Virus record (IMG/VR): IMGVR_UViG_3300048076_000002
Location: 1 to 52,269 of that record
Reading direction: 5' to 3' (one strand)
Length of the DNA: 52,269 bases
Origin: a virus
Of the stretch, positions 1 to 52,269 are shown in pieces. Position 1 is the first letter of the stretch. The number at the start of each line of letters is the position of its first letter. The notes beneath the pieces are model-generated. The model ran no database searches. It saw only the letters and a list, made by a program, of their open reading frames with translations, and had not been told where the DNA came from. The position numbers were made by a program, and so were the translations under genes.

Positions 1-127
1 CATCCACACCAGGCCCGAACTCGGTTGTACCGCTTCCGTATTTTATGACCATTCCAGCATCCACAAGCCGCCGCAGAACAAGCCGGTCAACGCGAGCGGC
101 GGGCATCGCGTCAACCGAGGCGAAGGC
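1..127. repeat. Terminal direct repeat, left copy (127 bp, identical to 52143..52269)
   Basis: Base-by-base comparison shows bases 1-127 equal bases 52143-52269. The repeat carries the first ~35 codons of minus-strand ORF 51958..52248. Confidence 0.95.
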
Positions 128-298
128 TTTGTGCCGCCGCCGCGTTACCTTGGTCGTTCTGGTTACTTAATCGTGATCACGTTCAGATACTGTCTTGAAA
201 GAGAAACAGAACAATCGGTTGAAGCCGAGACGTCAACAATTACATCCTGTCCGATGGCTGGTAACATTTTGATCGCCTCTAGAAACCAATGATGGTAA

Positions 299-541
299 TT
301 ATTTCTTCGGCGGCTTAGCATCAGGCTTAACTGCTGTGACGTATAGCGATTTCTTTCTGACGATCAGCTTTACTTCAATCTTATCTTTCGCAGCACGGTA
401 AATGAATCGCTGACGGATGCCTTCGATGTTGCCGAAGAAGTCAACGCCTTTCTCCAATTGCCACGTCTGACCGTCAAGATATGGCGTCAGATCGAACGTA
501 GCATCCTTAGTCACAGCGTCACTGTTAACTACTTTTGCCAT
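299..541 (-). CDS. hypothetical protein (80 aa)
   Basis: Only long ORF in this interval and co-oriented with its neighbours. No family recognised. Confidence 0.55.
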   Translation of the reverse strand: MAKVVNSDAVTKDATFDLTPYLDGQTWQLEKGVDFFGNIEGIRQRFIYRAAKDKIEVKLIVRKKSLYVTAVKPDAKPPKK

Positions 542-606
542 AGATCACCTGTCTCATTTTTTTGAAAGTAGCATTAAGAATCAGTACGCCTAATTTTACG
601 CTCAAT

Positions 607-1617
607 TTATGTGGCACTAGGCGGATCACTTGGATTAGGCCGCTTCATTCGCGGTCTTAATCCCAGTGTTGATCCTGTCAAACGGAATGAACGGAATCTC
701 TCAGCCGTACCTTCTAGGAACGGATTGTAGAGTCCGTACGGTGTTGTCCAATGGAACCTATTCACTTGGTTCGCTCTATCTGGATGGATGTACCACTCAT
801 ACCAGTCGAGGAATGCTTCCAGCATCGGGAACAGGATCAGATGCTGAAATCGAGAGACTGTATCTTGATTCGGCCTTACGAAGTACCGGAAGAAATGATA
901 ATCAGGCTCATCGTTCATAAACGTGATAATACGCTTCTTGAACACCTCATCCGACTCATTCTTCTTACGTCGCGGTCCTGACGATCCAGCACCGCTGCCG
1001 TAGTTCCAACCGCACGGACGGCGAGTATGTTGATACCAGATGTTTGATGGCAAGCGTCCATGCTTAATTTGGAACATAAGAGTGTACACATTAAGCTGGA
1101 GATTTAACTGAATCTCACTGGCGACTGATTCAGTATCCCACTCACTCCGTACCTTTCCTTCCATGAATGAGATTGGACCCTCACCGTCTGTGTAGCCATG
1201 CAGCTTCAATGTGCGGCCAGACGGGAGCTTTATTTCCAATTCATGATACGTTTCAGCTTCCTTAATCTGGAGACGATCCAGGTCAGCAGCGTAATGCTTA
1301 ATCCAAATCTGAACCTGAGCCTGAGCAAGCTGTGTCCACCAGGAAATTTCATCTGATGTACCAAATTCCGCAACCTGCTTTTGGTACTCTGTCTCAATGA
1401 ATCGAGCAGCACCAATCTCCTGACGTGTCTTGATGTAGCCTTCGATACCAGCACCTACAAGGCTGCCGTACTTCATGTTCTTGTTCCACGGCTCGACTAC
1501 CTCAAGATTTCTGAGGTAAGTAATCTCAAACGCTGTCCGATCCACCAACCACAATTCCAGCCCGCTAACACTCAGTCCGTTTCGCCGCGGGCACCATATT
1601 GACGTGTATGTTTCCAT
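607..1617 (-). CDS. PD-(D/E)XK-type nuclease (RecB/Cas4-like exonuclease), putative
   Basis: 336 aa with an N-terminal CPRR. The segment LHGYTDGEGPISFMEGKVRS fits the D..E-x-K catalytic pattern. It lies in a recombination/replication neighbourhood. Confidence 0.5.
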   Translation of the reverse strand: METYTSIWCPRRNGLSVSGLELWLVDRTAFEITYLRNLEVVEPWNKNMKYGSLVGAGIEGYIKTRQEIGAARFIETEYQKQVAEFGTSDEISWWTQLAQAQVQIWIKHYAADLDRLQIKEAETYHELEIKLPSGRTLKLHGYTDGEGPISFMEGKVRSEWDTESVASEIQLNLQLNVYTLMFQIKHGRLPSNIWYQHTRRPCGWNYGSGAGSSGPRRKKNESDEVFKKRIITFMNDEPDYHFFRYFVRPNQDTVSRFQHLILFPMLEAFLDWYEWYIHPDRANQVNRFHWTTPYGLYNPFLEGTAERFRSFRLTGSTLGLRPRMKRPNPSDPPSAT

Positions 1618-1921
1618 CTTTTACTCCCTGAACAAAGTCTGCCAAATCTTTCAAGTGGATAATACAGAGGGCATTTGATCTGTCTGACGCCTGACCAAGC
1701 ACCACCACTGATATCTTATTCTCGACTACGGCTTTTGATCTTTCCTCATCCACAAGTTTACGCAGCCGAGCACTGAATGCAGCCGTGTACTTGCATGACA
1801 GAAACAAGAATGGATGCAAACTATCTGATCGGCTGATCTTAGCATTGCCACCCGACAGAGCGTTACGCGATGTGTTAAAAATCTTCGCTACGTAAAGCTC
1901 AAAATTCTTCCATTGTGACAT
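1565..1921 (-). CDS. small Hjc/resolvase-like nuclease, putative
   Basis: Start moved to ATG 1921 (MSQWKNFELYVAKIF...). The pattern W..FE..V...RNALSGG...SDS...FLSCK resembles small PD-(D/E)XK resolvases, but the usual E-x-K reads S-C-K. Confidence 0.4.
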   Translation of the reverse strand: MSQWKNFELYVAKIFNTSRNALSGGNAKISRSDSLHPFLFLSCKYTAAFSARLRKLVDEERSKAVVENKISVVVLGQASDRSNALCIIHLKDLADFVQGVKDGNIHVNMVPAAKRTEC

Positions 1922-1942
1922 AAAGCATCGCCTATCCATGCG

Positions 1943-1952
1943 TGACAGTAAT
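1943..1952 (+). repeat. TGACAGTAAT motif copy
   Basis: Intergenic. In minus sense it lies 25 nt after stop 1978 and 22 nt before ATG 1921. Flanked by a CGTG/CACG inverted repeat. Confidence 0.9.
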
Positions 1953-1977
1953 AAAAACACGTCGTTACAACGCAACC

Positions 1978-2292
1978 TTACTGTGACTTTTTCCACGGCG
2001 GCAACGATCTGCATTGCGATTCAGGGACCGGACGATGCAATGCCCGCTGAAATGCATCCGCTTCGCTTTGTAACATCATCTCCCGAATATCAGTTAGCAT
2101 TTGCTCAAGCGTAAGCCCTATCACATCGATTTTTGCATCTTTGATTACGTCGTCATGAGATACAATCATGTGATTTTCTAATAAGTCGCCCGGTTTCCCA
2201 CGTAGTACACGAATACAGACGTTCTTGGTGTCATCTACCTTGAACGACACTGATTCGTCGCTTAGCAATGAAAGCAGTAGACTTGATAGCAT
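1978..2292 (-). CDS. hypothetical protein (104 aa)
   Basis: Start moved to ATG 2292 (MLSSLLL...), which has GGAG about 9 nt upstream. Confidence 0.5.
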   Translation of the reverse strand: MLSSLLLSLLSDESVSFKVDDTKNVCIRVLRGKPGDLLENHMIVSHDDVIKDAKIDVIGLTLEQMLTDIREMMLQSEADAFQRALHRPVPESQCRSLPPWKKSQ

Positions 2293-2416
2293 GAGAACGA
2301 CTCCGTGTAAGCGTGTGGCAGTAATAAAGAGACACGCTGCTACACGCAACACCGTAGCAGCATGTCTTTAATCGGCAGACGTTGCATTGTCCGCCAATTA
2401 CATACGGAATGACCGA

Positions 2417-3997
2417 TCAAGCTTTCTTGCTCGCAGCCTTGCCTGCTTTCTTTGAAGCTGCTGGCTTTGAAGCTGCTGGCTTGCCGGGAGTAGGCAGTAC
2501 AGCTTCTGGCACGATCTGTCCAGTCACAGGAGCAGCAGAAGCACCGGCTTCAGGTGCTGCAACAGCGGCAGCAGCACCTTTCTTCGATGACCGTGGCGGC
2601 TTAGGAGCACCACCGTTCAACTCAGCTTCAGCAGCAGCAACGGCTTTCTCAGCGTCTGCTTTGGCTTTCTTAGCCTGGTCAAGAATCGCTTTCTTCGCTG
2701 CTCGATTCTGTTCAGCAACAACCTTAGCAGCTTCAGCAGCTTCAGCAGCTTGAGCCTTGTCAAGTTCGATCTGCTTTTGCCGCTCAACAACAGCCTGAGC
2801 AGAACGCTCGAAGCAGAGTGTGTGCCAGCCCTCGAAAAGTACCGGATCGGTTGAGTAACTGTCTCGTTCTTTCGCAGTCAGCTTGACCTGATTGACAGTA
2901 ACGTCCTTTACGCCAGCCAGGAACAGTCGAAACGCCTTGACGAACGGACCTGCCCACTCAGTATCACGATCCTTTGAGCCTTTCTGAGCGGTCAATTGAT
3001 TCCAATAGCCCGTCAACGCCCACTGGACCGATCCCTTCTCCAGCGATCCACCGACAGCCATGTTGTCAACGAACAGCATCGCCTTGTCGTACTTCTCGGA
3101 ATCAATCTCCATGATTCCATCTTTCGTCTCGACGACGCAAGCAACGTATAGCAACGCTGCGATGTACGACAGAGACATTTTCAGTCCCTTGTTACCGCCG
3201 TCATTCTTGTTGGCGTTCAGTACCATTGTAACAAATTTGCAGAGTTCCGGATGACGTTCGCGAATGAATGTCATCATTTCACTGATGAGAAACTTCGGAG
3301 CACTGGAGACAGTTGCCCCACCTTCGATGAGCCACACCAGGCGAGCAGCACCGGCAAGTGTCGTCGTCCAGGCTTTACGCCCGGCAAGTGTGTTCCATTC
3401 GGCTGGCAGAATTGCGTCAACCCACGGGTCACGAAACAGCACATCGGAGTGCTTACGAGTCTTGCCGATATCAACCGTGTCGGCTGTATCATGCTCGACG
3501 CCATAAATGACGACCGTTGGAATCTCAAGCTGAGCATCCGGCCATTCGTCGGGGTGTTTGGCAACTTCGGCAGCGGCGAGCAGCAGACCTTTCGCCCGGT
3601 GCTGGAGTGATACGCAGTGTTCACCACCTTCCGCGTCTTCGCTCATAATCCACGGCTCACCGTTCAGCTTCCACTGACCGCGAAGGTATTCGTTCGCATA
3701 CAGCTTTGCCAGGCCGAGAGATAACGGACGATTCGTCGAGTTCCACACTTCCATAATCTTTGCCGCAATCTCGACGGTCATCATGACAACCTTGGATCGG
3801 ATGTTGCATTCGTGTGCCGGGATACGACTGATGAATGCCTTGAATGACTGAACTTTCGCAGTCGCCGGAGCAGATGGAACTTTCGTAGCCGCCGGAGCAG
3901 ATTGAGCAGCAGTGTCAGCACCGTAACCGGCAGCAAATGCTTCCGTCTTTGACGCTGACTTAGAGGCTTTTGACGACATTGGAACAAACACAGACAT
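2417..3997 (-). CDS. ParB/Srx-like N-terminal domain protein with Ala/Lys-rich histone-H1-like tail
   Basis: NRPLSLGLAKLYANEYLRGQWKLNGEPWIM...SLQHR resembles the ParB-like NRP...GxW...DGQHR block. The C-terminal ~120 aa are AKKA/PAASK low complexity. Start chosen at ATG 3997 because it is preceded by CCAGGAG. Confidence 0.5.
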   Translation of the reverse strand: MSVFVPMSSKASKSASKTEAFAAGYGADTAAQSAPAATKVPSAPATAKVQSFKAFISRIPAHECNIRSKVVMMTVEIAAKIMEVWNSTNRPLSLGLAKLYANEYLRGQWKLNGEPWIMSEDAEGGEHCVSLQHRAKGLLLAAAEVAKHPDEWPDAQLEIPTVVIYGVEHDTADTVDIGKTRKHSDVLFRDPWVDAILPAEWNTLAGRKAWTTTLAGAARLVWLIEGGATVSSAPKFLISEMMTFIRERHPELCKFVTMVLNANKNDGGNKGLKMSLSYIAALLYVACVVETKDGIMEIDSEKYDKAMLFVDNMAVGGSLEKGSVQWALTGYWNQLTAQKGSKDRDTEWAGPFVKAFRLFLAGVKDVTVNQVKLTAKERDSYSTDPVLFEGWHTLCFERSAQAVVERQKQIELDKAQAAEAAEAAKVVAEQNRAAKKAILDQAKKAKADAEKAVAAAEAELNGGAPKPPRSSKKGAAAAVAAPEAGASAAPVTGQIVPEAVLPTPGKPAASKPAASKKAGKAASKKA

Positions 3998-4068
3998 GAT
4001 TGACACTCCTGGAGTTTTAACTGACTGAACACTTGAGGCAGAAAACATTTCCACCTCGACCTGACAGC

Positions 4069-4097
4069 ATCATTGCAGAATCAAAAAACAGTGTCAA
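4069..4097 (-). promoter_or_regulatory. candidate promoter upstream of the ParB-like gene
   Basis: In minus sense: TTGACA (4097..4092), a 17-nt spacer, then AATGAT (4074..4069). Confidence 0.3.
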
Positions 4098-4105
4098 CTG
4101 AAAAT

Positions 4106-5008
4106 TCAGAATTTTTCAGAATCGAAGGATCTGGACGCACGACGTTGATTCATCATTTGCTGTAAAATACGCCGTCTTTCATCAGATTCAGGATCTTTTG
4201 TGCCGTCCAAATAATTGCTTGTTCGACCACACCAATTGACTCCAGCCGGGCCTATGTGCAAGCATTCAAACGGCGGACGGTGCTTGAGATAAGCTGGCCA
4301 TCGAGCCTGAAAAAACGAGTCAGGTCCGCCAGCGTGCTTCCAGTTTACTTCGTGCCAGGGAGTCTCATGACAGAACTCAGAATCAGCGTGGAATATCTGA
4401 GTGTACCCAGCCCACTCAACTTGCTCTGGATGTAGTGGGTATTGACGCCAATATGCCTCTTTAGGCACTGAACAAGTTGGCGTTGACCCTTCCAGTTCTG
4501 GTGGAACAGCATCAAATCGCAGACCCTCACACATCCGACGTAATGGAGTGTAAAGGCAGTTTGGACTCATCGGCATCGGAAGTTCTGGGGCAGATATAGC
4601 GTTATCAATACCGAGATACCTAATACCTGCCAAGATACTGTCTATCTCAGGGAATTGCCAATTGATCTGCTTTGGCCAGGCAACGTCAGCATCCTGAATA
4701 CACATCCAGCCGTGCCGACCGAACGTTTCCAGTGCCTGCTCCATCGCTCCAAACTTATTGAACATCGCACCGCGATGATAAAACTTGGTCGTCTGATAGC
4801 AATGAGCATCATTAGCAGCCGCACATGCAATTGTGCGATCATCTGACGGCGTTGTAACAATCATCACTTCCTTGTAGTGATGCCGATTGTACGGCAACGT
4901 TAACTCAAGCAAATCACCACAGTCCACACTGACGATGATTGCTCTTAGTACAGGCTTGGCTTTTGAATCGCAAACGACCACGGCAAACTCCCTTCCGGTA
5001 TAGGACAC
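4106..5008 (-). CDS. GT-A-fold glycosyltransferase-like protein
   Basis: IIVSVDCGDLLELTLPYN...IVTTPSDD, GAMFNKFGAMEQAL and the DxD-like IQDADV are arranged as in GT2/GT7-type enzymes. Overlaps the upstream methyltransferase by 64 nt. Confidence 0.55.
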   Translation of the reverse strand: MSYTGREFAVVVCDSKAKPVLRAIIVSVDCGDLLELTLPYNRHHYKEVMIVTTPSDDRTIACAAANDAHCYQTTKFYHRGAMFNKFGAMEQALETFGRHGWMCIQDADVAWPKQINWQFPEIDSILAGIRYLGIDNAISAPELPMPMSPNCLYTPLRRMCEGLRFDAVPPELEGSTPTCSVPKEAYWRQYPLHPEQVEWAGYTQIFHADSEFCHETPWHEVNWKHAGGPDSFFQARWPAYLKHRPPFECLHIGPAGVNWCGRTSNYLDGTKDPESDERRRILQQMMNQRRASRSFDSEKF

Positions 5009-5559
5009 ACACCAAGACAGTCGCCGTACCTACGACGACGGTACTCAACAAAATCGTCAATTGCTTCCTGAATCCCTACGGAACATCCGACTTCACCTGG
5101 AGTAATAAAGTCATGCCCAAACATGTAGCCGCCGGGCTTGATCTTAACCCACCAATGCAAAAGATCGTCAAATACGAATTTCTTCTCATGATTGCCATCG
5201 ATGTACACGAACGACAATGTATTATTAACTGCCTTACCGACAGCTTCAATCGAATGCTCGTAACTCATCAGGCACCGATTTGCATCAATGTAAGACTTTA
5301 GCCGGACGGCTGCTTCCTTACGATGCGTGATCCGATCCACACCACCCCACAGCGTTGCAGCCTGCTTACTGTAATTTTCAGCGTTCTCGTAAGGATCGAC
5401 GCACCGCAAGATTCCATCCCACCCATCGAGCAGAATCTTTGCGTACTCTCCCAAGTGCGTACCAATCTCTACGCCTAGAGATTGGGGACCGCCAAGATTT
5501 TCTTCCATAAGGAAGCGGGGGATATCGTTACGTCCATTGATACCGATGTAGCGAAGCAT
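4945..5559 (-). CDS. class I SAM-dependent methyltransferase (Methyltransf_24/CmcI-like)
   Basis: GVEIGTHLGEYAKILL (SAM-binding motif I) and VYIDGNHEKKFVFDDLLHWWVKIKPGGYMFGHDF. The start context is TCAGGTGACTTATG. Confidence 0.75.
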   Translation of the reverse strand: MLRYIGINGRNDIPRFLMEENLGGPQSLGVEIGTHLGEYAKILLDGWDGILRCVDPYENAENYSKQAATLWGGVDRITHRKEAAVRLKSYIDANRCLMSYEHSIEAVGKAVNNTLSFVYIDGNHEKKFVFDDLLHWWVKIKPGGYMFGHDFITPGEVGCSVGIQEAIDDFVEYRRRRYGDCLGVCPIPEGSLPWSFAIQKPSLY

Positions 5560-5592
5560 AAGTCACCTGACAATTTCTGAGATAGAGAGTTA

Positions 5593-5844
5593 TCAACTCA
5601 AGTCCCCGGCACATAAACCAGCACCACAAGTGCATGGATCACACGTCGGGCACACGTCGTGACCGTGGTCACACTCGATCGCTATAGGCAATTCGATTGC
5701 TCGCCGAAACTTACAGCCTTCTTTGTGATTTCTCCTCACACCGCAACAGCAAGGGCACTGGTGACACACCTTACAAAACACAGACTCCGGCGAAGGGTTG
5801 ATAACAAAGGCATCAAGTCGAGGCGGCGTCACTGGTTGGTTCAT
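5593..5844 (-). CDS. Cys-rich small protein (13 Cys in 83 aa)
   Basis: FCKVCHQCPCCCG...GCKF...ECDHGHDVCPTCDPCTCGAGLC. Overlaps the 3' end of the radical SAM gene by 32 nt in another frame. Confidence 0.5.
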   Translation of the reverse strand: MNQPVTPPRLDAFVINPSPESVFCKVCHQCPCCCGVRRNHKEGCKFRRAIELPIAIECDHGHDVCPTCDPCTCGAGLCAGDLS

Positions 5845-6850
5845 CGCGATATTCCTTTGAAATTCTATGCGGTCTTAAGTCGGTCGAAAGCAAGTAGTCA
5901 ATCACTCGACGGCTGGCGTTACGCTTTGACACAACGTCTGGCTCAGACTGATTCATGTCATCCGGCGTTAATATGTTAAGCGTGTGCCCTATCTTCGGCT
6001 TCAAGTGACTGTAAGATCCATCGTCAACAACAGTGGTTCTGTCGTCAGTATGAGCTAAATCACCTTTACCTCGTAAAGGCACAAGGCAACGCTGGCAATG
6101 ATAGGCTACCTGATTGCGAAACGGCTCGACTTGCATTGGAGCTTTCCACCATCCCGGCGTAACGACCATGCCAGTATCCGGGTAGCTTGGATCAAACTGA
6201 TTGATCATCGCCTGACCGCCAGCAACCTCACAAAAGAATCCCCGAAGCTCATCACGGAACTGACAGATCATTGCTGACCAATGCTTATTGATATCACACT
6301 CTGATATCAGCTTCCATCGATCTGAAGCGTCGGGAACTTGCAACGCTAAGTCGCCGTGTACAGGCGAGTGTAAGCTGTCGCGGTCATGCCCAAACGGTCT
6401 TGACTCTGGCCAGAAATCCTTGAATTTATGGTACGCTTCCACACTCATATGACAATTCAGATTGGAGTGTGCTGGACTGAATGTCTCTCGCATTGCACGG
6501 GCATTGCTCATACTGACTGGATTGTTTGACCAGACACCACATTTCTCTTTAGGGAAGTAATTTCTGAGGATAGCACATATGTCGATGAACTTGGGGTGCA
6601 TCGCTGGATTGCCGCCGAAGATTCCGATAAGCCCGAAGTAACCTTCCATTGACTGACAGGCAAGCTCGAAATTCTCCAGCGTGATGTATGAGGCACGCCC
6701 GGCGAATTGTGATCCTTGCGTACAGTTGCTGCACGCCAAGTCACAGGCACGAGTCAAATGTATTTGCATGACGCCATCCATGCCACCACATTTGCCGGGA
6801 CGGCGTTGACCGGGAGGAACCATTACGCTGAGTGCTTCGTCGATGTTCAT
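5813..6850 (-). CDS. radical SAM enzyme
   Basis: HLTRACDLACSNCTQ contains the CX3CX2C cluster motif. GIFGGNPAMHP resembles the GGEP motif. Confidence 0.75.
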   Translation of the reverse strand: MNIDEALSVMVPPGQRRPGKCGGMDGVMQIHLTRACDLACSNCTQGSQFAGRASYITLENFELACQSMEGYFGLIGIFGGNPAMHPKFIDICAILRNYFPKEKCGVWSNNPVSMSNARAMRETFSPAHSNLNCHMSVEAYHKFKDFWPESRPFGHDRDSLHSPVHGDLALQVPDASDRWKLISECDINKHWSAMICQFRDELRGFFCEVAGGQAMINQFDPSYPDTGMVVTPGWWKAPMQVEPFRNQVAYHCQRCLVPLRGKGDLAHTDDRTTVVDDGSYSHLKPKIGHTLNILTPDDMNQSEPDVVSKRNASRRVIDYLLSTDLRPHRISKEYRDEPTSDAAST

Positions 6851-6875
6851 GTTAACGATCCTGACTGAGAGTGAG

Positions 6876-6885
6876 TGACAGTAAT
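6876..6885 (+). repeat. TGACAGTAAT(CA) motif copy
   Basis: Intergenic. It lies 6 nt after the stop of 6892..7197 and 26 nt before the radical SAM ATG. Confidence 0.9.
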
Positions 6886-6891
6886 CAAATG

Positions 6892-7197
6892 TTAGGATTG
6901 CGTTTCAAGCAAGTGTGCATCTCGAAGACCTCTGGCGTATCCTTGCTCTTCTGCTCGCCTTATGTCTTTTCCACGGCTTGATTGCAACGCACGAATCTCA
7001 CGGTGTAACTCTGTATCATCTTCTCGATACAGTCGTAATCTTTCTTCCAGGTCACGGAGTTCCCTTTCGACATACTGACAAGCTGGTTTTGAGTGCGTGT
7101 ACGGACCAAAGTGATCTGCTGCACTTTGAGTGTCTTCAAATAATTCATCACAGTGAAAGCACTTCCACGGACCTTGACGTTGTGATTCTTCTGTCAT
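6892..7197 (-). CDS. zinc-finger/coiled-coil protein
   Basis: WKCFHCDELFEDTQSAADHF is C2H2-like and is followed by a charged heptad-like segment. Confidence 0.55.
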   Translation of the reverse strand: MTEESQRQGPWKCFHCDELFEDTQSAADHFGPYTHSKPACQYVERELRDLEERLRLYREDDTELHREIRALQSSRGKDIRRAEEQGYARGLRDAHLLETQS

Positions 7198-7214
7198 GGC
7201 TTACTCTCTTTCAA

Positions 7215-8294
7215 CTAAATATGATCCACCACGTACTCAGGCGAATGATTGAAGTTACGCCTGAACATTTCAATATCGTACGCCAGTTTAGATGTGACTT
7301 GTCTATAGTCGTAAAGCAGTGTTGCTCTGTCGGCAAAGAATTTTTGCCGCTCAGGACTATATTTAGCTTCCATCCCAAGAATCACTTCGTCAATTTCCAT
7401 CAACGACATTTCACGGAAGTTAACACGAGTCAGATTCTCGTCGATGCCAGGAATGTACTCGTCGATCGGCAAGTCAGTCAGCACAGCACAACCACAAGCC
7501 GTTGATTCCACAATCTTACGCAAAGCGTACCCATACCGGCTACATGTACAAATAGAGATTTTGAAGCGTGATAGGTGCTGCATGAATCCAGGTGTGTTAC
7601 ATCCTTTACGATGATACCCAGGATGAGGCAGTACAGATGCTGCCAAACCTCGATGAGCCAACAAATGCTGCCGTTCAGGGTACGCATTCGATATTGCACC
7701 GCTGAACAGGCAGCCCTGCCGTCCTTTATCACTGTAGTCGGGTACTTTATCAGCGTCAACAGTGTGCCAGGTCCGAATCAGATGCCCGGCACGAGTGTAC
7801 GGAGCAAGATGATTGACGATGCGGGGATTGTAATAAACGATCCAGCCATGCACGCCCAACTCTTCAGCAGCTTCGCGATGCCACTGTGGCCGCTGTTGAG
7901 CATCTTTCAGTACCGTAAGCCGTAGTATGGCTTTATTATTCCTGAAAGCATCTAAGTTACGAAACTGTGCTTTTGGCTCGCGAAAGTCGCCTTGCGGAAA
8001 CCACTCCCGCTTATCTTGCATGACAACGATACCCGGCTTTACGTCTCTCACAATGAAATGGCAGTCAGTCATACCGCATGGCAGTCCGTACCCGCAGTGC
8101 GTATAACCGGCTTTCGCCAAGCCCGCAGTTATCTGCCAGCCTTCATCTGTCATATGATGCTGCATTGACGCAACACCCAGCACGGCACGACCTGCCATTT
8201 CTGGCTCCGGACAATAAGCAGGCGTCCTGAGTATAGGCGTTTGTTCGAGAGGCTTATTGCTGTCGATTATCTGCTGAATGGTGAGCGGTTGCAT
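7215..8294 (-). CDS. GT-B-type glycosyltransferase (CgeB/Glyco_trans_1_2-like)
   Basis: The C-terminal ISICTCSRYGYALRKIVESTACGCAVLTDLPIDEYIPG fits the GT1/GT4 C-domain. Start moved to ATG 8294 because it is preceded by the conserved leader TCTCAGAAGTTTTCGTCAGG. Confidence 0.6.
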   Translation of the reverse strand: MQPLTIQQIIDSNKPLEQTPILRTPAYCPEPEMAGRAVLGVASMQHHMTDEGWQITAGLAKAGYTHCGYGLPCGMTDCHFIVRDVKPGIVVMQDKREWFPQGDFREPKAQFRNLDAFRNNKAILRLTVLKDAQQRPQWHREAAEELGVHGWIVYYNPRIVNHLAPYTRAGHLIRTWHTVDADKVPDYSDKGRQGCLFSGAISNAYPERQHLLAHRGLAASVLPHPGYHRKGCNTPGFMQHLSRFKISICTCSRYGYALRKIVESTACGCAVLTDLPIDEYIPGIDENLTRVNFREMSLMEIDEVILGMEAKYSPERQKFFADRATLLYDYRQVTSKLAYDIEMFRRNFNHSPEYVVDHI

Positions 8295-8335
8295 GGATGA
8301 GCCTGACGAAAACTTCTGAGATATTAGTACAGCCA

Positions 8336-8503
8336 TTAACTGCGTCGTAAATAAGCAGTCGCTAAATCGCTAAACAGGATAGACAGGAAAGAGCACAGCA
8401 GCGTTTCAGCAGTCATTCTTTCAGCGATAAAGTATGCCGAAAGAAGCAGTAATACAGTTCCAATCACAGCACTAGCCAAAGCATACGTCCGATTCTTATT
8501 CAT
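8336..8503 (-). CDS. small membrane protein (2 predicted TM segments)
   Basis: MNKNRTYALASAVIGTVLLLLSAYFIAE...LLCSFLSILF. Its ATG overlaps the upstream stop as ATGA. Confidence 0.5.
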   Translation of the reverse strand: MNKNRTYALASAVIGTVLLLLSAYFIAERMTAETLLCSFLSILFSDLATAYLRRS

Positions 8504-10059
8504 ATTATTGGTCCTGAATGAGGAAGTGATCTGTACACGTTGTAGCACTCACCGGGGAATGATTTCGCATGAGCGTACCGCGTATCGCTTTCATTACTAT
8601 TCCAGGGATTACCCATCGAAGACTCAATCCCGACATGTTGAGTTAATGAAGGGTTATGAATGAATTCTGACACACTACACTCAGCCAGAGCTCCCAGTAC
8701 AGCACCGTCTAAAGCAACATTCCCTAACTGAGCATCATGACGGCGAGTGATAAATCTCCGGCTCGACAACAGCATTTCCACAACATGATGCCGGAACACT
8801 AAAGCTATAGCACCCCGACCGCGTTGATAACCACTCTTACCTCTGTATGCTTCCATCCATCCCGGCTGACGATCATGGATGATCTCTTCGTTTTCCATAA
8901 ATGTCAATAGATTGATATATGAATTTTGAGGAATTTGAGAAAATAATATGTAGTCTTTCAGTCCCTTCACGCAACGAATATCGTCCTGAAAGACAGCGTA
9001 ATACTCACTCCAGGGGTCAGCTGAATACATGTCCAGTAGTGTGCGATGCCAGTGAAATACAGTTCCCATTCGCGGGTACTGCTTAACTACAGCGAGTACC
9101 TGTTGCAACTTATCGTCATTCAACCTGACCGTGCAACTCTGATCATCTGACGCAAAACTGTGCCGAGACTTGATGCTCACATCAGGAACTAAATCACGAA
9201 AGCATTCCCATGACGACATAAGCGAACTGTCGCTAGCGTTCTGCTGTGGACTGTTTGACCGGCTGAACAGGCTATCCCGATCCAAGTATCCATCCACGTA
9301 CAATGTTATCTTGTTAAACCCACCAGCAGCCAATGACAGTAATGAGGATTTAGTGTAAAATGGATTGTTTGCCCGATCCGGTATCGTTGTCATACCACAA
9401 GTCCAAGTGCCGGGGATGAAAGGCATCTGATTCTTTGGATTTGAATCCCCGCCGTTCCATTCATGCACAAGCTGTTTGAGCCTGTCAAAATGACCCAACG
9501 TATCAATAACACGACGGTGGCACAGATGATTAGCGTGATAACCGTACACTACGCCAGGGATACCAAGCTCGCTTATCTTCCGCTTGAATGCTGCTAACGT
9601 GCCGTCGTGGATACTGCCGACGAGTACACGCTCTGGCGGCACAGGCGGCTTAATATCTGCTTTCTGACCACCACTCAACCAGTTATTCACCCATTCACCA
9701 ACAGCGTTAATTTTCTTCTGTCTTTCTTCACAGTTGCAGGGAGCACCCAGCCATCTGGAGTAGCGTTCCTTAGTGATGCCAAAGAATTCCAATCCTTTGG
9801 CAATCTTATCCCCCCAACCGTCCGGCTCATGAATCACCGTATTGTACGAGGTCTCTTCCAAGTCAATACCTGTGAACTCGCTGTATAACTTCCTGGCCAG
9901 CGTTACTTGACTTGACTGACATTGCAGTCGTCGTGTACCGTCAGCCGACATACTGCCGAAGTATAGTTCAAACCGGCCATCAACGAACCTGGCGAACTCT
10001 GCCCGCTGATCTTCTGCAATTTTACCTAGTGGTACGCGGTCGTTTGCTACGGCAGACAT
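8500..10059 (-). CDS. two-domain glycosyltransferase-like protein (paralog of 10123..11079)
   Basis: The C-terminal half shares the blocks TTIPDR, FQDDIRCV, NLLTFMENEE, ALVF and HNPSLTQHVGIESSMGNPW with the next gene. Confidence 0.55.
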   Translation of the reverse strand: MSAVANDRVPLGKIAEDQRAEFARFVDGRFELYFGSMSADGTRRLQCQSSQVTLARKLYSEFTGIDLEETSYNTVIHEPDGWGDKIAKGLEFFGITKERYSRWLGAPCNCEERQKKINAVGEWVNNWLSGGQKADIKPPVPPERVLVGSIHDGTLAAFKRKISELGIPGVVYGYHANHLCHRRVIDTLGHFDRLKQLVHEWNGGDSNPKNQMPFIPGTWTCGMTTIPDRANNPFYTKSSLLSLAAGGFNKITLYVDGYLDRDSLFSRSNSPQQNASDSSLMSSWECFRDLVPDVSIKSRHSFASDDQSCTVRLNDDKLQQVLAVVKQYPRMGTVFHWHRTLLDMYSADPWSEYYAVFQDDIRCVKGLKDYILFSQIPQNSYINLLTFMENEEIIHDRQPGWMEAYRGKSGYQRGRGAIALVFRHHVVEMLLSSRRFITRRHDAQLGNVALDGAVLGALAECSVSEFIHNPSLTQHVGIESSMGNPWNSNESDTRYAHAKSFPGECYNVYRSLPHSGPII

Positions 10060-10122
10060 AGAGCACCTGACTGAGAGTTAAGCAACACCCGACGACAACT
10101 TCTGAGATAGGAATATATTGCG

Positions 10123-11079
10123 TTAGCTTACATGATCCGTGAGTTTAATCAACTGACATGCATCAAACTCTTCCCCCGGAAATATAGGCGACTGAGGATA
10201 GCGTTTTGTGTCTCGCACGTCAACATCGATTTTCTGCCAATGATTTCCCATCGAACTCTTGATGCCGGTGTGTTGTACCAGTGATGGATTATGACAGTAC
10301 TCTTTCCAGCCAGCACGACGCATCGCTTCAACCACCCCGCCATCTAATGCTCGATATCGCAGTTCCGGGTTCCACAGACGTTTGAGCAAACTTGACTGTG
10401 ACATCAAAGCCACTACAGCCTCGTTGCTAAACACCAAAGCAACGCCACCGTATCCATTCTGGTTAGTCTGTCTCCAGCCGTGCTCTAATTTGTTTGGCCA
10501 TTTATCCTCATTGCCCATGAACGTGAATAGGTTACAGTATCCGTTTTGCGGATACGTGGAATTATCCAAGTAGCTCCGTAGGTTTTTACATAACACTATA
10601 TCGTCCTGGAAAATTGCAAACCGCGTTGCATACGGATCGCGAATGTAAAGTTCGAGCAGTGTCAGCAGCCAGTGACCGTACGTGCGAATGTTAGATTCTC
10701 GAAAGACTGTTGGCAGCTTGTAATTACCGTACAGGTCGCTGTGCGGGCTGTCAACAAAGATGATTGGTGATCCGAATCCGGCTTTTACAAGAGAAGCCAT
10801 TGTACGGTCAAATAAGTCTTTCCTGGACGGCACAGTCGTTATCGCGTACATCCATCTTGGCGGACCTATGTACTTTGGGAGTAAGCCTGATTCCCTGTCA
10901 TTCCATTGAGATAAGTAATCCCGCATTTGATTCGCACTACTCTGCGGGGCACTTATTCGCCGCATCCCATCGCCGGTACGACTGCCCTTCACCGCTCCGG
11001 GTATATGCGTGTAAACCGATCGAAGTAATTCGTCGGCTTCATCGTCTTTCACTTTTCCACAGACAACGAGTTTACTCAT
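10123..11079 (-). CDS. GT-A-fold glycosyltransferase-like protein
   Basis: AITTVPSRKDLFDRTMASLVKAGF, the DxD-like FQDDIVLC, and HNPSLVQHTGIKSSMGNHW. Confidence 0.6.
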   Translation of the reverse strand: MSKLVVCGKVKDDEADELLRSVYTHIPGAVKGSRTGDGMRRISAPQSSANQMRDYLSQWNDRESGLLPKYIGPPRWMYAITTVPSRKDLFDRTMASLVKAGFGSPIIFVDSPHSDLYGNYKLPTVFRESNIRTYGHWLLTLLELYIRDPYATRFAIFQDDIVLCKNLRSYLDNSTYPQNGYCNLFTFMGNEDKWPNKLEHGWRQTNQNGYGGVALVFSNEAVVALMSQSSLLKRLWNPELRYRALDGGVVEAMRRAGWKEYCHNPSLVQHTGIKSSMGNHWQKIDVDVRDTKRYPQSPIFPGEEFDACQLIKLTDHVS

Positions 11080-11082
11080 AAG

Positions 11083-11754
11083 TCACACCGGGCCAATCAA
11101 GGACCATAATGGCGGATGTATCGCATGGTTGATTATTAACTGCCCTCTATACGGCCTGGAAGGGTCAGTGAATATAGGACCGATGGAAGTTGGGTAGCAT
11201 CTGTGATTGACAGTATCGTATTCATTTCTTTCAATCGTCTGAGACGTACCCCGCATCTCTGCAAACAAAGCAAAAGCTGCGGAGCCTATCACAGGACCGT
11301 CAGCCGAATTCCGACAACCACGGAATTCTATCGAACGCTGTACGGTTATGAAGGCATTGAGTGGACCGCCAAACCTGATGCTAAGTTTCTTCGTCACTTT
11401 ATGGTAGCATGTCACATTAGATCCGATATTCGAATCGTACACAGGGTACTCTGTTCCTGTAACAATAGATCCTTCCCAAAAGCATTTTCCTATCCGACCA
11501 ACAAGCACAGCATCCACTTCTGCTTTAGTGACGGTGGCTTGTGGGATTAGTTCGTAATTCCAAAACACAAACGAAAAGTAAGGCGGTGCTACTAAGCAGT
11601 CGCTGCATGTGTCTGCCTTAAAACCCGGTCGAGCACAAACAATACAGTTCTTACTCTCATCGTCAACAAGAATTGTTTCCGCTTTTAACTGATTCGTACA
11701 CAGTCCACGGAACCAATCATCGTCTTCGTTGCTCCAGTAATAGCATCCCATCAT
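11083..11754 (-). CDS. Cys-rich tail fibre/receptor-binding module protein
   Basis: Begins with the module CYYWSNEDDDWFRGLCTNQLKAE...NCIVCA, which is shared with the next gene. Located at the distal end of the tail module. Confidence 0.45.
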   Translation of the reverse strand: MMGCYYWSNEDDDWFRGLCTNQLKAETILVDDESKNCIVCARPGFKADTCSDCLVAPPYFSFVFWNYELIPQATVTKAEVDAVLVGRIGKCFWEGSIVTGTEYPVYDSNIGSNVTCYHKVTKKLSIRFGGPLNAFITVQRSIEFRGCRNSADGPVIGSAAFALFAEMRGTSQTIERNEYDTVNHRCYPTSIGPIFTDPSRPYRGQLIINHAIHPPLWSLIGPV

Positions 11755-12209
11755 TCACATCCAGAAATAGCAACCTGTCCTGGAGAACCAGGAAAATCCG
11801 GTGCAACAGGGGAACACCCGACAGAACATTCATTGCTCGCCAGTACCCATATACCACTAAACTCATCCCATATCCAACTGGAGTAGCCAGTACATCCCGG
11901 AATGCTTCCTGTGCCTGTGGCTTGAGGGGCAACGCATACCGAACAGTTTTTATGATCAAAGGTGGTCGTTGAGTCTGAAGTGAGTTTGTTTCTGCATAGC
12001 CCGCTGAAATGCACGTCTTGTTGGGACCATGACACGCATCCATTCTCGCCTGTTACTTTATCAACAAATGCCGTGCCTACCTGAACTGGATGTACACAAA
12101 CTTCACATGTCTCTGTCGTATTAGCTGCTTCTGCCATCAACTGATTCGTGCATAGTCGATTAAACTTAGTGTCAAAGTTTGACCAGGTGTAGCAACTCAT
12201 GTCTAGCAC
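11751..12209 (-). CDS. Cys-rich tail fibre module protein (two internal repeats)
   Basis: Two internal repeats: CYTWSNFDTKFNRLCTNQLMAE...TCEVCV and CVSWSQQDVHFSGLCRNKLTSD...NCSVCV. The C-terminus resembles that of 12203..13327. Confidence 0.45.
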   Translation of the reverse strand: MLDMSCYTWSNFDTKFNRLCTNQLMAEAANTTETCEVCVHPVQVGTAFVDKVTGENGCVSWSQQDVHFSGLCRNKLTSDSTTTFDHKNCSVCVAPQATGTGSIPGCTGYSSWIWDEFSGIWVLASNECSVGCSPVAPDFPGSPGQVAISGCE

Positions 12210-13327
12210 CCTATGCAGTTAGTCGTCGCTTGCTGCCCTTCAAAGCTGCCGTCATAGTCCGGAAAGTCAGGAGTACCTAATCCTACACAGTTATTATTGA
12301 CGATAGACCACGCCCCGCTTATCCATTCGAATGTCGTTGTTCCGCACGGGCTAGATGTGCCTGTCGGCAAGCAATCGTTATACCCAATCAGAATACCAGC
12401 GTCGTATCCTGCCTGATACCCTTCGCTGTATGAGTTATTCCAGGTTCCTGTGCCTGTAATAATTCCTGTGCCTGTACCTGTGCCGGTTTGAAGCGTGCCG
12501 ACTTGCGAAGTTGATGTGCCTAGCGTTCCGCCAGCATTATTGCAGCCAACATACCAGCCACTAAAATACCCGTCAGCGTAGCCCGCAGCATATGCGGCGG
12601 TAGCGGGATCTTCAGGTATTGTGCCCGTGATGCATAGTTCCAGTTTCGTTTTACCGCCGGACGACTTGTAAAACGTCAGTGTACCGTCCATCGTAACTGT
12701 AGGTGTTACATCCTCGCCGTCCAGATTATACGCTACCAAATCATCCCCAACATCCAGCCGCCAGTAGCTCTGGCCGGACACCTTAGTTAGCGTGTAACTC
12801 CCGGCGGGAAGATGTATCGACCCATGCAACTGATTCTCAATCACATCAGATCCAAATCCGACTACCCACTGTGATGTTGTCTCCACGCCATCAACTACGA
12901 TGTCACCATTATCCAGGCAACTACAACCACACCCGTCAGCAGCAGCAGCCCCGCCGCTACCACTTGGCGGTCGATACTCAGCACCGTACCGCTCAACAAA
13001 TATTATGTCGCCCAGTGAAGCCGAGTAGTTAGTGTGCCGGTTCGTGACAGTAACAATATCTGCGTCAGAGTCTGCCTCTTCCATGTCAAGACTGTCGGAC
13101 AGCACGCCTTGCTTGTATCGACGAATCCTGGCTGTAGTCTGTGTATAGCCTGTCAGATCCCCGGTAGCGGCCGCTAAATCTCCCAGCAGTCTAACGTAGT
13201 AGCCTTCATCTTCACGCTGCAACAACTTCGCATCGTCTGCCGGTCCAGGCTGAAACTTACCGCCGAGCACACGTTGATAGATAAGTGACGCATCCTCAAA
13301 TCTATATACGCCTAATGGGTTACTCAT
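12203..13327 (-). CDS. tail fibre/baseplate protein with Gly/Thr-rich linker
   Basis: 374 aa with GTGTGTGIITGTGTW. The C-terminal CGTTTFEWISGAWSIVNNNCVGLGTPDFPDYDG is paralogous to the end of 11751..12209. Confidence 0.45.
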   Translation of the reverse strand: MSNPLGVYRFEDASLIYQRVLGGKFQPGPADDAKLLQREDEGYYVRLLGDLAAATGDLTGYTQTTARIRRYKQGVLSDSLDMEEADSDADIVTVTNRHTNYSASLGDIIFVERYGAEYRPPSGSGGAAAADGCGCSCLDNGDIVVDGVETTSQWVVGFGSDVIENQLHGSIHLPAGSYTLTKVSGQSYWRLDVGDDLVAYNLDGEDVTPTVTMDGTLTFYKSSGGKTKLELCITGTIPEDPATAAYAAGYADGYFSGWYVGCNNAGGTLGTSTSQVGTLQTGTGTGTGIITGTGTWNNSYSEGYQAGYDAGILIGYNDCLPTGTSSPCGTTTFEWISGAWSIVNNNCVGLGTPDFPDYDGSFEGQQATTNCIGC

Positions 13328-13366
13328 GACATGCCTGACAATTTCTGAGAATGAAGTACAGTACGA

Positions 13367-14446
13367 CTACGGAATAACCAAGCCGTTGGTGGATACGAAC
13401 AAGTCAAGGTCCGCCAATTCCGGCAACTCAGGATCAATAATCGCAAAGTCAGTCAGCGGGTTCGCTGTTGGCAGTGTCGCGTAAGGATAGCCCAGACCGG
13501 CTGGCGTAAGTGGCCAGGGTGCTTTCGCGTTGTCACCACGAGAGTTGATAGCGATCGGCATATACGTCGGCAGCGACAGCACACCTATCATGACAAGCTG
13601 CATTGTATGCATCGACACACGGCGGTTAGCTTCACGCCAGTAGCCATGAACATTGCTTGCTCTATTGTCAATCAGGAAGACTGCTGTGAGAGTAATGAAG
13701 TGATGTGTCTCAGTTGCACCAGTTGGCGACTCACCACTCGACAGAGGGATGTTAACTGTGCGGTAGTTTTCAACCGCTGTGCAGGACTTCAACAATACAT
13801 GCTTTGCTGCTTTACTGAAGCACGTATTATCATTCAGCTTGCCAACGTACGGTCTGATATCTGTGGCGTATGTAAAATTATCGTACTCAACATTCCATGT
13901 GAATGTATGTTGTTCAAGTTGAATCTCGGTACTGATGCCCTCAGTCAGCGGTAGTTTATTTGCGTGCCGCAGGATAGTGCCGTTCGCATGGTGGAACGTC
14001 GTGATGCTGACTGTTTCCTGACCGCCGCTCCAGGTAGGCGGTTCGTCCCACGGGTACTTTATGTTAGTAGCACCTGACAGTCGTTTCTTCTGTCCAGTCC
14101 TGCCTCTACCTTGATCCTCACCGGCCAGCGGCTGGTTTATCCACTGTGCTGTCTCATACGTCAGTTCTACGAGCCAGAATGGACGACCGGCTTTATCCGG
14201 ACGAATGCCATCGCACGACTTTAGGATTAAGTCAGCCCGGCCAGGCCAATACGATCTGCCAATTGTAAATGTAGGCTCAGGTGTGATACCGCCATCGTAA
14301 GCCGGTAGCCCTGCTTGGACCGCCATTTCATCCTCAAAAGGGGATTCCATCTTGAGCAGCAGAGTCTTCGATAGGCGCTGTGATCCCCATTCAGCCGTAA
14401 AGCCTACATCATCATAAGGGAATCCGATAAACTCTTCGATTGGCAT
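13367..14446 (-). CDS. tail protein immediately downstream of the tape measure gene (distal tail-like), putative
   Basis: Called on position only. No motif recognised. Confidence 0.35.
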   Translation of the reverse strand: MPIEEFIGFPYDDVGFTAEWGSQRLSKTLLLKMESPFEDEMAVQAGLPAYDGGITPEPTFTIGRSYWPGRADLILKSCDGIRPDKAGRPFWLVELTYETAQWINQPLAGEDQGRGRTGQKKRLSGATNIKYPWDEPPTWSGGQETVSITTFHHANGTILRHANKLPLTEGISTEIQLEQHTFTWNVEYDNFTYATDIRPYVGKLNDNTCFSKAAKHVLLKSCTAVENYRTVNIPLSSGESPTGATETHHFITLTAVFLIDNRASNVHGYWREANRRVSMHTMQLVMIGVLSLPTYMPIAINSRGDNAKAPWPLTPAGLGYPYATLPTANPLTDFAIIDPELPELADLDLFVSTNGLVIP

Positions 14447-14470
14447 GGTGTCACAGTCCGTGCGTATGAA

Positions 14471-14480
14471 TGACAGTAAT
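14471..14480 (+). repeat. TGACAGTAAT motif copy
   Basis: Intergenic. It lies 14 nt after the tape measure stop and 25 nt before ATG 14446. Confidence 0.9.
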
Positions 14481-14494
14481 ACAGAATGACGATC

Positions 14495-16936
14495 TTACGG
14501 TACTACTCGGATAACACCGCCGTTAGCAATAGCATCCCTGATTCCCTGTAGCTCTAATTTCAGTTCAGTTAACTGACGGTTTGGCTTATCATTCCGCTGC
14601 TCGTTAACTTGCTGAAAGGCGTCTGCCTGAGCTTGAAAAGCATTTTGAACCAGAGCACCGTTAAACGGTACGGCTGCATCTTTCTGATCAAGAATATCCT
14701 GCTCAACTCGTGCCTGATTTGCCTTCAGGAATTCCATGTTCATTAGCTGATCAGCACCTAACTGAATCATTCCAGCAGCCCCAAGCATACCAGCAGCCAG
14801 CATACCATCACCCATCAACTGCTGCTGTTGCTTCTGTATCTCCAGCAACGCTTTCTGCCCTTCAGTTGCCTTAGCTTGAAACAGCAAATCTTCTTTCTGC
14901 TGATTTATCTTATCGAACAAGACACGCTGCTCCAGGGCTGCGTTAGCAGCTTCCTGCTCTTTCAGCTTAGCTCGCTTCTCTTCTAATACTATCATCTGAT
15001 TAAGCAATTGTAACCGCTCTTGATCCTGCTTCGATAGTTCTTCACCCGTGCCTGTCAGTGTCTCTCTGATCTCTCTAAGACCTTCAAGATTACCTACCTG
15101 TGTCCAGTCTCCCATCGTGCCCGACGCGAACATATCTTCCAACGTATTTAGTGCTGTTAGGTCATTGTACCATTCATCACTCTGGAATAGAGAACCTGCA
15201 TTCAGGATCTCATACATTTCACGCAACCCGGCAATAGCGTTTTCAGCATTGCCCAAGCGAGCATTATCACGGATGCTCGCCATCAATGCTTCCAGCCGCA
15301 CAGCCGCCTGTACCTCATCTTCAGTACCGTGAACTTTAGTTGCCGCGATTTGTTTCTCAAGCTCGATGACGGAGTTCATTCCACCTAATTGATTCTGTAA
15401 GAATGCTTCGGCTTCGATGTTCGCTTTACGTTGAGCATCTGCAATCTCACGATCTTTTAATGCTTGAGCATTTTTCAGGCTGAATATCTCCTGATCAGCT
15501 TCTTTAACAGAGTCAATGCCGCGTAAGCGTGATGCAAACTGCTGATCACCTTGCATGATGTCACGAGCAATGTCAAACGACTTGAGTCCATGCGTAGCAT
15601 CCTCAAGAGCTTCTGAGAGTGAACGTACATCTTTAGCAGCCGACTTCGCCCACGACCAGGCGGCTACTAAACCAATAGCAGCCACAGGCAGGCCGATAGA
15701 CAAACGTAGGGTAGTCATTAAGCCGTCGTTGAGAATCCCTGATTCTCTGCCAGCTTGAGCCAGGCCGCGAACAACCATTGTCAAGTTGTTGGACGCACCA
15801 AGTAACGCACTGCGTACGTCACCAAACGCCATGCCCTGTATAAAGTCTTCAGCGGCGAATGATGCTTGTGCAAACACACCAGTCATCGCAGCAGCAGCAC
15901 CGTTTTGCTGTTGCATCGCTCTGGTGTTAGCGATGAGTGCTTGCTGTTGACGGATAGTCTGTATTGTCAGATTGGTTGTTGCCCTGGCGGCTTGCTGATC
16001 ACTCAGCATCGTCATATTCGTCTGACGATTTAATCTGTATCGCAGTTCAGTGATACGCTGAATTTGAGCAGCATATCGCTCTTGCAACGTCATGTTACGC
16101 TGAAGAATTGCATTAGCTTCTTGCTGGTCAGCATTATCCTGCCTCGTAGCCGCGTCGTATCCGGCTTGTTGCTGACGCATTCGGTTACGGTTAAAGTCAG
16201 TGTCCTGCTGGTTAATGTAAGGATCACCATACCGCATTCTGTACGAGGATTGATTGGAACGATAACGATCCAACACAGCCATCGCGTCAGCATGTTCTCG
16301 GGCCGCAATCTCTTCCAGACGATAACTTTGTTTAAGATCCTGATAGGCACGCTCACGTTTAGCTTCGGTCGTGTCTTGCTGACGGCGTTCCGCTTGAGCA
16401 CGGACACGAGCAATCTCTCGCATGTTATCCGCGTTCATACGACCTTCACGCTCCTGACGACGCAGATCATCTTTGTACGCAATGAAGTCTGATGCCCGAC
16501 TTGCATCTAACTGCTCAGCGGCACGCTCCTGATTCATTAGTCGGATACGAGCAATCTCCTGCATATTCTGCAAATTGATCGTAGACTGCCGTTCGAGTTC
16601 AGCAAAGTAATCTCTGAGACGGTTATAGTCATCTGACGAATCTGCCGCAACGGGCGGATTCAATGACTGCTGCATTTCTCTAATGCGGTTTATTTCACTG
16701 GTATTGCTCGTATCCCACGACTTCATCTTCTCGCTAATGCTGTACGACGCCATACCTTCAATCAATAACCGCTGAGCATTTATCTCCCTCATCTGCTCAG
16801 AACCAGCTTCTGACATGCCCTTCGTGAGTTCACGCTTCCAGTCTTTGACGGCACGAGTGATTCGACGCATACCAGTTTCTACTCCGGTAGCGTCGATTCC
16901 CATTCGCATTGCGATGTCATTGATGCTATCGCCCAC
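14495..16936 (-). CDS. tail tape measure protein
   Basis: 813 aa, Q/E/R-rich and coiled-coil-like, with a central hydrophobic stretch LSIGLPVAAIGLVAAWSWA. It follows the G/GT chaperone pair. Confidence 0.8.
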   Translation of the reverse strand: MGDSINDIAMRMGIDATGVETGMRRITRAVKDWKRELTKGMSEAGSEQMREINAQRLLIEGMASYSISEKMKSWDTSNTSEINRIREMQQSLNPPVAADSSDDYNRLRDYFAELERQSTINLQNMQEIARIRLMNQERAAEQLDASRASDFIAYKDDLRRQEREGRMNADNMREIARVRAQAERRQQDTTEAKRERAYQDLKQSYRLEEIAAREHADAMAVLDRYRSNQSSYRMRYGDPYINQQDTDFNRNRMRQQQAGYDAATRQDNADQQEANAILQRNMTLQERYAAQIQRITELRYRLNRQTNMTMLSDQQAARATTNLTIQTIRQQQALIANTRAMQQQNGAAAAMTGVFAQASFAAEDFIQGMAFGDVRSALLGASNNLTMVVRGLAQAGRESGILNDGLMTTLRLSIGLPVAAIGLVAAWSWAKSAAKDVRSLSEALEDATHGLKSFDIARDIMQGDQQFASRLRGIDSVKEADQEIFSLKNAQALKDREIADAQRKANIEAEAFLQNQLGGMNSVIELEKQIAATKVHGTEDEVQAAVRLEALMASIRDNARLGNAENAIAGLREMYEILNAGSLFQSDEWYNDLTALNTLEDMFASGTMGDWTQVGNLEGLREIRETLTGTGEELSKQDQERLQLLNQMIVLEEKRAKLKEQEAANAALEQRVLFDKINQQKEDLLFQAKATEGQKALLEIQKQQQQLMGDGMLAAGMLGAAGMIQLGADQLMNMEFLKANQARVEQDILDQKDAAVPFNGALVQNAFQAQADAFQQVNEQRNDKPNRQLTELKLELQGIRDAIANGGVIRVVP

Positions 16937-17240
16937 GTTTTCCTATTCCTTTGATAGCACTGGCAATTGCCATGAATCCAGCACGTATTGACGACACTGG
17001 TTGGCGAACGATCTTAATCATTCGATACGTGTAGCCTTTAAGGACGGTCATGTCTTTAATAGCCCACGGTTCAAATTTACGATCTTTGCTGTTCGATATT
17101 CGAGCCAAGTGCATGGCATGAAGATCGTCATTCATGCCCCAACGATAGTGCTGCCAAAATAACTTATGCCTATTAAACTCCCGTATTGGCATTTCACCAA
17201 TCTCGTACTCACTCTTTCCCCAACGGGAGCATAGGAACAT
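16926..17240 (-). CDS. tail assembly chaperone T segment (expressed as a GT fusion by -1 frameshift)
   Basis: Its reading frame stays open upstream as far as the slippery site at 17273..17279. Confidence 0.6.
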   Translation of the reverse strand: MFLCSRWGKSEYEIGEMPIREFNRHKLFWQHYRWGMNDDLHAMHLARISNSKDRKFEPWAIKDMTVLKGYTYRMIKIVRQPVSSIRAGFMAIASAIKGIGKRGR

Positions 17241-17746
17241 CAGGAACCAGCAATCGTCGGTTGGCTCACCGAGTTTTTTAGTGATTCCTTGATCGGCCAG
17301 ATTGTCTCTCTCAGAGCTTCCTGAATTTCTTCCAAGTCCACCACATTGATTGACTCATATAATTCAGCCATCATTCTGCTCAAATAATCCCGCTGAGTTA
17401 CTGGCGGCATTGCCGGATCTACAACAACAGGTTCCTTGAACAGCACCATCATAGAGTTGATTGCTGTCGTCAACCGCATACTCGACTCAGGATTAAATGG
17501 GCAGTTATGCGGATCAACCGAGTTCAAATTGCGAGCCAGAATCGTGAAGTACGGGATGTTATCAACGTACAAACACGCCAGAATACGCATTGCGACAAAT
17601 GATCCTTTTGGACCATGACCTTTATCGTCTTTCTCCAACACATCCATCGCATCACACAACGCTGTGACGGTGGCGGCTGACGGTTCACGAAGTTCCGCAG
17701 TCGGGCAGGAAGACATTACATGTACGTTTGAAGCACGGAATAACAT
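17240..17746 (-). CDS. tail assembly chaperone G
   Basis: 168 aa, lying between the major tail and tape measure genes. Carries an in-phase A AAA AAC heptamer near its 3' end. Confidence 0.65.
   Translation of the reverse strand: MLFRASNVHVMSSCPTAELREPSAATVTALCDAMDVLEKDDKGHGPKGSFVAMRILACLYVDNIPYFTILARNLNSVDPHNCPFNPESSMRLTTAINSMMVLFKEPVVVDPAMPPVTQRDYLSRMMAELYESINVVDLEEIQEALRETIWPIKESLKNSVSQPTIAGS
17273..17279 (-). other. -1 programmed ribosomal frameshift slippery heptamer A AAA AAC
   Basis: The minus-sense codons read cuA AAA AAC in the zero frame of 17240..17746. The -1 frame then continues without a stop into 16926..17240. The predicted GT product is 158+115 = 273 aa. Confidence 0.7.
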
Positions 17747-17842
17747 ATCACTGACTTTCTGAGAGTTGCTTTCGTACTGACGTTACTCAAATCACAAAAT
17801 CTGATTCCCGTCAATACTTTCTGAGAGTTAAAGATATTAAAG

Positions 17843-17924
17843 TCTGACGGGAGTTAGTCACCTGACGAACACATCTTGCGTCCGTCTGCTCGTATCCATA
17901 CGAGCAGTGCTCACTCCCGTCAGA
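17843..17924 (-). other. nested stem-loop in the spacer after the major tail gene
   Basis: Outer 12-bp inverted repeat TCTGACGGGAGT / ACTCCCGTCAGA. Inner 9-bp stem CTGCTCGTA-tcca-TACGAGCAG. Confidence 0.55.
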
Positions 17925-17976
17925 CAGTTCGCCCGGTAATTGGCAGAACTGGCATCAATGCACCGTGCTGGTGCCC

Positions 17977-17986
17977 TGACAGTAAT
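17977..17986 (+). repeat. TGACAGTAAT motif copy
   Basis: Lies in the 313-nt spacer after the major tail gene. Confidence 0.9.
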
Positions 17987-18059
17987 AAAAGCCTGGCGTA
18001 ACCAACATGCCCGTTGTGGTCAGGTAACACGCAGAGCGAGATTACGCCAGGCAGCCGGA

Positions 18060-18575
18060 CTACGCCGCTGGAGCGATCACATCCATGCCGCTGATTTTGA
18101 ACGTGATTTCAGCACACTGACGGGCAGTGTTGTCGTCGGCGAGCACTTCACCTTGAGGGACGAACTTATTACAGTGCCCTGTCAGCACAATAATTGGACC
18201 TGTCGCCTCGCCTGAATCCGCAGCCGGGAATTCTAAACGAATATCTCCAGTGCGGTTGTCCATGAAAATAGCGAGTTCACGACCGCCGTAGTCGTTATCC
18301 GGGTCCCAATCAACAACAAATGTGATCGATCCAAGATCGACGATTTTACCTGCCCGAAACTGACGAATGAGATTACCCCACCCGTCAAGACCAGTGTTAG
18401 AGCATGTTGTTTCCACATCACCCCGACTGAATCCAGTCCAGTTAGGACCAGATGTCACACAAATATAAACGTCAGAGGCTGCATCAACAGGATCTGGCGG
18501 TGCGGCTGATCCTGTCGGAACAGTCGTCTGTTCAAACCATTTGAAACGAATACGGGAAGCGTCGCGATTCGCCAT
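18060..18575 (-). CDS. major tail protein
   Basis: 171 aa, directly upstream of the chaperone genes and followed by a long structured spacer. Confidence 0.55.
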   Translation of the reverse strand: MANRDASRIRFKWFEQTTVPTGSAAPPDPVDAASDVYICVTSGPNWTGFSRGDVETTCSNTGLDGWGNLIRQFRAGKIVDLGSITFVVDWDPDNDYGGRELAIFMDNRTGDIRLEFPAADSGEATGPIIVLTGHCNKFVPQGEVLADDNTARQCAEITFKISGMDVIAPAA

Positions 18576-18587
18576 AGTACAAAACTC

Positions 18588-19055
18588 CTAGCAAGTTGCT
18601 TTACCGGAAAATATCAGGATCAAAACTGTTTGATCCGGATTAGACTGGCCTTCTTTCAGCACTGCCGTCTCGTTCTTATCCATCAGTCTTAAATAGTTGA
18701 TAAACACGGTTGTTGTTGGTACGAGGTACGATGTAAGTTGTGTCCTTACACCAGCAACCACCGGCTGAAGAGTATTGACGACTGATTCCATGAGAGTTTT
18801 CCGCTTCACTACATCGTGAGCTACGCATCCGATATCCAGAGTGAATGTGCCGACTTCTTTACTGCCATTCTCCTGCATTCCTTCAGATGAGTGTGCCAGC
18901 GATACAGCAGATGTATCAAAGTACACAAATCCATTAGGCGTTGATCTCATATCATACGACGGCACAAACTGAGATTTGCTGACAGGGATAGTGGAATTAT
19001 TAACCGCTATGGTCAGCAGCTTCTGAATCCCTATGTCCAGGTCTAAACAAAGCAT
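18588..19055 (-). CDS. tail terminator/tail completion protein, putative
   Basis: 155 aa. Called on position upstream of the major tail gene. Confidence 0.4.
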   Translation of the reverse strand: MLCLDLDIGIQKLLTIAVNNSTIPVSKSQFVPSYDMRSTPNGFVYFDTSAVSLAHSSEGMQENGSKEVGTFTLDIGCVAHDVVKRKTLMESVVNTLQPVVAGVRTQLTSYLVPTTTVFINYLRLMDKNETAVLKEGQSNPDQTVLILIFSGKATC

Positions 19056-19060
19056 GGCAA

Positions 19061-19141
19061 TTACAATTCCTGATGAGTCAGACTATACGCGAGCACTACC
19101 GCTAGAAACAGCGATCCGACAACATTCATTACTTCGTACAT
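19061..19141 (-). CDS. possible 26-aa hydrophobic peptide
   Basis: MYEVMNVVGSLFLAVVLAYSLTHQEL with AAGGAC upstream. Below the ORF-track size cutoff and unverified. Confidence 0.25.
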   Translation of the reverse strand: MYEVMNVVGSLFLAVVLAYSLTHQEL

Positions 19142-19163
19142 AATTGCGTCCTTTACTGCTCTG

Positions 19164-19565
19164 TCAGTACAATCCCAATAATTGACGAATCGTTGTCGTC
19201 TGACTGACATTATCCAGAATCTGAATCTGAATCTTCTTTCGATCTCCGAATGGGTCAGTCGCCTTCCCTTTTACCGCGTACACCGTCTGGAGTTCCGGTA
19301 TTACGCATATCATTCCCTCTGTGATCGTCGATGCTAAGCGGGTCCAGGGGCCACGAATCAGCGTCATCTGCTCGCCTTGTATGCGTCCAGAGTCATTCAC
19401 TTCCCGTGGTGCGTTCGCATCTTCTTTACTAAACAAGCCTTTGTAATGAAGTACAAATTCTTGTTCCAATTCACCGGCACTATTCGGATCACTACTCGGC
19501 GTGTAGAACAAACACCGCTTACGCCAGTTAGGAGCAGATCGACGACTTTTTATAATACGAGCCAT
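19164..19565 (-). CDS. head-tail adaptor / head closure protein
   Basis: Start moved to ATG 19565 (MARIIKS...), which is preceded by the leader variant TCTTCAGAAGTTTTG. The C-terminal TVYAVKGKATDPFGDRKKIQIQI fits the head-tail joining family pattern. Confidence 0.5.
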   Translation of the reverse strand: MARIIKSRRSAPNWRKRCLFYTPSSDPNSAGELEQEFVLHYKGLFSKEDANAPREVNDSGRIQGEQMTLIRGPWTRLASTITEGMICVIPELQTVYAVKGKATDPFGDRKKIQIQILDNVSQTTTIRQLLGLY

Positions 19566-19799
19566 ACATCCAGCACCCAACAAAACTTCTGAAGATAGAA
19601 CATACAGCAATCAATCTGACGTGTGAACTTGCGAAAATAATCCGCACTGTCGCTCCTATGGCTGAGCAGCTACGAATGCATCCTGTGACTTCTCACAGAG
19701 TTAAGTCGCCTGGAATCTTCAGTTTCTCCATAAGCTCCACGATCTTGGTATTCACAGCTACTGAGCTTTTGCTTGACCGCAGATTGATTGCTGTACATC

Positions 19800-20423
19800 C
19801 TATCTAAATGCCTCTTTGAACTTCCTGATGACTGTGGCTCGAAACAGAGCCATACACTGTTCTCTCGATGCTTCCAGAGCTTCCTCAACCAGATGATATC
19901 CCTCGACAGGCCCGGCTTTGTAGTGAGTAAACCCGAAGTTAGTCAGATGCCAGTAACGCGATGGTTTCCTCAGTGTGTCTCTCTTTGGGCGGCGGCGGTA
20001 AAAGGATCTGACTTCTTTCGGCTGATACCTTCTCTGGAACGGACTGCCGTTACGCCCAGGTCTTCTATTCTTAATCCCGAATGACACTTGACGGTACAGC
20101 GAAAGACTCTGGTACATCAACGGCTTCTGATCAACAATCGCCTCTCTGTACTTTCTGTTGACACCAACCATCCCGTAGAACTTGTTTGGATCTCGTTTCG
20201 ACTGACCGAACTTTGTTGTGAGTGACCTAAGCGAAGCTCCTGAAGCCTGAGCAGCTTCTCTGGTCATACTCATTGTGACTGTCTTCAACGCATTCCTTGC
20301 CGGTCCCATTGCTGTGCGAATTGATTGACGGATAATGTGCTTCCGAACTTTGTTTAGCAGTCGCGGAAAGCCTGATGTGACTTCAGTTGGAACGTCGAAT
20401 GTAACAACAAAGATTGGACGCAT
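19800..20423 (-). CDS. HK97 gp10-like tail component, putative
   Basis: 207 aa, basic. Called on position within the connector module. Confidence 0.35.
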   Translation of the reverse strand: MRPIFVVTFDVPTEVTSGFPRLLNKVRKHIIRQSIRTAMGPARNALKTVTMSMTREAAQASGASLRSLTTKFGQSKRDPNKFYGMVGVNRKYREAIVDQKPLMYQSLSLYRQVSFGIKNRRPGRNGSPFQRRYQPKEVRSFYRRRPKRDTLRKPSRYWHLTNFGFTHYKAGPVEGYHLVEEALEASREQCMALFRATVIRKFKEAFR

Positions 20424-20432
20424 GAGTTATCA

Positions 20433-21131
20433 CTACCCCCGACTAATAACACGCCAATCGTCCACGATGTATTGAATGGCTCGACGGTCATTCAATAAGT
20501 TATGATCTCGAAGCTGACAGTAACCGACCGGCAACTGAGTTTCATCACTGCCGCGATACTCAAATAAATGGTACGCCAGAACAGTCAATGCCTGAATCGT
20601 GGACTTAGGAACAGCCGCGTACGAAGCGTATCCTGTGTAGTACGACAACGTAATCGGATATGGTTGATCTGTGTCAACGGATGACAGTAATGCAGTCCAG
20701 TCAGTACACCACAGCTTAGACGGTTCATGAGCATAAATCGTATAGTCGCCCGCACTCACAGTCGCTGTTGTTGCGTCATCCTTCACGTACGAGAATGATT
20801 CCAATGCTGTTACTCTGCCGAACGGCATCACAAACACACGATCACAGTGAGCGAATGCATAGACCGGCAGACTCAATGTCACTTTCTTACGAAGAATGAA
20901 TCGCCACTGCTCTTTCTCGCAGATTTGAATGCAGCGGTGTAGTAGAGCAGTTACGTTAACAGGCAAATCCGAATCTGGTGTCTCAACGTCAAAGCCCAGG
21001 TTAACCTTGACGGCATTGAGAAACTCACTCGTAACGATATCCGTTACGGCGGCTTCTGTTGCTAAGTCAAGGTACATTGGCATTGGAGTTACCGGGGAAC
21101 AGCGAGTAGAGAATAGGGAGTAGTCGGACAA
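20433..21131 (-). CDS. head-tail connector (gp6-like), putative
   Basis: Called on position after the capsid genes. The true start may be MPMYLDL at 21083. Confidence 0.45.
   Translation of the reverse strand: MSDYSLFSTRCSPVTPMPMYLDLATEAAVTDIVTSEFLNAVKVNLGFDVETPDSDLPVNVTALLHRCIQICEKEQWRFILRKKVTLSLPVYAFAHCDRVFVMPFGRVTALESFSYVKDDATTATVSAGDYTIYAHEPSKLWCTDWTALLSSVDTDQPYPITLSYYTGYASYAAVPKSTIQALTVLAYHLFEYRGSDETQLPVGYCQLRDHNLLNDRRAIQYIVDDWRVISRG
20682..20691 (+). repeat. TGACAGTAAT motif copy (coding)
   Basis: The only exact copy inside a confident CDS, where it encodes ..ALLSS.. of 20433..21131. Confidence 0.9.
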
Positions 21132-21334
21132 TTACTCTGGCAAGCCGCTTATCAGCCAAACTCTCAGGTAAAAACTGATAAGCGGTGTCAGATGCCAGTC
21201 AGTGCAAGCACTCTACAGGCAAGTGAATCAACTGCTGCTCTGCCCAGGAGACAGCAGCGACAGAACTAGCATAACAGCGGGGTACACATCTGACTCAGTT
21301 GCATCAAGTGCGACTAACTCAGTTCAATACTACC

Positions 21335-21778
21335 TTACGCTGTAGTTCCAGTTCCAGTTGGTGTCAAGTCGCCACGCTGCCAGAGTGGTTCAACCACCAC
21401 AGCAGCTTTGACAGTATTAGTATTCGTTCCGGTCAGACGAACGCAGACTGACAGGAATGCTGCTCCCGCCTGATCTTCAGCGTACGATACCTCTTCGCTG
21501 TCGCACTCGACTGAACAGTCAGTCGTGCCAAGACCGGCAAACGTACAGGTTTTGATGACCGTATGCGTGCCATCACCAGCCGCTGTCGTATTGCCAGTGA
21601 TTGTAACAGTGAGTGTTCCGGTGAGCGTCATTCCGGACAGAACAGCCATCAACTTGCTGAACTTTTCCGTACAGACATAATGAGTGCCAATCGAGCCATT
21701 CATCGTCAAAGTTCCAAGAGCTTTGACGAGATATCTGCTCGACAGATGAGTGAACTTCTGTGCAACCATAGGAACCAA
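21335..21778 (-). CDS. structural protein downstream of the capsid gene (decoration-like?), hypothetical
   Basis: 147 aa, Thr/Gly-rich and likely beta-rich. The leader CTCAGAAATTTTCAAGG lies upstream. Confidence 0.45.
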   Translation of the reverse strand: MVPMVAQKFTHLSSRYLVKALGTLTMNGSIGTHYVCTEKFSKLMAVLSGMTLTGTLTVTITGNTTAAGDGTHTVIKTCTFAGLGTTDCSVECDSEEVSYAEDQAGAAFLSVCVRLTGTNTNTVKAAVVVEPLWQRGDLTPTGTGTTA

Positions 21779-22010
21779 TCCTTGAAAATTTCTGAGGTAA
21801 GAATCAACGCGGCGGTCTAAATGATAGTGCCAGCATGAGATAGTGAAAATGGTGTGAGCGGGACTCGTGTTAGGTAAAGGTGTGAAGAAAACCTAATTTA
21901 AGTCCCACTCACATTTCGCAGTCAGACGACAGTAATGAGAAAAGTGAGAGTAAGACAGCTTTAGAGTGTGAATAGAAAAATGTCTGCATTCTCACTTACA
22001 CGCATCAAGT

Positions 22011-22064
22011 AAGCAGCTTAACGAAAGGTAACAACGAATTCAAAACCTACTCGTCAAGCTGCTT
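22011..22064 (-). other. stem-loop immediately after the capsid gene stop
   Basis: The arms AAGCAGCTTaACGA and TCGTcAAGCTGCTT give a 14-bp stem with 1 mismatch. There is no U-tract, so it is not called a terminator. Confidence 0.5.
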
Positions 22065-22070
22065 GTGTAC

Positions 22071-23558
22071 TTACGTTGCAGCCGTCTTGCTCAGCACGAC
22101 GAATGGAGACAGCGTCAGGCCAGCTTTGACAGGCTGGAGTGTTGACTTCCACCACGGACGTGCATCGTCAAACGATGTGAACAGGAAGACCTCTTCACGT
22201 TCCAGAAATCGCACATGGATGGATCGTGTGATAGTTCCCGTACCGCGTTCCCCGAACAGCATCTGTGACGGATTGACGCAAGCAAAGAAGTTGTCATTCC
22301 ATTCAGAGATCGTCGATCCGTCCTGCCCGACAGTAATGCCATTCATGTACTCGGTCCAGATGACTGGACGACCGAGAATCATGTCAGGCTTACCCGCACC
22401 GTCGCCGGGAGTGAAGATTTTGACCACACCAGCGTTGTTCGGCGACTCAATGCAGAGCGTAGCGATCCAGACGTACAAGTCGAGCGATGCCAGCCAGTAA
22501 CCGCCAGTCTCGTAACCCCAACAACGCTGACGCATCATCAATACGTTCATGCCGTTGAGAATCTGCGTTGCTGGCTGAGTGCCGACAGCTTGTCGCAAGA
22601 CGGTTATAAGTGCTGGATTCGTGGAATGCAGCATACCGAGCGGACGACCGATGCCGTTACCGTTTATCAGTTCATTCATCCGGAACGACTTCTGTTCAGT
22701 ACGCAGTCCATTATCAATCAGAGCAGCAATCGACGTTGGCGAGTCGGCCATCAACTGATTCGTGACCGCTGCGGCTCCGTTGATTTCGTGAGCTTTCAGC
22801 GAAACAACTTCGAATTCCGATTTGCTCAGCGTCGGTGCTGCTGTTTCCTTGCCGCGATAGACACGGAATCCACCCGTGACAGACGACCGATGATCTTTGT
22901 CCACACGAGCAATGATGTCAATGATTGGCGTTGTCATCGGAACGCGAGTCATCTTGCTCGACAACACGTCCGTTTCGGCATCAATCTGCATAACGCCGTC
23001 AAGGAATCCACGAGGAACCATCACACCGGCTGATTCCCAGTTCGCTTTGCTGAATTCGTCGGTGCCGACAGCATCCATCACCAGCCGCTGCATCCGGGGA
23101 TCAGTGTTGTCCGGATTGCCTTTGAACTTGTACATGTTCACGACAGCGGACAGGTAATCCCGCTGAGTGGCGAATCCGTACTTTTCCTTGTCGTCTTCCC
23201 ATCGCGGGCGGGTAGTAATCGGGCCAGATCCGTCGAACATCAGACCGCCACCCAAGTTGACAACCTGGTTGGCTCGCAGCAACATCTGCTGCTTACGCAG
23301 CTTAATGCCTTGCGGTGTTCTCGCCCAAGCGTTCATGACAGCTTCCAGCCGATCAACAGCATCGCCGTATTGAGTCGTTTCGTCAGCCGTCAGCTTGTCG
23401 ACTTTCGCTTCGAAAGCATCCGTAACGGTGATCAGCCGAGTTCTTTCGTCGGTCAACTGATTCATAGTCAGTGTACCAATATCAGCATTCTTGACTTCAG
23501 TGTCGTTGAGAACCATCCCAACAAGGCACGTAGCCCAATGAATGAAAGGAAGACGCAT
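22071..23558 (-). CDS. major capsid protein, HK97 fold
   Basis: Coiled-coil N-terminal region, then LINGNGIGRPLGML and GRPVIWTEYM blocks typical of HK97-family capsids. Start chosen at ATG 23558 (GGAG 7 nt upstream). Confidence 0.85.
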   Translation of the reverse strand: MRLPFIHWATCLVGMVLNDTEVKNADIGTLTMNQLTDERTRLITVTDAFEAKVDKLTADETTQYGDAVDRLEAVMNAWARTPQGIKLRKQQMLLRANQVVNLGGGLMFDGSGPITTRPRWEDDKEKYGFATQRDYLSAVVNMYKFKGNPDNTDPRMQRLVMDAVGTDEFSKANWESAGVMVPRGFLDGVMQIDAETDVLSSKMTRVPMTTPIIDIIARVDKDHRSSVTGGFRVYRGKETAAPTLSKSEFEVVSLKAHEINGAAAVTNQLMADSPTSIAALIDNGLRTEQKSFRMNELINGNGIGRPLGMLHSTNPALITVLRQAVGTQPATQILNGMNVLMMRQRCWGYETGGYWLASLDLYVWIATLCIESPNNAGVVKIFTPGDGAGKPDMILGRPVIWTEYMNGITVGQDGSTISEWNDNFFACVNPSQMLFGERGTGTITRSIHVRFLEREEVFLFTSFDDARPWWKSTLQPVKAGLTLSPFVVLSKTAAT

Positions 23559-23675
23559 ATAAAACTCCACAGGAATTTGATTGAAAGATTCGCAAACCAG
23601 GATTTTGCTTATATGCGTTGCCGTCAGCAATACCCAGCAGTGCCTTCAAGGCACTAAATTCATACAACATCGCGA

Positions 23676-23705
23676 ATATTAGCAGAAGTCGTCGTACTCT
23701 GTCAA
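23676..23705 (-). promoter_or_regulatory. sigma70-like promoter upstream of the capsid gene
   Basis: In minus sense: TTGACA (23705..23700), an 18-nt spacer, then TAATAT (23681..23676). Confidence 0.5.
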
Positions 23706-23748
23706 GCGAAAAATAAGAGAAATTTTAGGCCAAAAAATAGGGCTTAAA

Positions 23749-23958
23749 TCACTCGTCCATCCCGACTGCCTTACATGCCGCTGCATGTACAGCATTGCCG
23801 TCAGGAAGCGATCTTAACGCTCGCATACGACGATTGAAATAATCCCCGCTATCACCTTGAAACAAAGGATCACCGATAGCAGTGAATCGCCACCGACGCA
23901 GCATCTCCACGTAAGGCATAGCGTCAATCTGTGCTATCAATTCATCTGACAAAACCAT
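23749..23958 (-). CDS. hypothetical protein (69 aa)
   Basis: Start context TCAGGTGACTTATG. Lies between the protease and capsid genes. Confidence 0.55.
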   Translation of the reverse strand: MVLSDELIAQIDAMPYVEMLRRWRFTAIGDPLFQGDSGDYFNRRMRALRSLPDGNAVHAAACKAVGMDE

Positions 23959-23998
23959 AAGTCACCTGAGAGTTTCTGAGTTAGAAGGTAATGATGGA

Positions 23999-24010
23999 TG
24001 ACAGTAATCA
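23999..24010 (+). repeat. TGACAGTAATCA motif copy
   Basis: Its terminal TCA is the protease stop codon (TGA in minus sense). Confidence 0.9.
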
Positions 24011-24721
24011 AATCTGCTTACGAGCCAGCAACTTAGCCCGGCGAGCACGAATATCGTTAAGATTATGCACGGCTGACGGTATCACAGTCTTAGCCAGGGC
24101 TTCAGCCGGGATGTTCAGGCAGTTGAGTACATCCGTCTTAGGCGTGCCGTTGCGTACCGTGTGACAGATGCCTTTCTGTACTGTCTCGTCAGCCGACAGA
24201 TATGTTGTCGCATCCATCATTGCATCCACTTCCGTCTCGCTCATATTCGTGCGAGACGTGAAGATGTTCCGGATTGCTGACTTGTGGGCAGTCCAGCGAT
24301 TTGTTACATCCTGGATTGCTTGTAGCGACCCAATCTCTTCGAGCATGTACGGGTTATGTGCCATGAACAAAGCGTTCTGGCAAATCTCCCGGTGATCAGC
24401 AGCAAGAGTCAGCCATCCGGCTGTACTCATAGCGTAGCCGTCAATGATTGCAGTGACGTTGCCGTGTTCACGCAATGCGTTGTAAATAGCAAGACCGGCT
24501 GATACTTCTCCACCGGCTGAGTTTACACGCATCGTCAGTTGCTTTGGAGCGTCTTTTAGGAAGTTCATCACATTCGCAGGCGTGATCCATTCACCCTTCG
24601 AGCTGTTCACAGGCATGATTTGATCATAAATCAGCAACTGCCTGTCAGCATCGAATCCAACATTAGTTACCAGAACACGACCATCCATCAAAGGCTTACT
24701 GTTCAGGACGTACGATTGCAT
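24008..24721 (-). CDS. ClpP-like (S14) head maturation protease
   Basis: MRVNSAGGEVSAGLAIYNALREHGNVTAIIDGYAMSTAGWL...FMAHNP. Start moved to ATG 24721 (MQSYVLN). Confidence 0.85.
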   Translation of the reverse strand: MQSYVLNSKPLMDGRVLVTNVGFDADRQLLIYDQIMPVNSSKGEWITPANVMNFLKDAPKQLTMRVNSAGGEVSAGLAIYNALREHGNVTAIIDGYAMSTAGWLTLAADHREICQNALFMAHNPYMLEEIGSLQAIQDVTNRWTAHKSAIRNIFTSRTNMSETEVDAMMDATTYLSADETVQKGICHTVRNGTPKTDVLNCLNIPAEALAKTVIPSAVHNLNDIRARRAKLLARKQI

Positions 24722-26765
24722 TTGAAAGCTCCATTGGAAAGTTCTGAGAGGAAAGCCATACAGACACAAGGTTAGTGATGGCGTCAACAGGTTTGCCGTC
24801 ATTCACAGACGGATCAGCGTTAAACTGAGAGTTATTGGTTGCGGATGATGTGGTGATCAGGCCGCACCAGGGTGTCAATTGAGAGTTAAGCATGTGAGCG
24901 AACTTACCACCCGGAGCATAGAACTCATCTACTGCTCGCTTCATGTTCAAAGCATGAACAGCATCGGCAAGCGGTCTGTTATTGACGACTCTTGATGTGC
25001 GTTTCTGTTCAAGCACGCGAGTCTCGTATTCTCGAAGACCGTTAATCACATTGCCAAAAGCTGCCCGCATTTTCTTTTCGTTATCAGCTATCCGCTCAGA
25101 ATGCTTCTTACGCTCAACTTCAGTCTCAGCGTTAACATTTTGCTCACGCCAGGCATTAAAGAATCTGGTTGCCAGGTTACGGATACGCTTATCGAGATGC
25201 TTGTTAGACGGAGCTTGATTCATCTTGCCTGACGGCGGTTTAGACTGAGCAGCAGCGGCTTTATCGGCCACTGCCTTGTGTTCTTCGGCAGACACCATTC
25301 CGTCAAGTGTCTGCTGAGATTGTTGAATGTTTTTCTCAGCCTGTTCGATGCCTTTCTCGGCAGCCTCATTTGCAAGCTCAGCACCTTTCTCAAGGTGCAG
25401 TGAGTGCTCGACGGTCATTAGATTGACCGGAACGTAACGAGGATTTGCAGCAGCATCGCCGGGATTAAACCCAAGACCTAAAACTGCTCGCAATTCTGTG
25501 CGATCAAATGTGCCAATTTCGAACAGCTTACGCAATGAGTCCGCCATCTTATCCAAAACACAGCGGTACAGATAGATCGTCTCGTACTCGAATGCGTAGA
25601 GCATGTGCGACGGTAACGGAAGTATCTCAGTCCGGAATTGGCTACAAATACGAGCGATGAATGGGCCTAAGCCTGTCTGAATAAACAAAGCAATTGCATC
25701 CGACAAGTCAACATCACCGGCATCTGTACCCATGTACGAATGCAGTAACGCTGGCGGGATATTGAAAGCACGAGCTATATCCTCAACACTGAATGCCCGT
25801 GACTCGATGAACTGAAGATGCTGGAATGGCAGACCGACTGTTACAGGCTTTAGATTCTGCTCCAGAATGCGAGACTTAAAGATATCGTCCAACGGAGCTT
25901 CAGGATCTGTCTCAAATAGTTTCTCCATTCGAGCCAGCACGTCAGGTGCAAGCCGATGCTCAGTAGAAAGGAATATCTGCGTAGAAATCCCTTTCTCGTA
26001 GAACGCAATACCACACTTCTCGGCTGCTCGATACATTCTCATCGAGTTCTGACCGTTGAAGATAAATCCTTCACCACAGTGAAACTGTGCGTTAAGCACC
26101 TTGCCGCGAAAGTGAACAACCATATCCTTAGGCAATACCATATGCTGATGTTTATCATCGCGAGTCGTATCGCCTGTATCAATGTAATACAGCAACTGAC
26201 CTTGCTCAGCTTTCAAGCCGTTACTCATCTGCTCCCCGCCTTGAGCTTTGCGGATATTACCTCTCGAAACTCTGGACGGATGGATATAATACAGGCGTCC
26301 TGTACGTCCCATACCGTCAAATTCTCGCATGAAGTAGCAATTACCGTCCATCAGTACGTCAAAGATTATGAGCATGAATGCATCATCTGACTGTAGCTCC
26401 GGATGAAAGTAATGCGAGAATAAGCGTGATGCTGGATGATCGGTTGTGAGAACGATCTTTGTCTTTGCTTGTGTGCCTGACTCGACAGCGTACATCTTAC
26501 GCGGACATATCATCATCATGCCGGTGTAAATATCAATAGCACATCGGACAGCAGCGAGTTTAAGGGAGTTGCTTGCCTGTGACGAATTCAACTGCTCAGA
26601 GTTAATAATACCGTACACGTCAGTCCAGGTCAGAGCACCGGCATTATGCACAGCACCTGGCGTAACAGCTTTCGACGACGAAACAGCGTTGATCACAGAC
26701 AGCATCGCATTACGTGATTCTGCTGCCGACGTGTAACCAAGTTTAGCCATGATCCGGTCGAACAT
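24696..26765 (-). CDS. portal protein (HK97 family) with long C-terminal extension
   Basis: SLKLAAVRCAIDIYTGMMMICPRKMY and the overall N-terminal ~450 aa fit a portal. Positioned between TerL and the protease. Confidence 0.8.
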   Translation of the reverse strand: MFDRIMAKLGYTSAAESRNAMLSVINAVSSSKAVTPGAVHNAGALTWTDVYGIINSEQLNSSQASNSLKLAAVRCAIDIYTGMMMICPRKMYAVESGTQAKTKIVLTTDHPASRLFSHYFHPELQSDDAFMLIIFDVLMDGNCYFMREFDGMGRTGRLYYIHPSRVSRGNIRKAQGGEQMSNGLKAEQGQLLYYIDTGDTTRDDKHQHMVLPKDMVVHFRGKVLNAQFHCGEGFIFNGQNSMRMYRAAEKCGIAFYEKGISTQIFLSTEHRLAPDVLARMEKLFETDPEAPLDDIFKSRILEQNLKPVTVGLPFQHLQFIESRAFSVEDIARAFNIPPALLHSYMGTDAGDVDLSDAIALFIQTGLGPFIARICSQFRTEILPLPSHMLYAFEYETIYLYRCVLDKMADSLRKLFEIGTFDRTELRAVLGLGFNPGDAAANPRYVPVNLMTVEHSLHLEKGAELANEAAEKGIEQAEKNIQQSQQTLDGMVSAEEHKAVADKAAAAQSKPPSGKMNQAPSNKHLDKRIRNLATRFFNAWREQNVNAETEVERKKHSERIADNEKKMRAAFGNVINGLREYETRVLEQKRTSRVVNNRPLADAVHALNMKRAVDEFYAPGGKFAHMLNSQLTPWCGLITTSSATNNSQFNADPSVNDGKPVDAITNLVSVWLSSQNFPMELSNAIVRPEQ

Positions 26766-28713
26766 CCTTCAGACCCCTTATCTCAGTAATCGTTTCCATT
26801 TCCGGATACATCCAGGCACCAATTGCCATCATTACAGCTACGATGCCATCGATCTTATGTGCCGATTTTCCTTTATCAGGCCGCTGCTTACCGTCACGAC
26901 TCAAACTAATTACGACATTGTTGGCCATCCACTCAAATACAGGACCGCCGCCGTGAAACAGCATGTGGTCTAACGCCAGTGATTCAATCTTTTTACACGG
27001 CTCATTCATCCCCGCGAAACTCTGAGGATACACCCGGCAAGGATAACCGTACTCTTTCAGAGTTTTATAAACATGATGAGCATTCCAATTATCAAATACG
27101 ACCTCACGACAATTTCTGAAGTAAGTAAGCAGGCCAGGATACTCTGACGTGCCGACTATTGCGTCCAGTACAGCACTCTCATCAACACTGTCTTTCTCGG
27201 TTGCATTGATCAGCCCGGCCTGATACCACATGTCGTACGGCAGTCCCTGCTCATGTGACCTTTCATATATCGATTTAGCAGGACACCACCCAAGATGCAG
27301 TATAACACACTGTCGCGGAAACCACAAGCCAATTGAAGCAATGTCATTGACAGATGCATTGTCGTACGCCAGGTAGCATTCTTCGTCTTTCAATGTCTGA
27401 CAAGTGTGGATGAACCACGTCCAATACCGTCCCCATTTCTGAATGTAAAGATCAACGGCTTTGGATATCTCGAACTTAGGGTCTGAGACGATTGTGAACC
27501 AATTAGGATGCTCAGCCATCCATTCTTTAATCTGCGGCACTGTCAGCAGTGTGAGTGACTCGTCAGCGTTGCCGTGTCTCCAGACGTGTGGCGGTATCCA
27601 GGACGTTTCTGTACGGGTCTTGATGTTGAAGTGAAGTCGCAGCAGTCGGTTTAACTCAACCGGATTATTAGTTGCGTTGCGGACCAGGTTTTCAAAGTAG
27701 TCTTCATTGACGGATACTCCGAAGCATGGATTAGTCCGCTTCCACACTTCAGGATCGGTGTAATCGTCTTCCAGAGTTGCTTCGTATATCACCGGCAAGT
27801 AAGTTGGCTCAAGCTGTTTACCTGTGGCAATCGATTCTGCTTTGTCTCTCATATTGTTGCACGGCGACAGTCGGTCGTAATCTGCCGTCGTCGTGTACAC
27901 TGTCAGCGGTTGTGCTCGTGCTCCTGTGCCCGTCAGTAACACGTCAAGTAATTCGCTGTTTGGGTGAGCGTGTACTTCGTCGGCGTAAATGAATGACGGC
28001 GATAGACCGTGCTTTGTGTCAGCGATGCTCGATAGCACTTTGAATACTGCACCGTCAATATGCTCGAATGATCTCGTTGACCGATGCACACGACACTGAC
28101 GAAGTTTATTAAGAAGCCGTGGATTTGTCTCCAGCATGTAAATGGTATGACGGAAGTTCAGGGATGCTTGTTCAATGTCAGCAGCAGCGGCATACAACTG
28201 ACCGCGTTTTTCTGTATCGCAGTAGAACATGTACAAAGTCAGGATCGACCCGAACGCTACAGTCTTGCCGTTTTTTCGCGGGACGTAAATGAAGCATTCA
28301 CGATACCGGCGACGGTTATTAGTCTCTCTCTTCCAACAGAACAGATTCGCGTAAACAGCACACTGCCAAAGCTCAGGAACGAATGGCTTGCCCGTCAAAA
28401 CACCTTCAGGAAAGCAGCACTCATTGAGAACAAACGAAATGAATCGACTCCATTCTGCCGTATCGAAGTAGTAACCTTCTGCCGTCAGGAATGGATCATA
28501 GATCGGGTTGTACCGCAGCAAATCAACAATTGAGACAGCTTCAAACTGGTAGCCGACCATTGAGCCACGGTCGTAAATTGGTCGTGGCACTTCCAAAGTC
28601 TTCGGACCTCTGATGTAGTCCGATTCCTTTATGAGTGTCTTACCAAGTTGTGGTTGTGGCTTTTCCGGTGTCCATAGCATAGGAGTACACGGCAGCTTGA
28701 CGTTCGCAGTCAA
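26743..28713 (-). CDS. terL: terminase large subunit
   Basis: Walker A-like VPRKNGKT, Walker B IYADEVHAH and a C-terminal nuclease-like half. The start may be TTG 28713 or ATG 28680. Confidence 0.9.
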   Translation of the reverse strand: MTANVKLPCTPMLWTPEKPQPQLGKTLIKESDYIRGPKTLEVPRPIYDRGSMVGYQFEAVSIVDLLRYNPIYDPFLTAEGYYFDTAEWSRFISFVLNECCFPEGVLTGKPFVPELWQCAVYANLFCWKRETNNRRRYRECFIYVPRKNGKTVAFGSILTLYMFYCDTEKRGQLYAAAADIEQASLNFRHTIYMLETNPRLLNKLRQCRVHRSTRSFEHIDGAVFKVLSSIADTKHGLSPSFIYADEVHAHPNSELLDVLLTGTGARAQPLTVYTTTADYDRLSPCNNMRDKAESIATGKQLEPTYLPVIYEATLEDDYTDPEVWKRTNPCFGVSVNEDYFENLVRNATNNPVELNRLLRLHFNIKTRTETSWIPPHVWRHGNADESLTLLTVPQIKEWMAEHPNWFTIVSDPKFEISKAVDLYIQKWGRYWTWFIHTCQTLKDEECYLAYDNASVNDIASIGLWFPRQCVILHLGWCPAKSIYERSHEQGLPYDMWYQAGLINATEKDSVDESAVLDAIVGTSEYPGLLTYFRNCREVVFDNWNAHHVYKTLKEYGYPCRVYPQSFAGMNEPCKKIESLALDHMLFHGGGPVFEWMANNVVISLSRDGKQRPDKGKSAHKIDGIVAVMMAIGAWMYPEMETITEIRGLKDVRPDHG

Positions 28714-28748
28714 GCCGAATTGGAGAGTTTAGGTGACAGATCCGGACG

Positions 28749-28777
28749 ACAGTAATGAATGTACGCCGCTCTGTCAA
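28749..28777 (-). promoter_or_regulatory. sigma70-like promoter upstream of terL
   Basis: In minus sense: TTGACAGAG with TTGACA at 28777..28772, a 17-nt spacer, then TACTGT (28754..28749). The -10 hexamer lies inside an ATTACTGTCG motif copy. Confidence 0.45.
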
Positions 28778-28819
28778 TACAGCGTATAGAAATTATTAAA
28801 ATCTCAATCCGAATGCTGA

Positions 28820-29623
28820 TTAGAACACAAATGAAATCTCTTCGGAATGGAAGCTCTTTACACTCGTTCCCGGTCCACTCCAGGACAATGTCAGGATGCC
28901 GCAGTACCGATATTGGGCGAGTCCCTTTGAAGTTTCTGAGGCAGAAATCTGTATGCGAGCGTACGGTGTGCCTGCTGGCGTTGCCGATCCGGCTGGATTG
29001 ACGATCGTTGCTGTGCCGGATATGACGCGAGCAGGATCTGTCTCGTTAATACGCCGTATCACAAACGTTGCTGCCGCGTCATCTATGTCGCGAGTCCCAA
29101 CTACCTCTAACGGATTACCGGCAGTGTCAACCAGCGGCACTTCAATATCCTGACCGTCAGATTGCTGGTAGGAGTCGCCAATCACAAGCTGTGATGGGAA
29201 CCCAACCAAGCTGCCAGGAGTCAGCACAGCACCAGCAAACAGACTGGTAATGCTTCCCGCCGAACCAATCTTGTCCGTCTTAGGAGCGATCCGATCCTCA
29301 AGTATATCCAGTACCGCTTGCGACGTAGCTTGCTCTGCATCGCCGTAACCGGGGTACAAATCAAGCACTAACGTTCCACCAACAGCCAGCCAGCCGGTAC
29401 GCCTGATATTGGTTCTGCTTTCTGCTGCTCCTACATAGGCAGCCACGGATGAAATCTCTGCAACGGCTTCAGCGACAGTAGCCTTAAACATTCCTGTCGT
29501 ACCGTCTTCAACCAATGCGTCACCGCCAGCGTTGAGCAATGTAGCGTCGGATACAGCACGGATAAAAACAAACAAACCTGTGATTCCGGACAGTTCCGGC
29601 ATGTGCCAACGAATAATAGCCAT
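28820..29623 (-). CDS. hypothetical virion-associated protein
   Basis: Start moved to ATG 29623 (MAIIRW...), preceded by GGAAG. It follows the collagen-like fibre gene. Confidence 0.5.
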   Translation of the reverse strand: MAIIRWHMPELSGITGLFVFIRAVSDATLLNAGGDALVEDGTTGMFKATVAEAVAEISSVAAYVGAAESRTNIRRTGWLAVGGTLVLDLYPGYGDAEQATSQAVLDILEDRIAPKTDKIGSAGSITSLFAGAVLTPGSLVGFPSQLVIGDSYQQSDGQDIEVPLVDTAGNPLEVVGTRDIDDAAATFVIRRINETDPARVISGTATIVNPAGSATPAGTPYARIQISASETSKGLAQYRYCGILTLSWSGPGTSVKSFHSEEISFVF

Positions 29624-29637
29624 CGTGTCTTCCTGGG

Positions 29638-30588
29638 TTACGGTCTGAACCAAAGATGCGGTAGAAGGTCTGACCCGCTGCCTGCTGTTAAAGAACCCGC
29701 AGACGGCGGAAGTGTAGTGCCAGATCCTGACTCATACCAGTGATGAATAGGCACCCCGTTTGTTGCCGTCCATCCCAAGTATTTATCCATGATTAGACGA
29801 CCAGTACCCGACGTGGAATGAGTCTGCATCGTCGCATTTGTGCTGGAGATAAACGCAAGGAAGTAAGCACCTGCGGCCACTGCCTGACTGACAGCCATTT
29901 CATAGTCAGTCCCAACACCTGTGGTTGTACCGAAGTCGTATAGCAGAGAACTTGGCTGTCCGCCGACGTTTGAATAAAGACCATACCGCACTGTTCCGCC
30001 GCCGGTAACCATTATCGAACCAACTTTAGCAAACGTCACATCTGACCAAATGACGCACGGCAAATAGTAAACGCGATTTGCTACCAGAGCACCGGAAGAA
30101 AGCACTCCACCGTTATAGCACGGGTAGTAGGCGTTGGCCCGATACCCAAAAGATGGAGCGTTAGTACCATTAGTGCCGTTGGTGCCATTATCGCCAGCGG
30201 GGCCTATTAACGAAACGCCTGCACCCCACTCGCCTGCTGTTTTAGGCCCGTACAAAACACTAGTTGTTGTCCGGATATAGAAATCGCCGTTAACGCCTTC
30301 TGTTGTGGGGACTGCTATACCGCTGAGAACAGAAAACCCATTAGTGCCGTCAATACCGTCAGTACCGTCAGTACCGTCAGTACCGTCAGTACCATTAGTG
30401 CCAGCAGTTCCGCCGATTGTAAGACTGTCTGTATCAGCGTCCCATGCTAATGTTATTCCACCGTCAGCGATGATCTCAATGTTCTGACCAGCACCATCAG
30501 TGCTTTCTGCATTACCAACCAATCGATGACTCTCGACGCCAAGTAATAGTCCGACGTTAGGTGTTATCATTGAACCACCCATGTTCAT
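29638..30588 (-). CDS. collagen-like repeat fibre protein
   Basis: G-X-Y runs GTAGTNGTDGTDGTDGTDGIDGTNG and GPAGDNGTNGTNGTN, followed by a ~180-aa globular C-terminus. Confidence 0.65.
   Translation of the reverse strand: MNMGGSMITPNVGLLLGVESHRLVGNAESTDGAGQNIEIIADGGITLAWDADTDSLTIGGTAGTNGTDGTDGTDGTDGIDGTNGFSVLSGIAVPTTEGVNGDFYIRTTTSVLYGPKTAGEWGAGVSLIGPAGDNGTNGTNGTNAPSFGYRANAYYPCYNGGVLSSGALVANRVYYLPCVIWSDVTFAKVGSIMVTGGGTVRYGLYSNVGGQPSSLLYDFGTTTGVGTDYEMAVSQAVAAGAYFLAFISSTNATMQTHSTSGTGRLIMDKYLGWTATNGVPIHHWYESGSGTTLPPSAGSLTAGSGSDLLPHLWFRP
30354..30389. repeat. 4 x 9-bp perfect tandem repeat TACCGTCAG inside the collagen-like gene
   Basis: Encodes the (GTD)n triplets. Diverged units flank it at 30345..30353 and 30390..30398. 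Confidence 0.9.
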
Positions 30589-30722
30589 TGTCCTTTTCAG
30601 TTTGACGACGGAGTGTACCAGTCAACAACGATGGCACAACAAATTTCTGAGGTAGAAAAGTATGGCGGATTTTGGGTGTTTTGATTACAGCGATTACGCC
30701 GTAAAGACAGCTTGCAGCGTGG

Positions 30723-30962
30723 TTACTTACGACGCTTCTGTTTAACTATTTTCACCGCTTCCTTGAGCGACGCTACCGCTGACTCAATCAGCGGGGATAT
30801 CTGCTGCTCTGGATTTTGTTCAGCAAGGCACGCATCCAATGCTTCCATTGCTGCTTCAAGTCCTGAAAACTCAATTGCCTGCTGTACAAACGCGAGTTTT
30901 TCCGCGACAGCTTCAATCTCGGCTTGACACGGTACAGGTGCTGGTGGCGGGGGTGACGGCAT
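30723..30962 (-). CDS. hypothetical protein (79 aa, Pro-rich N-terminus, helical)
   Basis: Its ATG directly abuts the upstream stop codon. Confidence 0.5.
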   Translation of the reverse strand: MPSPPPPAPVPCQAEIEAVAEKLAFVQQAIEFSGLEAAMEALDACLAEQNPEQQISPLIESAVASLKEAVKIVKQKRRK

Positions 30963-31367
30963 TTAGTATGACCTTTCAAATTTAATTGTTGGGGTACGAT
31001 GCAAAGTAACTTCAATGTTTCCTTGCTTAACAGTCAGTCCCGGTACGGTTTTACCGGGATAAGGTGCTTTCGGTGTGCTGTCGGAAATTGACACAGCACT
31101 TAGAGGTACTCCGTGCTCTTTTGCCAGAGTCAGTTTTGCTTCATGCAGATCGGCAAACATGGCCAGCATCGACGACGCTACGGCTGATCCGACGAATAAC
31201 ATCATAGCCGTTACGCTCGTTCTGCTGGCGACAACACTGCTCGTTGTGCCGTGATTCGCTTGTATGTGGCCAATAGCCAAGTAAATGTAAGTAATTGCTA
31301 TCAGCCCTGCAACAATCGCTCCTAACCAGCAGACTGTTATTTCACCCACAAGCATTTTAGTGTCCAT
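30963..31367 (-). CDS. membrane protein (holin candidate)
   Basis: Start moved to ATG 31367 (MDTKMLVGEITVCWLGAIVAGLIAITYIYLAI...). Two hydrophobic segments. TAATG overlap with the upstream gene. Confidence 0.5.
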   Translation of the reverse strand: MDTKMLVGEITVCWLGAIVAGLIAITYIYLAIGHIQANHGTTSSVVASRTSVTAMMLFVGSAVASSMLAMFADLHEAKLTLAKEHGVPLSAVSISDSTPKAPYPGKTVPGLTVKQGNIEVTLHRTPTIKFERSY

Positions 31368-31717
31368 TAGCGTGATACTCCTAACCAGATGAAAACAGAA
31401 CTCAGCACTATCCCGGCAATAGCCCACACTTTAGCACCGGCTATCCCTAAGTCAACTCCATTGAGTAGAGACTTTAGGGCGAAAAATGTAACAGCAAGTG
31501 ACAGCAGGATACCAATTATCAGCAGTGCTGCCATCAGCATCACACCGTATCGCCCTCGAAAGTCAGCTTGAAACTGCATATTCTTTGGGTTGAATTTCAG
31601 CGACTGTGTATCTTTTACGTCTTGCTTACCCTGTACTTCGTCGCTGTCGGCATCTGTATTTGAGTCTTTTGATTCGACTTTCTGAGAAGTCTGTTTTTCC
31701 TGCTTCCGCAATGCCAT
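31367..31717 (-). CDS. membrane protein (holin candidate)
   Basis: Start moved to ATG 31717 (MALRKQEK...). Charged N-terminus followed by two TM segments (VMLMAALLIIGILLSLAVTFFAL and VWAIAGIVLSSVFIWLGV). Confidence 0.5.
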   Translation of the reverse strand: MALRKQEKQTSQKVESKDSNTDADSDEVQGKQDVKDTQSLKFNPKNMQFQADFRGRYGVMLMAALLIIGILLSLAVTFFALKSLLNGVDLGIAGAKVWAIAGIVLSSVFIWLGVSR

Positions 31718-32283
31718 GTTACCAATCCTATCGCTTCTGTAAGTCAAGACCAGGCATAAAAAGAGGCTTCGGCCCCCGGCATAAAAAGGACTTGACTTTA
31801 ACAGTTTCCCAAGCTGCTACTTACTACTTAGTGACATGCCTGTGAGAGTCAGTGCAAGTAATCAGATTCTGATGACGTGCAAGAGAGAGAGATCATTGTA
31901 CGGCAATCGTATTACGTCACATAACTCTATTATTCATAACTCGTCGCATTATGCCCTCTCTATCTCCCACTGTAAAGATGTGAGAGTAATTAACTCTCGG
32001 GGAGATAAGAAAACACAAGCAAGTGATAACTCGCCGGTGTGAAATGCTGAACCACTTTGTTTCAACTAGCACGGTTCACAGGTCCACACTCCTGCCTCTC
32101 ACTAGCGGGGGACTTGATTCAGTCAGGGCACCCCGTAGCCGATGAGATACGTCTCGGCAAACAACTGTACATCCGTTAATTGTAAGCTATCCGCACGGAT
32201 CTTGCAATAGTGGAAAACATTGGAGTTTCATTTTGATTACTGAACAGCCATTCAGTAGTCTCAATAATTTCTAAAATTCCTGA

Positions 32284-32312
32284 TTGACAGAGATTCGCAA
32301 CGTTGATACAGT
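32284..32312 (+). promoter_or_regulatory. sigma70-like promoter for the plus-strand early block
   Basis: TTGACA (32284..32289), a 17-nt spacer, then TACAGT (32307..32312). It lies ~50 nt upstream of ATG 32360. Confidence 0.5.
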
Positions 32313-32359
32313 TACAGGTCGGGTTCAGGTAACATATCCATCAGTCAGGAGAATTGGAA

Positions 32360-32569
32360 ATGATCACATTGAAAGTTACGGACACTCAAGCTGCTGTACT
32401 GCTCAGGTGCTTGACGCACGGTGAGAACGCTGTTAGTTCAAACGAAACAAAGAATGGTGTGGCTCATATATTAGAGTGCGAAATTGGACGCATGAGAAAG
32501 CAGATTACGAATCAACTCAGTGAGACACTTATTAAATGTGCGGCTGACGAGTATGTAGACAGCAATTAA
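32360..32569 (+). CDS. hypothetical early protein (69 aa)
   Basis: ATG 32360 is preceded by TCAGGAG. First gene after the sigma70-like promoter at 32284. Confidence 0.6.
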   Translation: MITLKVTDTQAAVLLRCLTHGENAVSSNETKNGVAHILECEIGRMRKQITNQLSETLIKCAADEYVDSN

Positions 32570-32619
32570 TTAGATCTCTTAGCGGGTAATAGCCGCGTAA
32601 CACTTCTGAGGAATGAAAT

Positions 32620-32967
32620 ATGGCAGATCAATTGATCGGTGGTAATGGCAGGCGGTCAGGTAGGACTACTGTGATGCTTCAGGAAGTCGTCAGAGCGATT
32701 ATGGATGGGCAACCAAAGTTGGTTGTTGTTGCTCACAGTCAGGCGTACGCCAATGTTTTGATGGACGAGTTACATCAGATGCTGCTGAATCGTGGAATTG
32801 ATAATGCCACTAAGGTGGTAGTAGTGAATCACAGTGCGTCAGTGATGTCTTTGTACGGCGGTGAGCAGATAGTTAGATTCATGTCCGCTCGATTCTTCTG
32901 GCACTGGATACGTGGTCGTCGTGGTTGGGGTGAGTTTTGGGATCATTACGCAGAGGGAGAAGAATAG
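32620..32967 (+). CDS. hypothetical protein with degenerate P-loop-like GRRSGRTT
   Basis: 115 aa with GAGG upstream. Confidence 0.55.
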   Translation: MADQLIGGNGRRSGRTTVMLQEVVRAIMDGQPKLVVVAHSQAYANVLMDELHQMLLNRGIDNATKVVVVNHSASVMSLYGGEQIVRFMSARFFWHWIRGRRGWGEFWDHYAEGEE

Positions 32968-33176
32968 TGACTGAGAGATACGTAACAATCGTCTGCCCTG
33001 AGTGTGCCGGTAAGAAATGGCTGCCTTTGTTCAATCCGTTCACAGGTCAATACGATTCATTCCAATGTACGTGTTGCTGCGGTAGTGGTGTGATCACTGG
33101 CATCCATGTTCCGGATGTTGTTATTCCGGAACTGACAATGGTTCCTTCATCTGAACTCAATCAAGAGAAAGTGTAA
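32967..33176 (+). CDS. zinc-finger protein (DnaJ-type CxxCxGxG-like)
   Basis: GTG 32967 overlaps the previous TAG and has GAGGGAG upstream. Contains CPECAGKK...CTCCCGSGV. Confidence 0.5.
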   Translation: MTERYVTIVCPECAGKKWLPLFNPFTGQYDSFQCTCCCGSGVITGIHVPDVVIPELTMVPSSELNQEKV

Positions 33177-33439
33177 TGGTTAGTGTCATTCGTAAACCTC
33201 GTGTGAAAGCTAAGCCTGCGGCTGAGAGAGAGTCTACAGAGCACCGCTGTAATTCTAAGAGTGTGCTGTTGAGTATTAGTTGCAGTCAGGCGTTTGCAGA
33301 GCTTCTCGAACAGAAGTTAGCAGAAGCTCAGGTCGAAAACCCGAAGAAAAGCAGATCAGCAGTTGTTGTTGATGCCTGCTCAATTGCATGGAATGATGTG
33401 AGTATTCGGAGTCATAAACCCGGTAGACCAGTCAACTAA
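33176..33439 (+). CDS. hypothetical protein (possible ribbon-helix-helix regulator)
   Basis: 87 aa with a basic N-terminus. ATG overlaps the previous stop (TAATG). The RHH guess is weak. Confidence 0.45.
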   Translation: MVSVIRKPRVKAKPAAERESTEHRCNSKSVLLSISCSQAFAELLEQKLAEAQVENPKKSRSAVVVDACSIAWNDVSIRSHKPGRPVN

Positions 33440-33459
33440 CAATTTCTGAGGAAGAAACA

Positions 33460-34113
33460 ATGGACTTATTTCGCGTAGAGCGTCTCTTGATGCATTTGGA
33501 TCAATTAGCACTTGATGTGCTTCAAGAGTTGCGGACAATCAAGGAGCACTTGAAAGGTGAGAGTCTTGATGGTCATCCGGCAACAGAGGTTCACATCGAT
33601 GAGTTAATACCTACCGGAGCACAGCCTATGGCTGCCGAGCAGATGGATACCACGTACCCTGGGTATGATGAGAAGCCGCAGATTGAACCTCATACTGTAC
33701 TGTACGTGAATGATAATCGCATTGGCATCGTTAAGGATGTACAATTCCGCAGACCTGTACAGGCAGTGCCGGGAATATGCGGCGTTTACGGTAGACAGTT
33801 TATGCCATCATCTGAGGCAGGGATATTTGTTACGCTCGATAAGAAGGCTAGCGTGACTGACTGCTTAGATTACTGCCCTATCTGTGGACAAGTGCCGACA
33901 CAGCCGTCGCCCGACAATGCTGATGTTGCATCTCCAAACGTACCTGATCGTTTGCCGCACAGAGTAGGATGGTATGAAGTAACGTACGCTAAGATGCAAA
34001 CTGTAAACATTACAGCAGCTTACTGGGATGGGAATATGTTAAAGTCGCATCGCGATGGATTAACTCCGTGGGAAGTGAGCGGTATTCGGTCGTACCGCTT
34101 TCTCGGCGACTGA
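33460..34113 (+). CDS. hypothetical protein (217 aa)
   Basis: The leader CAATTTCTGAGGAAGAAACA lies upstream. Its stop is 2 nt from the convergent TerS stop. Confidence 0.6.
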   Translation: MDLFRVERLLMHLDQLALDVLQELRTIKEHLKGESLDGHPATEVHIDELIPTGAQPMAAEQMDTTYPGYDEKPQIEPHTVLYVNDNRIGIVKDVQFRRPVQAVPGICGVYGRQFMPSSEAGIFVTLDKKASVTDCLDYCPICGQVPTQPSPDNADVASPNVPDRLPHRVGWYEVTYAKMQTVNITAAYWDGNMLKSHRDGLTPWEVSGIRSYRFLGD

Positions 34114-34115
34114 TC

Positions 34116-34700
34116 CTACGACCGAAAGTAAGTAATACCTCTCATACCTTCCGGTCGATCATCTTCGAACCGCTCACCAGCAACAGGGATTGATCCTTCA
34201 GGGGCAATAATGAATACAATGTCCCTGGGGGTCATTCCCAGTTTCTCCATCAGCTTCAACTGAATCGTCTGCTGTGTATTCAGGATCTTCAGCCAGGGAC
34301 TCGGACTGACACCAACCAGATACTTGTTGCCGTCCCTGTCAGTATCATAGATCATGATGAGTTCTCCATTACCATCATCACTCTCTCTTGCTGCTTTATC
34401 GATCTCCTGGCGGCACTTGTGCATCAAACAAGTTACCTCGACCAGTTCTGAGATGAGAATAGCATACGAGGGACTTAATACTCTACGCTTCTCAAAATCG
34501 GCCAGGATGAATGTCCAGAGTTGCATCATTTGCTTGTCTCTGGCTATCCGTTCAGGGATTGGAATCTGACTGATTGTACACGTACCGTCAGCAGTTTCAA
34601 TCTCTTTCTCCGGCCCAATGAGCTTGAAATACATCGGCTTACGCTGAATTTTGCGTCTTGGCTTCGTCAATTTGGGTTTGGTTGATTTAGGTGGTGCCAT
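34116..34700 (-). CDS. terS: terminase small subunit (P27-family-like)
   Basis: Start moved to ATG 34700 (MAPPKSTKPK...), preceded by CTCTCAGGAG. QLWTFILADFEKRRVLSPSYAILISELVEVTCLMHKCRQEI and LMEKLGMTPRD fit the P27 TerS pattern. Confidence 0.6.
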   Translation of the reverse strand: MAPPKSTKPKLTKPRRKIQRKPMYFKLIGPEKEIETADGTCTISQIPIPERIARDKQMMQLWTFILADFEKRRVLSPSYAILISELVEVTCLMHKCRQEIDKAARESDDGNGELIMIYDTDRDGNKYLVGVSPSPWLKILNTQQTIQLKLMEKLGMTPRDIVFIIAPEGSIPVAGERFEDDRPEGMRGITYFRS

Positions 34701-35024
34701 AGGTGATTCTCCTGAGAGTGTGGTAGGTATGGCATCATTTGACACAATCAGCAGGTGATTTGTCAAGCGTAAATGTCATAACCAGTAAAAATGCATATGT
34801 GAGGGTAAAAAATGCGTAACGTTCCGGCGTGGGTACGGAGCCGCTACTCATAATAGGATCACCCCCTATCCCCTTCGATCGACCTACGATCCATCGATGA
34901 CGGGGGAGCGTAGTGTTGATGGGGATGAGTGATTGGGAGAGTAGCCGAGTGATATGGCGAGTCGTTGTCAGGCAAGAGCGAGTAGCCTGGATCTCAGCCA
35001 ATCAGAGAAATGTTATGACAGTTA

Positions 35025-35052
35025 TTGACTCATCCTGTCGATCTGGTACGAT
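35025..35052 (+). promoter_or_regulatory. candidate promoter for the second plus-strand operon
   Basis: TTGACT, a 16-nt spacer, then TACGAT. It lies ~70 nt upstream of ATG 35122. Confidence 0.35.
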
Positions 35053-35121
35053 GCCTGAAAAAACTCTCAACTCGGGCATCCGGCCAATTCGGCCAATTCA
35101 ATAACTCTTTGGAGCACAGTA

Positions 35122-35331
35122 ATGTCGATCAAGCGAGAATCGTTGCCGGTCACGATGCAAGGCGAATTCGGCCTAGCTGCCTTCCCAGGCAGGGTATTCG
35201 TAGTGAATGAACAGGCATCATGGGACGACCAGATTGTCGTGGATGTAGTGAAGGATGGAAAACGTATGAATTTTGGCCGTGAGTCACTTTCAGCATTAGT
35301 GCATCTCATTCGGCCAATTGTCGCGAAGTAG
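35122..35331 (+). CDS. hypothetical protein (69 aa)
   Basis: GGAG lies 8 nt upstream. Confidence 0.55.
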   Translation: MSIKRESLPVTMQGEFGLAAFPGRVFVVNEQASWDDQIVVDVVKDGKRMNFGRESLSALVHLIRPIVAK

Positions 35332-35372
35332 CATTAACGTGTTCTTTCAATTCTCACTCAGGAGCTAATTCA

Positions 35373-35573
35373 ATGGTCAGTGTCAGCAAGGTAAAGAGTA
35401 TTGCCAGCGATTGTAAGAAGACTCATCGCTGGGCAAGTGTCCGCAGCGATGTGATTCCAGGGACGTACGTTACGTTCCGAATCGTCGGTATCGGTCGGAA
35501 GTATGCTCGGTTAATGAGTAACAGTGGCACAATCTGGAATCACCCTATCGGTGAGATCAATCGAGTATGGTAA
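35373..35573 (+). CDS. hypothetical protein (66 aa)
   Basis: Preceded by AATTCTCACTCAGGAG. Confidence 0.55.
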   Translation: MVSVSKVKSIASDCKKTHRWASVRSDVIPGTYVTFRIVGIGRKYARLMSNSGTIWNHPIGEINRVW

Positions 35574-35623
35574 TTGTTTGGCGTCTCAGTGTTTTCTTAA
35601 TTCTCACTCAGGAGTGTCTAGTT

Positions 35624-35929
35624 ATGTCAAAACGTGGTCAATTAGTTAAAGGGGTCGCTACATCGATCAGAGAGAATGCCGAACGGTATACAGTTGTTCG
35701 ATATCATCAAACGGATGTGGTGGTATTCAATCCGTTCGAAATCATTCTCGACTCTGGCGGATGGCGTACCGCCACAACAAAAAAAAGAATGAATCAGGCA
35801 GCACAGGAATTCCGTTTAGGGTTTTCAGTCTTCCAGCGTTCAGGCAAATGGATCGTTGAATTCAACGGTATTGAATCGGAATTCATGGACGGTATGCGTT
35901 TGATCCGCAAGGAACGTCCGGCAGTATAA
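35624..35929 (+). CDS. hypothetical protein (101 aa)
   Basis: Start moved to ATG 35624 (MSKRGQL...), preceded by an identical AATTCTCACTCAGGAG. Confidence 0.55.
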   Translation: MSKRGQLVKGVATSIRENAERYTVVRYHQTDVVVFNPFEIILDSGGWRTATTKKRMNQAAQEFRLGFSVFQRSGKWIVEFNGIESEFMDGMRLIRKERPAV

Positions 35930-35991
35930 TTTAATGAGAGACTCAGCTTTTAGTGTTTATCTTCTCAATTCTCAGTCAGGAGTTTAGTACC

Positions 35992-36366
35992 ATGAAATTG
36001 TCAACAGTTCAGAAACGGGCAAAAGCTTATTGCGATCTTATCAACCGATTTGGTAAGACAACAATCAATGTCGAATGGAAGAAATCTGCAATGTATGGTT
36101 TGAATCCTGTCATCAAGTCTAATGATGGCAAGTGTACGTCAGTCAGTGGATGTGGGTATGATAAACTCAGTCAGGCATTAGCTGATGTATTATGCTTTCT
36201 GATGCCTGTCGATTCTAATGCTTTCCAGGTTATTGCATCTACTGGCGGATGTGGTGTTAATGCTGTCGAGTCTAAGCTAGCCGAGTATGGCTATAAACTC
36301 TGTCGCACCGCTAGCGGAAAGACATTCGACGGATTCACTATTGGGCGTGTCATTGCGGCTGAATGA
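35992..36366 (+). CDS. hypothetical protein (124 aa)
   Basis: Start moved to ATG 35992 (MKLSTVQ...), preceded by AATTCTCAGTCAGGAG. Its stop TGA is the first triplet of a TGACAGTAATCA motif. Confidence 0.55.
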   Translation: MKLSTVQKRAKAYCDLINRFGKTTINVEWKKSAMYGLNPVIKSNDGKCTSVSGCGYDKLSQALADVLCFLMPVDSNAFQVIASTGGCGVNAVESKLAEYGYKLCRTASGKTFDGFTIGRVIAAE

Positions 36367-36375
36367 CAGTAATCA
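36364..36375 (+). repeat. TGACAGTAATCA motif copy
   Basis: Its initial TGA is the stop codon of 35992..36366. It is followed by the hairpin TCAGGC-aacgta-GCCTGA and a partial second copy, TGACAGTG. Confidence 0.9.
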
Positions 36376-36432
36376 GGCAACGTAGCCTGATGACAGTGTT
36401 CCAATTCTCGTTACTTTGCAGGGATTAAGACA

Positions 36433-36636
36433 ATGACAATCGATGAACAGAGGCAACTTGATAATATCGCCGATAAACTGCGGACATTAGATTCGACGGC
36501 AGACTTGTCACCAAAGGACAGGGCTGACTTCGATCGTCTCACCACATTATGGGACGAAGAACAACATGCGTCCTATGTATCGTCGCAAATGGCACAATTC
36601 GACGACTCGCCATCAGTTTACGATGGTGCTTGGTGA
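36433..36636 (+). CDS. small strongly acidic protein (67 aa)
   Basis: By my count, 15 D/E against 6 K/R. Confidence 0.5.
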   Translation: MTIDEQRQLDNIADKLRTLDSTADLSPKDRADFDRLTTLWDEEQHASYVSSQMAQFDDSPSVYDGAW

Positions 36637-36674
36637 TGATGTTACAATTCTCATTAAACTTGGAGTAACGCATC

Positions 36675-36935
36675 ATGACAATGAAAAAATACTATGTAAT
36701 TCGACGCGGATGGAACGAGGCAAACCAATCGGCCAGAAACTCAGCGAGAAACCCACGTAATCAATTTGAATCGCGTGAATTGCAACTTGTGGCAATTATT
36801 GAAGCAACTTCAGAAGAATCTGCCGTCTGCCTGGCAAACGTGATCGCGTACCCTGGGCAAGTAGTTTTCACCGAGACAAATCCGCGAGCAATCAAAGGTC
36901 TGACTCAGGCAATTCGTAATTTCATGGCTGAATGA
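36675..36935 (+). CDS. hypothetical protein (86 aa)
   Basis: Its stop TGA is the first triplet of a TGACAGTAATCA motif. Confidence 0.55.
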   Translation: MTMKKYYVIRRGWNEANQSARNSARNPRNQFESRELQLVAIIEATSEESAVCLANVIAYPGQVVFTETNPRAIKGLTQAIRNFMAE

Positions 36936-36944
36936 CAGTAATCA
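36933..36944 (+). repeat. TGACAGTAATCA motif copy
   Basis: Its initial TGA is the stop codon of 36675..36935. Confidence 0.9.
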
Positions 36945-36998
36945 GGCATCGTGGGGCGATACCTTTGAAGCCTGGGAAAGAAAGCATGGTGAGCAATC

Positions 36999-37382
36999 AT
37001 GATTACAGAATCTTTGATCGACAAACAATTAACCTGCCACATCACCGGCAAGCAATTCGTCGGTGAATCACAAGGATGCACAGTGAACTATGCCAGCGAT
37101 GCACAGGGAAATATCTACTCCGATGAGGGAGTGGATATTGCAGAGCGTGAACAATTGAAGGATCGCAGCAAACCGTTCTGCTGTTATCTCAACTCAGATT
37201 GTTCAAAGGTGACAGGATGGAAAGGTAACATCCTGGGAATGGTCATCAGTCGCGGTATCACTCCCAGGCGACGGAATTATCCAGCGATGACCAGTGTACA
37301 CGTCAGGGATTGCCACGGTGGATTGTGGTATGGCCGTGGACAAGGCGGAAGTGTGTATATTACACTCCGTCCGTTGAAGTAG
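36999..37382 (+). CDS. hypothetical protein (127 aa)
   Basis: GGTGAG lies upstream of the ATG. Confidence 0.55.
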   Translation: MITESLIDKQLTCHITGKQFVGESQGCTVNYASDAQGNIYSDEGVDIAEREQLKDRSKPFCCYLNSDCSKVTGWKGNILGMVISRGITPRRRNYPAMTSVHVRDCHGGLWYGRGQGGSVYITLRPLK

Positions 37383-37421
37383 TGTCTCGTTTCAATTCAA
37401 ACTCTCAAAGGAAATTCAACC

Positions 37422-37691
37422 ATGACAAGATCAATTGCATATCGCGGTCAATCGGGACTGCACTATAGTTTGGACTTGGCAGTCTATCATTATGAATCAG
37501 GATTTCATCATAACTGGAAATCGGTTCCACCATACAAGCCGATCAATCAGGCCAGTGAAATTGGTATCGGCTACATCAACGGTCAGTGTGTATTCGCTAC
37601 ATCAGGCAAGGCGAATTTGTTTGCCAGTGAATCAGAGATTCGACAGTACACTGGCCAGGCTACTTCTCAGGGTACGGGAGCACAATCATGA
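37422..37691 (+). CDS. hypothetical protein (89 aa)
   Basis: AAAGGAAA lies upstream of the ATG. Confidence 0.5.
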   Translation: MTRSIAYRGQSGLHYSLDLAVYHYESGFHHNWKSVPPYKPINQASEIGIGYINGQCVFATSGKANLFASESEIRQYTGQATSQGTGAQS

Positions 37692-37849
37692 AACTACTGC
37701 GAATCCGTATGAATTCAATCGATTGCGACTTGTACTTGTCCCGATCCGGCAAATGGGTTGAGTACAAACACGCTGCAAAATTTTCCAGTGTAACGGCATT
37801 GGAGAAATTCGCAGCAAAGCATAGCGTTTCAGTTTATGGTATCTTCTGA
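37688..37849 (+). CDS. possible small protein (53 aa, below ORF-track cutoff)
   Basis: ATGA overlap with the previous stop. Sequence MKLLRIRMNSIDCDLYLSRSGKWVEYKHAAKFSSVTALEKFAAKHSVSVYGIF. Its stop TGA begins TGACAGTCAC. Confidence 0.4.
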   Translation: MKLLRIRMNSIDCDLYLSRSGKWVEYKHAAKFSSVTALEKFAAKHSVSVYGIF

Positions 37850-37886
37850 CAGTCACACAACAATTCTGAGATAAGGAATAACACCA

Positions 37887-38087
37887 ATGCACATCCATTC
37901 ATTCTCGCTTGTCATCGACAATTTTGATAATGCTGCTATGGCCGATAATCCATCCAGCGAAGTTATCCGAATTCTGACAGAACTAATTACACAGATTACA
38001 GAATACGGTATCCCGAATGCCGACGGGAAGAGATTGAAGGACACCAACGGAAATACTGTAGGCAGTGTGCTTGTCGATTTTGACTAA
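37887..38087 (+). CDS. small acidic protein (66 aa)
   Basis: About 10 D/E against 4 K/R. Followed by a terminator hairpin. Confidence 0.5.
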   Translation: MHIHSFSLVIDNFDNAAMADNPSSEVIRILTELITQITEYGIPNADGKRLKDTNGNTVGSVLVDFD

Positions 38088-38181
38088 CGGTAAACCGTCC
38101 GGGATATTACATAACTGACAGTCTATAGACTCTCAGCCGTTCTGATACGCGACAGTATCAAAGCTGATATCCCGAACGGTT

Positions 38182-38200
38182 TCCCGTTACGGGATTTTTT
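38182..38200 (+). terminator. rho-independent terminator after 37887..38087
   Basis: TCCCG-tta-CGGGA hairpin followed by TTTTTT. Confidence 0.55.
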
Positions 38201-38222
38201 ACGTCCACAGGTTACGTAATCG

Positions 38223-38374
38223 AATGAGAGACTCAGGGCGGTCAATGCTCATTGAGTGAGTCAGTGAGAGACTCAGAGAGTTAGTCAGGCAGTGACTCAG
38301 GGAATCAGTCAGGCAGAATCAGAAATCAGTGAGTCAACCGGATAGTTGCTAAAATTCTCGGAATCAGAAATCAG
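38223..38374. repeat. cluster of short direct repeats (iteron-like)
   Basis: TGAGAGACTCAG occurs twice (38225, 38265), AGTCAGGCAG twice (38283, 38307) and GAATCAGAAATCAG twice (38316, 38361). Confidence 0.8.
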
Positions 38375-38795
38375 CATCAGAATCGCGATACTGAACACAA
38401 GTACAGTGAAAATTGACCATGCTTGCAAATACGTCAGGATTGGCCTAGAATCGATTGTTTTGAAAAACGGCTAGGGTCCCTCGTATTTTCCGGAACAATC
38501 GATTTTAGGTGTACCCTGAGTGACGTAGTGAAGTATTTTGATGAACTCATCCGGTGAGTTGTCAGCGTAGGCTATCGGCAGTCTGTCGGCAGCGCTTTTG
38601 CCCTATTCATAGGCCAGTTTATACAGGTGAACAAATGTCACTGCTGCTGATCTGCCGTACACTATGAACGATACGACGGACAAACGAACACCAGTTGGGG
38701 TGTCTGAACACCATCACAGAATCTGACGAAGAACGAGCAGCAAGAGAACTTCTGAAGTAGAAGTACATTGAAAGTGAGGTGTCAGTGTGAGTGCA

Positions 38796-38807
38796 TGACA
38801 GTAATCA
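38796..38807 (+). repeat. TGACAGTAATCA motif copy
   Basis: Lies in the 870-nt non-coding region. Confidence 0.9.
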
Positions 38808-38958
38808 GGATGGTGGGCAAATCAGAAACTGCTCGACTCCCCCCATAGGATTTTTTGGGAGTAAAATGGATCGACACAGCAATCAGGATCGGGTAGACTG
38901 GAAGTCAGTCAGGTGTAATTCAGGCTTTCACTATTTACTTACAGGAAAGGTGTGACCG

Positions 38959-39645
38959 ATGACCAAGTTATGTTTAACTCTCGATGACTTTGCAACACGA
39001 GTGCTGGCTGAAAGTATCAAGCAATTACGAAAGTCAGGTCCGATCAATACTAAGAAGACGTGCCTGTGGTGCCGTGATCATATGGACCCGAAAGGCTGCT
39101 GTAATCTGCCGGAATACCCTACTCCATTTCAGGTGCATACACTGCCGGACGGTGCGACTGAGTACAGCGATCAGAAGCTTCAGCCATTCGCGATCAAGCC
39201 TAAGCAGGTATTCGTAATTGAAGAGATTGACAGACACTCACGGGTAGCACTCGGTCTGGAGTTGTCTCTCAATTTGATGAAGATGGATGACGAGCACGAT
39301 CTGCCTTACAGGATCATCGAGCACCTAAAAGTAGTCGCTCAGGCAGTCTGTGCTGCGGGTAATGGGTATACCCATTTAGTACCGTGGCGAATCTGGAATT
39401 GTGCATCAGATAGTGAGTGTGTCGGAATCGATGAGGTCAACACCGAGCAGCTATGCACTGTTAAGAATGTGCCATACATCGCTACTGTACTGTCAAAAGT
39501 TCATCGCCACGATGAGATTAAGCTGCCGGGTACACCACCAGGCTACAGATCGACTGAGAGTTATCTGCTGATTGTGCCAGCCGTATTCATTGTTTCCGCC
39601 ATTGCTCATAAGCTGCTGGTCCCGACATATATACAAGCCGAGTAA
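38959..39645 (+). CDS. hypothetical protein with C-terminal TM segment
   Basis: 228 aa with YLLIVPAVFIVSAIAHKLLV near the C-terminus. Followed by a bidirectional terminator. Confidence 0.55.
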   Translation: MTKLCLTLDDFATRVLAESIKQLRKSGPINTKKTCLWCRDHMDPKGCCNLPEYPTPFQVHTLPDGATEYSDQKLQPFAIKPKQVFVIEEIDRHSRVALGLELSLNLMKMDDEHDLPYRIIEHLKVVAQAVCAAGNGYTHLVPWRIWNCASDSECVGIDEVNTEQLCTVKNVPYIATVLSKVHRHDEIKLPGTPPGYRSTESYLLIVPAVFIVSAIAHKLLVPTYIQAE

Positions 39646-39668
39646 TGGATGAGTGCAGCCGAATAACG

Positions 39669-39706
39669 AAGAAACCCAGTTAAGCATAATAACTTAACTG
39701 GGTTTC
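39669..39706. terminator. bidirectional terminator between convergent units
   Basis: A perfect 15-bp stem (AGAAACCCAGTTAAG / CTTAACTGGGTTTCT) with an 8-nt loop. It is flanked by A-rich sequence on the left and T-rich sequence on the right. Confidence 0.75.
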
Positions 39707-39847
39707 TTTTACTTCTTTCGGCACGGCATCATTGATCGTCCGACGTGAACAGGACGTACGCTACAATTGCAATTAACGCCCCAACGTCACATATCCAATT
39801 CCAGATGCTTTTCATGCTATGCCTCAATTCACCAAAGACTCAACGTG

Positions 39848-40249
39848 TCACCTACCACGGCATCCACGTCTCACGTGCTTACCGGCGTGCTTATGGCGGT
39901 GCGAACCACCGCAGTACCGTGAGCGTGAACTCACTTCACTGAAGGATCTATACCTCGAATGCAGCACTGTAGAACTCTGTGAGTAATGAGTCAAAGGTGC
40001 TTGCTGCTTTTCCTTTGTTCTCATCAGAGGACACAGTCCATTAGGGCACTCGTCTGCCGGTGAGCAACTCGATTGCGTTTGATCAGCAGTCGCCTCATCC
40101 AAAGCATCCTGTAGTGACTTAGCAGGTGTTTGAGCGACGATAGGTGCATCCTCGTAGGATTGCAGGATTACACCGGGGTCATCTGTTACACCAGCCATCG
40201 TCGTCGCACATCCAGCCACGAATAGCAACAGTACACAAAACCACTTCAT
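39848..40249 (-). CDS. lipoprotein (o-spanin-like candidate)
   Basis: The N-terminus MKWFCVLLLFVAGCATT carries the lipobox VAGC. Last gene of the minus-strand unit. Confidence 0.5.
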   Translation of the reverse strand: MKWFCVLLLFVAGCATTMAGVTDDPGVILQSYEDAPIVAQTPAKSLQDALDEATADQTQSSCSPADECPNGLCPLMRTKEKQQAPLTHYSQSSTVLHSRYRSFSEVSSRSRYCGGSHRHKHAGKHVRRGCRGR

Positions 40250-40647
40250 TTTGATTTCCTTGACTTACGGGAACGGAAACTGTTGGACGATGGACATACA
40301 CCGCCCGGACACGAACTACTCACATTAAATGAAACCGATTTTGATATCGGCTTTGATCTGTTGTGCAGTGAATCATGGAGATTCAGTAGCTGTTGAAATG
40401 ATAAGTCTTTTAGAGACTCACTGGTCTGACCGTGGTCGTTGATCAGGTGATTTCTTGTCTCGGCTTCTGTCGGGGACCAATCACCTTTTATATTCCAAGA
40501 TATATGGACGGATGAAGTCGTTGTCTTTTTAGACGGAACAACTATCGGCTTTACTGGCTCGACGGCATATCGTCCTGTCGGTTTGAAAATGTCTTGTCCG
40601 AATGCAGACGAACATAGCAGTAGCAAAGCAAACAGAGTACGCATCAC
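40246..40647 (-). CDS. secreted protein (signal peptide)
   Basis: The N-terminus MMRTLFALLLLCSSAFGQ looks like a signal peptide. 4-nt overlaps on both sides. Confidence 0.5.
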   Translation of the reverse strand: MMRTLFALLLLCSSAFGQDIFKPTGRYAVEPVKPIVVPSKKTTTSSVHISWNIKGDWSPTEAETRNHLINDHGQTSESLKDLSFQQLLNLHDSLHNRSKPISKSVSFNVSSSCPGGVCPSSNSFRSRKSRKSK

Positions 40648-41456
40648 TCACCGCCTTCCTCAGTGCTTCCAATCAGATAAAACGTATGATTCTTAAACGT
40701 CCCGGCAAATGAGTCTTCGTGTAAGTATGCACGACCCTCAGCCCCATACTCAATACCCCAGGAATTCTGCATATCGAAGACTTCTCTGTTGCCAACGATA
40801 CACAGGTCATCGCAGTGTACTGCATGGTTTCCCGGTCCATAATCAATGCCTGCGATTCCGCTTTTGCTAATCCGCTGGAAATTGTTACCGGCATGGACCG
40901 CAACGATCGCAATGAAGCCTTTGCATAGTCCAGTCTTCAGACCGTCGATTGTTTCAGCAGCATAGCAGACGATACCCTTATGCAGGGCTGCATTCTCACG
41001 GGCACCTGACTTCCAGAGTGAAGGATAGATATCGTCCCAGTCGGCATACTGTTCTTCTGCAATGCCGACCAATTCCAGATTCTTCAGCCCGTCCTGTAAC
41101 TGGCTTCCCTGGTCTCGCCCGCCATTCATCAACCCGTAGGCAAATGCCCCGCTAAAGAGCTTGCCATCCATAATTCCGCGACGATAGCGGGCTTTACTAT
41201 AGCCGCCAGCCTCAGCGTAGCCGTTGCACGATCCTTTGGTTCGCTGATTCTGAACCCACTTCGGGCCGAATGTTTTACGTGCCGGAATCCTGCCTGGATC
41301 GGTAAGCACCTTTCGCCGTGTTGCCGCGTTCCAAATGTCTATTCCGCTCGCTTCGATAGACGGGAATGCACACACGAACCCATCAGGCAGTATTAGTGAT
41401 CCACAACGACGCTCGTTACCGTGTATGTCGTAGAACGGTTCAAGTTCCTTAACCAT
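40644..41456 (-). CDS. papain-like (C1 family) cysteine peptidase
   Basis: QNQRTKGSC has a Gln 6 residues before the catalytic Cys. GPGNHAVHC supplies the His and MQNSWG the Asn-Ser-Trp-Gly block. No signal peptide. Confidence 0.7.
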   Translation of the reverse strand: MVKELEPFYDIHGNERRCGSLILPDGFVCAFPSIEASGIDIWNAATRRKVLTDPGRIPARKTFGPKWVQNQRTKGSCNGYAEAGGYSKARYRRGIMDGKLFSGAFAYGLMNGGRDQGSQLQDGLKNLELVGIAEEQYADWDDIYPSLWKSGARENAALHKGIVCYAAETIDGLKTGLCKGFIAIVAVHAGNNFQRISKSGIAGIDYGPGNHAVHCDDLCIVGNREVFDMQNSWGIEYGAEGRAYLHEDSFAGTFKNHTFYLIGSTEEGGE

Positions 41457-42213
41457 CTGTTAATCCTCCAATCAGTTTCTTAAGATCACCAATCGTCGCC
41501 GGGATTGGACCTTTATGAAGTACAATCCGAGTCGTCTTGTCGCGAATAACGATTGCTGGAACCTTAATTGGTCCGAGTTCCGCGATTGCTTCCTTGCCTT
41601 TTGCTTCACCAGTCGTCCGGTCGTACAGCCGCCAATCATTCCCAGCGTCAACGAACTCAGTCCAGCCGACAAGAGCGTTCAGTAATACTGCTGTTTCCGG
41701 GCTTCGCTGCATAGTGTCCTCAACGATCGCCACGGAAACCGTTTCCGCCTTCGGTTGAGGATTCGGATTTGGATCAGGTTCCGGGTCAGGTGGTGGACGT
41801 GGACCGCCGACAATCAGCGTTCGTCTGACGATCTCGTCTGCGGTTTCACACACAGTCGGAATGAGAAGCAATTCTGTCGCACCAGGCTTTCCTGCCATGA
41901 CAGTCCATATAAACGGCTGATCGTACTGCCGTGGCTCGTAATCACCGTCACTGTCAGCATACTTCGCTGCCATTGCAAACGGTGATTTCCACTGCTTGAT
42001 CTTCAAAACCCCACCGTCCGGCACCTGAAGAATGATCAGCGGCTTCGTACTTGTGATCATCAACAAACAGTCCCGTGGAACCCCATTCGTACCTTCTGGA
42101 AGGTGAATAACCACCTTCAATGCAGGATCTGGTGACGGCGGAACAGGTTCATCGGCTACCGACATAGAGCAGCAGCCACTGATACAAAGAGCGAGTAGGA
42201 GTAGTCTGTTCAT
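41449..42213 (-). CDS. lipoprotein with Pro-rich linker and thioredoxin-fold-like C-terminal domain
   Basis: MNRLLLLALCISGCCS carries the lipobox ISGC. Also contains PPPDPEPDPNPNPQPK, and the C-terminus ...IKVPAIVIRDKTTRIVLHKGPIP... The fold assignment is tentative. Confidence 0.5.
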   Translation of the reverse strand: MNRLLLLALCISGCCSMSVADEPVPPSPDPALKVVIHLPEGTNGVPRDCLLMITSTKPLIILQVPDGGVLKIKQWKSPFAMAAKYADSDGDYEPRQYDQPFIWTVMAGKPGATELLLIPTVCETADEIVRRTLIVGGPRPPPDPEPDPNPNPQPKAETVSVAIVEDTMQRSPETAVLLNALVGWTEFVDAGNDWRLYDRTTGEAKGKEAIAELGPIKVPAIVIRDKTTRIVLHKGPIPATIGDLKKLIGGLTDG

Positions 42214-42581
42214 TCGTCACCTTCCGTTTCATGAAAAGCTGACGCCAAAGCCATGATAGACATAACAGTTTCTGGAGCAGCATCCACTACGTCGCATAGG
42301 TTATCAATCGCTGCGGCTCGAATTTGTTCGCGGGACATTTTTGGAATCTTTGCCTTTCGATTTCTTTTCTTTGCTTCCCGCCTAGCAATCTTGTCCGCCT
42401 TAGCAACGCTGACCATTACTTTGCGAACAAGCGTTTCGTCGAACGTCCTAGAATCGAAGTTGAATTTGCTCGTGACGTACTCCTGTGGCGTCTGATCTTT
42501 GACTTCCGCTGGAGAACAGTTCTGAAACAGTTTCGCCAACAACATTTGTATTATTGGTCCGATGTTTACTTCCCACCCCAT
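42210..42581 (-). CDS. hypothetical protein (123 aa)
   Basis: GGAG lies upstream. 4-nt overlap with the next gene. Confidence 0.5.
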   Translation of the reverse strand: MGWEVNIGPIIQMLLAKLFQNCSPAEVKDQTPQEYVTSKFNFDSRTFDETLVRKVMVSVAKADKIARREAKKRNRKAKIPKMSREQIRAAAIDNLCDVVDAAPETVMSIMALASAFHETEGDE

Positions 42582-42681
42582 GTTAAACTCCTGCTCACAA
42601 AATAGAACTATCGACTAAACCACCAGAGACCAGTTCTCCAGCGTTAACACACGACGAAATTTCTGAGGATGAAGTATACAC

Positions 42682-42906
42682 CTAATCGTCATCCTCATTA
42701 TACTCCAATTCTTTTTCTTCTGCAAGCCACAGCGGTATTTTAATGTCGCCGCTTTCTCCATCCTTATCCACCGAGCCTTCTCGAAGCTGACTCCAGGGAA
42801 TCCAGAATTCATCGCCGTCAAGTTCGTAACATCCGGCTTTTCTCGTAGACCTAACTAAAGTTACATCTGCGATGACTACGGTCCTTGATCTTGATGAATT
42901 AGCCAT
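42682..42906 (-). CDS. hypothetical protein (74 aa)
   Basis: Start context TCAGGTGACTTATG. Confidence 0.55.
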   Translation of the reverse strand: MANSSRSRTVVIADVTLVRSTRKAGCYELDGDEFWIPWSQLREGSVDKDGESGDIKIPLWLAEEKELEYNEDDD

Positions 42907-42941
42907 AAGTCACCTGAGTACTTAATGAAAGTAATAGAAAG

Positions 42942-43253
42942 TTAGTTCGTTCCGCGTTCTCGTCTTGATTTTTCTAAATGGCAACTGATACACAGTGTTT
43001 GTGAATTCTCCAATGTGTCTTCACCGCCAGACGATAGCGGAATGATATGATCTCTCTCAAGTGCTGACTCTGGATACACCTGACCACACAGAACGTTCTG
43101 GCATGTGAAGTTGTCACGGATGAAAACTTGTAGCCGTTCCTTAGTTCTGCCTTTTCGTCGAAATAGGGACGGCGTTCCTTGCGACTCCGGCACTGTTGAC
43201 TGTCGCGGCTGCTTTGTGATCTTGACTGTTGGGTACTTGAACATGTTTTTCAA
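42942..43253 (-). CDS. HNH endonuclease
   Basis: CQNVLCGQ...ALERDHIIPLSSGGEDTLENSQTLCISCHLEKS. Confidence 0.8.
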   Translation of the reverse strand: MKNMFKYPTVKITKQPRQSTVPESQGTPSLFRRKGRTKERLQVFIRDNFTCQNVLCGQVYPESALERDHIIPLSSGGEDTLENSQTLCISCHLEKSRRERGTN

Positions 43254-44520
43254 CCAACCTGAATGCTTGTCGTATCCACTGAGTACACATCAATGTAGGA
43301 ACTGCTCGACCCCGTACTGCCCTGTCCTTTTCGATATCGGGCAGAAGTATCCCAAGACTGATCAGATCCTCTACTCGGCGTGATACTGTTTCGATCGTTA
43401 TTCCCGTCAAGTTAGCTATAGCTGTTTTAGTCAATCCGTCGGACAGTGACACTGCTCTGATAATTGCGTATTGTTTATACGCCGATGCCGCTGTGTCAAG
43501 ACCAACTTTCACTAATAAACTACGAATTAAAGGTGTAATCTCAGATACACCGTGAACGTAGCACAAGCACACTGCCAGGATCGATAGCAGCTTGGCAACT
43601 CGTGTTGTGCCCTCTGGTTTAGAGTCATACAGCACTTCCGACACATTGTTTTCTTTGCCTCTTGGAGCTTGTGCCCGGCTGCAAGCAACCATATCAGCAA
43701 TAGCCTGAATCAGCATCTTATCTTCAGTCGTGTATCGTGGTCGAACGATCTCACCACTACGAATCTTAGCATGAAGACGCGATAAGAAGCCAGCCGTATA
43801 TGCTCGTTGTTTAGGGAACGACCTCATATCTCCGGCTTCGTTTCCCTCGAAGTTTGTCAACCCGATATCGTTGAAGATTGAGTCAATCGCATTCATGTTA
43901 CGTTGTACTTCAGTGTCTCGTGACGTGTCGAGACGACAATGTAAGAAGCGTTCGCCAAGTGCCGATTGAGTGAGTGCGTAAATACGCTCTGTAATTCCAA
44001 TGATCATGCCGAATGAAATATTTGAGAATGAAGCTGACACGCCATTACGGTATTCAACGTTTAGATTGCCGTCAAAGATACCTCGAAGCTCGCCATACAC
44101 GTTTGCTAATTGGATAGGCGTTGACTCAAACAGCAGCGTACCGTCAGGAATAATAACACACTTACCCTGCATCAACGGAATGATAGGCTTTCCCTGACGA
44201 TTACCGGATACGAGTCCAGTGAACTTACTGAGATGAAAGGAATGTATTTCATCTGACATTAACAAATCGCAGAGAGTTGATTTGCCGCCTGACGGACGAC
44301 CGACCAAATAGAACCATAGCGGTTCGCCTTCCAAAGGTACAGCAAGATGAACAGCCGCACAGATTGACATACAATCCTCAAACGACTTCGTAACACTCAT
44401 ATCCTGACGATAGATTTCCAACAAGTCAGCGTACGACTCGCAGTGCTGTGGCTGTATTGTTACAACCTCGTCCAGATTGATTTCTTTCAATACTGAACGC
44501 ACAAGCTCATGGAACTGCAT
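43141..44520 (-). CDS. P-loop NTPase, putative replicative (D5/SF3-like) helicase with C-terminal wHTH
   Basis: Walker A GRPSGGKST, and a C-terminal LTKTAIANLTGITIETVSRRVEDLISLGIL. Start moved to ATG 44520 (MQFHELV...), which puts the TGACAGTAAT copy in the spacer. Confidence 0.5.
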   Translation of the reverse strand: MQFHELVRSVLKEINLDEVVTIQPQHCESYADLLEIYRQDMSVTKSFEDCMSICAAVHLAVPLEGEPLWFYLVGRPSGGKSTLCDLLMSDEIHSFHLSKFTGLVSGNRQGKPIIPLMQGKCVIIPDGTLLFESTPIQLANVYGELRGIFDGNLNVEYRNGVSASFSNISFGMIIGITERIYALTQSALGERFLHCRLDTSRDTEVQRNMNAIDSIFNDIGLTNFEGNEAGDMRSFPKQRAYTAGFLSRLHAKIRSGEIVRPRYTTEDKMLIQAIADMVACSRAQAPRGKENNVSEVLYDSKPEGTTRVAKLLSILAVCLCYVHGVSEITPLIRSLLVKVGLDTAASAYKQYAIIRAVSLSDGLTKTAIANLTGITIETVSRRVEDLISLGILLPDIEKDRAVRGRAVPTLMCTQWIRQAFRLVEKHVQVPNSQDHKAAATVNSAGVARNAVPISTKRQN

Positions 44521-44542
44521 TGAACTAACCTTATCCGTCAGG

Positions 44543-44552
44543 TGACAGTAAT
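44543..44552 (+). repeat. TGACAGTAAT motif copy
   Basis: It lies 5 nt after the stop of 44558..44824 and 23 nt before helicase ATG 44520. Confidence 0.9.
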
Positions 44553-44557
44553 AAAAA

Positions 44558-44824
44558 TTACAATCCAATTTTCTTCGCAGCTTCATACACACCGCGAGAT
44601 ACAGCAAACTGATGATCGAGTAAATCATCACACGGTATGAGAGTTATTCCAACAGCGAGTAAAGTTTCGGCAACACGATTTCTGTGTTCTTCAACTAATT
44701 TCTCACCTGTCTTTCCCATTAGATCCATTCGCGTGCTTAGTGCTCGCATCAATGTGTCATCACTAACTGCTTTTTTAATAAGTCTTGGATCTGGCACAGA
44801 ACACCAACCTTTCAAATTAAGCAC
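44558..44824 (-). CDS. hypothetical protein (88 aa)
   Basis: Overlaps the primase stop by 8 nt. Confidence 0.5.
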   Translation of the reverse strand: MLNLKGWCSVPDPRLIKKAVSDDTLMRALSTRMDLMGKTGEKLVEEHRNRVAETLLAVGITLIPCDDLLDHQFAVSRGVYEAAKKIGL

Positions 44825-45578
44825 TAACCGAGTTATACCAATCCCGTAAATCGAATCCCGATGGAATTTCTGAGTGTGAAGGTACAGTCACTTGACTCCA
44901 ATCCAAAGCATGTAAGCTGTTTACAGCGTGCCCTGATTGTTTAATCCGGCGAGCTACCGAAAGCACGCCTTGATGACCTGCATCGTCGTTATCAAACAAT
45001 AGCACGACACTCTTGCCGTCGAGCAGATGCAGCCAGGATGATGCAAAACCAGAGCCAGCAGTGCCGAGCAGGTCAGGAGCATCATTAACGCCTTTCAACA
45101 TCTGACGCCCGATGAGATAGTCAGCATGACCTTCAGCCACCCAAACTTCCTCACTCTTAGTCAGATGTTGCATACCCAGGATTGAGCAGTTCCACGGTTT
45201 TGGCGATGCGTACGCAATGCTCGCTTCGAGACTGTACTTATGTAACGCGATGATGTGTCCTTTCTGATTCATGACCGGAAACCAGAAATACGTGCCGTCG
45301 AACTTAATACCCTCATCCTTCAATGTACGTGGCTGTACGCCTTTTTTGACAGACGTGTATATCCTGGCTTGTTCAGGAGTCAAGGCAGGCAGATCCTCGA
45401 ACCATTGTCGCATGAATGATATTGCGTTGCCGGTCTGCTTACACCGCCAGCACTGAAAGACATTCCCTTCCTCTTTTGACATGGAGAGTTTATCTTCAGC
45501 CGAGCACCACAAGCATGTCAGCCGGTAGTCTTCAGTCTCTTCGCAGAATGGGTACTCAAGATGTTCAAGTAGCTTCAT
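44817..45578 (-). CDS. DNA primase (zinc finger + Toprim)
   Basis: CLWCSAEDK...FQCWRCKQTGNAISF zinc motif. Toprim motifs VWVAEGHADY and VLLFDNDDAGHQG. Confidence 0.75.
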   Translation of the reverse strand: MKLLEHLEYPFCEETEDYRLTCLWCSAEDKLSMSKEEGNVFQCWRCKQTGNAISFMRQWFEDLPALTPEQARIYTSVKKGVQPRTLKDEGIKFDGTYFWFPVMNQKGHIIALHKYSLEASIAYASPKPWNCSILGMQHLTKSEEVWVAEGHADYLIGRQMLKGVNDAPDLLGTAGSGFASSWLHLLDGKSVVLLFDNDDAGHQGVLSVARRIKQSGHAVNSLHALDWSQVTVPSHSEIPSGFDLRDWYNSVSA

Positions 45579-45868
45579 TTCTCAACTTCCTTAACCAACA
45601 CGCCGACAGATCCACCATCACATGCAACTTCACGTACCCATCCGTCAGAGTAAAAGAACGTAATACAATCGTCATCATCAATCATGTGTGTGTGGCGTTC
45701 TCTCATATACTTGTCGGTGTGCCCTGTGATTCGTTGAAAAGCATTGCCAGTTCGTTCCTTATCCGGGACTGGTGCGTCATCCTCAACCCAAATACGCAGG
45801 TACATCTCTCGCCAGTTTTTAGGTATATCTGACGGTTTTAATATGAATAGCTTCTTTAGACGTTTCAT
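45575..45868 (-). CDS. hypothetical protein (97 aa)
   Basis: 4-nt overlap with the primase start. Confidence 0.5.
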   Translation of the reverse strand: MKRLKKLFILKPSDIPKNWREMYLRIWVEDDAPVPDKERTGNAFQRITGHTDKYMRERHTHMIDDDDCITFFYSDGWVREVACDGGSVGVLVKEVEK

Positions 45869-45896
45869 CGCTCTGTCCTAAAAGGTTTTAGACCGC

Positions 45897-46121
45897 TCAA
45901 AAGCCGCCACTGACAGGATTCAAAACAGGAGCAGACATAGAGGCAGGCACAATAGTTTCGAGCTTACTGACTCCGGATGCCACCATCTGATACTGGCGTA
46001 ATGCCTGACGCAGCACCTGATAAGCGTCAAGATTCTGATCGGATGCCAGTTGCTCAATTACCTGGATTTCTTCTTCCGTGAATCCAAGTGACGTAAGCAT
46101 GTGATAAGTTGCAACGTTCAT
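45897..46121 (-). CDS. hypothetical protein (74 aa)
   Basis: Co-oriented ORF. No family recognised. Confidence 0.5.
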   Translation of the reverse strand: MNVATYHMLTSLGFTEEEIQVIEQLASDQNLDAYQVLRQALRQYQMVASGVSKLETIVPASMSAPVLNPVSGGF

Positions 46122-46164
46122 AAATCAGCTTCCTTGTTAAGTTCTGAAATAGAAGTAATACCGT

Positions 46165-46371
46165 TCACGGTTTTCGCACAGCAACCGCATCAACATTCGT
46201 ACCAACATAAACATAATGCTGAGACTCTTCATCGTAAAAACGGTAGACGTACCTTCCCATCTCGTTCTGATACACAAGTGTAGCTGTTGGTACAGGCTCG
46301 TCTACTTTTATCACACTTTTTGATGAGCATCCACATACAAACATAAGCACGCACATAGTAATGAATTTCAT
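46165..46371 (-). CDS. small lipoprotein
   Basis: Start at ATG 46371 (MKFITMCVLMFVCGCSSKS) with a lipobox-like VCGC. AAAGGTG lies upstream. Confidence 0.5.
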   Translation of the reverse strand: MKFITMCVLMFVCGCSSKSVIKVDEPVPTATLVYQNEMGRYVYRFYDEESQHYVYVGTNVDAVAVRKP

Positions 46372-46382
46372 GATCACACCTT

Positions 46383-48368
46383 TCACGCTAGTATAATCTT
46401 TGTTTCCTGATCCCAGCGATGCTTGATCAGCGTCATATCAACAGGAGCGTATACGCCTAACTCGCTCGCTGCCTGCTCCATCAATCCCTTGATCTCACGT
46501 ACATGACGTTTAGGAATTCTCTCTCTGACTTCGGTATCCAATTCGTCATGTACTTGTAGTACGATCCGTCCTTCCGGGTACTCATTAACCAGGTAGTCAT
46601 CGACGTACCGCATAGCACGTTTGACGATGACTCCCTCTGATCCCTGCACAATAAAACATACTCCAGCATGAGCAGCTTTCTCCCATTGACCTGTCCACCT
46701 GTTAAACTGGTCACGTACTTCTAGAGGATAGCCATCCAGAGTCTGTACATTCCCGTGTATTGCGATCTGTTCCTTAGTGTGCAGGATGTACTCGTGAGCA
46801 TTCGGGAAGAGTTGCACAACAACATCCCACAAGCCTGGTTGTCCAGCGGTCTTCTCGATCCTTTTGGGTGTCGCACCAAAAATGAACCCGAAATTGACGT
46901 TTTTAGCAACACGCCTTTGGGATTTAGTAGGTACAGCCGAGTCCGACAATCTGAAAATACGACGGGCAGTGTAATCGTGTGCATCCCAACCTCTTGCGAA
47001 GGCATCAATCATTCCTTTCTCGCCAGTTACTACGGCAAATATGCGTAGTTGTAGCTGTGAGTAGTCACCAGATAACCACCACCACCCTGGTGGCGGTCCA
47101 AAACATGAACGCATCATTGGAGATGCTTCAAGCCATTTAGCAATATCATCGGCGTCATCCTCAAATGGATTTCCTGCCTTAGATACTTGCTGCATTCCCG
47201 GATTACGCATCGCAACACGAGTCGTTGCTGTCCCAGTTGAGTTTATGTCTGGATGCAAGTAACCAAGTTTATTACGGCTGTTGTTGTATAGGTTCAGCGA
47301 CTGAAGTTTCTTCTGGTATTTCTTCAGACTAAGGAAGCATCCTAGAAACTGATACTCCCTCGAATTTTCTTCAACAGTCTCATGGAGCTTCAGGAACGTA
47401 TTAGCATCAACTGACGGCTTCTTTTCTTTCTTCGTGTAGCTGACAGGGTCAAGCTGCCACGTCTCAAATAGTAAATCCCGCACACTATCGTCAGTGAGTT
47501 TATCCACTCCGGATAGCTCGAAACATTTCTGAGTGAGAATGTTGATGTAATGGTCACACGCATTCTTACAGTCTTGCAATTCTGGTATGTTGACCCATAT
47601 ACCACGAGTTTCCATTTTCCAGAGTACGTGGTCTATTGAGCGGTTGATATTCAACAGCCTTTCAAGATCGTCGCCGTGAGTGTGCAGCAGGGCAGCAAAG
47701 AAATGTTCGGCTAGCTCATATGTGTTTACGCAGTCGGCTTTCAGATAACGATTCAGTACACCTTCCAGCATCGAGTCAGGAATCTTAGGCCGGAATGCTT
47801 GCGGAATGGCAGCCAGTACAGCATCCGGCAGCCAGTAGTCCATGCGTCCCCACGATGAGCCTTTACGGTTAGATGCAAATGATTCATGATCTCCGTCGTC
47901 TTCGGCAATGATCCAATCACCGTACTGAGCTTTGAATCGCTTTGACCGAACAAGAGCACGGCACTTATTAACCGCCGTCATTAGATCGTCTTCAGACTCG
48001 TACCCCCGATCAAGATACTCTTTGGTCAGCGAGTCCAGGCTCATCTTGTCAATCGAGCAGTTCAAATGAGCAAGCTGCGATATATCGATGATTCGCTTCC
48101 AGAACTCCGGGGAATCAGGTTCACGCCAGTCAATAAGCTCAGCCTCACACAGAGCTTTAACGTCAAACTTAGCGTTATGAGCAATGAGCATGTCAGCGTC
48201 ATTAAACGCCTTGCAGATTGCAGGATTAAATTTTCCTATCCGACTACGAGTCAACGGGTTAACCTGAAGCTGTTGAGACGAGTAGCTACCGTTGTACATC
48301 CCGATTGCAAACGTCGTGCAACCGTTCTGTAGCTTGATGCCAGTCGTTTCAGTATCGAATGAAAGCAT
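46383..48368 (-). CDS. family A DNA polymerase with 3'-5' exonuclease domain
   Basis: Exo I FDTETTG and Exo II HNAKFD. Polymerase motif A SGDYSQLQLRI, motif B RRVAKNVNFGFIFG and motif C LQVHDELD. Confidence 0.9.
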   Translation of the reverse strand: MLSFDTETTGIKLQNGCTTFAIGMYNGSYSSQQLQVNPLTRSRIGKFNPAICKAFNDADMLIAHNAKFDVKALCEAELIDWREPDSPEFWKRIIDISQLAHLNCSIDKMSLDSLTKEYLDRGYESEDDLMTAVNKCRALVRSKRFKAQYGDWIIAEDDGDHESFASNRKGSSWGRMDYWLPDAVLAAIPQAFRPKIPDSMLEGVLNRYLKADCVNTYELAEHFFAALLHTHGDDLERLLNINRSIDHVLWKMETRGIWVNIPELQDCKNACDHYINILTQKCFELSGVDKLTDDSVRDLLFETWQLDPVSYTKKEKKPSVDANTFLKLHETVEENSREYQFLGCFLSLKKYQKKLQSLNLYNNSRNKLGYLHPDINSTGTATTRVAMRNPGMQQVSKAGNPFEDDADDIAKWLEASPMMRSCFGPPPGWWWLSGDYSQLQLRIFAVVTGEKGMIDAFARGWDAHDYTARRIFRLSDSAVPTKSQRRVAKNVNFGFIFGATPKRIEKTAGQPGLWDVVVQLFPNAHEYILHTKEQIAIHGNVQTLDGYPLEVRDQFNRWTGQWEKAAHAGVCFIVQGSEGVIVKRAMRYVDDYLVNEYPEGRIVLQVHDELDTEVRERIPKRHVREIKGLMEQAASELGVYAPVDMTLIKHRWDQETKIILA

Positions 48369-48407
48369 AACGCTAGTGCCGAGAGAGTTTCTGAGATAGA
48401 TGTACGA

Positions 48408-48722
48408 TCAGCCTTTTGCTGACGATCGTTTGATCCGCCTATGCTTACATCGAGCTTTACTGATGTAGACTAAGCCGGGATTTCTCCAAGCAAGGATACG
48501 AGCTTGAGTATTTAAGCCGTGTCGGTACTCACGGCGAGCATGATCAGCATTAACAACCCGATTCAGTTTTTCGTTGCAGTCGTCTGATCTTCGCTTACGC
48601 AGCATTCTCTCAATCTCTGCGTAATCGTACGTCATTTCAACATCAACTATAGCAATTGTAACTTCTGTTGATGTAAATACAGTACGAGAATTTTTCTTCT
48701 CGTTTGGTGTCTGAGCAATCAT
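48408..48722 (-). CDS. hypothetical basic protein (104 aa)
   Basis: Co-oriented ORF. No family recognised. Confidence 0.5.
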   Translation of the reverse strand: MIAQTPNEKKNSRTVFTSTEVTIAIVDVEMTYDYAEIERMLRKRRSDDCNEKLNRVVNADHARREYRHGLNTQARILAWRNPGLVYISKARCKHRRIKRSSAKG

Positions 48723-48866
48723 TACTTTCTGCTTTCAAACATCTCCGTAGGTGATTACTATATTTTGACTGGGATGTGAGGATAGAACAGTATGGCGGAT
48801 TTAGGTATACGTGTCTTTCCACACGTCTACAACTATGGACCCACTCACATTAGCCAGTACACATCA

Positions 48867-49067
48867 CTAAGGACTTAAAACTGCATTCATAATGTAAGGT
48901 AACATAAGTCCTAAAATCACTAATACCGCGAATACAACAAGCCGCTTAAAGGAATGGTATTCAGCCATTCCTTCCGGGCACATACAACCCGATTTTCTTT
49001 CGGTGCATGTATCGCAGGACGAGCAGTAGTATCGTTTACGTTTTATTGACATCACTGTGACTTTCAA
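48867..49067 (-). CDS. small Cys-rich membrane-anchored protein
   Basis: CSSCDTCTERKSGCMCPEG followed by a TM segment LVVFAVLVILGLMLPYIM. Confidence 0.45.
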   Translation of the reverse strand: MKVTVMSIKRKRYYCSSCDTCTERKSGCMCPEGMAEYHSFKRLVVFAVLVILGLMLPYIMNAVLSP

Positions 49068-49080
49068 CGTGAGTGCCGAG

Positions 49081-49119
49081 AATGAGAAAATAGGAGCTTA
49101 CGACCGTCATAAGCTCCTA
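49081..49119 (-). terminator. rho-independent terminator (minus strand) after 49186..50037
   Basis: A 10-bp stem (TAGGAGCTTA / TAAGCTCCTA) with a 9-nt loop. In minus sense it is followed by TTTTCTCATT. Confidence 0.55.
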
Positions 49120-49171
49120 ATGTTAAGTGAGTGACATTTAATAGCTGACCCAACTACGCACCGACGGTCAG

Positions 49172-49183
49172 TGACAGTAATCA
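49172..49183 (+). repeat. TGACAGTAATCA motif copy
   Basis: It lies 2 nt after the stop of 49186..50037 and ahead of the terminator hairpin. Confidence 0.9.
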
Positions 49184-49185
49184 GA

Positions 49186-50037
49186 TTACGTCGTTGGCGG
49201 GGAGCACTCAAGAAACTGCACTGCCTTGAGTGTGCCGTCAGCAGCTTTCAGACGTACCATTCCTTTCGCATCATTGGCGTCAACGACTTCGCACAAGCCA
49301 AGACCGGGATACGACAGCTTATGCCCTTTCCAGTCTGACGGATTGTAGTCAGCCAGATTGATCTCTGGAGCAGCCAGGGCATCAGATGCTGTTTCGTCAG
49401 CCCACTCATCCTCGCTGCCAGTATTAACACTGGTTGACGCGGTTGTGTTCGCAGGTTCTTCCCAACCCGCATCAGATTCGCCTGACGATTCATGCTGCGG
49501 CGGTGTCGCTACATCCAGATTGGTATTGGCTGCGATGATACGGTAGTTGTACCGCCCCTTGTACGCACCTTTCGTTTGCTTCAGAGCGTTGAGGGTAAAA
49601 CGAGTGCCGATCAGTTTATGCAGATCAGCATCAATGTCAACGTCTGAACGACCTTGCGTCTCAACACCGAGTCGCTGAATATCCTGGTAGAGATATTCGT
49701 GACTGACTTCCAATGTCATCTTTTCGGTGTCGTACATCTGACGCCCAATATCGCAGGACTGACCTCCGAACTCCTGCATTCCTTCAACCGAACCATCCAC
49801 CGTGAACTTGATGAACACTGTAGGCTTGTCGCCGGGTACAGCAACGACACCCTTGAAGATAACCAGCACATCACCCTCCGGCCCTTCGTAATTTTTCTGT
49901 GCCTGAGTAGCAGCAGCCGTCGCCTGATTCTTCTTGAGCCTGGCATTCTTTGCCACCAACTCAGCCAGTGACATTGTCTTTCCACCACCACCGCCAGCAG
50001 CGGGAGCAGTAGAACCACCTTTCTTCGGGGGAACCAT
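49186..50037 (-). CDS. hypothetical protein next to the Sak4-like ATPase (possible DUF669-type ssDNA-binding protein)
   Basis: Start moved to ATG 50037. The call rests on position and an acidic central linker only. Confidence 0.35.
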   Translation of the reverse strand: MVPPKKGGSTAPAAGGGGGKTMSLAELVAKNARLKKNQATAAATQAQKNYEGPEGDVLVIFKGVVAVPGDKPTVFIKFTVDGSVEGMQEFGGQSCDIGRQMYDTEKMTLEVSHEYLYQDIQRLGVETQGRSDVDIDADLHKLIGTRFTLNALKQTKGAYKGRYNYRIIAANTNLDVATPPQHESSGESDAGWEEPANTTASTSVNTGSEDEWADETASDALAAPEINLADYNPSDWKGHKLSYPGLGLCEVVDANDAKGMVRLKAADGTLKAVQFLECSPPTT

Positions 50038-50101
50038 AATCGTAACCTTTCTGAAACTGAGATACACCAAAACAGTGACGGATAATTCCGCCTGACAAAA
50101 C

Positions 50102-50266
50102 TTACGTTTTTACTTCCAAATGCTTCAACGAGCATAACGCATCAGCTGCATTACAGGCAGCTTGTGAAAATTTTAATGCGTCATCCGCTTTACTCGCACA
50201 TTCTGCTTTTGCAATAAGAGCCAGCACTTGTTTTTTTACCGCATTCAACAACATTTCATCACTCAT
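50102..50266 (-). CDS. possible small protein (54 aa, below ORF-track cutoff)
   Basis: MSDEMLLNAVKKQVLALIAKAECASKADDALKFSQAACNAADALCSLKHLEVKT with GGAGAT upstream. It fills an otherwise empty gap. Confidence 0.45.
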   Translation of the reverse strand: MSDEMLLNAVKKQVLALIAKAECASKADDALKFSQAACNAADALCSLKHLEVKT

Positions 50267-50422
50267 CGGGTTCTATCTCCGAAAAGTACCACCGTGAATA
50301 GTAAATGGATTAGTAGCACGGTAATCTACTAACTCGTGATCTGTGTCATCCCCACCGATCAGTACGCATTCGCAACATCCATACAACCTGTATACGGCTC
50401 ATGGGTAGTAGGCGAAAATTCA

Positions 50423-51487
50423 CTACGCTCCGATGACTACTCTCAGATTAGCCCAAGTTTCCGCAGCCGTGTCTCCACACTCGACTTCGCCTTCACTACT
50501 CGACGACAGCCAGGATTTTGCTTCGTAGTACGTCGATGGCATCAGTCCAATGAACCTTCTGTCGGACGTGACAATCTTCTTTTTAGTAGCCTGATTGACC
50601 ATCACACTGACGTCTCGGCCAAGATAGAACAGTCCTTGCAAACTCTTATTGAGAACTTCGAAAACAGTCTTGCCGAGTTCAGGACGGTACTTATCGAAGT
50701 CCGGTCCAATTGGGTTACGTGTATTCTTGAATGAACTATGAGCAATCAGGACGACGTTGAATCCCTTCGCAGCAAGCTCCAGGCATCGTGGCAGGAACTC
50801 TGTCTGCCAATACACGTTCGCCGCCATCGTCGCACCGCGAGCGAATGACGTAAACTCTGGATCGGTTATCTTGCCGTCAAACAACCGACTAGCACAGTGC
50901 TGATAACTGATCTGCTCCAGACCGCTAACCGAGTCAAACACCAGCGTCTTGCGGTCATGCTTCGTACTGCCGAATCGATCAAGTACCTCAATTGCTTTCT
51001 CCCATCCCGGATGCCCGGAATTAGCAGGAATGCAATCAGCATCAAACAATTGTGGCAAGTCAATGACCGGGATAGTCGGATCAACACGCTTGTGCTTCTT
51101 GTGAATATGAATGCCCTGCTCGCCAGCCGTAGCGACGAATAGAGGCTTGTCCATTTGAGCAGCAACGGTCGTCTTACCTTCTCCTGGTGGACCGTAGAGC
51201 ATGATGAACAGACCGTGCTGAGAGTACGGACTGACAAGATCCCCGAAAGGATTGCTCCCAGCATCCATACGGGGGATAGACTTCCCTGACTTGACAGCAG
51301 CATTCGCAGCAGCTACGGCAGCGTTAAAACCGGCTGTAGGTCCACATTCAACTTTTGACGACGCCACAGAAGATTTCTGAGGCAGAGAAGTGGTGCTCGC
51401 GGGTGCTGTCACGACTGGTTTAGCGAGTTGTTTAGCGAGTTGTTTTGACGATCTGGCTGGACGATGAAGTTGTGTAGGAGTGGTCAT
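50423..51487 (-). CDS. AAA_24/Sak4-like RecA-fold ATPase
   Basis: Walker A MLYGPPGEGKTT, Walker B-like LVFDSVSGL, and VVLIAHS. The N-terminal ~90 aa are low complexity. Confidence 0.6.
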   Translation of the reverse strand: MTTPTQLHRPARSSKQLAKQLAKPVVTAPASTTSLPQKSSVASSKVECGPTAGFNAAVAAANAAVKSGKSIPRMDAGSNPFGDLVSPYSQHGLFIMLYGPPGEGKTTVAAQMDKPLFVATAGEQGIHIHKKHKRVDPTIPVIDLPQLFDADCIPANSGHPGWEKAIEVLDRFGSTKHDRKTLVFDSVSGLEQISYQHCASRLFDGKITDPEFTSFARGATMAANVYWQTEFLPRCLELAAKGFNVVLIAHSSFKNTRNPIGPDFDKYRPELGKTVFEVLNKSLQGLFYLGRDVSVMVNQATKKKIVTSDRRFIGLMPSTYYEAKSWLSSSSEGEVECGDTAAETWANLRVVIGA

Positions 51488-51588
51488 TAACCCAACTTTC
51501 TGATAATTAGTGCGTGCTGACTTTACACCGGGTTTTTTACTTTTATCACCGTCAGTTGCCGGGTGATAATCATTGTTCGCTGGTGCTA

Positions 51589-51840
51589 CTACGTGAGCTT
51601 GTCAGCCACAAAACGTTTTCCCACATACGTTGCGATGCAGTGGCTGACAAATGCCTTGCCCTGTCGTCGCAATTCGTCCGCCAATACGAACTTCTGTGAA
51701 TCCAGCAACATCAACGACTCGCCGTCTATGTGCAGCATCGCCTTTTCTTCCATCATTGGGACAAGATCGTCCGCAGCACGCACCACGCTGAACGCTTGCT
51801 GAATATCCGCGAACGATTCCAACCGATACACCTGTTTCAC
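51589..51840 (-). CDS. hypothetical protein (83 aa)
   Basis: Co-oriented ORF. Confidence 0.5.
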   Translation of the reverse strand: MKQVYRLESFADIQQAFSVVRAADDLVPMMEEKAMLHIDGESLMLLDSQKFVLADELRRQGKAFVSHCIATYVGKRFVADKLT

Positions 51841-51957
51841 GTTAACCCCCTATGGTCCGCACTCAGCGAACAATGCGGTGAACGCGAGTTGCCGTCCACC
51901 CGGTTTTGATATTGAAAATCTCTTGGCGGCAACCGCGTTACCGCCAGTGTTCTGCGG

Positions 51958-52248
51958 CTACTCACCTCGCCCGGAATACACTCTGCCATCCGTAACTACT
52001 TTCCCACTTGGATCAACGTACACGCTTCCGGCCTCGCACAAGCATCCATTCACCGTGACGGTTCGCGGGCCAACGACGTGGATTCCATGAGAGACCAAAT
52101 AGGCGTCGATCGCGGTGGCAACTTCATCACCAGTCATTCTCACATCCACACCAGGCCCGAACTCGGTTGTACCGCTTCCGTATTTTATGACCATTCCAGC
52201 ATCCACAAGCCGCCGCAGAACAAGCCGGTCAACGCGAGCGGCGGGCAT
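51958..52248 (-). CDS. hypothetical protein (96 aa), 5' part lies in the terminal repeat
   Basis: The ORF start at 52248 corresponds to base 106 of the left repeat copy. Confidence 0.5.
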   Translation of the reverse strand: MPAARVDRLVLRRLVDAGMVIKYGSGTTEFGPGVDVRMTGDEVATAIDAYLVSHGIHVVGPRTVTVNGCLCEAGSVYVDPSGKVVTDGRVYSGRGE

Positions 52249-52269
52249 CGCGTCAACCGAGGCGAAGGC
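52143..52269. repeat. Terminal direct repeat, right copy
   Basis: Identical to bases 1-127. Confidence 0.95.

Follow-up and report, generated by a model that had tools for sequence, protein, structure and literature searches.

The late promoters of phage T4 have the sequence TATAAATA, lack a -35 box and are read by gp55/gp33. Stoperators of cluster A mycobacteriophages (the L5 gp71 sites) are asymmetric, about 13 bp long and dispersed in dozens of copies, mostly in short intergenic spacers; their orientation follows transcription and flips between genome arms. In lambda, late transcription from a single promoter with the Q antiterminator crosses the joined ends into the terminase genes. Nick motifs have been described as TACT/RTGMC in phage tf and as WACTRTGAC in Rembedalsseter (PMC3517423, PMC11780129). 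In the Pseudomonas phages tf and Rembedalsseter and in other LUZ24-like phages, the TACT/RTGAC nicks are confined to a single strand, irrespective of how local genes are oriented; the nicks were experimentally proven in LUZ24-like / Krylovvirus phages (PMC3517423, PMC11780129).

The window, the whole stretch of 52,269 nt analysed here, is from a novel freshwater phage and contains the 10-mer TGACAGTAAT on the plus strand, which is ATTACTGTCA on the majority-coding minus strand. LUZ24-like phages and the window have in common 9-10 nt words in 9-14 exact copies in genomes of about 45-52 kb. In both, the words occupy one strand even in the oppositely transcribed arm, mostly the majority coding strand, lean to gene starts or junctions, and their near-cognates are restricted to that strand. 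At the seventh base the window has C and the LUZ24-like motif G; flanks are AT/T-rich in the window but GC-rich in LUZ24-like phages. Gene content is unrelated, and nicking is known there whereas the sites here are candidates. T4 late promoters resemble the window motif as short, near-invariant -10-region words without a -35 box, present in many copies upstream of middle/late genes, with some intragenic or antisense to early genes. The sequences are unrelated, however, and the conserved block in the window extends from about -16 to the predicted start. A phage factor is required at T4 late promoters, as it would be for the window motif if this were a promoter; a gp55/gp33-like factor was not detected among the ORFs scanned (most predicted genes). 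Stoperators are likewise asymmetric, dispersed, mostly intergenic and subject to a strict orientation rule, but the window motif differs from those of L5 in its constant orientation, its sequence and the fact that no repressor or integrase was found. A lambda-like position of the terS-like gene at the left genome end is suggested solely by the ends of relatives' contigs. In virion DNA the nearest same-sense copies upstream of this gene are at the opposite end, from which terS could be reached only after circularisation. In place of the single promoter of lambda there would be three or four promoter-like copies here, antisense to about 20 early genes.

Copy number and strand of the motif

Exact copies of TGACAGTAAT were counted on both strands against shuffled controls. 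All 12 were on the plus strand (12:0; 0.13 expected). At up to one mismatch, 27 copies were found, again on the plus strand only (3.9 expected on both strands combined), of which 15 had one mismatch. Two-mismatch copies were at background (32 plus, 43 minus). The core 8-mers GACAGTAA and TGACAGTA gave plus to minus counts of 18:0 and 18:1, and sub-words of TGACAGTAAT had no strand bias once motif copies were set aside. In intergenic DNA the three commonest 8-mers included ATTACTGT and TTACTGTC (10:0 each), with which CTCAGAAA of a further element, motif 2, ties. The strand-fixed motif is therefore genuine, beyond the strength first claimed for it. The sequence-only reading had listed 11 exact copies, all of which exist, but missed the intragenic copy at 9334; its five one-mismatch copies are among the 15. 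It had rightly reported no exact reverse-complement copy and six copies extending to ...TCA, the number also counted here. The looser variants that it gave (4062, 31853, 34740, 36391 and 37847) carry 2-4 mismatches and so were not taken as evidence. Individual copies are listed in Table 1.

Table 1. Motif copies, in the minus-strand sense, and a candidate gene in the window
Feature	Position	Strand	Context
Exact copy	1943..1952	-	Fused to T-tract of terminator 1974->1958
One-mismatch copy ATTACTGCCA	2316..2325	-	Directly after 15-bp-stem terminator 2367->2330; precedes ATG of gene 1978-2292 by 23 nt
Exact copy	6876..6885	-	6 nt past stop of ORF 6892-7197; ATG of 5813-6850 at 25 nt
Exact copy	9334..9343	-	Within gene 8500-10059, sense strand, frame 2
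Exact copy	14471..14480	-	48-nt spacer; stop 14 nt before, ATG of 13367-14446 24 nt after
Exact copy	17977..17986	-	In 421-nt gap 17639-18059; 10-bp long-loop hairpin and CTTTT before it
Exact copy	20682..20691	-	Within gene 20433-21083, sense strand, frame 2
One-mismatch copy ATTACTGTCG	21927..21936	-	Spacer after capsid gene; motif 2 (CTCAGAAA, 21789) about 130 nt downstream, ahead of ATG
Exact copy	23999..24008	-	Overlaps stop of protease gene 24008-24721; downstream, motif 2 at 18 nt and ATG of 23749-23958 at 40 nt
One-mismatch copy ATTACTGTCG	28747..28756	-	Upstream of TerL; TACTGT exactly 17 bp from perfect TTGACA
One-mismatch copy ATTACTCTCA	31981..31990	-	642-nt divergent control region; faces late operon
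One-mismatch copy ATAACTGTCA	35016..35025	-	Start of plus-strand early block; points toward terS (34116-34700); adjoins -35 of plus-strand sigma70-like promoter
Exact copy	36364..36373	-	Antisense to local plus-strand genes; TGA = stop of 35953-36366; full extended consensus (cctg...ttCA); part of 27-nt repeat with 36933
Exact copy	36933..36942	-	Antisense to local plus-strand genes; TGA = stop of 36675-36935
Exact copy	38796..38805	-	484-nt noncoding gap of plus-strand block; full extended consensus; motif-2-like TTCAGAAG 30 nt downstream
One-mismatch copy ATTACTTTCA	42926..42935	-	6 nt past HNH endonuclease gene stop; next ATG at 19 nt
Exact copy	44543..44552	-	37-nt spacer, TAA + TTTTT + motif; ATG 22 nt on, of gene for 459-aa winged-helix protein
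Exact copy	49172..49181	-	4 nt past stop of 49186-50037; terminator 49119->49091 (13-bp stem) 52 nt downstream
Nine one-mismatch intragenic copies	2893..26413 (starts 2893, 10292, 13045, 13687, 20515, 21409, 21449, 22328, 26404)	-	All sense, all three frames; most without extended flanks
HNH endonuclease gene	42942..43253	-	Candidate reader/nickase only if the motif is a nick site

Placement and anatomy of the site

On a gene map in which coding sequence makes up about 85%, 10 of the 12 exact copies fall between genes (P = 2.8e-7), in line with the 10 of 11 reported from sequence only; the other two (9334 and 20682) are intragenic. In minus-strand gene blocks the motif lies 4-25 nt past a stop codon and the next ATG is usually 19-25 nt beyond, with a Shine-Dalgarno sequence in between at 2316, 6876, 14471, 42926 and 44543. 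Orientation is constant across the genome, as had been proposed, and the copies in the plus-strand block stay on the same strand and are antisense to the local genes. The motif's TGA forms the stop of two plus-strand genes and not of three, while the TCA at 24008 was confirmed on the gene map as a minus-strand stop. The plus-strand block holds four copies (three exact, two of these independent, since 36364 and 36933 have a 27-nt context in common), which is the genome-average density (3.4 expected if uniform), and no credible minus-strand ORF follows any of the four. Within genes, near-cognates (nine in the window, none on the opposite strand) were in sense orientation only and in all three frames; 13 sense copies were counted in the window vs 4.1 expected from synonymous shuffles.

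The extended minus-strand site is yyT(G/T)-ATTACTGTCA-ynCA. The T at -2 is conserved in 10 of the 12 exact copies (p<1e-4), and beyond the motif's end the C at +3 and A at +4 in eight each (p=0.0014 and 0.004). This C-A, 6 nt downstream of TACTGT, is the pyrimidine-purine pair usual at transcription starts. Mean best -35 scores were 2.56 at sites vs 2.50 at random positions, i.e. not enriched, and upstream hairpins showed no overall enrichment at motif copies. The TTGACA noted earlier 17 bp from the hexamer (28749-28777) is correct, and 28747 is the sole copy with a -35 box. The strong intrinsic terminators 2367->2330 and 1974->1958 have T-tracts that continue straight into copies 2316 and 1943, leaving 23 and 3 nt, respectively, between motif and next ATG, so that the motif is the only room for re-initiation. 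At 1943 the conserved A (1939) forms the first base of an in-frame ATG that lacks a Shine-Dalgarno sequence (ORF 1565-1939, a weak Holliday-junction-resolvase match), a geometry resembling that of a leaderless mRNA. The consensus of the ribosome-binding region turns with the direction of the genes; the motif does not, and is therefore no generic signal for translation.

Occurrence in relatives of the phage

Distant relatives have ATTACT(G/T/C)TCA at 19-22 nt ahead of genes, mostly in gene direction. ATTACTNTCA was found 19-22 nt upstream of ATGs and in gene direction in 9 of 11 intergenic cases, and the 19-22 nt distance recurs in six contexts from at least five lineages. In L063, L030 and L089, ATTACTTTCA follows a terminator-like hairpin at this distance ahead of the ATG, a place taken by motif 2 in other relatives; in L075 it lies 22 nt before TerL. 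The region equivalent to the divergent control region at 31981 carries 2-3 tandem ATTACTNTCA copies in relatives, and in L063 an exact copy faces the reverse genes. The relatives' capsid promoter is conserved and of sigma70 type (TTGACN-17-TAcnnT), and in the L043 lineage its -10 hexamer lies inside ATTACTTTCA, 17 bp from TTGACA. The genes that flank the 14471 spacer abut, with no spacer, in most relatives.

About 80% of the relatives' copies are in coding sequence, where near-cognates number 45 vs 5.8 expected from synonymous shuffles (eight-fold), in all three frames. The few opposite-strand copies tend to follow gene direction. Relatives' contigs terminate 0-560 nt before terS, which puts the genome terminus just ahead of this gene, and the copies of the plus-strand block therefore point across the end-join into terS.

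Candidate functions of the motif

The motif is best explained, at a little short of an even chance, as the core of a -35-independent, phage-specific promoter for minus-strand units. It would act as a re-initiation signal for these units, with the site yyT(G/T)-AT-TACTGT-CA-yn-CA in which TACTGT is a -10-type hexamer (TAnnnT). The predicted start is the conserved A that lies four bases beyond the 10-mer (motif start minus 4 in the window), giving 1939, 6872, 14467, 23995, 36360, 36929, 38792 and 49168. Given the missing -35 box and weak -10 match, host RNA polymerase would depend on a specificity factor encoded by the phage, which would read the invariant flanking bases. For the copies of the plus-strand block we infer that transcription heads for the right end of the genome; in circularised DNA or concatemers these transcripts would run into the terS-like gene, late and antisense to early genes. 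The earlier suggestion that they are terS-directed or antisense thus agrees with their pointing across the end-join, but sits less well with their genome-average density, all four being antisense.

A promoter was also the proposal of the sequence-only reading and is partly supported. It is favoured by the intergenic enrichment 4-25 nt after stops, the CA extension, the terminator fusions, the TTGACA at 28747, the leaderless-type ATG at 1943, the L043 -10 within ATTACTTTCA, the relatives' spacing to ATG and 9/11 gene direction, the unflipped orientation relative to the ribosome-binding consensus and the plus-strand-block copies upstream of terS across the end-join. Counting against it are the lack of enrichment of -35 boxes or upstream hairpins, the terminator after, not before, copy 49172, the 6 nt from hexamer to predicted start (below the usual 7) and a 7-8/9 identity to the consensus of nicks that are proven. 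A promoter accounts poorly for three facts: the average density of the four antisense plus-strand-block copies, the intragenic near-cognates above synonymous-shuffle expectation in all frames, and the finding of no sigma factor, RNA polymerase or late activator among the ORFs scanned (most predicted genes). All three are explained by a nick site, an alternative absent from the earlier list and the main rival to a promoter. Here a phage nickase would cut the minus strand of mature or replicating DNA within ATTACT|GTCA, which we consider possible but rather unlikely. The TACTGT-A core is in common with tf TACTGTGAC (7-8/9 positions identical), and the position right after TACT is tolerant in both (R in tf and LUZ24, G>T/C in the window). 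Strand counts have the same signature (tf 14:0 exact and 17:0 at up to one mismatch, LUZ24 9:0, window 12:0 and 27:0), and tf sites stay on the top strand in both convergent arms, as the plus-strand-block copies do here. Sites at or near gene junctions on the majority coding strand make up about half in the tf left arm and more than half in LUZ24, and nick-site positions are conserved among tf/LUZ24 relatives. In the family of the window phage, about 80% of the copies are coding, in all frames and under selection as nucleotides, a share close to the 88% reported for the LUZ24-like group. Candidate nucleases are the HNH protein and the weak resolvase-like match 1565-1939. Yet no protein homology to tf was detected, the window minus strand has no exact match to the consensus WACTRTGAC, and exact copies are 83% intergenic here vs 12% in the LUZ24-like group. 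The T-tract fusion, the -35 at 28747 and in L043, the leaderless ATG and the CA extension would be coincidences, and the relatives' few opposite-strand copies tend to follow gene direction. In LUZ24 the nick motif did not emerge among the promoter motifs, which separates the two phenomena in that phage.

The rigid motif-ATG distance (19-25 nt in the window, 19-22 nt in the relatives' six contexts) and the sense-only intragenic copies in every frame would also suit an RNA signal (AUUACUGUCA) in minus-sense mRNAs, either a translational enhancer upstream of the Shine-Dalgarno sequence or the site of a sequence-specific endoribonuclease. The motif is, we presume, loosely like the 'epsilon' enhancer UUAACUUUA of T7 gene 10. 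An RNA signal is the least probable explanation, as the four copies of the plus-strand block are antisense to local mRNAs, the T-tracts fused to 1943 and 2316 would usually keep the motif out of transcripts, 3 nt at 1943 leave no room for a Shine-Dalgarno sequence, and the two -35-coupled cases argue for a DNA-level element. Scarcely less improbable is an asymmetric site for a phage DNA-binding protein, which might serve as an operator or as an orientation-dependent, stoperator-like roadblock. Many dispersed, asymmetric, mostly intergenic copies, an 18-nt footprint, 2-3 tandem variants in the divergent control region of window and relatives, and the exact copy 22 nt ahead of the gene for the winged-helix protein itself are consistent with it. 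Stoperators, however, flip with transcription direction, which the plus-strand-block copies do not, and a binding site would not explain why coding copies in every frame are under selection at the nucleotide level. Integrase and repressor were not found in the window, while replication genes (DNA polymerase I, primase and an AAA-type ATPase) were, which suggests a lytic lifestyle. Candidate binding proteins are the winged-helix protein (43141-44520) and a small RHH/HTH protein (45897-46121).

Number, placement and anatomy of motif 1

Motif 1, the strand-fixed 10-mer TGACAGTAAT (ATTACTGTCA-type when read on the minus strand), was found in 12 exact copies in the window, all on the plus strand (12:0), against 0.13 expected. 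Copies are named here by their plus-strand start. With one mismatch or none, 27 copies were counted, again exclusively on the plus strand (27:0), against 3.9 expected for both strands together. The sequence-only reading had described a strand-fixed, non-random motif, and these counts bear it out; chance and assembly artefact are excluded as its source. The same reading had listed 11 exact copies. Their restriction to the plus strand stands, and the number becomes 12 with the addition of 9334, which had been missed. Looser variants had also been listed. These are background, since two-mismatch copies are distributed evenly between the strands (32:43, plus to minus). No strand bias was seen for sub-words of motif 1 once the motif copies were set aside.

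Ten of the exact copies fall between genes in a genome with approximately 85% coding sequence (P=2.8e-7), so the proposed intergenic enrichment holds as 10/12 rather than 10/11. Within intergenic DNA, the 8-mers of motif 1 (10:0) tie as the commonest words with CTCAGAAA (10:0), which belongs to motif 2, a second strand-biased element near minus-strand gene starts. Plus-strand gene regions, which make up 12.4% of the genome, contain 4 of the 27 copies; direction-blind placement would put 3.4 there. These four, in the plus-strand early genes (the + block), all run antisense to the local genes, and no credible ORF was found after them on the minus strand. The TGA of the motif, previously assigned as the stop codon of three plus-strand genes, has this role in only two (36364 and 36933). 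These two copies were counted as one event because they have a 27-nt context in common. A synonymous-codon shuffle of the window gave 4.1 expected sense copies where 13 were observed, and 1.6 antisense copies where none was observed.

The site extends beyond 10 nt and reads yyT(G/T)-ATTACTGTCA-y-n-C-A on the minus strand. Among the 12 exact copies, 10 have T at position -2 (p<1e-4), and 8 each have C at +3 and A at +4 past the motif (p=0.0014 and 0.004), the conserved C-A lying 6 nt after TACTGT. The full extended consensus is also present in the + block copies. One-mismatch copies tolerate changes at both ends and replacement of the G following TACT by T or C. Within the minus-strand blocks, 4-25 nt separate the motif from the stop codon upstream. 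At 2316, 6876, 14471, 42926 and 44543 the next ATG is 19-25 nt away with a Shine-Dalgarno sequence between, and at 1943 the conserved A is itself the A of an in-frame ATG (1939) without a Shine-Dalgarno. The T-tracts of two strong minus-strand terminators, 2367->2330 and 1974->1958, run into copies 2316 and 1943. This order is reversed in the region 49091-49181, where copy 49172 comes first and a strong terminator (13-bp stem plus TTTTCT) follows 52 nt on. If the motif is a promoter, a small RNA of approximately 75 nt would be made from 49172; otherwise the structure is simply the terminator of gene 49186-50037.

Upstream hairpins were rejected as a shared feature, with no overall enrichment (-8.9 vs -7.9 +/- 3.6 kcal/mol). 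A -35 box was found at a single copy, 28747 (perfect TTGACA at 17 bp), in agreement with the earlier remark that most copies lack one. Mean best -35 scores were 2.56 at sites and 2.50 at random positions; overall the motif does not match a sigma70-type bacterial promoter, which has a TTGACA-like -35 box 16-18 bp upstream of the -10 hexamer. The ribosome-binding-region consensus CTCAsTCAGGwG precedes genes in both orientations and flips with gene direction, whereas motif 1 does not.

Motif 2 reads (T)TCTAyCTCAGAAAtt in minus sense (for example at 5574, 13342, 21789, 23973, 30644, 48388 and 51374) and precedes the ATG of genes on the minus strand by 15-25 nt. Its strand counts are 18:0 for CTCAGAAA and 34:7 for YTCAGAA. 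In spacers with both elements, motif 2 is always downstream of motif 1. CTGACGGTAC was discarded as a third strand-biased word, being the collagen-like Gly-Thr-Asp tandem repeat (around 30362-30388) inside gene 29638-30582 on the minus strand.

The phage genome and its physical end

The window is a complete, circularly assembled tailed-phage genome whose last 120 nt are a copy of positions 8-127. It encodes an HK97-type capsid, portal and TerL and a ClpP-like protease, together with the replication genes for DNA polymerase I, a primase and an AAA-type ATPase. The minus strand carries the majority of genes (1-31.7 kb and 39.8-52.3 kb), and genes on the plus strand are found at 32.36-34.11 kb and 34.92-39.65 kb, separated by a minus-strand terS-like gene (34116-34700). 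An INPHARED search returned no near DNA match among cultured phages, and the best portal match in 5.8 billion database proteins has 55% identity; hence no close relatives exist for synteny tests. Distant relatives, with capsid proteins 57-75% identical, were recovered from freshwater metagenomes. tRNA and Rfam scans of the window returned nothing.

Clues to the host are weak and consist of the Lake Mendota metagenomes and one early protein (35567-35929, plus strand), which matches Pfam PF23790, the Kyanoviridae (cyanophage) Gp96 family, at E=2e-10. The latter is the sole hint of a possibly cyanobacterial host. A 'Caulobacter' MAG bin was dismissed as a host clue, as its GC content is mismatched.

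At least eight independent contigs of relatives (L067, L068, L074, L081, L083, L095, L101 and L107) stop 0-560 nt upstream of the terS-like gene. Transferred to the window, these contig ends suggest a defined physical genome end near 34.7-35.3 kb, despite the circular assembly. On this layout the plus-strand block at 34.9-39.6 kb would form an early block at the right end, with transcription running inward. A repeat of 17-26 nt, GTGTTCTTTCAATTCTCACTCAGGAG, is located directly upstream of four consecutive plus-strand early genes and spans their ribosome-binding site; it may be an early-gene cassette signal. A large noncoding region within the same block contains 12-nt tandem iterons and many CTGAGTC/CTGACTC words, and may be a replication origin or terminase-binding region. 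The TerL ORFs of four relatives (L016, L032, L035 and L043) are 950-995 aa, approximately 330 aa longer than that of the window, and homology to the window TerL begins at residue ~145-150. These long ORFs may contain an intein or inserted domain.

The element in distant relatives

The 10-mer itself is not amplified in the relatives, and motif 1 is absent from L061, the sole relative of the replication module. The degenerate form ATTACT(G/T/C)TCA is a family-wide element, present in 73 distinct contexts in relatives. Its intergenic copies are oriented with the downstream gene in 9/11 cases, and six of them lie 19-22 nt before an ATG, a spacing as in the window. The element is 22 nt before TerL in L075 and directly follows a hairpin in L030, L089 and L063, with a T-tract as well in the first two. 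An exact copy in the divergent control region of L063 faces the reverse-strand genes. The family capsid promoter (TTGACN-17-TAcnnT) is conserved, and in the L043 lineage its -10 hexamer is embedded in ATTACTTTCA. A second element, ..CCCAGAAA.., stands after the capsid terminator in most relatives; L063 has ATTACTTTCA at the same place. Most relatives have directly adjoining genes at the tape-measure junction; in the window and in L043 a spacer with the element is inserted there. Together these placements tie the element to gene starts and -10 hexamers.

Approximately 80% of the relatives' copies are inside genes, in all three frames, with 45 in sense and 2 in antisense orientation. A synonymous shuffle predicted 5.8 sense copies (maximum 13), and permuted control words gave a mean of 1.1. 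The excess of coding copies over the shuffle expectation, in both window and relatives, shows that coding DNA, too, is under nucleotide-level selection for the word.

Several further candidates were discounted. The variant 8-mers ATTACTTC (7:0) and TACTGCCA (8:0) in relatives are coding-sequence words in single-orientation gene blocks. An exact copy at capsid +174 is weak as a case of DNA-level conservation, since it is broken in two relatives and the sequences are related. An IMG/VR scan for the extended motif TGATTACTGTCAYNCA gave 87 single hits and no other lineage with the system; the few loci with several near-matches were AT-rich genomes with antisense coding matches, and were attributed to chance.

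Relatives retain motif 2 as ..TCCCAGAAA.. immediately past the capsid terminator, and the L043 version is joined with ATTACT as TTACTCCCAGAAA. A hairpin, CAGCCGCAGTACAG...CTGTACTGCGGTTTGT, is conserved in all relatives just upstream of the ortholog of 20433-21083 (for example L007 ~12049-12131) and may be a conserved terminator or regulatory RNA. At the equivalent junction of the window (21084-21334) a different hairpin is present.

Readings of motif 1

We tentatively favour a -35-independent phage promoter element of a T4-late-like class, at a little below an even chance. This reading accounts for the position in intergenic DNA, the constant spacing, the CA extension and the leaderless ATG, as well as for the fusion to terminators, both -35 couplings and what is seen in relatives. 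In the minus-strand blocks all 23 copies show the pattern of a gene-directed -10-region word upstream of genes, without a -35 box; the four in the + block violate this pattern. Those four point to the predicted genome end and, after end-joining, would point into terS, which gives the promoter model a post-hoc rationale for them. The predicted start of transcription is four bases below the motif start, with indirect support from the conserved C-A and the ATG at 1939. This would put minus-strand starts (+/- 2 nt) at 1939, 6872, 14467, 23995, 44538/9 and 49168, and antisense ones, active at middle or late times, at 36360, 36929 and 38792. No sigma factor, RNA polymerase or late activator was detected when ~65 ORFs, most of whose proteins are matchless, were scanned against Pfam and PHROGs. 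The principal rival is a single-strand nick site as in tf and LUZ24-like phages, which we regard as somewhat unlikely; the nick-associated motif of those phages is the nearest to motif 1 in sequence. Nick motifs have been described for tf (TACT/RTGMC, 14 mapped nicks), Rembedalsseter (WACTRTGAC, 13 nicks) and ~60 LUZ24-like phages (PMC3517423, PMC11780129). Re-derived from the genomes, strand counts were 14:0 for exact sites in tf (17:0 with <=1 mismatch) and 9:0 in LUZ24, where TACTRTGAC stands at 1918, 3341, 5336, 6451, 8416, 13276, 20773, 25349 and 29861. The sites keep to a single strand across both transcription arms, and between about half (tf left arm) and over half (LUZ24) lie at or near gene junctions. 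A nick site would explain the absolute strand exclusivity of motif 1, kept on the same DNA strand in the + block, the density of copies there and the selected copies inside coding sequence. The window motif TACTGTCA(Y) is also identical to the LUZ24-like/tf consensus at 7-8 of 9 positions, with TACTGT-A and the position of the degenerate base in common. Against this, the exact consensus WACTRTGAC / TACTRTGMC occurs once on the plus strand of the window and not on the minus strand, and the intergenic preference is far stronger in the window: 88% of LUZ24-like sites are coding, compared with 2/12 exact window copies, although the share in the window phage's relatives is close to the LUZ24-like value. 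The window lies outside the LUZ24-like gene-content cluster, its capsid, portal and TerL being of HK97 type, and tblastn of all window ORFs against tf, which might have revealed a shared nickase, returned no match at E<1e-3. The promoters mapped in LUZ24 are of the sigma70-like kind, and its nick motif did not emerge as a promoter motif. ONT-cappable-seq start sites of LUZ24 include six of non-sigma70 type (PMC10914365).

The two readings could be joined. If ATTACT|GTCA were a nick site in a lineage unrelated to LUZ24-like phages, its -10-like core (TACTGT, vs TACTRT in tf and LUZ24), its placement at transcription-unit boundaries and its non-template-strand reading would imply that the localized nicks of phage genomes, long without explanation, arise at promoter-like open complexes or through machinery akin to them. 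We consider this combined reading quite unlikely. An operator or roadblock site is improbable. Stoperators of L5-like phages have an orientation fixed relative to local transcription and occur in temperate phages with a repressor; the + block copies, in contrast, are antisense to local genes, and no integrase or repressor family was detected in the window ORFs scanned. An RNA-level signal is highly improbable. A polar word of the Chi/KOPS type, spread in coding DNA with no relation to genes, is contradicted by the intergenic enrichment and fixed start-codon spacing. Literature searches for the literal motif strings returned primers and immunoglobulin sequences only.

Whichever reading holds, motif 1 is a clean regulatory or structural code, very far from random, in a phage that has hardly any characterised relatives. 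As a promoter, it would define transcription units and a predicted start rule for a dark freshwater phage lineage, and would imply a host-RNA-polymerase specificity factor among the unannotated genes. As a nick site, with its nearly identical core, it would bring site-specific genome nicking to phages other than the T5-like, phiKMV-like and LUZ24-like ones, and its strong gene-boundary preference would be the first real clue to the purpose of such nicks, a question ~50 years old (PMC11780129). Nicking at open complexes would, for the first time, tie phage genome nicking to transcription or re-initiation. Candidate readers of the motif are listed in the table with the repeats of the early block.

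Candidate readers of motif 1 and repeats of the plus-strand early block
Feature	Position	Strand	Remarks
HNH endonuclease (candidate reader)	42942-43253	-	free-standing; replication module; overlaps end of 43141-44520
Holliday-junction-resolvase-like ORF (candidate reader)	1565-1939	-	weak match; directly downstream of copy 1943
Winged-helix protein (candidate reader)	43141-44520		
Small RHH/HTH protein (candidate reader)	45897-46121		
Repeat GTGTTCTTTCAATTCTCACTCAGGAG	35339-35364, 35589-35614, 35957-35982, 36637-36653		
Noncoding region with iterons GTCAGTGAGAGA / CTCAGAGAGTTA	38088-38958		iterons especially at 38248-38295

Follow-up and report, generated by a model that had tools for sequence, protein, structure and literature searches.

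A radical SAM and glycosyltransferase gene island next to the fibre genes of an uncultured tailed phage probably encodes a glycan assembly and tailoring pathway

Why does a tailed phage with a 52-kb genome give over about 7 kb to glycosyltransferase-like, radical SAM, and methyltransferase genes, and on what do their products act? The window analysed here, 52,269 nt in length, is the complete genome of an uncultured tailed phage (IMG/VR record IMGVR_UViG_3300048076_000002), with a 127-bp terminal overlap and identified terminase, portal, and major head protein genes. The preliminary description had drawn attention to nine consecutive minus-strand genes, mostly overlapping or abutting, and the nine ORFs are indeed found at positions 4106–11079, where six encode enzymes and three encode small proteins of 83, 101, and 70 aa; putative fibre genes flank the island on one side and a 545-aa gene on the other. 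In a second data set that contains an identical contig, an independent gene caller gave the same nine calls (318, 519, 55, 373, 101, 345, 83, 204, and 291 aa). The genes are tightly packed, with a widest intergenic gap of 63 nt, several overlaps of 1–37 nt, and only 3 nt between the last fibre gene and gp318. No terminator-like site was found at the fibre/gp318 junction or at any gene boundary within the island, and the weak five-pair terminator matches on the coding strand are all intragenic and not more frequent than in shuffled sequence. Judged from their relatives, the island ORFs are real genes and not chance reading frames, because gp318, gp373, and gp345 have 460, 435, and 481 homologs, respectively (E ≤ 1e-3), and the gp83 family comprises 374 representative clusters.

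Two adjacent enzymes, gp318 (10123..11079, minus strand) and gp519 (8500..10059, minus strand), had been proposed to be GT-A-like paralogs, an assignment upheld by fold, invariant residues, and mutual identity. gp318, which has an N-terminal domain of ~70 aa, belongs to an unannotated family with no Pfam match in 40 members. Its AlphaFold model (pLDDT 86) was compared with the PDB using Foldseek, and the top matches were POMGnT1 (5ggi; E = 2e-8), Mimivirus R655/R699, and GnT-I. Against BFVD, the second-best match was Ardmore gp87, from a family that carries a glycosyltransferase annotation in mycobacteriophages of clusters F, O, and C; rank 30 of the structural matches is taken by a TET-associated DNA glycosyltransferase domain. 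Family members share invariant Q158-D159-D160 (QDD), H263, and H270. gp519 is 40% identical to gp318 over 191 aa (E = 5e-39) and has in common with it the previously noted blocks FQDDI, ALVF, and HNPSLxQHxGIxSSMGN, retaining FQDD and HNPSLxQH; in its longer N-terminus, the N-domain is duplicated and there is a CxCxxR module at aa 108, which in one related locus (L001) is a stand-alone 76-aa ORF.

At the opposite end of the island, gp300 (4106..5008, minus strand) carries FNK at residues 83–85 and DAD at 106–108, the motifs from which it was first called GT-A-like, and both are invariant or nearly so in 38 homologs, the family invariants being D56, K85, D106, and D108. Eleven of the 38 members match PF13704 (Glyco_tranf_2_4; best E = 3e-5), the window's own gp300, like its gp345 and gp373, scoring under the Pfam gathering threshold, and mannosyl-3-phosphoglycerate synthase is matched weakly at profile level, with the DxD motif aligned. 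On these sequence features, gp300 is a GT2-like glycosyltransferase of the GT-A type. gp373 (7215..8336, minus strand) is a candidate GT-B/CgeB-like enzyme, as originally suggested: 13 of 40 family members match PF13524 (Glyco_trans_1_2), one of which, P0161, alone reaches the gathering cutoff (26.1 versus 25), and the motif RKIVESTACGCAVLTD resembles the E-A-x-A-x-G donor-binding motif of the GT-B C-terminal domain. gp204 (4945..5559, minus strand), correctly recognized as a class I SAM methyltransferase, matches Methyltransf_24 (MT24) in Pfam with E = 1.5e-11 and is probably a sugar O-methyltransferase; a second MT24 family found in relatives gives a faint match to rhamnosyl O-methyltransferase (RMNT_CmcI).

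The twitch-type radical SAM enzyme gp345 (5813..6850, minus strand) was first identified by the motif CDLACSNC (residues 36–43), and the identification is confirmed by an invariant CX3CX2C triad (C36, C40, and C43), family homologs, and structure. Five further Cys residues are invariant (C92, C185, C207, C252, and C255). The four top Foldseek matches of the gp345 model (pLDDT 88.5) are chains of the twitch radical SAM dehydrogenase SpeY (E = 4e-7, 270–285 columns, TMt 0.54–0.59), followed by anSME and BtrN. The likeness to SpeY extends over the full length of the fold, and the C-terminal half of gp345 contains four to five invariant Cys with auxiliary-cluster-like spacing, comparable with the BtrN ligands C169/C188/C232/C235. 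Its gene is linked to that of a glycosyltransferase, as are those of SpeY and HygY. However, identity to SpeY, BtrN, and HygY is only 12–14%, a profile search of PDB sequences did not find them, and gp345 is phage-encoded and in some lineages fused to a glycosyltransferase. SpeY, BtrN, and HygY act on glycosides, with outcomes that include oxidation to a keto-sugar, epimerization, or dehydration.

The three small ORFs bear on the earlier idea that the island matures a Cys-rich glycopeptide, in which gp83 (5593..5844, minus strand) would become a glycosylated RiPP like glycocin or sublancin. gp83 does carry the 13 Cys originally counted, its gene sits between the radical SAM and methyltransferase genes, and peptides are matured by radical SAM and glycosyltransferase enzymes in other systems; however, gp83 is missing from all 76 related cassette loci, in which the radical SAM gene is kept, and its large family conserves the scaffold CPVxIECEHGYDVCPxCDPCTC with nine invariant Cys and a His, a pattern pointing to a folded scaffold that binds metal rather than to a variable core peptide. 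gp101 (6892..7197, minus strand), with its CxxC...H...H pattern, had been read as a C2H2-like protein, and gp70 (8336..8548, minus strand; 55 aa by the other gene caller) as a 2-TM peptide; neither label is supported, both ORFs being lineage-specific insertions with insignificant Pfam matches (for the gp101 zinc finger, E = 0.03). gp101 has no counterpart in related loci, and gp70, the only island ORF with a hydrophobic segment (KD19 2.23), has no homolog in the 76. An unrelated 73-aa ORF occupies the gp101 position in L034. By their distribution, gp83, gp101, and gp70 fall outside the conserved module; therefore, the glycopeptide idea fails, and we consider a gp83-derived RiPP highly improbable.

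Synteny in related phage genomes had been proposed as a check, and none of the four GT-like proteins found a match in 50,697 deposited phage genomes. Searches of a large protein database with the gp318, gp373, and gp345 families returned 430–480 metagenomic homologs each; as far as such searches reach, the module is common among uncultured phages and missing from cultured ones. The radical SAM gene is adjacent to a gp300-like gene in 59 of 73 IMG/VR loci; of the same 73, 35 have an MT24 gene adjoining the radical SAM gene, 31 a GT-B gene, and at least 26 a GT-A gene. Gene fusions join GT-A to radical SAM (P0291), radical SAM to a gp300-like domain (P0349), and radical SAM to an Anp1-like glycosyltransferase (P0358). 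The conserved core thus defined by gene content is the radical SAM enzyme plus the GT2-like enzyme, around which other glycosyltransferases, methyltransferases, and nucleotide-sugar enzymes swap; variant cassettes carry UDP-glucose/GDP-mannose dehydrogenase, cytidylyltransferase, LicD, GT32+GT2, and GT2 enzymes. Because synteny recurs in dozens of loci and the genes are fused in several, the enzymes appear to form a single pathway, as had been surmised, and the GT-like assignments held, by Foldseek for gp318 and by profile matches of family members for gp300 and gp373. We regard it as very likely that the island encodes a pathway that assembles and tailors a glycan.

The acceptor is a more tentative matter, and our best guess, at somewhat less than even odds, is a virion or fibre protein, a reading that the sequence evidence favours only moderately. 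The cassette lies downstream of co-directional large ORFs in 40 of 46 loci, and it closes the tail block and converges on replication genes in L001 and L232. In the gp359 lineage, a GT-A gene follows the fibres wherever the downstream sequence is long enough to show it. Immediately upstream of the island here are putative fibre/adhesin genes gp223 and gp152 (11083..12209, minus strand), which have in common a 40-aa Cys module, have no family matches, and are placed after gp359 and an 813-aa tape-measure-like protein. The candidate acceptor is the putative tail fibre gp374 (12203..13327, minus strand; 374 aa), in which a Thr/Gly-rich stretch had been reported and is present: TGTGTGTG lies at aa 281, with 13 Ser/Thr among 30 residues, and a (Thr-Gly)4 repeat at aa 281–288 (nt 12464–12487) is kept in homologs of 35–46% identity.

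In the pathway that we infer, including its radical SAM chemistry, order of steps, and acceptor, the island would be expressed together with the tail/fibre gene block, as its distal part, and its enzymes would work in the cytoplasm, where gp300 would put a sugar on the acceptor. gp345 would then abstract hydrogen from a carbinol carbon of the sugar to give a keto-sugar or an epimerized or dehydrated sugar, gp204 would O-methylate the glycan, and gp318, gp519, and gp373 would start or extend the chain. All six enzymes are predicted to be soluble, with no membrane segment in any of them. Virion proteins of the phage itself would be the acceptors, with the neighbouring (Gly-Thr)n-bearing fibres as the best candidates, and progeny would bear a methylated, modified O-glycan that could change adsorption, stability, or recognition. 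Mycobacteriophages Che8, Corndog, and Myrna, of the same clusters as the gp87 family, glycosylate their virions, according to PMC12363180, which cites Freeman 2023. A virion acceptor has precedent because of this glycosylation, the likeness of gp318 to Ardmore gp87, and the Mimivirus fibril glycosyltransferase matches. Against a virion acceptor, modelled GT-A fold likeness does not discriminate between acceptor types, and (GT)n repeats, by their sequence distribution, are not specific to cassette-bearing phages: 25 of 77 loci have (G[TS])3+ in proteins encoded upstream of the cassette, which fall into ~20 unrelated families; viral contigs without the cassette commonly carry such repeats; 120 sampled (GT)4-pattern loci include none with the cassette; and, within the gp359 lineage, the presence of the repeat does not follow that of the radical SAM core.

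Some lineages also place the cassette among replication or nucleotide-metabolism genes (L231, L233, and L234), beside dCTP deaminase in L231 and among replication genes in L234, which speaks for DNA hypermodification, whereby the glycosyltransferases would glycosylate a modified base to evade restriction and the radical SAM enzyme would make a functionalized base or tailor a DNA-linked sugar. DNA-glycosylating enzymes of the GT-A and GT-B types are widespread in phages, with ParB-like and dCMP-deaminase genes enriched nearby (bioRxiv 10.1101/2023.12.21.572611; PMC13326640), a TET-associated domain is among the gp318 matches, and the 545-aa neighbour of the island, gp545, earlier labelled ParB-like, resembles ParB weakly. 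We nevertheless consider a DNA acceptor rather unlikely, although a serious alternative: thymidylate-synthase homologs, TET/JBP dioxygenase, and C5-methyltransferase were not found among nonstructural ORFs of ≥200 aa in the complete genome, the cassette closes the tail block in most lineages, the radical SAM model best matches glycoside and cyclitol dehydrogenases, and ~65% of surveyed GT-bearing viral contigs are without any base-modification partner (bioRxiv 10.1101/2023.12.21.572611).

Nor do we consider it any likelier, although it too is a serious alternative, that the island remodels the envelope of the infected host by altering the glycans of its LPS, capsule, or surface glycoproteins, which could prevent superinfection or keep progeny from adsorbing again to debris. 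The variant cassettes do carry surface-polysaccharide enzymes (Caps_synth/GT32, LicD, cytidylyltransferase, and UDP-glucose dehydrogenase), and Planctomycetota and Verrucomicrobiota MAGs have distant GT-A homologs on large contigs of chromosomal origin. However, no radical SAM, gp300, GT-B, or MT24 homolog is near any of these chromosomal genes; in the one annotated chromosomal locus (L015), the GT-A homolog is outside a polysaccharide cluster and without the radical SAM core; the island is without flippase, polymerase, polyprenyl-phosphate glycosyltransferase, or other membrane enzyme; and lysogenic conversion is unlikely because no integrase was detected. A soluble small-molecule or nucleotide-sugar product, such as a modified sugar or pseudo-oligosaccharide decorating no macromolecule, would fit the solubility of the enzymes and the role of SpeY and BtrN, the closest structural relatives of gp345, in aminocyclitol/aminoglycoside biosynthesis, yet seems improbable given that aminotransferase, cyclase, and exporter are absent, that variable, modular glycosyltransferase content is more typical of glycan decoration, and that tail genes accompany the cassette.

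Compared with known systems, the putative virion pathway resembles phage DNA sugar hypermodification (T4 glucosyl-hmC, RB69/DLP3 arabinosyl-5hoC, and TET-associated glycosyltransferases) in its clustered GT-A and GT-B genes, there sometimes near ParB-like or nucleotide-metabolism genes, but the base-hydroxylating or hydroxymethylating enzyme that defines those pathways was not found among the nonstructural ORFs of ≥200 aa in this genome, and they lack radical SAM (no occurrences in bioRxiv 10.1101/2023.12.21.572611 and PMC13326640). With giant viruses, it has in common virus-encoded, host-independent cytoplasmic GT-A enzymes and sugar O-methylation, theirs decorating virion surface proteins, and the gp318 matches R655/R699 are fibril glycosyltransferases of Mimivirus. 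The chlorovirus PBCV-1 A064R protein combines two glycosyltransferase domains with a methyltransferase domain. However, these viruses infect eukaryotes, their sequences are unrelated, and their machinery has no radical SAM step. Similar too is the mycobacteriophage system of Che8, Corndog, and Myrna, in which soluble glycosyltransferases encoded by the phage place a glycan on its own proteins, the acceptor here being putative; the structure of gp318 is close to that of Ardmore gp87, and tblastn detected no sequence homology. Mycobacteriophage glycosylation loci also include a methyltransferase. We know of no radical SAM enzyme in a described virion-glycosylation locus. The phage studied here differs from the mycobacteriophages in host phylum, for which there are hints of Planctomycetota or Verrucomicrobiota, in an island that follows the fibre genes, and in having a radical SAM enzyme as its conserved core.

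The ends of the window, 1-127 and 52143-52269, are identical over 127 bp, and because of this overlap we take the 52,269-bp sequence to be a complete phage genome, either circularly assembled or terminally redundant. A PHROGs search recognised a large terminase, a portal and a major head protein, and a Pfam search of the window identified a family A DNA polymerase, an AAA_24 ATPase, a ClpP-like protease and a small terminase; no tRNA gene was found anywhere in the genome. From 31.7 kb down to 0.6 kb nearly every gene lies on the minus strand, in the order terminase, portal, protease, head, tail, an 813-aa tape-measure-like protein, gp359, three putative fibre genes (13327-11083), the nine ORFs of the island (11079-4106), and a 545-aa gene, gp545 (2417-4054). 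The sole plus-strand block (32620-39645), made up of small ORFs without family matches, is probably the early region. The island, whose intergenic gaps are at most 63 nt and in which several genes overlap, takes up 13% of the 52-kb genome. Its nine minus-strand ORFs are those given in the preliminary description, and an independent run, which yielded an identical 52,162-bp contig, produced the same nine calls with another gene caller.

In a promoter and terminator scan, no terminator-like site fell on a gene boundary within the island or where the fibre genes adjoin it. The scan did return, with site counts overall not above those in shuffled sequence, a minus-strand promoter-like site (10/12, extended -10 TG) at 4069-4097, between gp300 and gp545, and a minus-strand hairpin with a 15-bp stem and a T-rich tail at 2330-2367, directly 3′ of gp545. 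The gp545 protein matches PHROG 5931, a family of unknown function. Its earlier designation as ParB-like is weakly favored by 25% identity (E = 5e-5) to a single protein annotated as having a ParB-like nuclease domain and not by Pfam, where it has no match, and sequence searches of the PDB also returned none for it. In close relatives the gene lies 3′ of the cassette; more distant relatives have it on the other strand.

The first and second island genes encode paralogous proteins, gp318 (10123-11079) and gp519 (8500-10059), that are 40% identical over 191 aa (E = 5e-39). Their family numbers at least 460 metagenomic proteins, every one of them named "hypothetical." None of 40 gp318-family members matched Pfam at E ≤ 0.01, a search that served as a proxy for CAZy. 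An AlphaFold model of gp318 built with 40 homologs (pLDDT 86) gave 152 matches to PDB structures at E ≤ 1e-3; those listed were nearly all GT-A glycosyltransferases, plus some nucleotidyltransferases of the same fold, and the best were POMGnT1 (E = 2e-8), Mimivirus R655 and R699, GnT-I, the LH3 glycosyltransferase domain, and ColGalT1. The model shows the single Rossmann-like α/β/α domain of the GT-A fold, and a DxD-type motif, Q158-D159-D160, is invariant in 40 sequences including gp519, as are H263 and H270. Structure prediction with Foldseek and the invariant QDD thus bear out the initial view of the paralogs as GT-A-like. Among predicted viral structures, the second-best match to gp318 was Ardmore gp87 (E = 9e-9), whose family, by sequence, carries the annotation glycosyltransferase in mycobacteriophages of clusters F, O, and C. 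The gp519 protein (minus strand) also has a short N-terminal Cys module, G..C.C..R....N, at aa 85-130, which forms a separate 76-aa ORF in the related locus L001 (10702-10932) and an N-terminal extension in many GT-A homologs.

Sequence searches of the PDB, both single-sequence and profile, with gp318, gp373, gp345, gp300, and gp545 returned nothing significant, whereas structure prediction alone was informative for the island proteins. The gp300 protein (4106-5008) scores 17.1 bits against PF13704 (Glyco_tranf_2_4), below the gathering cutoff of 27.5, but 11 of 38 relatives match this family at E ≤ 0.01, the strongest of them at 3e-5, and there are also matches to further GT2 families. Its invariant DxD motif, D106-A-D108, lines up with the DxD of mannosyl-3-phosphoglycerate synthase, making gp300 a candidate GT2-like glycosyltransferase as judged from sequence. 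Also a candidate is gp373 (7215-8336; 435 homologs), as a GT-B/CgeB-like enzyme: 13 of 40 relatives match PF13524 (Glyco_trans_1_2, the CgeB-like C-terminal GT-B half) at E ≤ 0.01, with one relative, P0161, reaching the gathering cutoff (26.1 versus 25), while gp373 itself matched neither this family nor, in a profile search, the PDB. The gp204 protein (4945-5559) is a Methyltransf_24 enzyme (Pfam E = 1.5e-11). No membrane segments were predicted in the six island enzymes, and no 19-residue window in them reaches a KD value of 1.6.

The sixth enzyme, gp345 (5813-6850), has 481 homologs, most of them with PF04055. Its C36, C40, and C43 form the CX3CX2C motif that in radical SAM enzymes holds the SAM-binding [4Fe-4S] cluster, and are invariant in 45 sequences, together with five further cysteines that include C185, C207, C252, and C255, the spacing of which we take to be like that of the BtrN auxiliary-cluster ligands. 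Foldseek placed chains of SpeY in the top four positions for the gp345 model (pLDDT 88.5), with 270-285 aligned columns, E = 4e-7, and a TM of 0.5-0.59 (0.54-0.59 when target-normalised), followed by anSME and BtrN. SpeY acts in spectinomycin biosynthesis as a twitch radical SAM dehydrogenase, and the gp345 model, with a partial TIM barrel and a C-terminal auxiliary-cluster domain, likewise suggests a twitch radical SAM enzyme. An assignment to QueE and 7-deazaguanine synthesis was rejected, its sole support being a weak N-terminal profile match (E = 0.055) with no other queuosine-pathway genes found. The close relative L032 has, at 4792-7154 between the fibres and the GT-A gene, a second, shorter radical SAM protein (261 aa; PF04055, E = 3e-9) and a protein of 482 aa in which a phosphoribosyltransferase domain is recognised (E = 1e-5).

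Using the radical SAM enzyme as anchor, we collected 73 IMG/VR loci, many of them truncated. A gp300-like protein accompanies it in 59 of the 73, Methyltransf_24 in 35, a GT-B-like protein in 31, and GT-A in at least 26. Fusion proteins join GT-A to radical SAM (P0291), radical SAM to a gp300-like protein (P0349), and radical SAM to an Anp1-like glycosyltransferase (P0358 and P0356). The frequent co-occurrence of the radical SAM and GT2-like proteins, together with the fusions, indicates that this pair is the functional core. The genes around the core are modular: other lineages add a UDP-glucose/GDP-mannose dehydrogenase, a cytidylyltransferase and a LicD-like protein, a two-domain GT32 and GT2 enzyme, a plain GT2, or more methyltransferases. 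In the lineage of phages sharing gp359, the gene between the tape-measure-like protein and the fibres, the GT-A gene is 3′ of the fibres in every member whose sequence extends far enough, and the radical SAM core is present in only some members. Among deposited phages, the island had no match by BLASTN, and TBLASTN with gp318, gp373, and gp300 against 50,697 genomes detected no homolog of any of the four glycosyltransferase-like proteins; gp345 gave just a remote N-terminal match to a cyanophage "radical SAM maturase." We found no account of this gene combination in the literature.

In 40 of the 46 loci with enough upstream sequence, the cassette is preceded on its own strand by genes among which two or more ORFs reach at least 350 aa. 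Among the upstream gene products in L001 are a tail terminator, a pectate-lyase-like tailspike, and a tail-like trimer protein, and past the cassette the coding strand switches; in L232 a tape measure and tail genes are followed by the radical SAM-gp300 pair and then by convergent helicase genes. Exceptions are L231, where the cassette adjoins a dCTP deaminase, L233, where it sits amid small genes, and L234, where it is 3′ of RusA, a sliding clamp, and a DNA methylase.

The proposal that the island constitutes one pathway is upheld by synteny over the related loci and by the gene fusions, and we consider it very probable that the island encodes a single sugar pathway. In the mechanism judged most probable, gp318, gp519, and gp373 would start or extend a glycan, gp300 would transfer a glycosyl group, gp345 would oxidise or epimerise the attached sugar by radical-SAM chemistry, and gp204 would O-methylate. 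No homolog of the three small ORFs, gp83 (5593-5844), gp101 (6892-7197), and gp70 (8336-8548), was found in the 76 related cassette loci. Homologs of gp83 (minus strand) form 374 representative clusters with the scaffold C-x2-C...CPVxIECEHGYDVCPxCDPCTC, comprising nine invariant Cys plus His, and the family has no Pfam domain; from its sequence, gp83 is probably a small metal-binding phage protein inserted here. Because the conserved scaffold fits a metal-binding protein, we do not regard gp83 as a RiPP precursor. The suggestion that the enzymes mature a Cys-rich glycopeptide, a glycocin, or another RiPP was abandoned on these grounds, a precursor that is not co-conserved and that belongs to a conserved Cys/His-scaffold family, and we judge it extremely improbable.

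The three putative fibre genes (11083-13327, minus strand) share a 40-aa Cys module, GCYxWSxxDxxFxxLCxNQL...CxVCxxP, of which gp223 has one copy and gp152 two or three (both within 11083-12209), and the C terminus of gp374 (12203-13327) is like that of gp152. A (Gly-Thr)n motif at 12464-12487 (minus strand) is kept in gp374 homologs. Such repeats, of three to five units, are enriched upstream of the cassette, where 25 of 77 loci have them in proteins of some 20 unrelated families, yet they are not specific to the cassette: the (GT)4 coding pattern is frequent in IMG/VR generally (at least 120 loci), and in the reverse test none of the 120 arbitrary (GT)4 loci listed carries cassette families. 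In the gp359 lineage, (Gly-Thr)n is present with and without the radical SAM core. With the reverse test failed and no tracking of the core, (Gly-Thr)n as the specific acceptor was rejected and kept only as a lead; the repeats may be either linkers or glycosylation sites.

The best-supported acceptors are virion or fibre proteins, a tentative assignment favored by the tail-end placement of the cassette, the solubility of the enzymes, a structural relationship with viral glycosyltransferases that glycosylate virions, and the adjacent (Gly-Thr)n stretches. It is unlikely that the acceptor is phage DNA, modified by sugar hypermodification. Clusters of DNA-glycosylating phage glycosyltransferases are widespread, and genes for ParB-like proteins and dCMP deaminases are often found close to them (bioRxiv 10.1101/2023.12.21.572611; PMC13326640), and gp545 is weakly ParB-like; however, neither of these sources mentions a radical SAM enzyme, and the non-structural ORFs of at least 200 aa in the complete genome gave no Pfam match to ThyS, TET/JBP/5mYOX, or C5-MT. 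Because eight of those ORFs are without any annotation, a divergent base-modifying enzyme could be among them. We consider it very unlikely that the radical SAM and GT2-like pair is the core of a new DNA-hypermodification route that dispenses with a thymidylate-synthase or TET-type enzyme; there, the radical SAM enzyme would functionalise the base or tailor a DNA-linked sugar, and the variable glycosyltransferases and methyltransferases would build diverse DNA glycans. A less radical alternative, though also new, is that the cassette could build on (Gly-Thr)n fibre repeats a virion O-glycan that would be the first tailored by a radical SAM enzyme and would be widespread in uncultured phages.

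Modification of the host envelope is rather unlikely. Variant cassettes encode surface-polysaccharide-type enzymes, and distant GT-A homologs (24-31% identity), often as tandem pairs, are found on large chromosomal contigs of Planctomycetota and Verrucomicrobiota metagenome-assembled genomes (L009-L031), a sequence-based hint that the host may belong to one of these phyla. However, the island has no membrane components, no integrase was detected in the genome, and no radical SAM, gp300, GT-B, or Methyltransf_24 homolog was found near any of the chromosomal GT-A homologs; at L015, the single chromosomal locus annotated, the homolog sits beside Ser/Thr kinases and a GDSL lipase, outside any glycan cluster. 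That the pathway yields a small molecule is highly unlikely. With virion or fibre proteins as acceptors, the module would extend virion glycosylation to a large, uncultured group of environmental phages whose hosts may be Planctomycetota or Verrucomicrobiota, and would bring a radical SAM sugar-tailoring step into viral glycobiology; were DNA the acceptor, the chemistry would amount to hypermodification of a new type, with a bearing on restriction evasion and on environmental phage sequencing. Two of the families, the gp318 GT-A and the radical SAM-linked gp300 GT2-like proteins, have no Pfam model or only sub-threshold matches, and each offers fusions and synteny as experimental handles.

To our knowledge, virus-encoded virion glycosylation has been shown in few systems, namely some mycobacteriophages, chloroviruses, and mimiviruses. 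The island differs from Gtr/Wzy-type seroconversion cassettes, whose integral-membrane flippase, polymerase, or GtrC-type enzymes were not found among its six enzymes, and from phage DNA sugar hypermodification, whose defining base-hydroxylating or hydroxymethylating enzyme was not found in the window ORFs examined. Virions of Che8, Corndog, and Myrna, phages of clusters F, O, and C, are glycosylated (PMC12363180). TBLASTN with gp318, gp373, and gp300 in the 50,697 phage genomes revealed no sequence homology to the Che8 gp110/Corndog gp38 family; the likeness of gp318 to mycobacteriophage glycosyltransferases is structural only (Ardmore gp87). We class the system as virus-encoded glycosylation, set apart by a radical SAM enzyme of the twitch type that is coupled with a glycosyltransferase and, in some lineages, fused to it.

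Follow-up and report, generated by a model that had tools for sequence, protein, structure and literature searches.

A one-strand motif in a phage genome

The window analyzed here is the complete, 52,269-nucleotide genome of an uncultured phage. Along one strand of this 52-kb genome, about every 1.8 kb, there recurs a signal of roughly 28 bases, which we call motif A. Read on the minus strand, motif A comprises a pyrimidine run, the core CTCAGAA, A(T/C)T, about 6 nt, and (A)GG. The signal was originally noticed as the plus-strand 8-mer TTTCTGAG. All 12 positions listed in the initial annotation are present, and six further ones had been overlooked (1508, 2981, 6561, 31679, 44867, and 47526), so that the whole window has 18 plus-strand copies and none on the minus strand, and the claim of a single orientation holds. 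The motif stands above shuffled sequence, a check proposed at the outset: 2.0 copies are expected on the two strands combined, and none of 100 shuffles reaches 18. Similarly, TTCTGAG has 25 plus-strand and 3 minus-strand occurrences (expectation, 9.05); the five extra sites reported earlier exist, and 15611 and 34446 are additional.

A 30-nt position weight matrix (PWM) derived from the copies of motif A yields 26 matches at a cut-off of at least 14 bits, every one of them on the minus strand. The PWM also picks up TTCAGAA variants at 46148, 38756, 27120, and 19593. With these four added, motif A totals 29 copies, all on one strand (Table 1). Eighteen of the 29 are non-coding, whereas 83% of the genome is called coding (P = 7e-8). 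The other 11 lie within genes, and the description of every copy except two as intergenic is correct for the list it accompanied but not for the full set. These counts confirm motif A as a genuine, strand-specific element with strong enrichment and a preference for non-coding sequence; the original observation was sound but counted too low.

Table 1. Copies of motif A in the window (minus-strand coordinates of the core; distances run from core to start codon).
Feature	Position	Strand	Context	PWM bits
Core	51375..51381	-	Within Sak4-like gene	21.4
Core	48389..48395	-	DNA polymerase ATG 48368, 27 nt on	24.6
Core	47527..47533	-	Within DNA polymerase gene	20.3
TTCAGAA variant	46142..46148	-	ATG 46121, 27 nt on	18.0
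Core	44868..44874	-	Primase gene 3' end	24.8
Core	42661..42667	-	Non-coding; ATG 42581, 86 nt on	25.2
TTCAGAA variant	38750..38756	-	870-nt non-coding region of plus-strand block; 47 nt past a motif B copy	15.9
Core	37864..37870	-	Antisense; spacer ahead of plus-strand gene 37887	19.5
Core	34446..34452	-	Within minus-strand small terminase gene (peptide LLISELVEV)	19.5
Core	33444..33450	-	Antisense; fills 20-nt spacer between two plus-strand genes	27.5
Core	32604..32610	-	Antisense to plus-strand gene 32620; edge of divergent region	21.6
Weak copy	31680..31686	-	Within gene 31367-31747	13.3
Core	30645..30651	-	Non-coding; ATG 30588, 63 nt on	23.1
Core	28934..28940	-	Within gene 28820-29653 (peptide SASETSKG); large terminase start 227 nt on; synonymous sites unchanged in relatives	25.3
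Weak TTCAGAA variant	27114..27120	-	Within large terminase gene	13.2
Core	24742..24748	-	Final portal codons; ATG 24721, 27 nt on	21.1
Core	23974..23980	-	ATG 23958, 22 nt on; motif B at 24006 precedes by 26 nt	27.5
Core	21790..21796	-	ATG 21769, 27 nt on; follows structured region downstream of capsid gene; orthologous copies in lineages A and G	28.8
TTCAGAA variant	19587..19593	-	Candidate start 19565, 28 nt on	17.3
Core	17819..17825	-	Upstream member of tandem pair; 313-nt structured spacer past putative major tail protein gene	22.8
Core	17757..17763	-	ATG 17746, 17 nt on	13.1
Core	15611..15617	-	Within 813-aa putative tape-measure gene	20.6
Core	13343..13349	-	ATG 13327, 22 nt on; fills 39-nt spacer	26.1
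Core	10100..10106	-	ATG 10059, 47 nt on	26.3
Core	8314..8320	-	Candidate ATG 8294, 26 nt on	19.3
Core	6562..6568	-	Within radical-SAM-like gene	14.2
Core	5575..5581	-	ATG 5559, 22 nt on; CTCAGAAATTGTCAGGTGACTTATG	29.6
Core	2982..2988	-	Within ParB/Srx-like gene 2417-4054	17.7
Core	1509..1515	-	Candidate ATG 1476 of PD-(D/E)XK-like gene, 39 nt on	21.1

Architecture and placement

Conservation of the flanks spans about 28 nt. When positions are counted along the minus strand from the C of CTCAGAA (position 0), A5 is invariant, T9 is present in 18 of 25 copies, and G16 is present in 15 of 25. Coding copies and relatives, too, keep the GG at +15 to +18. In the best-scoring copy, CTCAGAAATTGTCAGGTGACTTATG, the element runs into the Shine-Dalgarno sequence and the start codon, and the cassette TCAGGTGACTTATG recurs at three starts (5559, 23958, and 42906). 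About 10 copies are followed by an ATG after 17-28 nt, with the element's AGG serving as the Shine-Dalgarno sequence. The gene starts at 8294, 19565, and 24721, relocated earlier on the strength of the motif, are plausible because each ATG lies 26-28 nt after the core. The reported 13328-13366 spacer and the 62-nt separation of the two ACTTTCTGAGAGTT copies are likewise as described.

Two spacers exceed all others in length, that following the capsid gene and that following the putative major tail protein gene. Both have strong structure (z = -6.5 and -7.5), and the second contains a hairpin plus T-run. In both, motif A comes past the structure, directly ahead of the next gene. The plus-strand gene block carries four antisense copies, a density equal to that of the rest of the genome. 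An 11-mer said to be shared by three plus-strand genes, CAATTTCTGAG, is found at gene 33460; gene 32620 instead carries ACACTTCTGAG and gene 37887 carries ACAATTCTGAG. Spacing is more even than random (coefficient of variation [CV] 0.50, P = 0.0002), with 1 of 29 gaps below 700 nt. The plus-strand block also contains an 870-nt non-coding region.

Conservation among relatives

Motif A is also found in uncultured relatives, where, as the initial annotation had proposed to check, it occupies an orthologous spacer, the post-capsid one, in three lineages. Most of the relatives' copies lie within coding sequence. At two intragenic sites, the carrier lineages encode Ser-Glu as TCA GAA, and adjacent synonymous sites drift. 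Upstream of the terminase gene, TCA GAA is used in 25 of 25 distinct relatives having Ser-Glu, nearby codons vary, and TCAGAA accounts for only 27% of Ser-Glu codon pairs genome-wide; many relatives hold synonymous sites in an intragenic copy 130-230 nt ahead of the large terminase gene. The core differs by lineage (CTCAGAA, CCCAGAA, or CTCAGTA), and site positions change between relatives while density stays at about one per 2 kb. Taken together, the coding and antisense copies and the fixed synonymous sites show that motif A is a cis element kept by selection, and not purely an intercistronic leader.

A candidate promoter

Our tentative preference, held with less than even confidence, is that motif A acts as a phage-specific "extended -10 only" promoter for leftward (middle/late) transcription. 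Specifically, CTCA occupies the location expected of an extended -10, G4-A5-A6-A7-T8-T9 (GAAAtT) meets the minimal -10 rule nAnnnT, and the conserved purines G16/G17 come 7 nt past T9, at the expected +1. With this geometry, transcripts would start at the AGG, which doubles as the Shine-Dalgarno sequence in compact spacers. The reader could be host RNA polymerase, redirected by a small, as yet unrecognized phage factor in the way that T4 gp55 redirects it to TATAAATA.

Several observations favor a promoter. A co-oriented start codon lies within 90 nt downstream of about 13 of the 29 copies; the genes concerned include those for DNA polymerase and several tail proteins as well as the one that follows the capsid gene. 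The succession of structured spacer, motif A, and gene suggests a terminator-then-restart layout. The copy ahead of the large terminase gene, with its synonymous sites held in relatives, points the same way; the flank conservation (A5, T9, G16, and GG) fits promoter geometry; and lineage-specific cores would be expected of a co-evolving specificity factor. Overall, ordinary sigma-70-like sites do not exceed their chance frequency, and good ones at 31976 and 32284 flank the divergent region, consistent with a host-driven early block needing no motif A. Against a promoter, Pfam, PHROGs, and NCBIfam scans of about 50 proteins recognized no RNA polymerase or sigma-like protein. Further observations also speak against it: oppositely oriented blocks in the window and independent relatives hold about 11 antisense versus 3-4 sense copies at normal density, spacing is even, turnover of position at constant density fits a coverage-type DNA signal better than it fits promoters of particular genes, and the predicted leader would measure only about 8 nt.

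The T4 late promoters, which host RNA polymerase reads together with gp55 and gp33, are among the nearest parallels. Their core, invariant and about 8 bp long, sits at -10, with no -35 element; they number dozens per genome, often lie within the upstream gene's coding sequence, and start transcription about 6-7 nt past the core; the sigma-like protein that reads them is small and highly diverged and would escape sequence searches. Motif A resembles them in its short core at the putative -10 position, lack of a -35 element, multiple and intragenic copies, and putative start just downstream. It differs in its unrelated core sequence, pyrimidine-rich upstream flank, conserved GG, antisense copies kept through the early gene block, and even spacing; no gp55, gp33, or clamp homolog was recognized in this genome. 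T7/T3/SP6-class promoters are likewise asymmetric elements (about 20-25 bp) in 10-20 copies pointing one way, with lineage-differing specificity and a G-rich start. However, motif A is far less conserved beyond its heptamer, no RNA polymerase gene was recognized in the complete genome, and the largest ORF (813 aa) is in tape-measure position.

Alternative explanations

The main rival, somewhat unlikely in our estimation, would make motif A a genome-polar DNA signal that is read on one strand regardless of transcription: a site-specific nick, which is the best-documented precedent, or a Chi-like or priming-type signal along the lagging-strand template. In T5, tf/LUZ24-like, and phiKMV-like phages, a nicking system introduces localized single-strand interruptions, which are present in the packaged DNA. 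The one-strand disposition of all 29 copies, their unchanged density across the plus-strand block, their regular spacing with few short gaps, and their turnover in relatives all suit such a signal. So does the genomic orientation retained within oppositely oriented genes of relatives, which contribute about seven independent antisense copies (for example, L061 at 2397, 2993, and 5295; L071 at 2757 and 6013; L121 at 18317). The nick sites of these phages are multi-copy, transcription-independent consensuses on a single DNA strand, with positions roughly conserved in relatives, a consensus that drifts, and some sites at gene starts (PMC3517423). Phage tf has 14 mapped sites on one strand across two convergent transcription units, 3 of them coinciding with start codons (PMC3517423); thus, one-strand motifs at gene junctions are a known feature of nick sites. 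Motif A shares these traits, and its lineage drift parallels that of tf versus LUZ24. It differs in being known from sequence alone, in having more copies, more evenly spaced and more often ahead of start codons, and in its sequence (the nick consensuses are TACT/RTGMC, CGACN5CCTACTCCGG, and R/GCGCRGG). Also counting against motif A as a nick site is a second one-strand motif in the window, TTACTGTCA, a better candidate for that role that differs by only 1 base from the tf consensus TACTGTGAC. No nickase was recognized among the proteins, the sole hit being a weak, Holliday-junction-resolvase-like match (gene 1565-2014, E = 2e-4). Canonical Chi is not enriched, nor is motif A enriched at the relatives' contig ends, and relatives have a few well-scoring opposite-strand copies, some of them forming convergent pairs with a separation of about 60 nt. 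A DNA signal also leaves unexplained why GG lies exactly one discriminator length past a -10-like hexamer.

Improbable, in our judgment, is the initial annotation's view of an mRNA leader, that is, a processing site or a translational enhancer/operator ahead of the Shine-Dalgarno sequence. The element is indeed real, mostly non-coding, and joined to the Shine-Dalgarno sequence in about 10 spacers, and the threefold cassette and AGAAAUU, which we take to resemble an RNase E-type single-stranded A/U-rich site, would suit a leader. Cistron boundaries nevertheless do not define it. The 11 intragenic copies and most of those in relatives have no start codon after them, and core-to-start distances vary from 17 to 86 nt. 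Antisense copies persist in and between oppositely oriented genes, and an mRNA leader would not be kept on that strand. Motif A has no Rfam family match, and no hairpin is consistent across its copies. The start-associated sequences (SAS) of Cluster K mycobacteriophages are a near parallel: they are asymmetric, present in tens of copies nearly all in one orientation, overlapping the ribosome-binding site, and conserved across subclusters (PMC3203893). Motif A is similar in its asymmetry, copy number, single orientation, and ribosome-binding-site overlap. However, SAS lie 3-7 bp from the start codons of non-structural genes only and are essentially never intragenic (PMC3203893), whereas motif A occurs genome-wide, 17-86 nt from starts, with 11 coding copies and others antisense.

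Equally doubtful is a dispersed site for a phage DNA-binding regulator; plasmid RK2, with its multiple KorB operators, and mycobacteriophage L5, with its stoperators, would be the models. A candidate reader, the ParB/Srx-like protein (2417-4054) with an SGQHR motif, is present and conserved in every lineage examined, and numerous asymmetric, mostly non-coding sites recall L5 stoperators. Against this, the protein matches the ParB/Srx-like fold only weakly (E at least 0.14), and no repressor or integrase was found in the genome. Motif A lacks the palindromic form of ParB and KorB sites; L5 stoperators are oriented with transcription, and motif A in opposite-strand blocks mostly is not.

Finally, a functionless by-product of codon usage or composition, arising from coding-strand richness in CAGAA, is highly improbable: CCAGAAA, TGCAGAA, and TCCAGAA are likewise strand-skewed in relatives, and some of their CTCAGAA copies are coding coincidences (for example, ATGGCTACTCAGAAG, MATQK), but the non-coding copies and the synonymous-site pattern effectively refute it, and both the conserved flanks and the antisense copies filling spacers between plus-strand genes speak against it.

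Anatomy and Placement of Motif A

The repeated element under study, motif A, is read on the minus strand of the window. The plus strand carries 18 copies of TTTCTGAG and the minus strand none, where approximately two would be expected on both strands together; none of 100 shuffles reaches 18. The initial annotation listed 12 of these copies, all of them genuine, and overlooked six more. The shorter TTCTGAG is likewise skewed (25 plus-strand versus 3 minus-strand copies). On the minus strand, counting the C of the core as position 0, motif A consists of a pyrimidine-rich run from -7 to -1, an invariant CTCAGAA at 0 to 6, A7, T8, T9, T11, and a G at 16/17. With a 30-nt weight matrix, 26 minus-strand sites score 14 bits or more and no plus-strand site does; four TTCAGAA variants are recovered as well, and the total stands at 29 copies. 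A literature search for CTCAGAAA returned only unrelated primer sequences.

Non-coding copies number 18 of the 29, in a genome of which 83% is called coding (P = 7e-8); the other 11 lie inside genes. At approximately 10 co-oriented genes, the core sits 17–28 nt before the ATG and the AGG of the element is the Shine-Dalgarno sequence, while core-to-ATG distances overall range from 17 to 86 nt. The cassette TCAGGTGACTTATG is repeated at 5559, 23958, and 42906. At two genes (10059–10079 and 6850–6872), a shorter pre-start cassette, CTCTCAGTCAGG, lies 6–9 nt ahead of the ATG; it resembles a truncated motif A joined to a Shine-Dalgarno sequence. Gaps between copies are evener than random (CV 0.50, P = 0.0002), with 1 of 29 shorter than 700 nt versus approximately nine expected. 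A general hairpin, in which CCTC pairs with a downstream GAGG, was rejected because it fits just a few copies (1515, 15617, and some in relatives).

Table. Coordinates of annotated genes, of motif B (the second one-strand motif), and of convergent motif A pairs in relatives
Feature	Position	Strand
Large terminase	26743-28713	
Portal	24696-26765	
Major capsid protein	22071-23630	
Family A DNA polymerase	46383-48368	
DnaG-like primase	44817-45578	-
Sak4-like annealase	50423-51487	
Small terminase	34116-34766	- (within plus-strand block)
Motif B, T of TACTGTC	49179, 44550, 38803, 38157, 37648, 36940, 36371, 29480, 28754, 24006, 22335, 21934	-
Motif B, T of TACTGTC, continued	21416, 20689, 20522, 17984, 14478, 13052, 11215, 10299, 9341, 6883, 2900, 1950	-
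Convergent pairs in relatives	L064 3092/3158, L096 1957/2023, L066 3267/3333, L071 349/406	

Polarity Through Opposing Genes

Minus-strand genes make up almost the whole window, apart from a plus-strand block at approximately 32354–39645, in which GC skew is reversed too. This block holds no sense-oriented motif A; it has four minus-oriented copies (38756, 37870, 33450, and 32610) and one in the minus-strand small terminase gene, a density equal to that of the remaining genome. The copy at 33450 takes up the whole 20-nt spacer separating two plus-strand genes, and the complement of its pyrimidine run, GAGGAAG, is their Shine-Dalgarno sequence. An 11-mer initially reported as the same at three plus-strand genes is exact for the gene at 33460 and inexact for the other two.

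For comparison, we collected approximately 120 loci from uncultured relatives (given L numbers), whose capsid and terminase proteins are 50–67% identical to those of the window. Locus searches with single proteins (plus-strand gene 33460–34113, small terminase, DNA polymerase) gave zero or one locus, and terminase alignment was needed instead. In the opposite-strand gene blocks of these relatives, well-scoring copies mostly hold the genomic orientation and are therefore antisense there (L061 2397, 2993, and 5295; L071 2757 and 6013; L121 18317; L109 1926). Sense-oriented exceptions are few (the L064 3158 group and L123 21162). Over the window and the independent sites of relatives, there are approximately 11 antisense copies to 3–4 sense copies. 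Convergent face-to-face pairs, approximately 55–65 nt apart, occur inside genes of the relatives’ early regions and are kept across four contigs (Table). We dropped the idea of using a terS inversion as a natural experiment because the relatives’ 216-aa minus-strand gene is not a terS orthologue.

Selection on the Nucleotides of Motif A

Across the first 58 loci, CTCAGAA has 352 gene-strand and 51 other-strand copies, a skew that is in part ordinary coding bias for CAGAA-containing words. Weight-matrix matches are strongly one-stranded in several lineages (for example, 10:1, 13:0, and 9:0), at approximately one per 2 kb, and nearly absent in others. Their positions are often non-orthologous between lineages while density is similar. 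Skews of the word ATTACTT in relatives proved to be coding coincidences, for example from the peptide YYF.

That selection acts on the nucleotides of motif A themselves is shown by two coding sites and by variants of the core. The first site is in the SSETxKG peptide of the gene that precedes the large terminase gene. There, all 25 distinct relatives having Ser-Glu encode it as TCA GAA, as against a genome-wide baseline of 22% TCA among Ser codons and 27% TCAGAA among Ser-Glu codon pairs. The preceding codons remain pyrimidine-rich despite amino-acid changes, and flanking synonymous sites are free to vary. The second site is the small terminase peptide LLISELVEV, where the window, L061, L071, and L092 spell Ser-Glu as TCA GAA and L078 and L080 spell it as AGT GAG or TCT GAG. 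Finally, the core itself varies by lineage. Lineage A, one group of relatives, also has a CCCAGAA core (CCCAGAAA, 10:1), one instance being in the orthologous spacer that follows the capsid gene. The L097 lineage has CTCAGTA (9:0); its terminase-upstream copy reads TCA GTA ACT, and the protein sequence SSET thus becomes SSVT (Glu to Val).

What Motif A Could Be

Whether as a phage-specific promoter or as a one-strand phage motif, the phenomenon is of a known kind. It is set apart by the sequence, the phage family, and the genome-wide polarity through an oppositely transcribed block, together with Shine-Dalgarno use in either orientation and coding-embedded copies that co-vary with lineage-specific cores.

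Motif A may be a phage-specific promoter, the reading that we favor most, although at a less than even chance. Such a promoter would have a -10 region alone. GAAAtT satisfies nAnnnT (A5 is invariant and T9 is present in 18 of 25 copies), CTCA would represent the extended -10 position, and the transcript would be expected to start at the conserved GG (G16/G17), which lies 7 nt after T9 and is also kept in coding copies and in relatives. T4-type late promoters have a conserved core at -10, a start point 6–8 nt downstream, and no -35, and the geometry of motif A appears to fit that arrangement. A conserved copy precedes the large terminase gene. The two longest spacers, 21779–22070 after the capsid gene and 17747–18059 after a putative major tail protein gene, are far more strongly structured than shuffled sequence (z = -6.5 and -7.5); in both, motif A comes after the structured part, just before the next gene. 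At the start of the latter spacer stand a GC-rich hairpin and a T-run, which runs on into motif B at 17984, and relatives, too, have a hairpin after the capsid gene. The drift of the core between lineages suits a co-evolving specificity factor. Phage sigma-like factors of the gp55 class are small and highly diverged. No gp55-class homologue was recognized in the window, and neither an RNA polymerase nor a sigma factor was recognized among the roughly 50 proteins scanned against Pfam, PHROGs, and NCBIfam. Antisense copies and even spacing sit awkwardly with a promoter; one explanation could be that late leftward transcription has to pass through the early block on its way to the small terminase and structural genes. 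Sigma-70-like sites at 31976 and 32284 flank the divergent region; thus, the plus-strand block could comprise host-transcribed early genes.

Two familiar promoter classes were rejected. Sigma-70 promoters carry a TTGACA-like -35 and a TATAAT-like -10, 16–18 bp apart. Motif A has no conserved -35 at -20 to -15, and of a -10 it shows just a part (GAAAtT); promoter-like sites turn up in consensus scans about as often as expected by chance, none coinciding with motif A in its own orientation. Read on the opposite strand, a sigma-70 promoter (TGACAA, 17 nt, TAnnnT) fits 5581, 10106, and 13349 only. Promoters of the T7-like single-subunit type require a cognate phage-encoded RNA polymerase gene, and the complete genome gave no match to an RNA polymerase family in Pfam, PHROGs, or NCBIfam. 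Its two large conserved unknown proteins are MCM-like and ParB/Srx-like.

Alternatively, motif A might be a polar DNA signal read on one strand, which we rate somewhat below the promoter. This would explain polarity, spacing, and site turnover naturally. Localized nick sites of the T5, tf, and phiKMV type, where virion DNA carries single-strand breaks that ligase can repair, have a consensus on one DNA strand irrespective of gene orientation, as motif A does in the window, where 29 copies lie on one strand and none on the other, the plus-strand block included; relatives mostly agree, with a few exceptions. The best precedent is phage tf, with 14 nick sites, all on one strand, and convergent transcription units; three of the sites coincide with start codons (PMC3517423). 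Against this reading, no nickase is recognizable in the window, some copies in relatives lie on the other strand, and contig ends of relatives, taken as a proxy for nicks, are not enriched for the motif (8 observed versus 9.0 expected).

Motif B, of the form (T)GATTACTGTCA, is one base off the mapped nick consensus of phage tf, TACTGTGAC. Its TTACTGTC has 18 minus-strand and no plus-strand copies, versus 1.9 expected. Copies are both intergenic and coding, keep their orientation in the plus-strand block, and in four spacers lie 26–159 nt upstream of a motif A copy. Lineage variants are TACTGCCA (8:0 in L061/L021) and TTACTCCCA (12:2 in L092/L042).

A broader proposal, which we consider about as likely as the polar DNA signal, is that motif A, perhaps with TTACTGTCA, is a genome-wide polarity code, read on one strand and independently of transcription by a co-evolving phage-encoded machine. 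Copies maintained at intervals of approximately 2 kb would organize replication, packaging, or replication-coupled late transcription. The reader could be a nicking system, a replisome of primase and MCM-like helicase, or a ParB/Srx-like protein, and the element would be fitted into gene junctions by reusing either purine-rich face as a Shine-Dalgarno sequence. Three candidate readers can be named; none can as yet be tied to motif A. The gene at 43141–44631 (-) encodes an MCM-like AAA+ helicase with a C-terminal winged helix (model pLDDT 78; Foldseek match to MCM subunits, E = 6e-8). It adjoins the primase gene, and some homologues (P0166 and P0168) are fused primase-helicases. The gene at 2417–4054 (-) encodes a conserved protein of 545 aa, found in every lineage examined, in which the motifs NxxNRP and SGQHR are invariant; its weak fold matches are to the ParB/Srx fold (Noc, sulfiredoxin, KorB, and ParB/ParB-N, and also SspE), with E of at least 0.14 for Noc, sulfiredoxin, KorB, and ParB. 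Finally, the weakly Holliday-junction-resolvase-like gene at 1565–2014 was the sole yield of a gene-content comparison of lineages with and without motif A; it occurs in motif-carrying lineages only, in a set of five genomes that is too few to trust. Its similarity to tf_47 is not significant (E = 0.033).

Chi-like hotspots are short oriented oligomers for host RecBCD or AddAB, over-represented, co-oriented, and present in the host chromosome as well. Canonical Chi sequences GCTGGTGG and GNTGGTGG are not enriched, an apparent excess in L124 being due to glycine-codon repeats, and the 28-nt flank conservation of motif A is atypical for Chi.

The initial annotation took motif A for an intercistronic leader. 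An element acting in the mRNA is improbable: the leader reading fails because copies also occur within coding sequence and in antisense. The start-associated sequence of Cluster K phages is placed 3–7 bp ahead of start codons and practically nowhere else (PMC3203893), a pattern from which motif A departs in its core-to-ATG distances, its 11 copies in genes, and its four antisense copies. There is equally little reason to favor a regulator binding site. Stoperators of the L5 type follow local transcription in their orientation and belong to temperate phages that encode a repressor; motif A is unflipped in the plus-strand block, and no integrase or repressor was found among the window proteins scanned. 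An artefact of composition is highly improbable.

Motif A provides a concrete, testable cis code for an uncultured freshwater phage family, with 29 sites and lineage-specific variants, and its coding-embedded sites constrain codon choice and, in one lineage, the protein itself. If motif A is a promoter, it represents a new specificity class, implying an unrecognized sigma-like factor, and yields a set of compact cassettes combining promoter and ribosome-binding site. If it is a one-strand DNA signal, it extends the poorly understood strand-specific nicks and polarity motifs of phages to a new family and supplies comparative data on the upkeep of such sites. Under either reading, start-codon calls and transcription-unit boundaries in these genomes improve.

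The Phage and Its Genome

Positions 1–127 of the window are identical to 52143–52269, and the window is thus a complete, circularly assembled genome of approximately 52,142 bp. Its source is a tailed phage of an uncultured freshwater family. No near-identical DNA was found among GenBank phages, no cultured phage is close, and the large terminase shares no more than 31% identity with that of any cultured phage. A search with an 813-aa protein gave no match, many small ORFs have no relatives at all, and no Rfam family or tRNA was found. The sole host hint is a 36.8-kb contig of a relative (L126, JBIKII010000380.1), deposited inside a Lake Mendota MAG labeled Caulobacter sp.; this hint is doubtful because the G+C content of the window is 48%.

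A hairpin with a 17-bp stem at 39668–39709, between the convergent plus-strand block and replication module, is probably a bidirectional terminator, and a further strong terminator-like hairpin lies at 49091–49119. Between the tail and recombination genes, a methyltransferase (Methyltransf_24; 4945–5559, -) and a radical-SAM-like protein (5813–6850, -) may form a variable modification cassette; relatives carry epimerase/dehydratase, DegT aminotransferase, methyltransferase, and glycosyltransferase genes at the equivalent place (L121–L123, positions 1–4900). Finally, several relatives have large terminase genes approximately 330 codons longer, or matches spanning approximately 2.9 kb (L031 4393–7356, L034 4389–7376, L087/L014 605–3526, and L045/L092), a length that suggests inteins or other insertions.

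Follow-up and report, generated by a model that had tools for sequence, protein, structure and literature searches.

The complete circular 52-kb genome of IMGVR_UViG_3300048076_000002, analysed here over its whole stretch of 52,269 nucleotides (the window), carries five overlapping genes that we regard, with moderate confidence, as one form of a conserved module for attacking the host envelope (lysis), in which a cysteine peptidase of the C1A (papain) family serves as the endolysin equivalent. The module is carried by tailed phages and prophages with links to Planctomycetes, and the host of the 52-kb phage is itself probably a planctomycete, a call based on three MAG bins and on prophage contexts. 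A profile search of genome contigs, built on the set of close homologs of the peptidase, returned only Planctomycetaceae/Pirellulaceae MAGs as named genomic carriers of the family; its annotated phage relatives come down to a single unannotated 595-kb record at 27% identity. The cassette is the best candidate for host lysis by these phages.

The cassette and its C1A peptidase

Five minus-strand genes with overlaps of 4-8 nt had been proposed in an earlier, sequence-only reading, and all five ORFs were recovered with overlaps of 4, 8, 4 and 4 nt between successive genes from 42581 down to 39848. The first encodes a 123-aa protein (w123, 42210-42581) and the second a predicted lipoprotein of 254 aa, the partner protein W254 (41449-42213). 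The peptidase (270 aa, 40644-41456) occupies the third, middle position and is followed by w133sp, a 133-aa protein with a predicted Sec signal (40246-40647), and by a second predicted lipoprotein, w133lp, also of 133 aa (39848-40249). The expected lipoprotein, signal-peptide and lipoprotein neighbours are thus represented by two lipoboxes and one Sec-like signal, all export-signal and lipobox calls being made by inspection. The strong terminator placed beyond the last gene was found as a hairpin with a 17-bp stem (39668-39709), which lies between convergent transcription units, separates the cassette from a plus-strand ORF (38959-39645) and is likely a bidirectional terminator ending the cassette. 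The cassette is preceded by replication genes and an HNH gene, not by tail genes.

The middle gene, whose ATG is preceded at 8 nt by the Shine-Dalgarno sequence GGAGGA, encodes the C1-family motifs attributed to it. The oxyanion glutamine Q71 (41244-41246) stands six residues before the catalytic C77 (41226-41228) in the arrangement Q71-x5-C77, and these are followed by the catalytic H211 (40824-40826) and the motif N231-S232-W233-G234 (40755-40766), all on the minus strand. Across 26 homologs Q71, C77, H211, S232 and W233 do not vary, while N231, present in the 52-kb phage, is Gly in some family members. The family comprises 128 close homologs and, at E<=1e-30, 335 clusters at 50% identity. 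Several members contain inteins inserted exactly at the catalytic Cys; intein insertion is typically at conserved, functionally important sites.

With the peptidase sequence alone, Pfam gave no match at E<=1, which leaves it under the PF00112 threshold, and a single-sequence search found actinidin only, at 0.33. The family profile searched against the PDB matched cathepsin K at 1.7e-11 together with about 140 other C1A chains, precomputed PF00112 matches were found in many homologs, and P0263 and P0276 lie above the Pfam cut-off. The AF2 model (pLDDT 94.8, pTM 0.92) has the two-lobe alpha+beta papain fold, and the top Foldseek matches to it in the PDB were all C1A enzymes, with xylellain (3ois) first at E 2e-12 and procathepsin K also among them. 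The choice between C1 and CHAP/NlpC-P60 for 40644-41456, left to a fold comparison by the sequence-only reading, therefore falls to C1A on both Foldseek and profile evidence: CHAP and NlpC/P60 gave no Pfam match, and the profile and fold searches were significant for C1A only.

The classical C1A accessories (signal peptide, I29 propeptide and conserved disulfides) are all missing from the peptidase. As had been noted, it has no signal peptide, and its N-terminus contains no hydrophobic segment; in place of these it begins with a family-specific extension of 52 residues (41301-41456, minus strand). C77 is the only invariant Cys, and there are no conserved disulfides, which fits folding in the cytoplasm, as for canonical endolysins. 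Given an N-terminus without a hydrophobic segment, the family-specific extension and the absence of any invariant Cys besides C77, the peptidase is a divergent, cytoplasmically folded C1A subfamily. A Tat or cryptic export signal was considered at a conserved N-terminal 'RR(C/L)GSL' and rejected, as no hydrophobic stretch follows it. A programmed frameshift fusing the partner to the peptidase was set aside: the peptidase lies in the +1 frame behind a strong GGAGGA site of its own, without an evident slippery run.

The partner, the accessory proteins and their arrangement in relatives

By inspection, the N-terminus of W254, MNRLLLLALCISG|C, is a lipobox (signal and lipobox, 42172-42213, minus strand). 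In the model it is followed by an Ig-like beta-sandwich (about 41809-42114), a Pro-rich linker, PDPEPDPNPNPQP (41740-41808), and a Cys-less thioredoxin-fold domain (41458-41739), so that the linker and thioredoxin-like C-terminal domain ascribed to this protein are both present. Residues 159-252 model as a thioredoxin fold in the order beta-alpha-beta-alpha-beta-beta-alpha, and Foldseek related this domain to the thioredoxins 2voc and 2gzy and to 9bxs_E with probability 1.0 at a weak E of about 0.02. The partner model gave weak matches only, to Ig-like and thioredoxin folds at E of about 1e-2 to 1e-3. No redox-active CxxC was found in W254 or its 14 homologs, and Pfam returned neither Inhibitor_I42 nor any other family. 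The conserved part of the partner is its thioredoxin-fold domain, the Ig-like domain being swapped in L002, L009, L012 and L019. A gene for this thioredoxin-fold domain lies directly upstream of the peptidase in every one of the 26 loci with upstream sequence.

The module usually has a third, secreted protein, whose gene family is found directly downstream of the peptidase in many loci. Its members combine exchangeable parts, namely a thioredoxin with WCGPC, a motif of four His residues, and a Cx(N/G)GxC hairpin that bears a basic tail. In relatives the third gene includes WCGPC, with a PF00085 match in L001. Its counterpart in the 52-kb phage, w133sp, has an N-terminus (MMRTLFALLLLCSSAFG|QD) that looks like a Sec signal by inspection, belongs to an 'F-x-P-T-G-x-Y-A' family and has no Pfam match; it keeps only the four-His motif (HLxxxHG...LHxxxH, 40357-40461) and the C-terminal CPGGVCP hairpin with its basic tail (40249-40311), both on the minus strand, and it is without the WCGPC thioredoxin module of its relatives. 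No CxxC thioredoxin was detected in w133sp or in the six frames of the 52-kb genome. The lipoprotein added to the cassette in this phage, w133lp, starts with a lipobox by inspection (MKWFCVLLLFVAG|C), is mostly low-complexity, contains the motif CPNGLCP and is strongly basic at its C-terminus. It matched only itself among 5.8 billion proteins and is thus an ORFan, weakly similar to w133sp around LxDxL...CPxGxCP. At the other end of the cassette, w123 has a short amphipathic/hydrophobic N-terminal helix (IGPIIQMLLAKLF) that does not register as transmembrane at Kyte-Doolittle >=1.6; the middle of the chain is basic and its C-terminus acidic. The protein has no family in Pfam, PHROG, NCBIfam or PADLOC, and in L004, L008 and L017 its homologs immediately precede the partner gene.

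Natural fusions join the same parts in one chain. In P0264 the order is signal peptide, Ig domain, Pro linker, thioredoxin fold, peptidase and CNQNGTC tail; because it is fused behind a signal peptide, the peptidase of this lineage is Sec-exported and acts outside the cytoplasm. The partner and peptidase are also fused in P0263, and the peptidase is fused to a C-terminal CxxC domain in P0116, P0177, P0245, P0271 and P0276. Both signal-less and Sec-exported forms of the enzyme therefore occur, the signal-less form in almost all members.

The position of the module varies among relatives. In L011 and prophage L027 it lies behind tail-fibre-like genes where the late block ends, and in L027 it is flanked by a TM protein and by a 75-aa protein with two TM segments; in prophage L009, which has an integrase, it is found just ahead of the terminase. 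Small one- or two-TM proteins, some with coiled coils, adjoin the trio in L001, L008, L010, L016, L018, L021 and L023. The peptidase-partner pair follows a Mu-type portal gene in L001 and lies between capsid and tail genes in L012. Ten unannotated module neighbours in IMG/VR loci matched no Pfam family.

A proposed lysis module and the explanations that compete with it

The sequence-only reading had recognised no muramidase, amidase or transglycosylase and had named the peptidase the only lysin candidate of the genome, and broader searches led to the same result. Pfam, run on the concatenated proteome, and PHROGs, run on 20 single and 42 concatenated proteins, found no muramidase, amidase, transglycosylase, M15/M23, holin or spanin; a phmmer scan of 45 unannotated proteins against the PDB gave no match at E<=0.01, and NCBIfam and PADLOC returned nothing relevant for the cassette and TM ORFs. 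Pfam matches to 'Serglycin' were artefacts of the GS linkers in the concatenated proteome. The absence of a conventional lysin counts because the genome, with its 127-bp terminal repeat, is complete; it holds at the sensitivity of sequence profiles, and one of the about 45 unannotated proteins could be a cryptic muralytic enzyme. Holin candidates had been suggested at a distance from the cassette, and two overlapping minus-strand ORFs (30963-31747), whose products of 154 and 126 aa each contain 2-3 hydrophobic segments, are indeed all that the genome offers as holin-like candidates of any size. They match no holin family, they show no homology to TM proteins flanking the module elsewhere, and no homologs of them were found beside the module in other loci.

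The core of the module would be an obligate pair, an exported, Cys-less thioredoxin-fold partner and a translationally coupled, signal-less and disulfide-free C1A peptidase. The partners would be exported and held in the periplasm while the folded peptidase built up in the cytoplasm; a holin encoded elsewhere in the genome would then permeabilise the membrane and release the peptidase into the periplasm, where it would join its thioredoxin-fold partner and cut a load-bearing envelope substrate, leading to lysis of the cell. The substrate may lie in peptidoglycan, in its peptide stems or its cross-links, or may be a structural protein of the envelope. In relatives, CxxC thioredoxin modules may maintain the catalytic thiol in its reduced state, or reduce disulfides of the substrate, under the oxidising conditions of the periplasm, a part of the model that is inapplicable to the 52-kb phage because every CxxC has been lost there. 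In this scheme we infer the timing of the peptidase, its export route, complex formation, its substrate and lysis itself, and we presume both that peptidoglycan may be the substrate and that the distant TM ORFs may have a link to the cassette.

The obligate exported partner, the natural fusions and, in relatives, the small membrane-protein neighbours at lysis-cassette positions strengthen the lysis reading. A hint toward peptidoglycan is indirect and comes from names only: other phage proteins of the peptidase fold, found by Foldseek in BFVD, are labelled 'Peptidoglycan binding-like' and 'N-acetylmuramidase (fragment)' in UniProt. We know of no C1A enzyme that cuts peptidoglycan. Other features argue against lysis: the cassette of the 52-kb phage contains no TM or holin gene and the only 2-TM ORFs, those at 30963-31747, are 9 kb distant, where the structural block begins; the cassette follows replication/HNH genes; the pairs in L001 and L012 are inside the head/tail morphogenesis region; and Pfam detects no cell-wall-binding domain in the peptidase. 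Since the partner is exported and the peptidase is signal-less in the two-gene form, their meeting also needs a presumed release step. The description of the neighbours as spanin-like partners was not upheld. An i-spanin-type protein, with an N-terminal TM segment and a coiled coil, is missing from the five products, and no spanin PHROG or NCBIfam family was matched. Of the two lipobox proteins that could be compared with an o-spanin, a small Pro-rich outer-membrane lipoprotein, W254 is a two-domain globular protein of 254 aa tied to the peptidase and w133lp is an ORFan.

A tentative proposal, to which we give a low probability, is that planctomycete phages lyse their hosts by a protease-based rather than a muralytic system. 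The C1A protease would dock on its thioredoxin-fold partner, assisted in most lineages by the secreted CxxC thioredoxin, and its target would be a layer of protein in the planctomycete envelope that is cross-linked by disulfides and bears the load. The nature of this envelope has long been disputed: older biochemistry reportedly saw in planctomycete walls a protein with a high content of cystine and proline, and planctomycete peptidoglycan is said to have been first shown in 2015. If the proposal is true, the module would be a natural probe that protein, besides murein, holds planctomycete cells together.

The export or lipoprotein signals on three of the five products would also suit non-lytic envelope remodelling, in which the module modifies or destroys a host protein of the cell surface or periplasm, for instance the receptor of the phage, to block superinfection, to prevent adsorption of progeny to debris or to bring about lysogenic conversion. 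Its presence in prophages (L009, with an integrase, and L027), a position that varies like that of a mobile moron, the fast-evolving ORFan at its end and the lack of a holin beside the cassette in the 52-kb genome point the same way. We nevertheless consider remodelling fairly unlikely: the enzyme is signal-less in almost all members, which puts the envelope out of its reach without membrane damage, the invariant pairing, large family and active-site inteins suggest a core rather than an accessory function, no PADLOC defence or exclusion family was matched, and the genome would be left with zero lysin candidates. The partner could instead be an exported inhibitor or 'immunity' protein that restrains or times the peptidase, an idea compatible with a role in lysis. 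The layout of a signal-less papain-like hydrolase and an exported or lipoprotein partner in overlapping genes is that of effector-immunity pairs, and the N-terminal domain of W254 is an Ig-like sandwich, the fold class of the chagasin inhibitors of C1A enzymes. It is precisely this domain, however, that is swapped among relatives (L002, L009, L012, L019) while the thioredoxin fold is conserved; Inhibitor_I42 and other Pfam families are not matched, and the existence of partner and peptidase as one exported chain is more in keeping with targeting or a pro-domain function than with immunity, making an inhibitor pair unlikely.

A cytoplasmic protease of host takeover, cleaving defence, transcription or division proteins of the host and unrelated to its exported neighbours, would need neither signal peptide nor disulfides, and the gene does lie at the end of the replication/early-middle block in the 52-kb genome. 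Such a protease is quite improbable given the exported partner adjacent in 26 of 26 loci, the fusion of enzyme and partner behind a signal peptide in P0264, fusion to the third-gene motif as well, and the recurrence of membrane-protein neighbours among relatives. The pairs after the Mu-type portal in L001 and between capsid and tail genes in L012 would fit a protease of virion morphogenesis (prohead or tail maturation). We hold this to be very improbable, as the export signals of the partners are incompatible with cytoplasmic assembly and the module lies outside the structural genes in other phages; moreover, a ClpP-type prohead protease (24008-24802) is already encoded between the portal and capsid genes of the 52-kb phage, on which ground a prohead protease identity was rejected.

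Significance and relation to known systems

The literature searched describes no lysis system for Planctomycetes phages and contains nothing specific on C1 endolysins or on lysis cassettes of protease and thioredoxin. Should the module prove to be lysis machinery, C1A would join the short list of phage lysin enzyme classes, the obligate exported thioredoxin-fold partner and the thiol-redox accessory would be new lysis-cassette parts, and the substrate would reveal whether the load-bearing polymer is peptidoglycan peptide or structural protein. The peptidase is small, confidently modelled and easy to test, and more than 300 clusters of sequences, together with natural fusions and variants that bear inteins, offer material for dissecting how the parts cooperate. 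For a phylum whose cells are difficult to open and difficult to manipulate genetically, it could become a lysis tool.

The phage peptidase shares with xylellain (Xylella fastidiosa, 3OIS) and cathepsin K the two-lobe fold as well as Gln, Cys, His and Asn-Ser-Trp in the same sequence and at the same intervals, and with xylellain a bacterial-type, short N-terminal extension in place of a long I29 propeptide. It differs from classical C1A enzymes in having no signal peptide, I29 propeptide or conserved C1A disulfides, in a Cys-Asn-Gly rather than Cys-Trp motif, in being phage-borne and in its constant pairing with an exported thioredoxin-fold protein. The classification of papain-like enzymes includes CHAP, NlpC/P60, Amidase_5 and C71 lysins, among which thiol dependence is a recurring theme; CHAP, NlpC/P60 and amidases are listed there and in endolysin surveys, C1 in neither, and a papain-fold endolysin would thus be as unusual as the sequence-only reading held. 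The CHAP (LysK CHAPK, PlyC), NlpC/P60, Amidase_5 and archaeal-virus PeiW/PeiP (C71) lysins are likewise signal-less Cys-His hydrolases of phages or viruses with papain-like topology, whereas the peptidase is of the C1A family, lacks a cell-wall-binding domain and is only a putative lysin.

The operon layout resembles that of Tae/Tai pairs and of staphopain/staphostatin operons. In the T6SS Tae/Tai pairs, which consist of a peptidoglycan amidase effector and its periplasmic immunity protein, and in staphopain/staphostatin operons a signal-less papain-like hydrolase is accompanied by a small exported or lipoprotein partner. Unlike these, the cassette stands in a phage context without T6SS and a fused exported chain exists; Pfam reveals no relation by sequence with the Tai, staphostatin or chagasin families. 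Lambda-type lysis cassettes, composed of holin, endolysin and spanin genes, are likewise clusters of overlapping genes for a soluble hydrolase, exported or lipoprotein products and small membrane proteins, and the module of relatives is similarly placed before the terminase or after tail genes. In contrast to those cassettes, the one in the 52-kb phage has no recognisable holin or i-spanin and a different class of hydrolase, and W254 is a two-domain protein tied to the enzyme rather than a small, Pro-rich o-spanin. Secreted and SAR endolysins share with the module both the coexistence of signal-less and Sec-exported forms and a link to thiol redox: fOg44 Lys44 is Sec-exported, and P1 Lyz is activated by thiol-disulfide isomerisation.

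A divergent C1A peptidase in a five-gene cassette

The cassette comprises five minus-strand ORFs, all of them found where the sequence-only reading had placed them: w123 (123 aa, 42210-42581), the exported partner W254 (254 aa, 41449-42213), the peptidase (270 aa, 40644-41456), w133sp (133 aa, 40246-40647) and w133lp (133 aa, 39848-40249). Consecutive genes overlap by 4, 8, 4 and 4 nt, and GGAGGA, sited within the 3' end of the upstream gene, precedes the peptidase ATG. A hairpin with a 17-bp stem (39668-39709) lies between the cassette and a convergent plus-strand ORF. The first and last 127 bp of the window (1-127 and 52143-52269) form an exact direct repeat, which identifies the window as a circular assembly and thus a complete genome, about 52,142 bp in length. 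The phage is a tailed phage, with Pfam matches to an HK97-type capsid protein, a ClpP-type prohead protease, a portal and a large terminase, and to a family-A DNA polymerase, a primase-like protein, an AAA_24 ATPase and an HNH endonuclease.

Searched alone, the 270-aa peptidase sequence matched no Pfam model and gave weak matches to a PHROG annotated 'peptidase' (3e-4) and to actinidin. Metagenomes yielded 128 close homologs, about 267 aa in length; for many of them a PF00112 match had been precomputed. The profile of the peptidase family matched cathepsin K at 1.7e-11, together with about 140 more C1A chains, and an alignment of 26 homologs revealed invariant Q71, C77, H211, S232 and W233 and a mostly conserved N231, the Gln19/Cys25/His159/Asn175-Ser-Trp pattern of papain with equal spacing. 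When the AlphaFold2 model of the peptidase (pLDDT 94.8, pTM 0.92) was used in a structure search, significant scores were obtained to C1A enzymes only, including procathepsin K; the best was to xylellain, a bacterial C1A enzyme (3ois, 2e-12). These family-profile and model matches therefore settle a choice that the sequence-only reading had put up for checking: the peptidase is a C1A enzyme, not a CHAP or NlpC-P60 protein.

Unlike classical C1A enzymes, the phage family lacks a signal peptide, keeps none of the conserved disulfides and has Asn-Gly instead of Trp after the catalytic Cys. The I29 propeptide of the classical enzymes is replaced by a well-modelled N-terminal extension of 52 residues, within which an RR(C/L)GSL stretch is conserved. 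The peptidase represents a new, divergent, phage-borne subfamily of the very well-known C1A family. An exhaustive profile search at E<=1e-30 collected 335 clusters (50% identity), nearly all with members of 260-290 aa. The sole carriers in the species-genome collection were contigs binned to Planctomycetaceae and Pirellulaceae MAGs; the peptidase is also found on 14 IMG/VR viral contigs, in prophage-like regions of two NCBI assemblies (L009, which has an integrase, and L027) and, at 40% identity and a TM-score of 0.94, in a BFVD entry from an uncultured freshwater phage. From MAG binning and prophage context we infer a planctomycete host.

The exported partner, the third gene and natural fusions

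Signal peptides and lipoboxes were called by eye and with a hydropathy script. By inspection, W254 carries the lipoprotein signal LALCISG|C. In its model, an Ig-like beta-sandwich (about residues 34-135) is joined through a Pro-rich linker to a C-terminal domain of beta-alpha-beta-alpha-beta-beta-alpha topology; the predicted structure of this domain matches thioredoxins, and it has no cysteines at the active-site position. An HMM of the W254 family placed the linker and thioredoxin-fold domain directly 5' of the peptidase in 26 of the 26 loci having upstream sequence, including those whose peptidases are only about 32% identical to that of the window. The N-terminal domain of the partner, by comparison, has been exchanged in several lineages. 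All versions of the partner have signal peptides, and some have lipoboxes; ORF calls in the GC-rich loci are noisy.

The gene directly downstream of the peptidase usually encodes a secreted protein that begins with F-x-P/A-T-G-x-Y-A after the signal peptide and is a mosaic of exchangeable parts: a thioredoxin with WCGPC/CxxC (PF00085 in locus L001), a four-His motif, HLxxxHG...LxxLxxxE..LHxxxH (window 40357-40461), and, at the C-terminus, a Cx(N/G)GxC hairpin followed by a basic tail (window 40249-40311). The window's member of this third-gene family, w133sp, retains the His motif and a CPGGVCP tail only, and no thioredoxin-type CxxC occurs anywhere in the window. Both the four-His motif and the hairpin recur in the third genes of L001, L002, L005, L012, L022 and L023; they have moved around between the module's genes and even occur fused to the peptidase, and neither has a Pfam family. 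As for the outer genes, L004, L008 and L017 have homologs of w123 in the corresponding place, while w133lp, the second lipoprotein, is faintly similar to w133sp and has no homologs among 5.8 billion proteins.

In prophage L027, the 556-aa protein P0264 has the order signal peptide, Ig-like domain, Pro linker, thioredoxin-fold domain, peptidase and CNQNGTC hairpin, and so combines all three gene products colinearly in one chain predicted to be Sec-exported. P0263 has the same architecture with a truncated N-terminus, and five further peptidases (P0116, P0177, P0245, P0271 and P0276) bear a C-terminal CxxC domain. These fusions indicate that the three components work together, and that they do so outside the cytoplasm in at least one lineage.

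A probable role in lysis and competing functions

We hold, with moderate confidence, that the cassette is a lysis module, the best-supported of the readings considered. The peptidase would fold without disulfides in the cytoplasm, its partner proteins having been exported beforehand; upon membrane permeabilisation it would reach the periplasm, associate there with the thioredoxin-fold partner and cleave a load-bearing component of the envelope. The association is suggested by the invariant, translationally coupled pairing of the two genes and by the colinear natural fusion. The signal-less and Sec-exported versions of the peptidase mirror canonical and secreted endolysins, respectively. In relatives, a plausible role of the CxxC modules is to maintain the catalytic thiol in its reduced form, or to reduce disulfides of the substrate, in the periplasm; this redox step cannot apply to the present phage, which lacks CxxC modules. 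For the Cys-less thioredoxin-fold domain, a role in targeting, in activation, or as an inhibitor or pro-domain may be envisaged.

As a system, the module most resembles lysis cassettes, from which it differs in an enzyme class absent from the lysin classes in the literature surveyed and in having redox accessories and an exported thioredoxin-fold partner that is obligate. The literature on papain-like enzymes knows of no C1A enzyme that cleaves peptidoglycan, and a literature search found no paper on lysis by planctomycete phages. Phage proteins of the peptidase fold in BFVD, with A0A6J5MXS7 and A0A8S5PQA2 as the entries concerned, bear the UniProt names 'Peptidoglycan binding-like' and 'N-acetylmuramidase (fragment)'. 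A speculative reading, to which we give a low probability, is that these phages lyse their hosts by degrading a protein layer of the envelope, whether or not disulfides are reduced as well, and not by murein hydrolysis.

The proteome was scanned with PHROGs and, as concatenated proteins, with Pfam; NCBIfam and PADLOC were applied to the cassette and TM ORFs, and PDB sequences to 45 unannotated proteins (8,405 aa in total). These scans detected no lysozyme, amidase, transglycosylase or M15/M23 peptidase, in line, at the level of sequence profiles, with the sequence-only reading, which had recognised no muramidase, amidase or transglycosylase in the genome; a cryptic lysin recognizable at the fold level may exist among the unannotated proteins. 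Muralytic Pfam domains were likewise absent from about 140 annotated neighbours of the module and ten further IMG/VR neighbours. No holin or spanin family emerged from the PHROG, Pfam, NCBIfam, PADLOC or PDB scans. The suggestion that the lipoproteins and secreted protein are spanin-like failed the i-spanin test; the hydropathy script found no TM protein among the five cassette products. On the o-spanin side, the cassette has two lipobox proteins, of which W254 is a two-domain partner of the peptidase and w133lp an ORFan. The only substantial TM ORFs in the window, 30963-31427 and 31367-31747 (both minus strand), head the structural block, and no homologs of either were found beside the module in other loci. 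Small proteins with one or two TM segments, some coiled-coil, adjoin the trio of partner, peptidase and third gene in L001, L008, L010, L016, L018, L021 and L023.

Other functions were weighed against the same evidence. A non-lytic module for surface remodelling or exclusion would fit the export signals, the carriage by prophages and the ORFan lipoprotein, but is at odds with a signal-less enzyme and with core-gene-like conservation, and we judge it unlikely. The gene layout would also suit an enzyme paired with its inhibitor ('immunity'), yet the natural fusion speaks against such a pair, as does the fact that it is the thioredoxin fold that is conserved and not the Ig-like domain, leaving this a distinctly unlikely explanation. 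Pairing with the partner and the exported fusion contradict a cytoplasmic protease of host takeover, which is very improbable, and a morphogenesis protease is hardly credible given the resident ClpP protease and the contradicting export signals.

Mobile elements and genomic setting

In three peptidases (P0152, P0189 and P0204) a Hint/LAGLIDADG intein is inserted immediately N-terminal to the catalytic Cys (GS|C...HN|CNG), at the equivalent of window 41226-41228, so that the active-site Cys also serves as the +1 extein splice nucleophile. P0215, P0228, P0236 and P0266 are further carriers, judged from their length. The cassette of the window comes after the replication genes and the HNH gene, which sits just upstream (42942-43253, minus strand), and in L007 a 214-aa ORF (8871-9515) is inserted between peptidase and third gene. 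The inteins, HNH gene and L007 insert suggest that mobile elements frequently target the module.

The position of the partner-peptidase pair differs among phages. In prophage L009 it immediately precedes a GpA-type terminase; in L001 it comes after a Mu-type portal, and in L012 it stands between the capsid genes and the tail genes. In L011 it closes the late block, behind tail-fibre genes of the Laminin_G type. In L027 it follows tail-fibre-like genes and has a membrane protein on either side, one with an N-terminal TM segment and the other, of 75 aa, with two TM segments. In L008 and L013-L016 it comes after a radical-SAM/methyltransferase/glycosyltransferase-like cluster, which in related phages (L008, L013-L016, L020) stands directly 5' of the module. 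The window has such a cluster at 4106-11079, separated from the cassette by the replication block, with a radical-SAM gene (5813-6850), Methyltransf_24 (4945-5559), glycosyltransferase-like genes and a gene for a conserved protein of 300 aa (4106-5008). The cluster may serve to modify either DNA or the surface. An 83-aa ORF of extreme cysteine content (CKVCHQCPCCCG..., CDHGHDVCPTCDPCTCGAGLC; 5593-5844, minus strand), without a family match, is flanked by the radical-SAM and methyltransferase genes.

Two more small envelope-directed ORFs lie within the replication block (46165-46386 and 48867-49067, both minus strand); the product of one is a putative lipoprotein of 73 aa that weakly matches DUF4884, and that of the other, 66 aa long, has a Cys-rich N-terminus and a TM segment at its C-terminus. 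A gene at 29638-30588 (minus strand), located between the TM ORFs and the large terminase, encodes a 316-aa protein whose G-T-D/G-T-N triplet repeats are collagen-like and which has weak PHROG 'collagen-like minor tail' matches. A small plus-strand gene (35567-35929) matches phrog_554 and Pfam Kyano_Gp96 (2.9e-9), a domain otherwise known from cyanophages.
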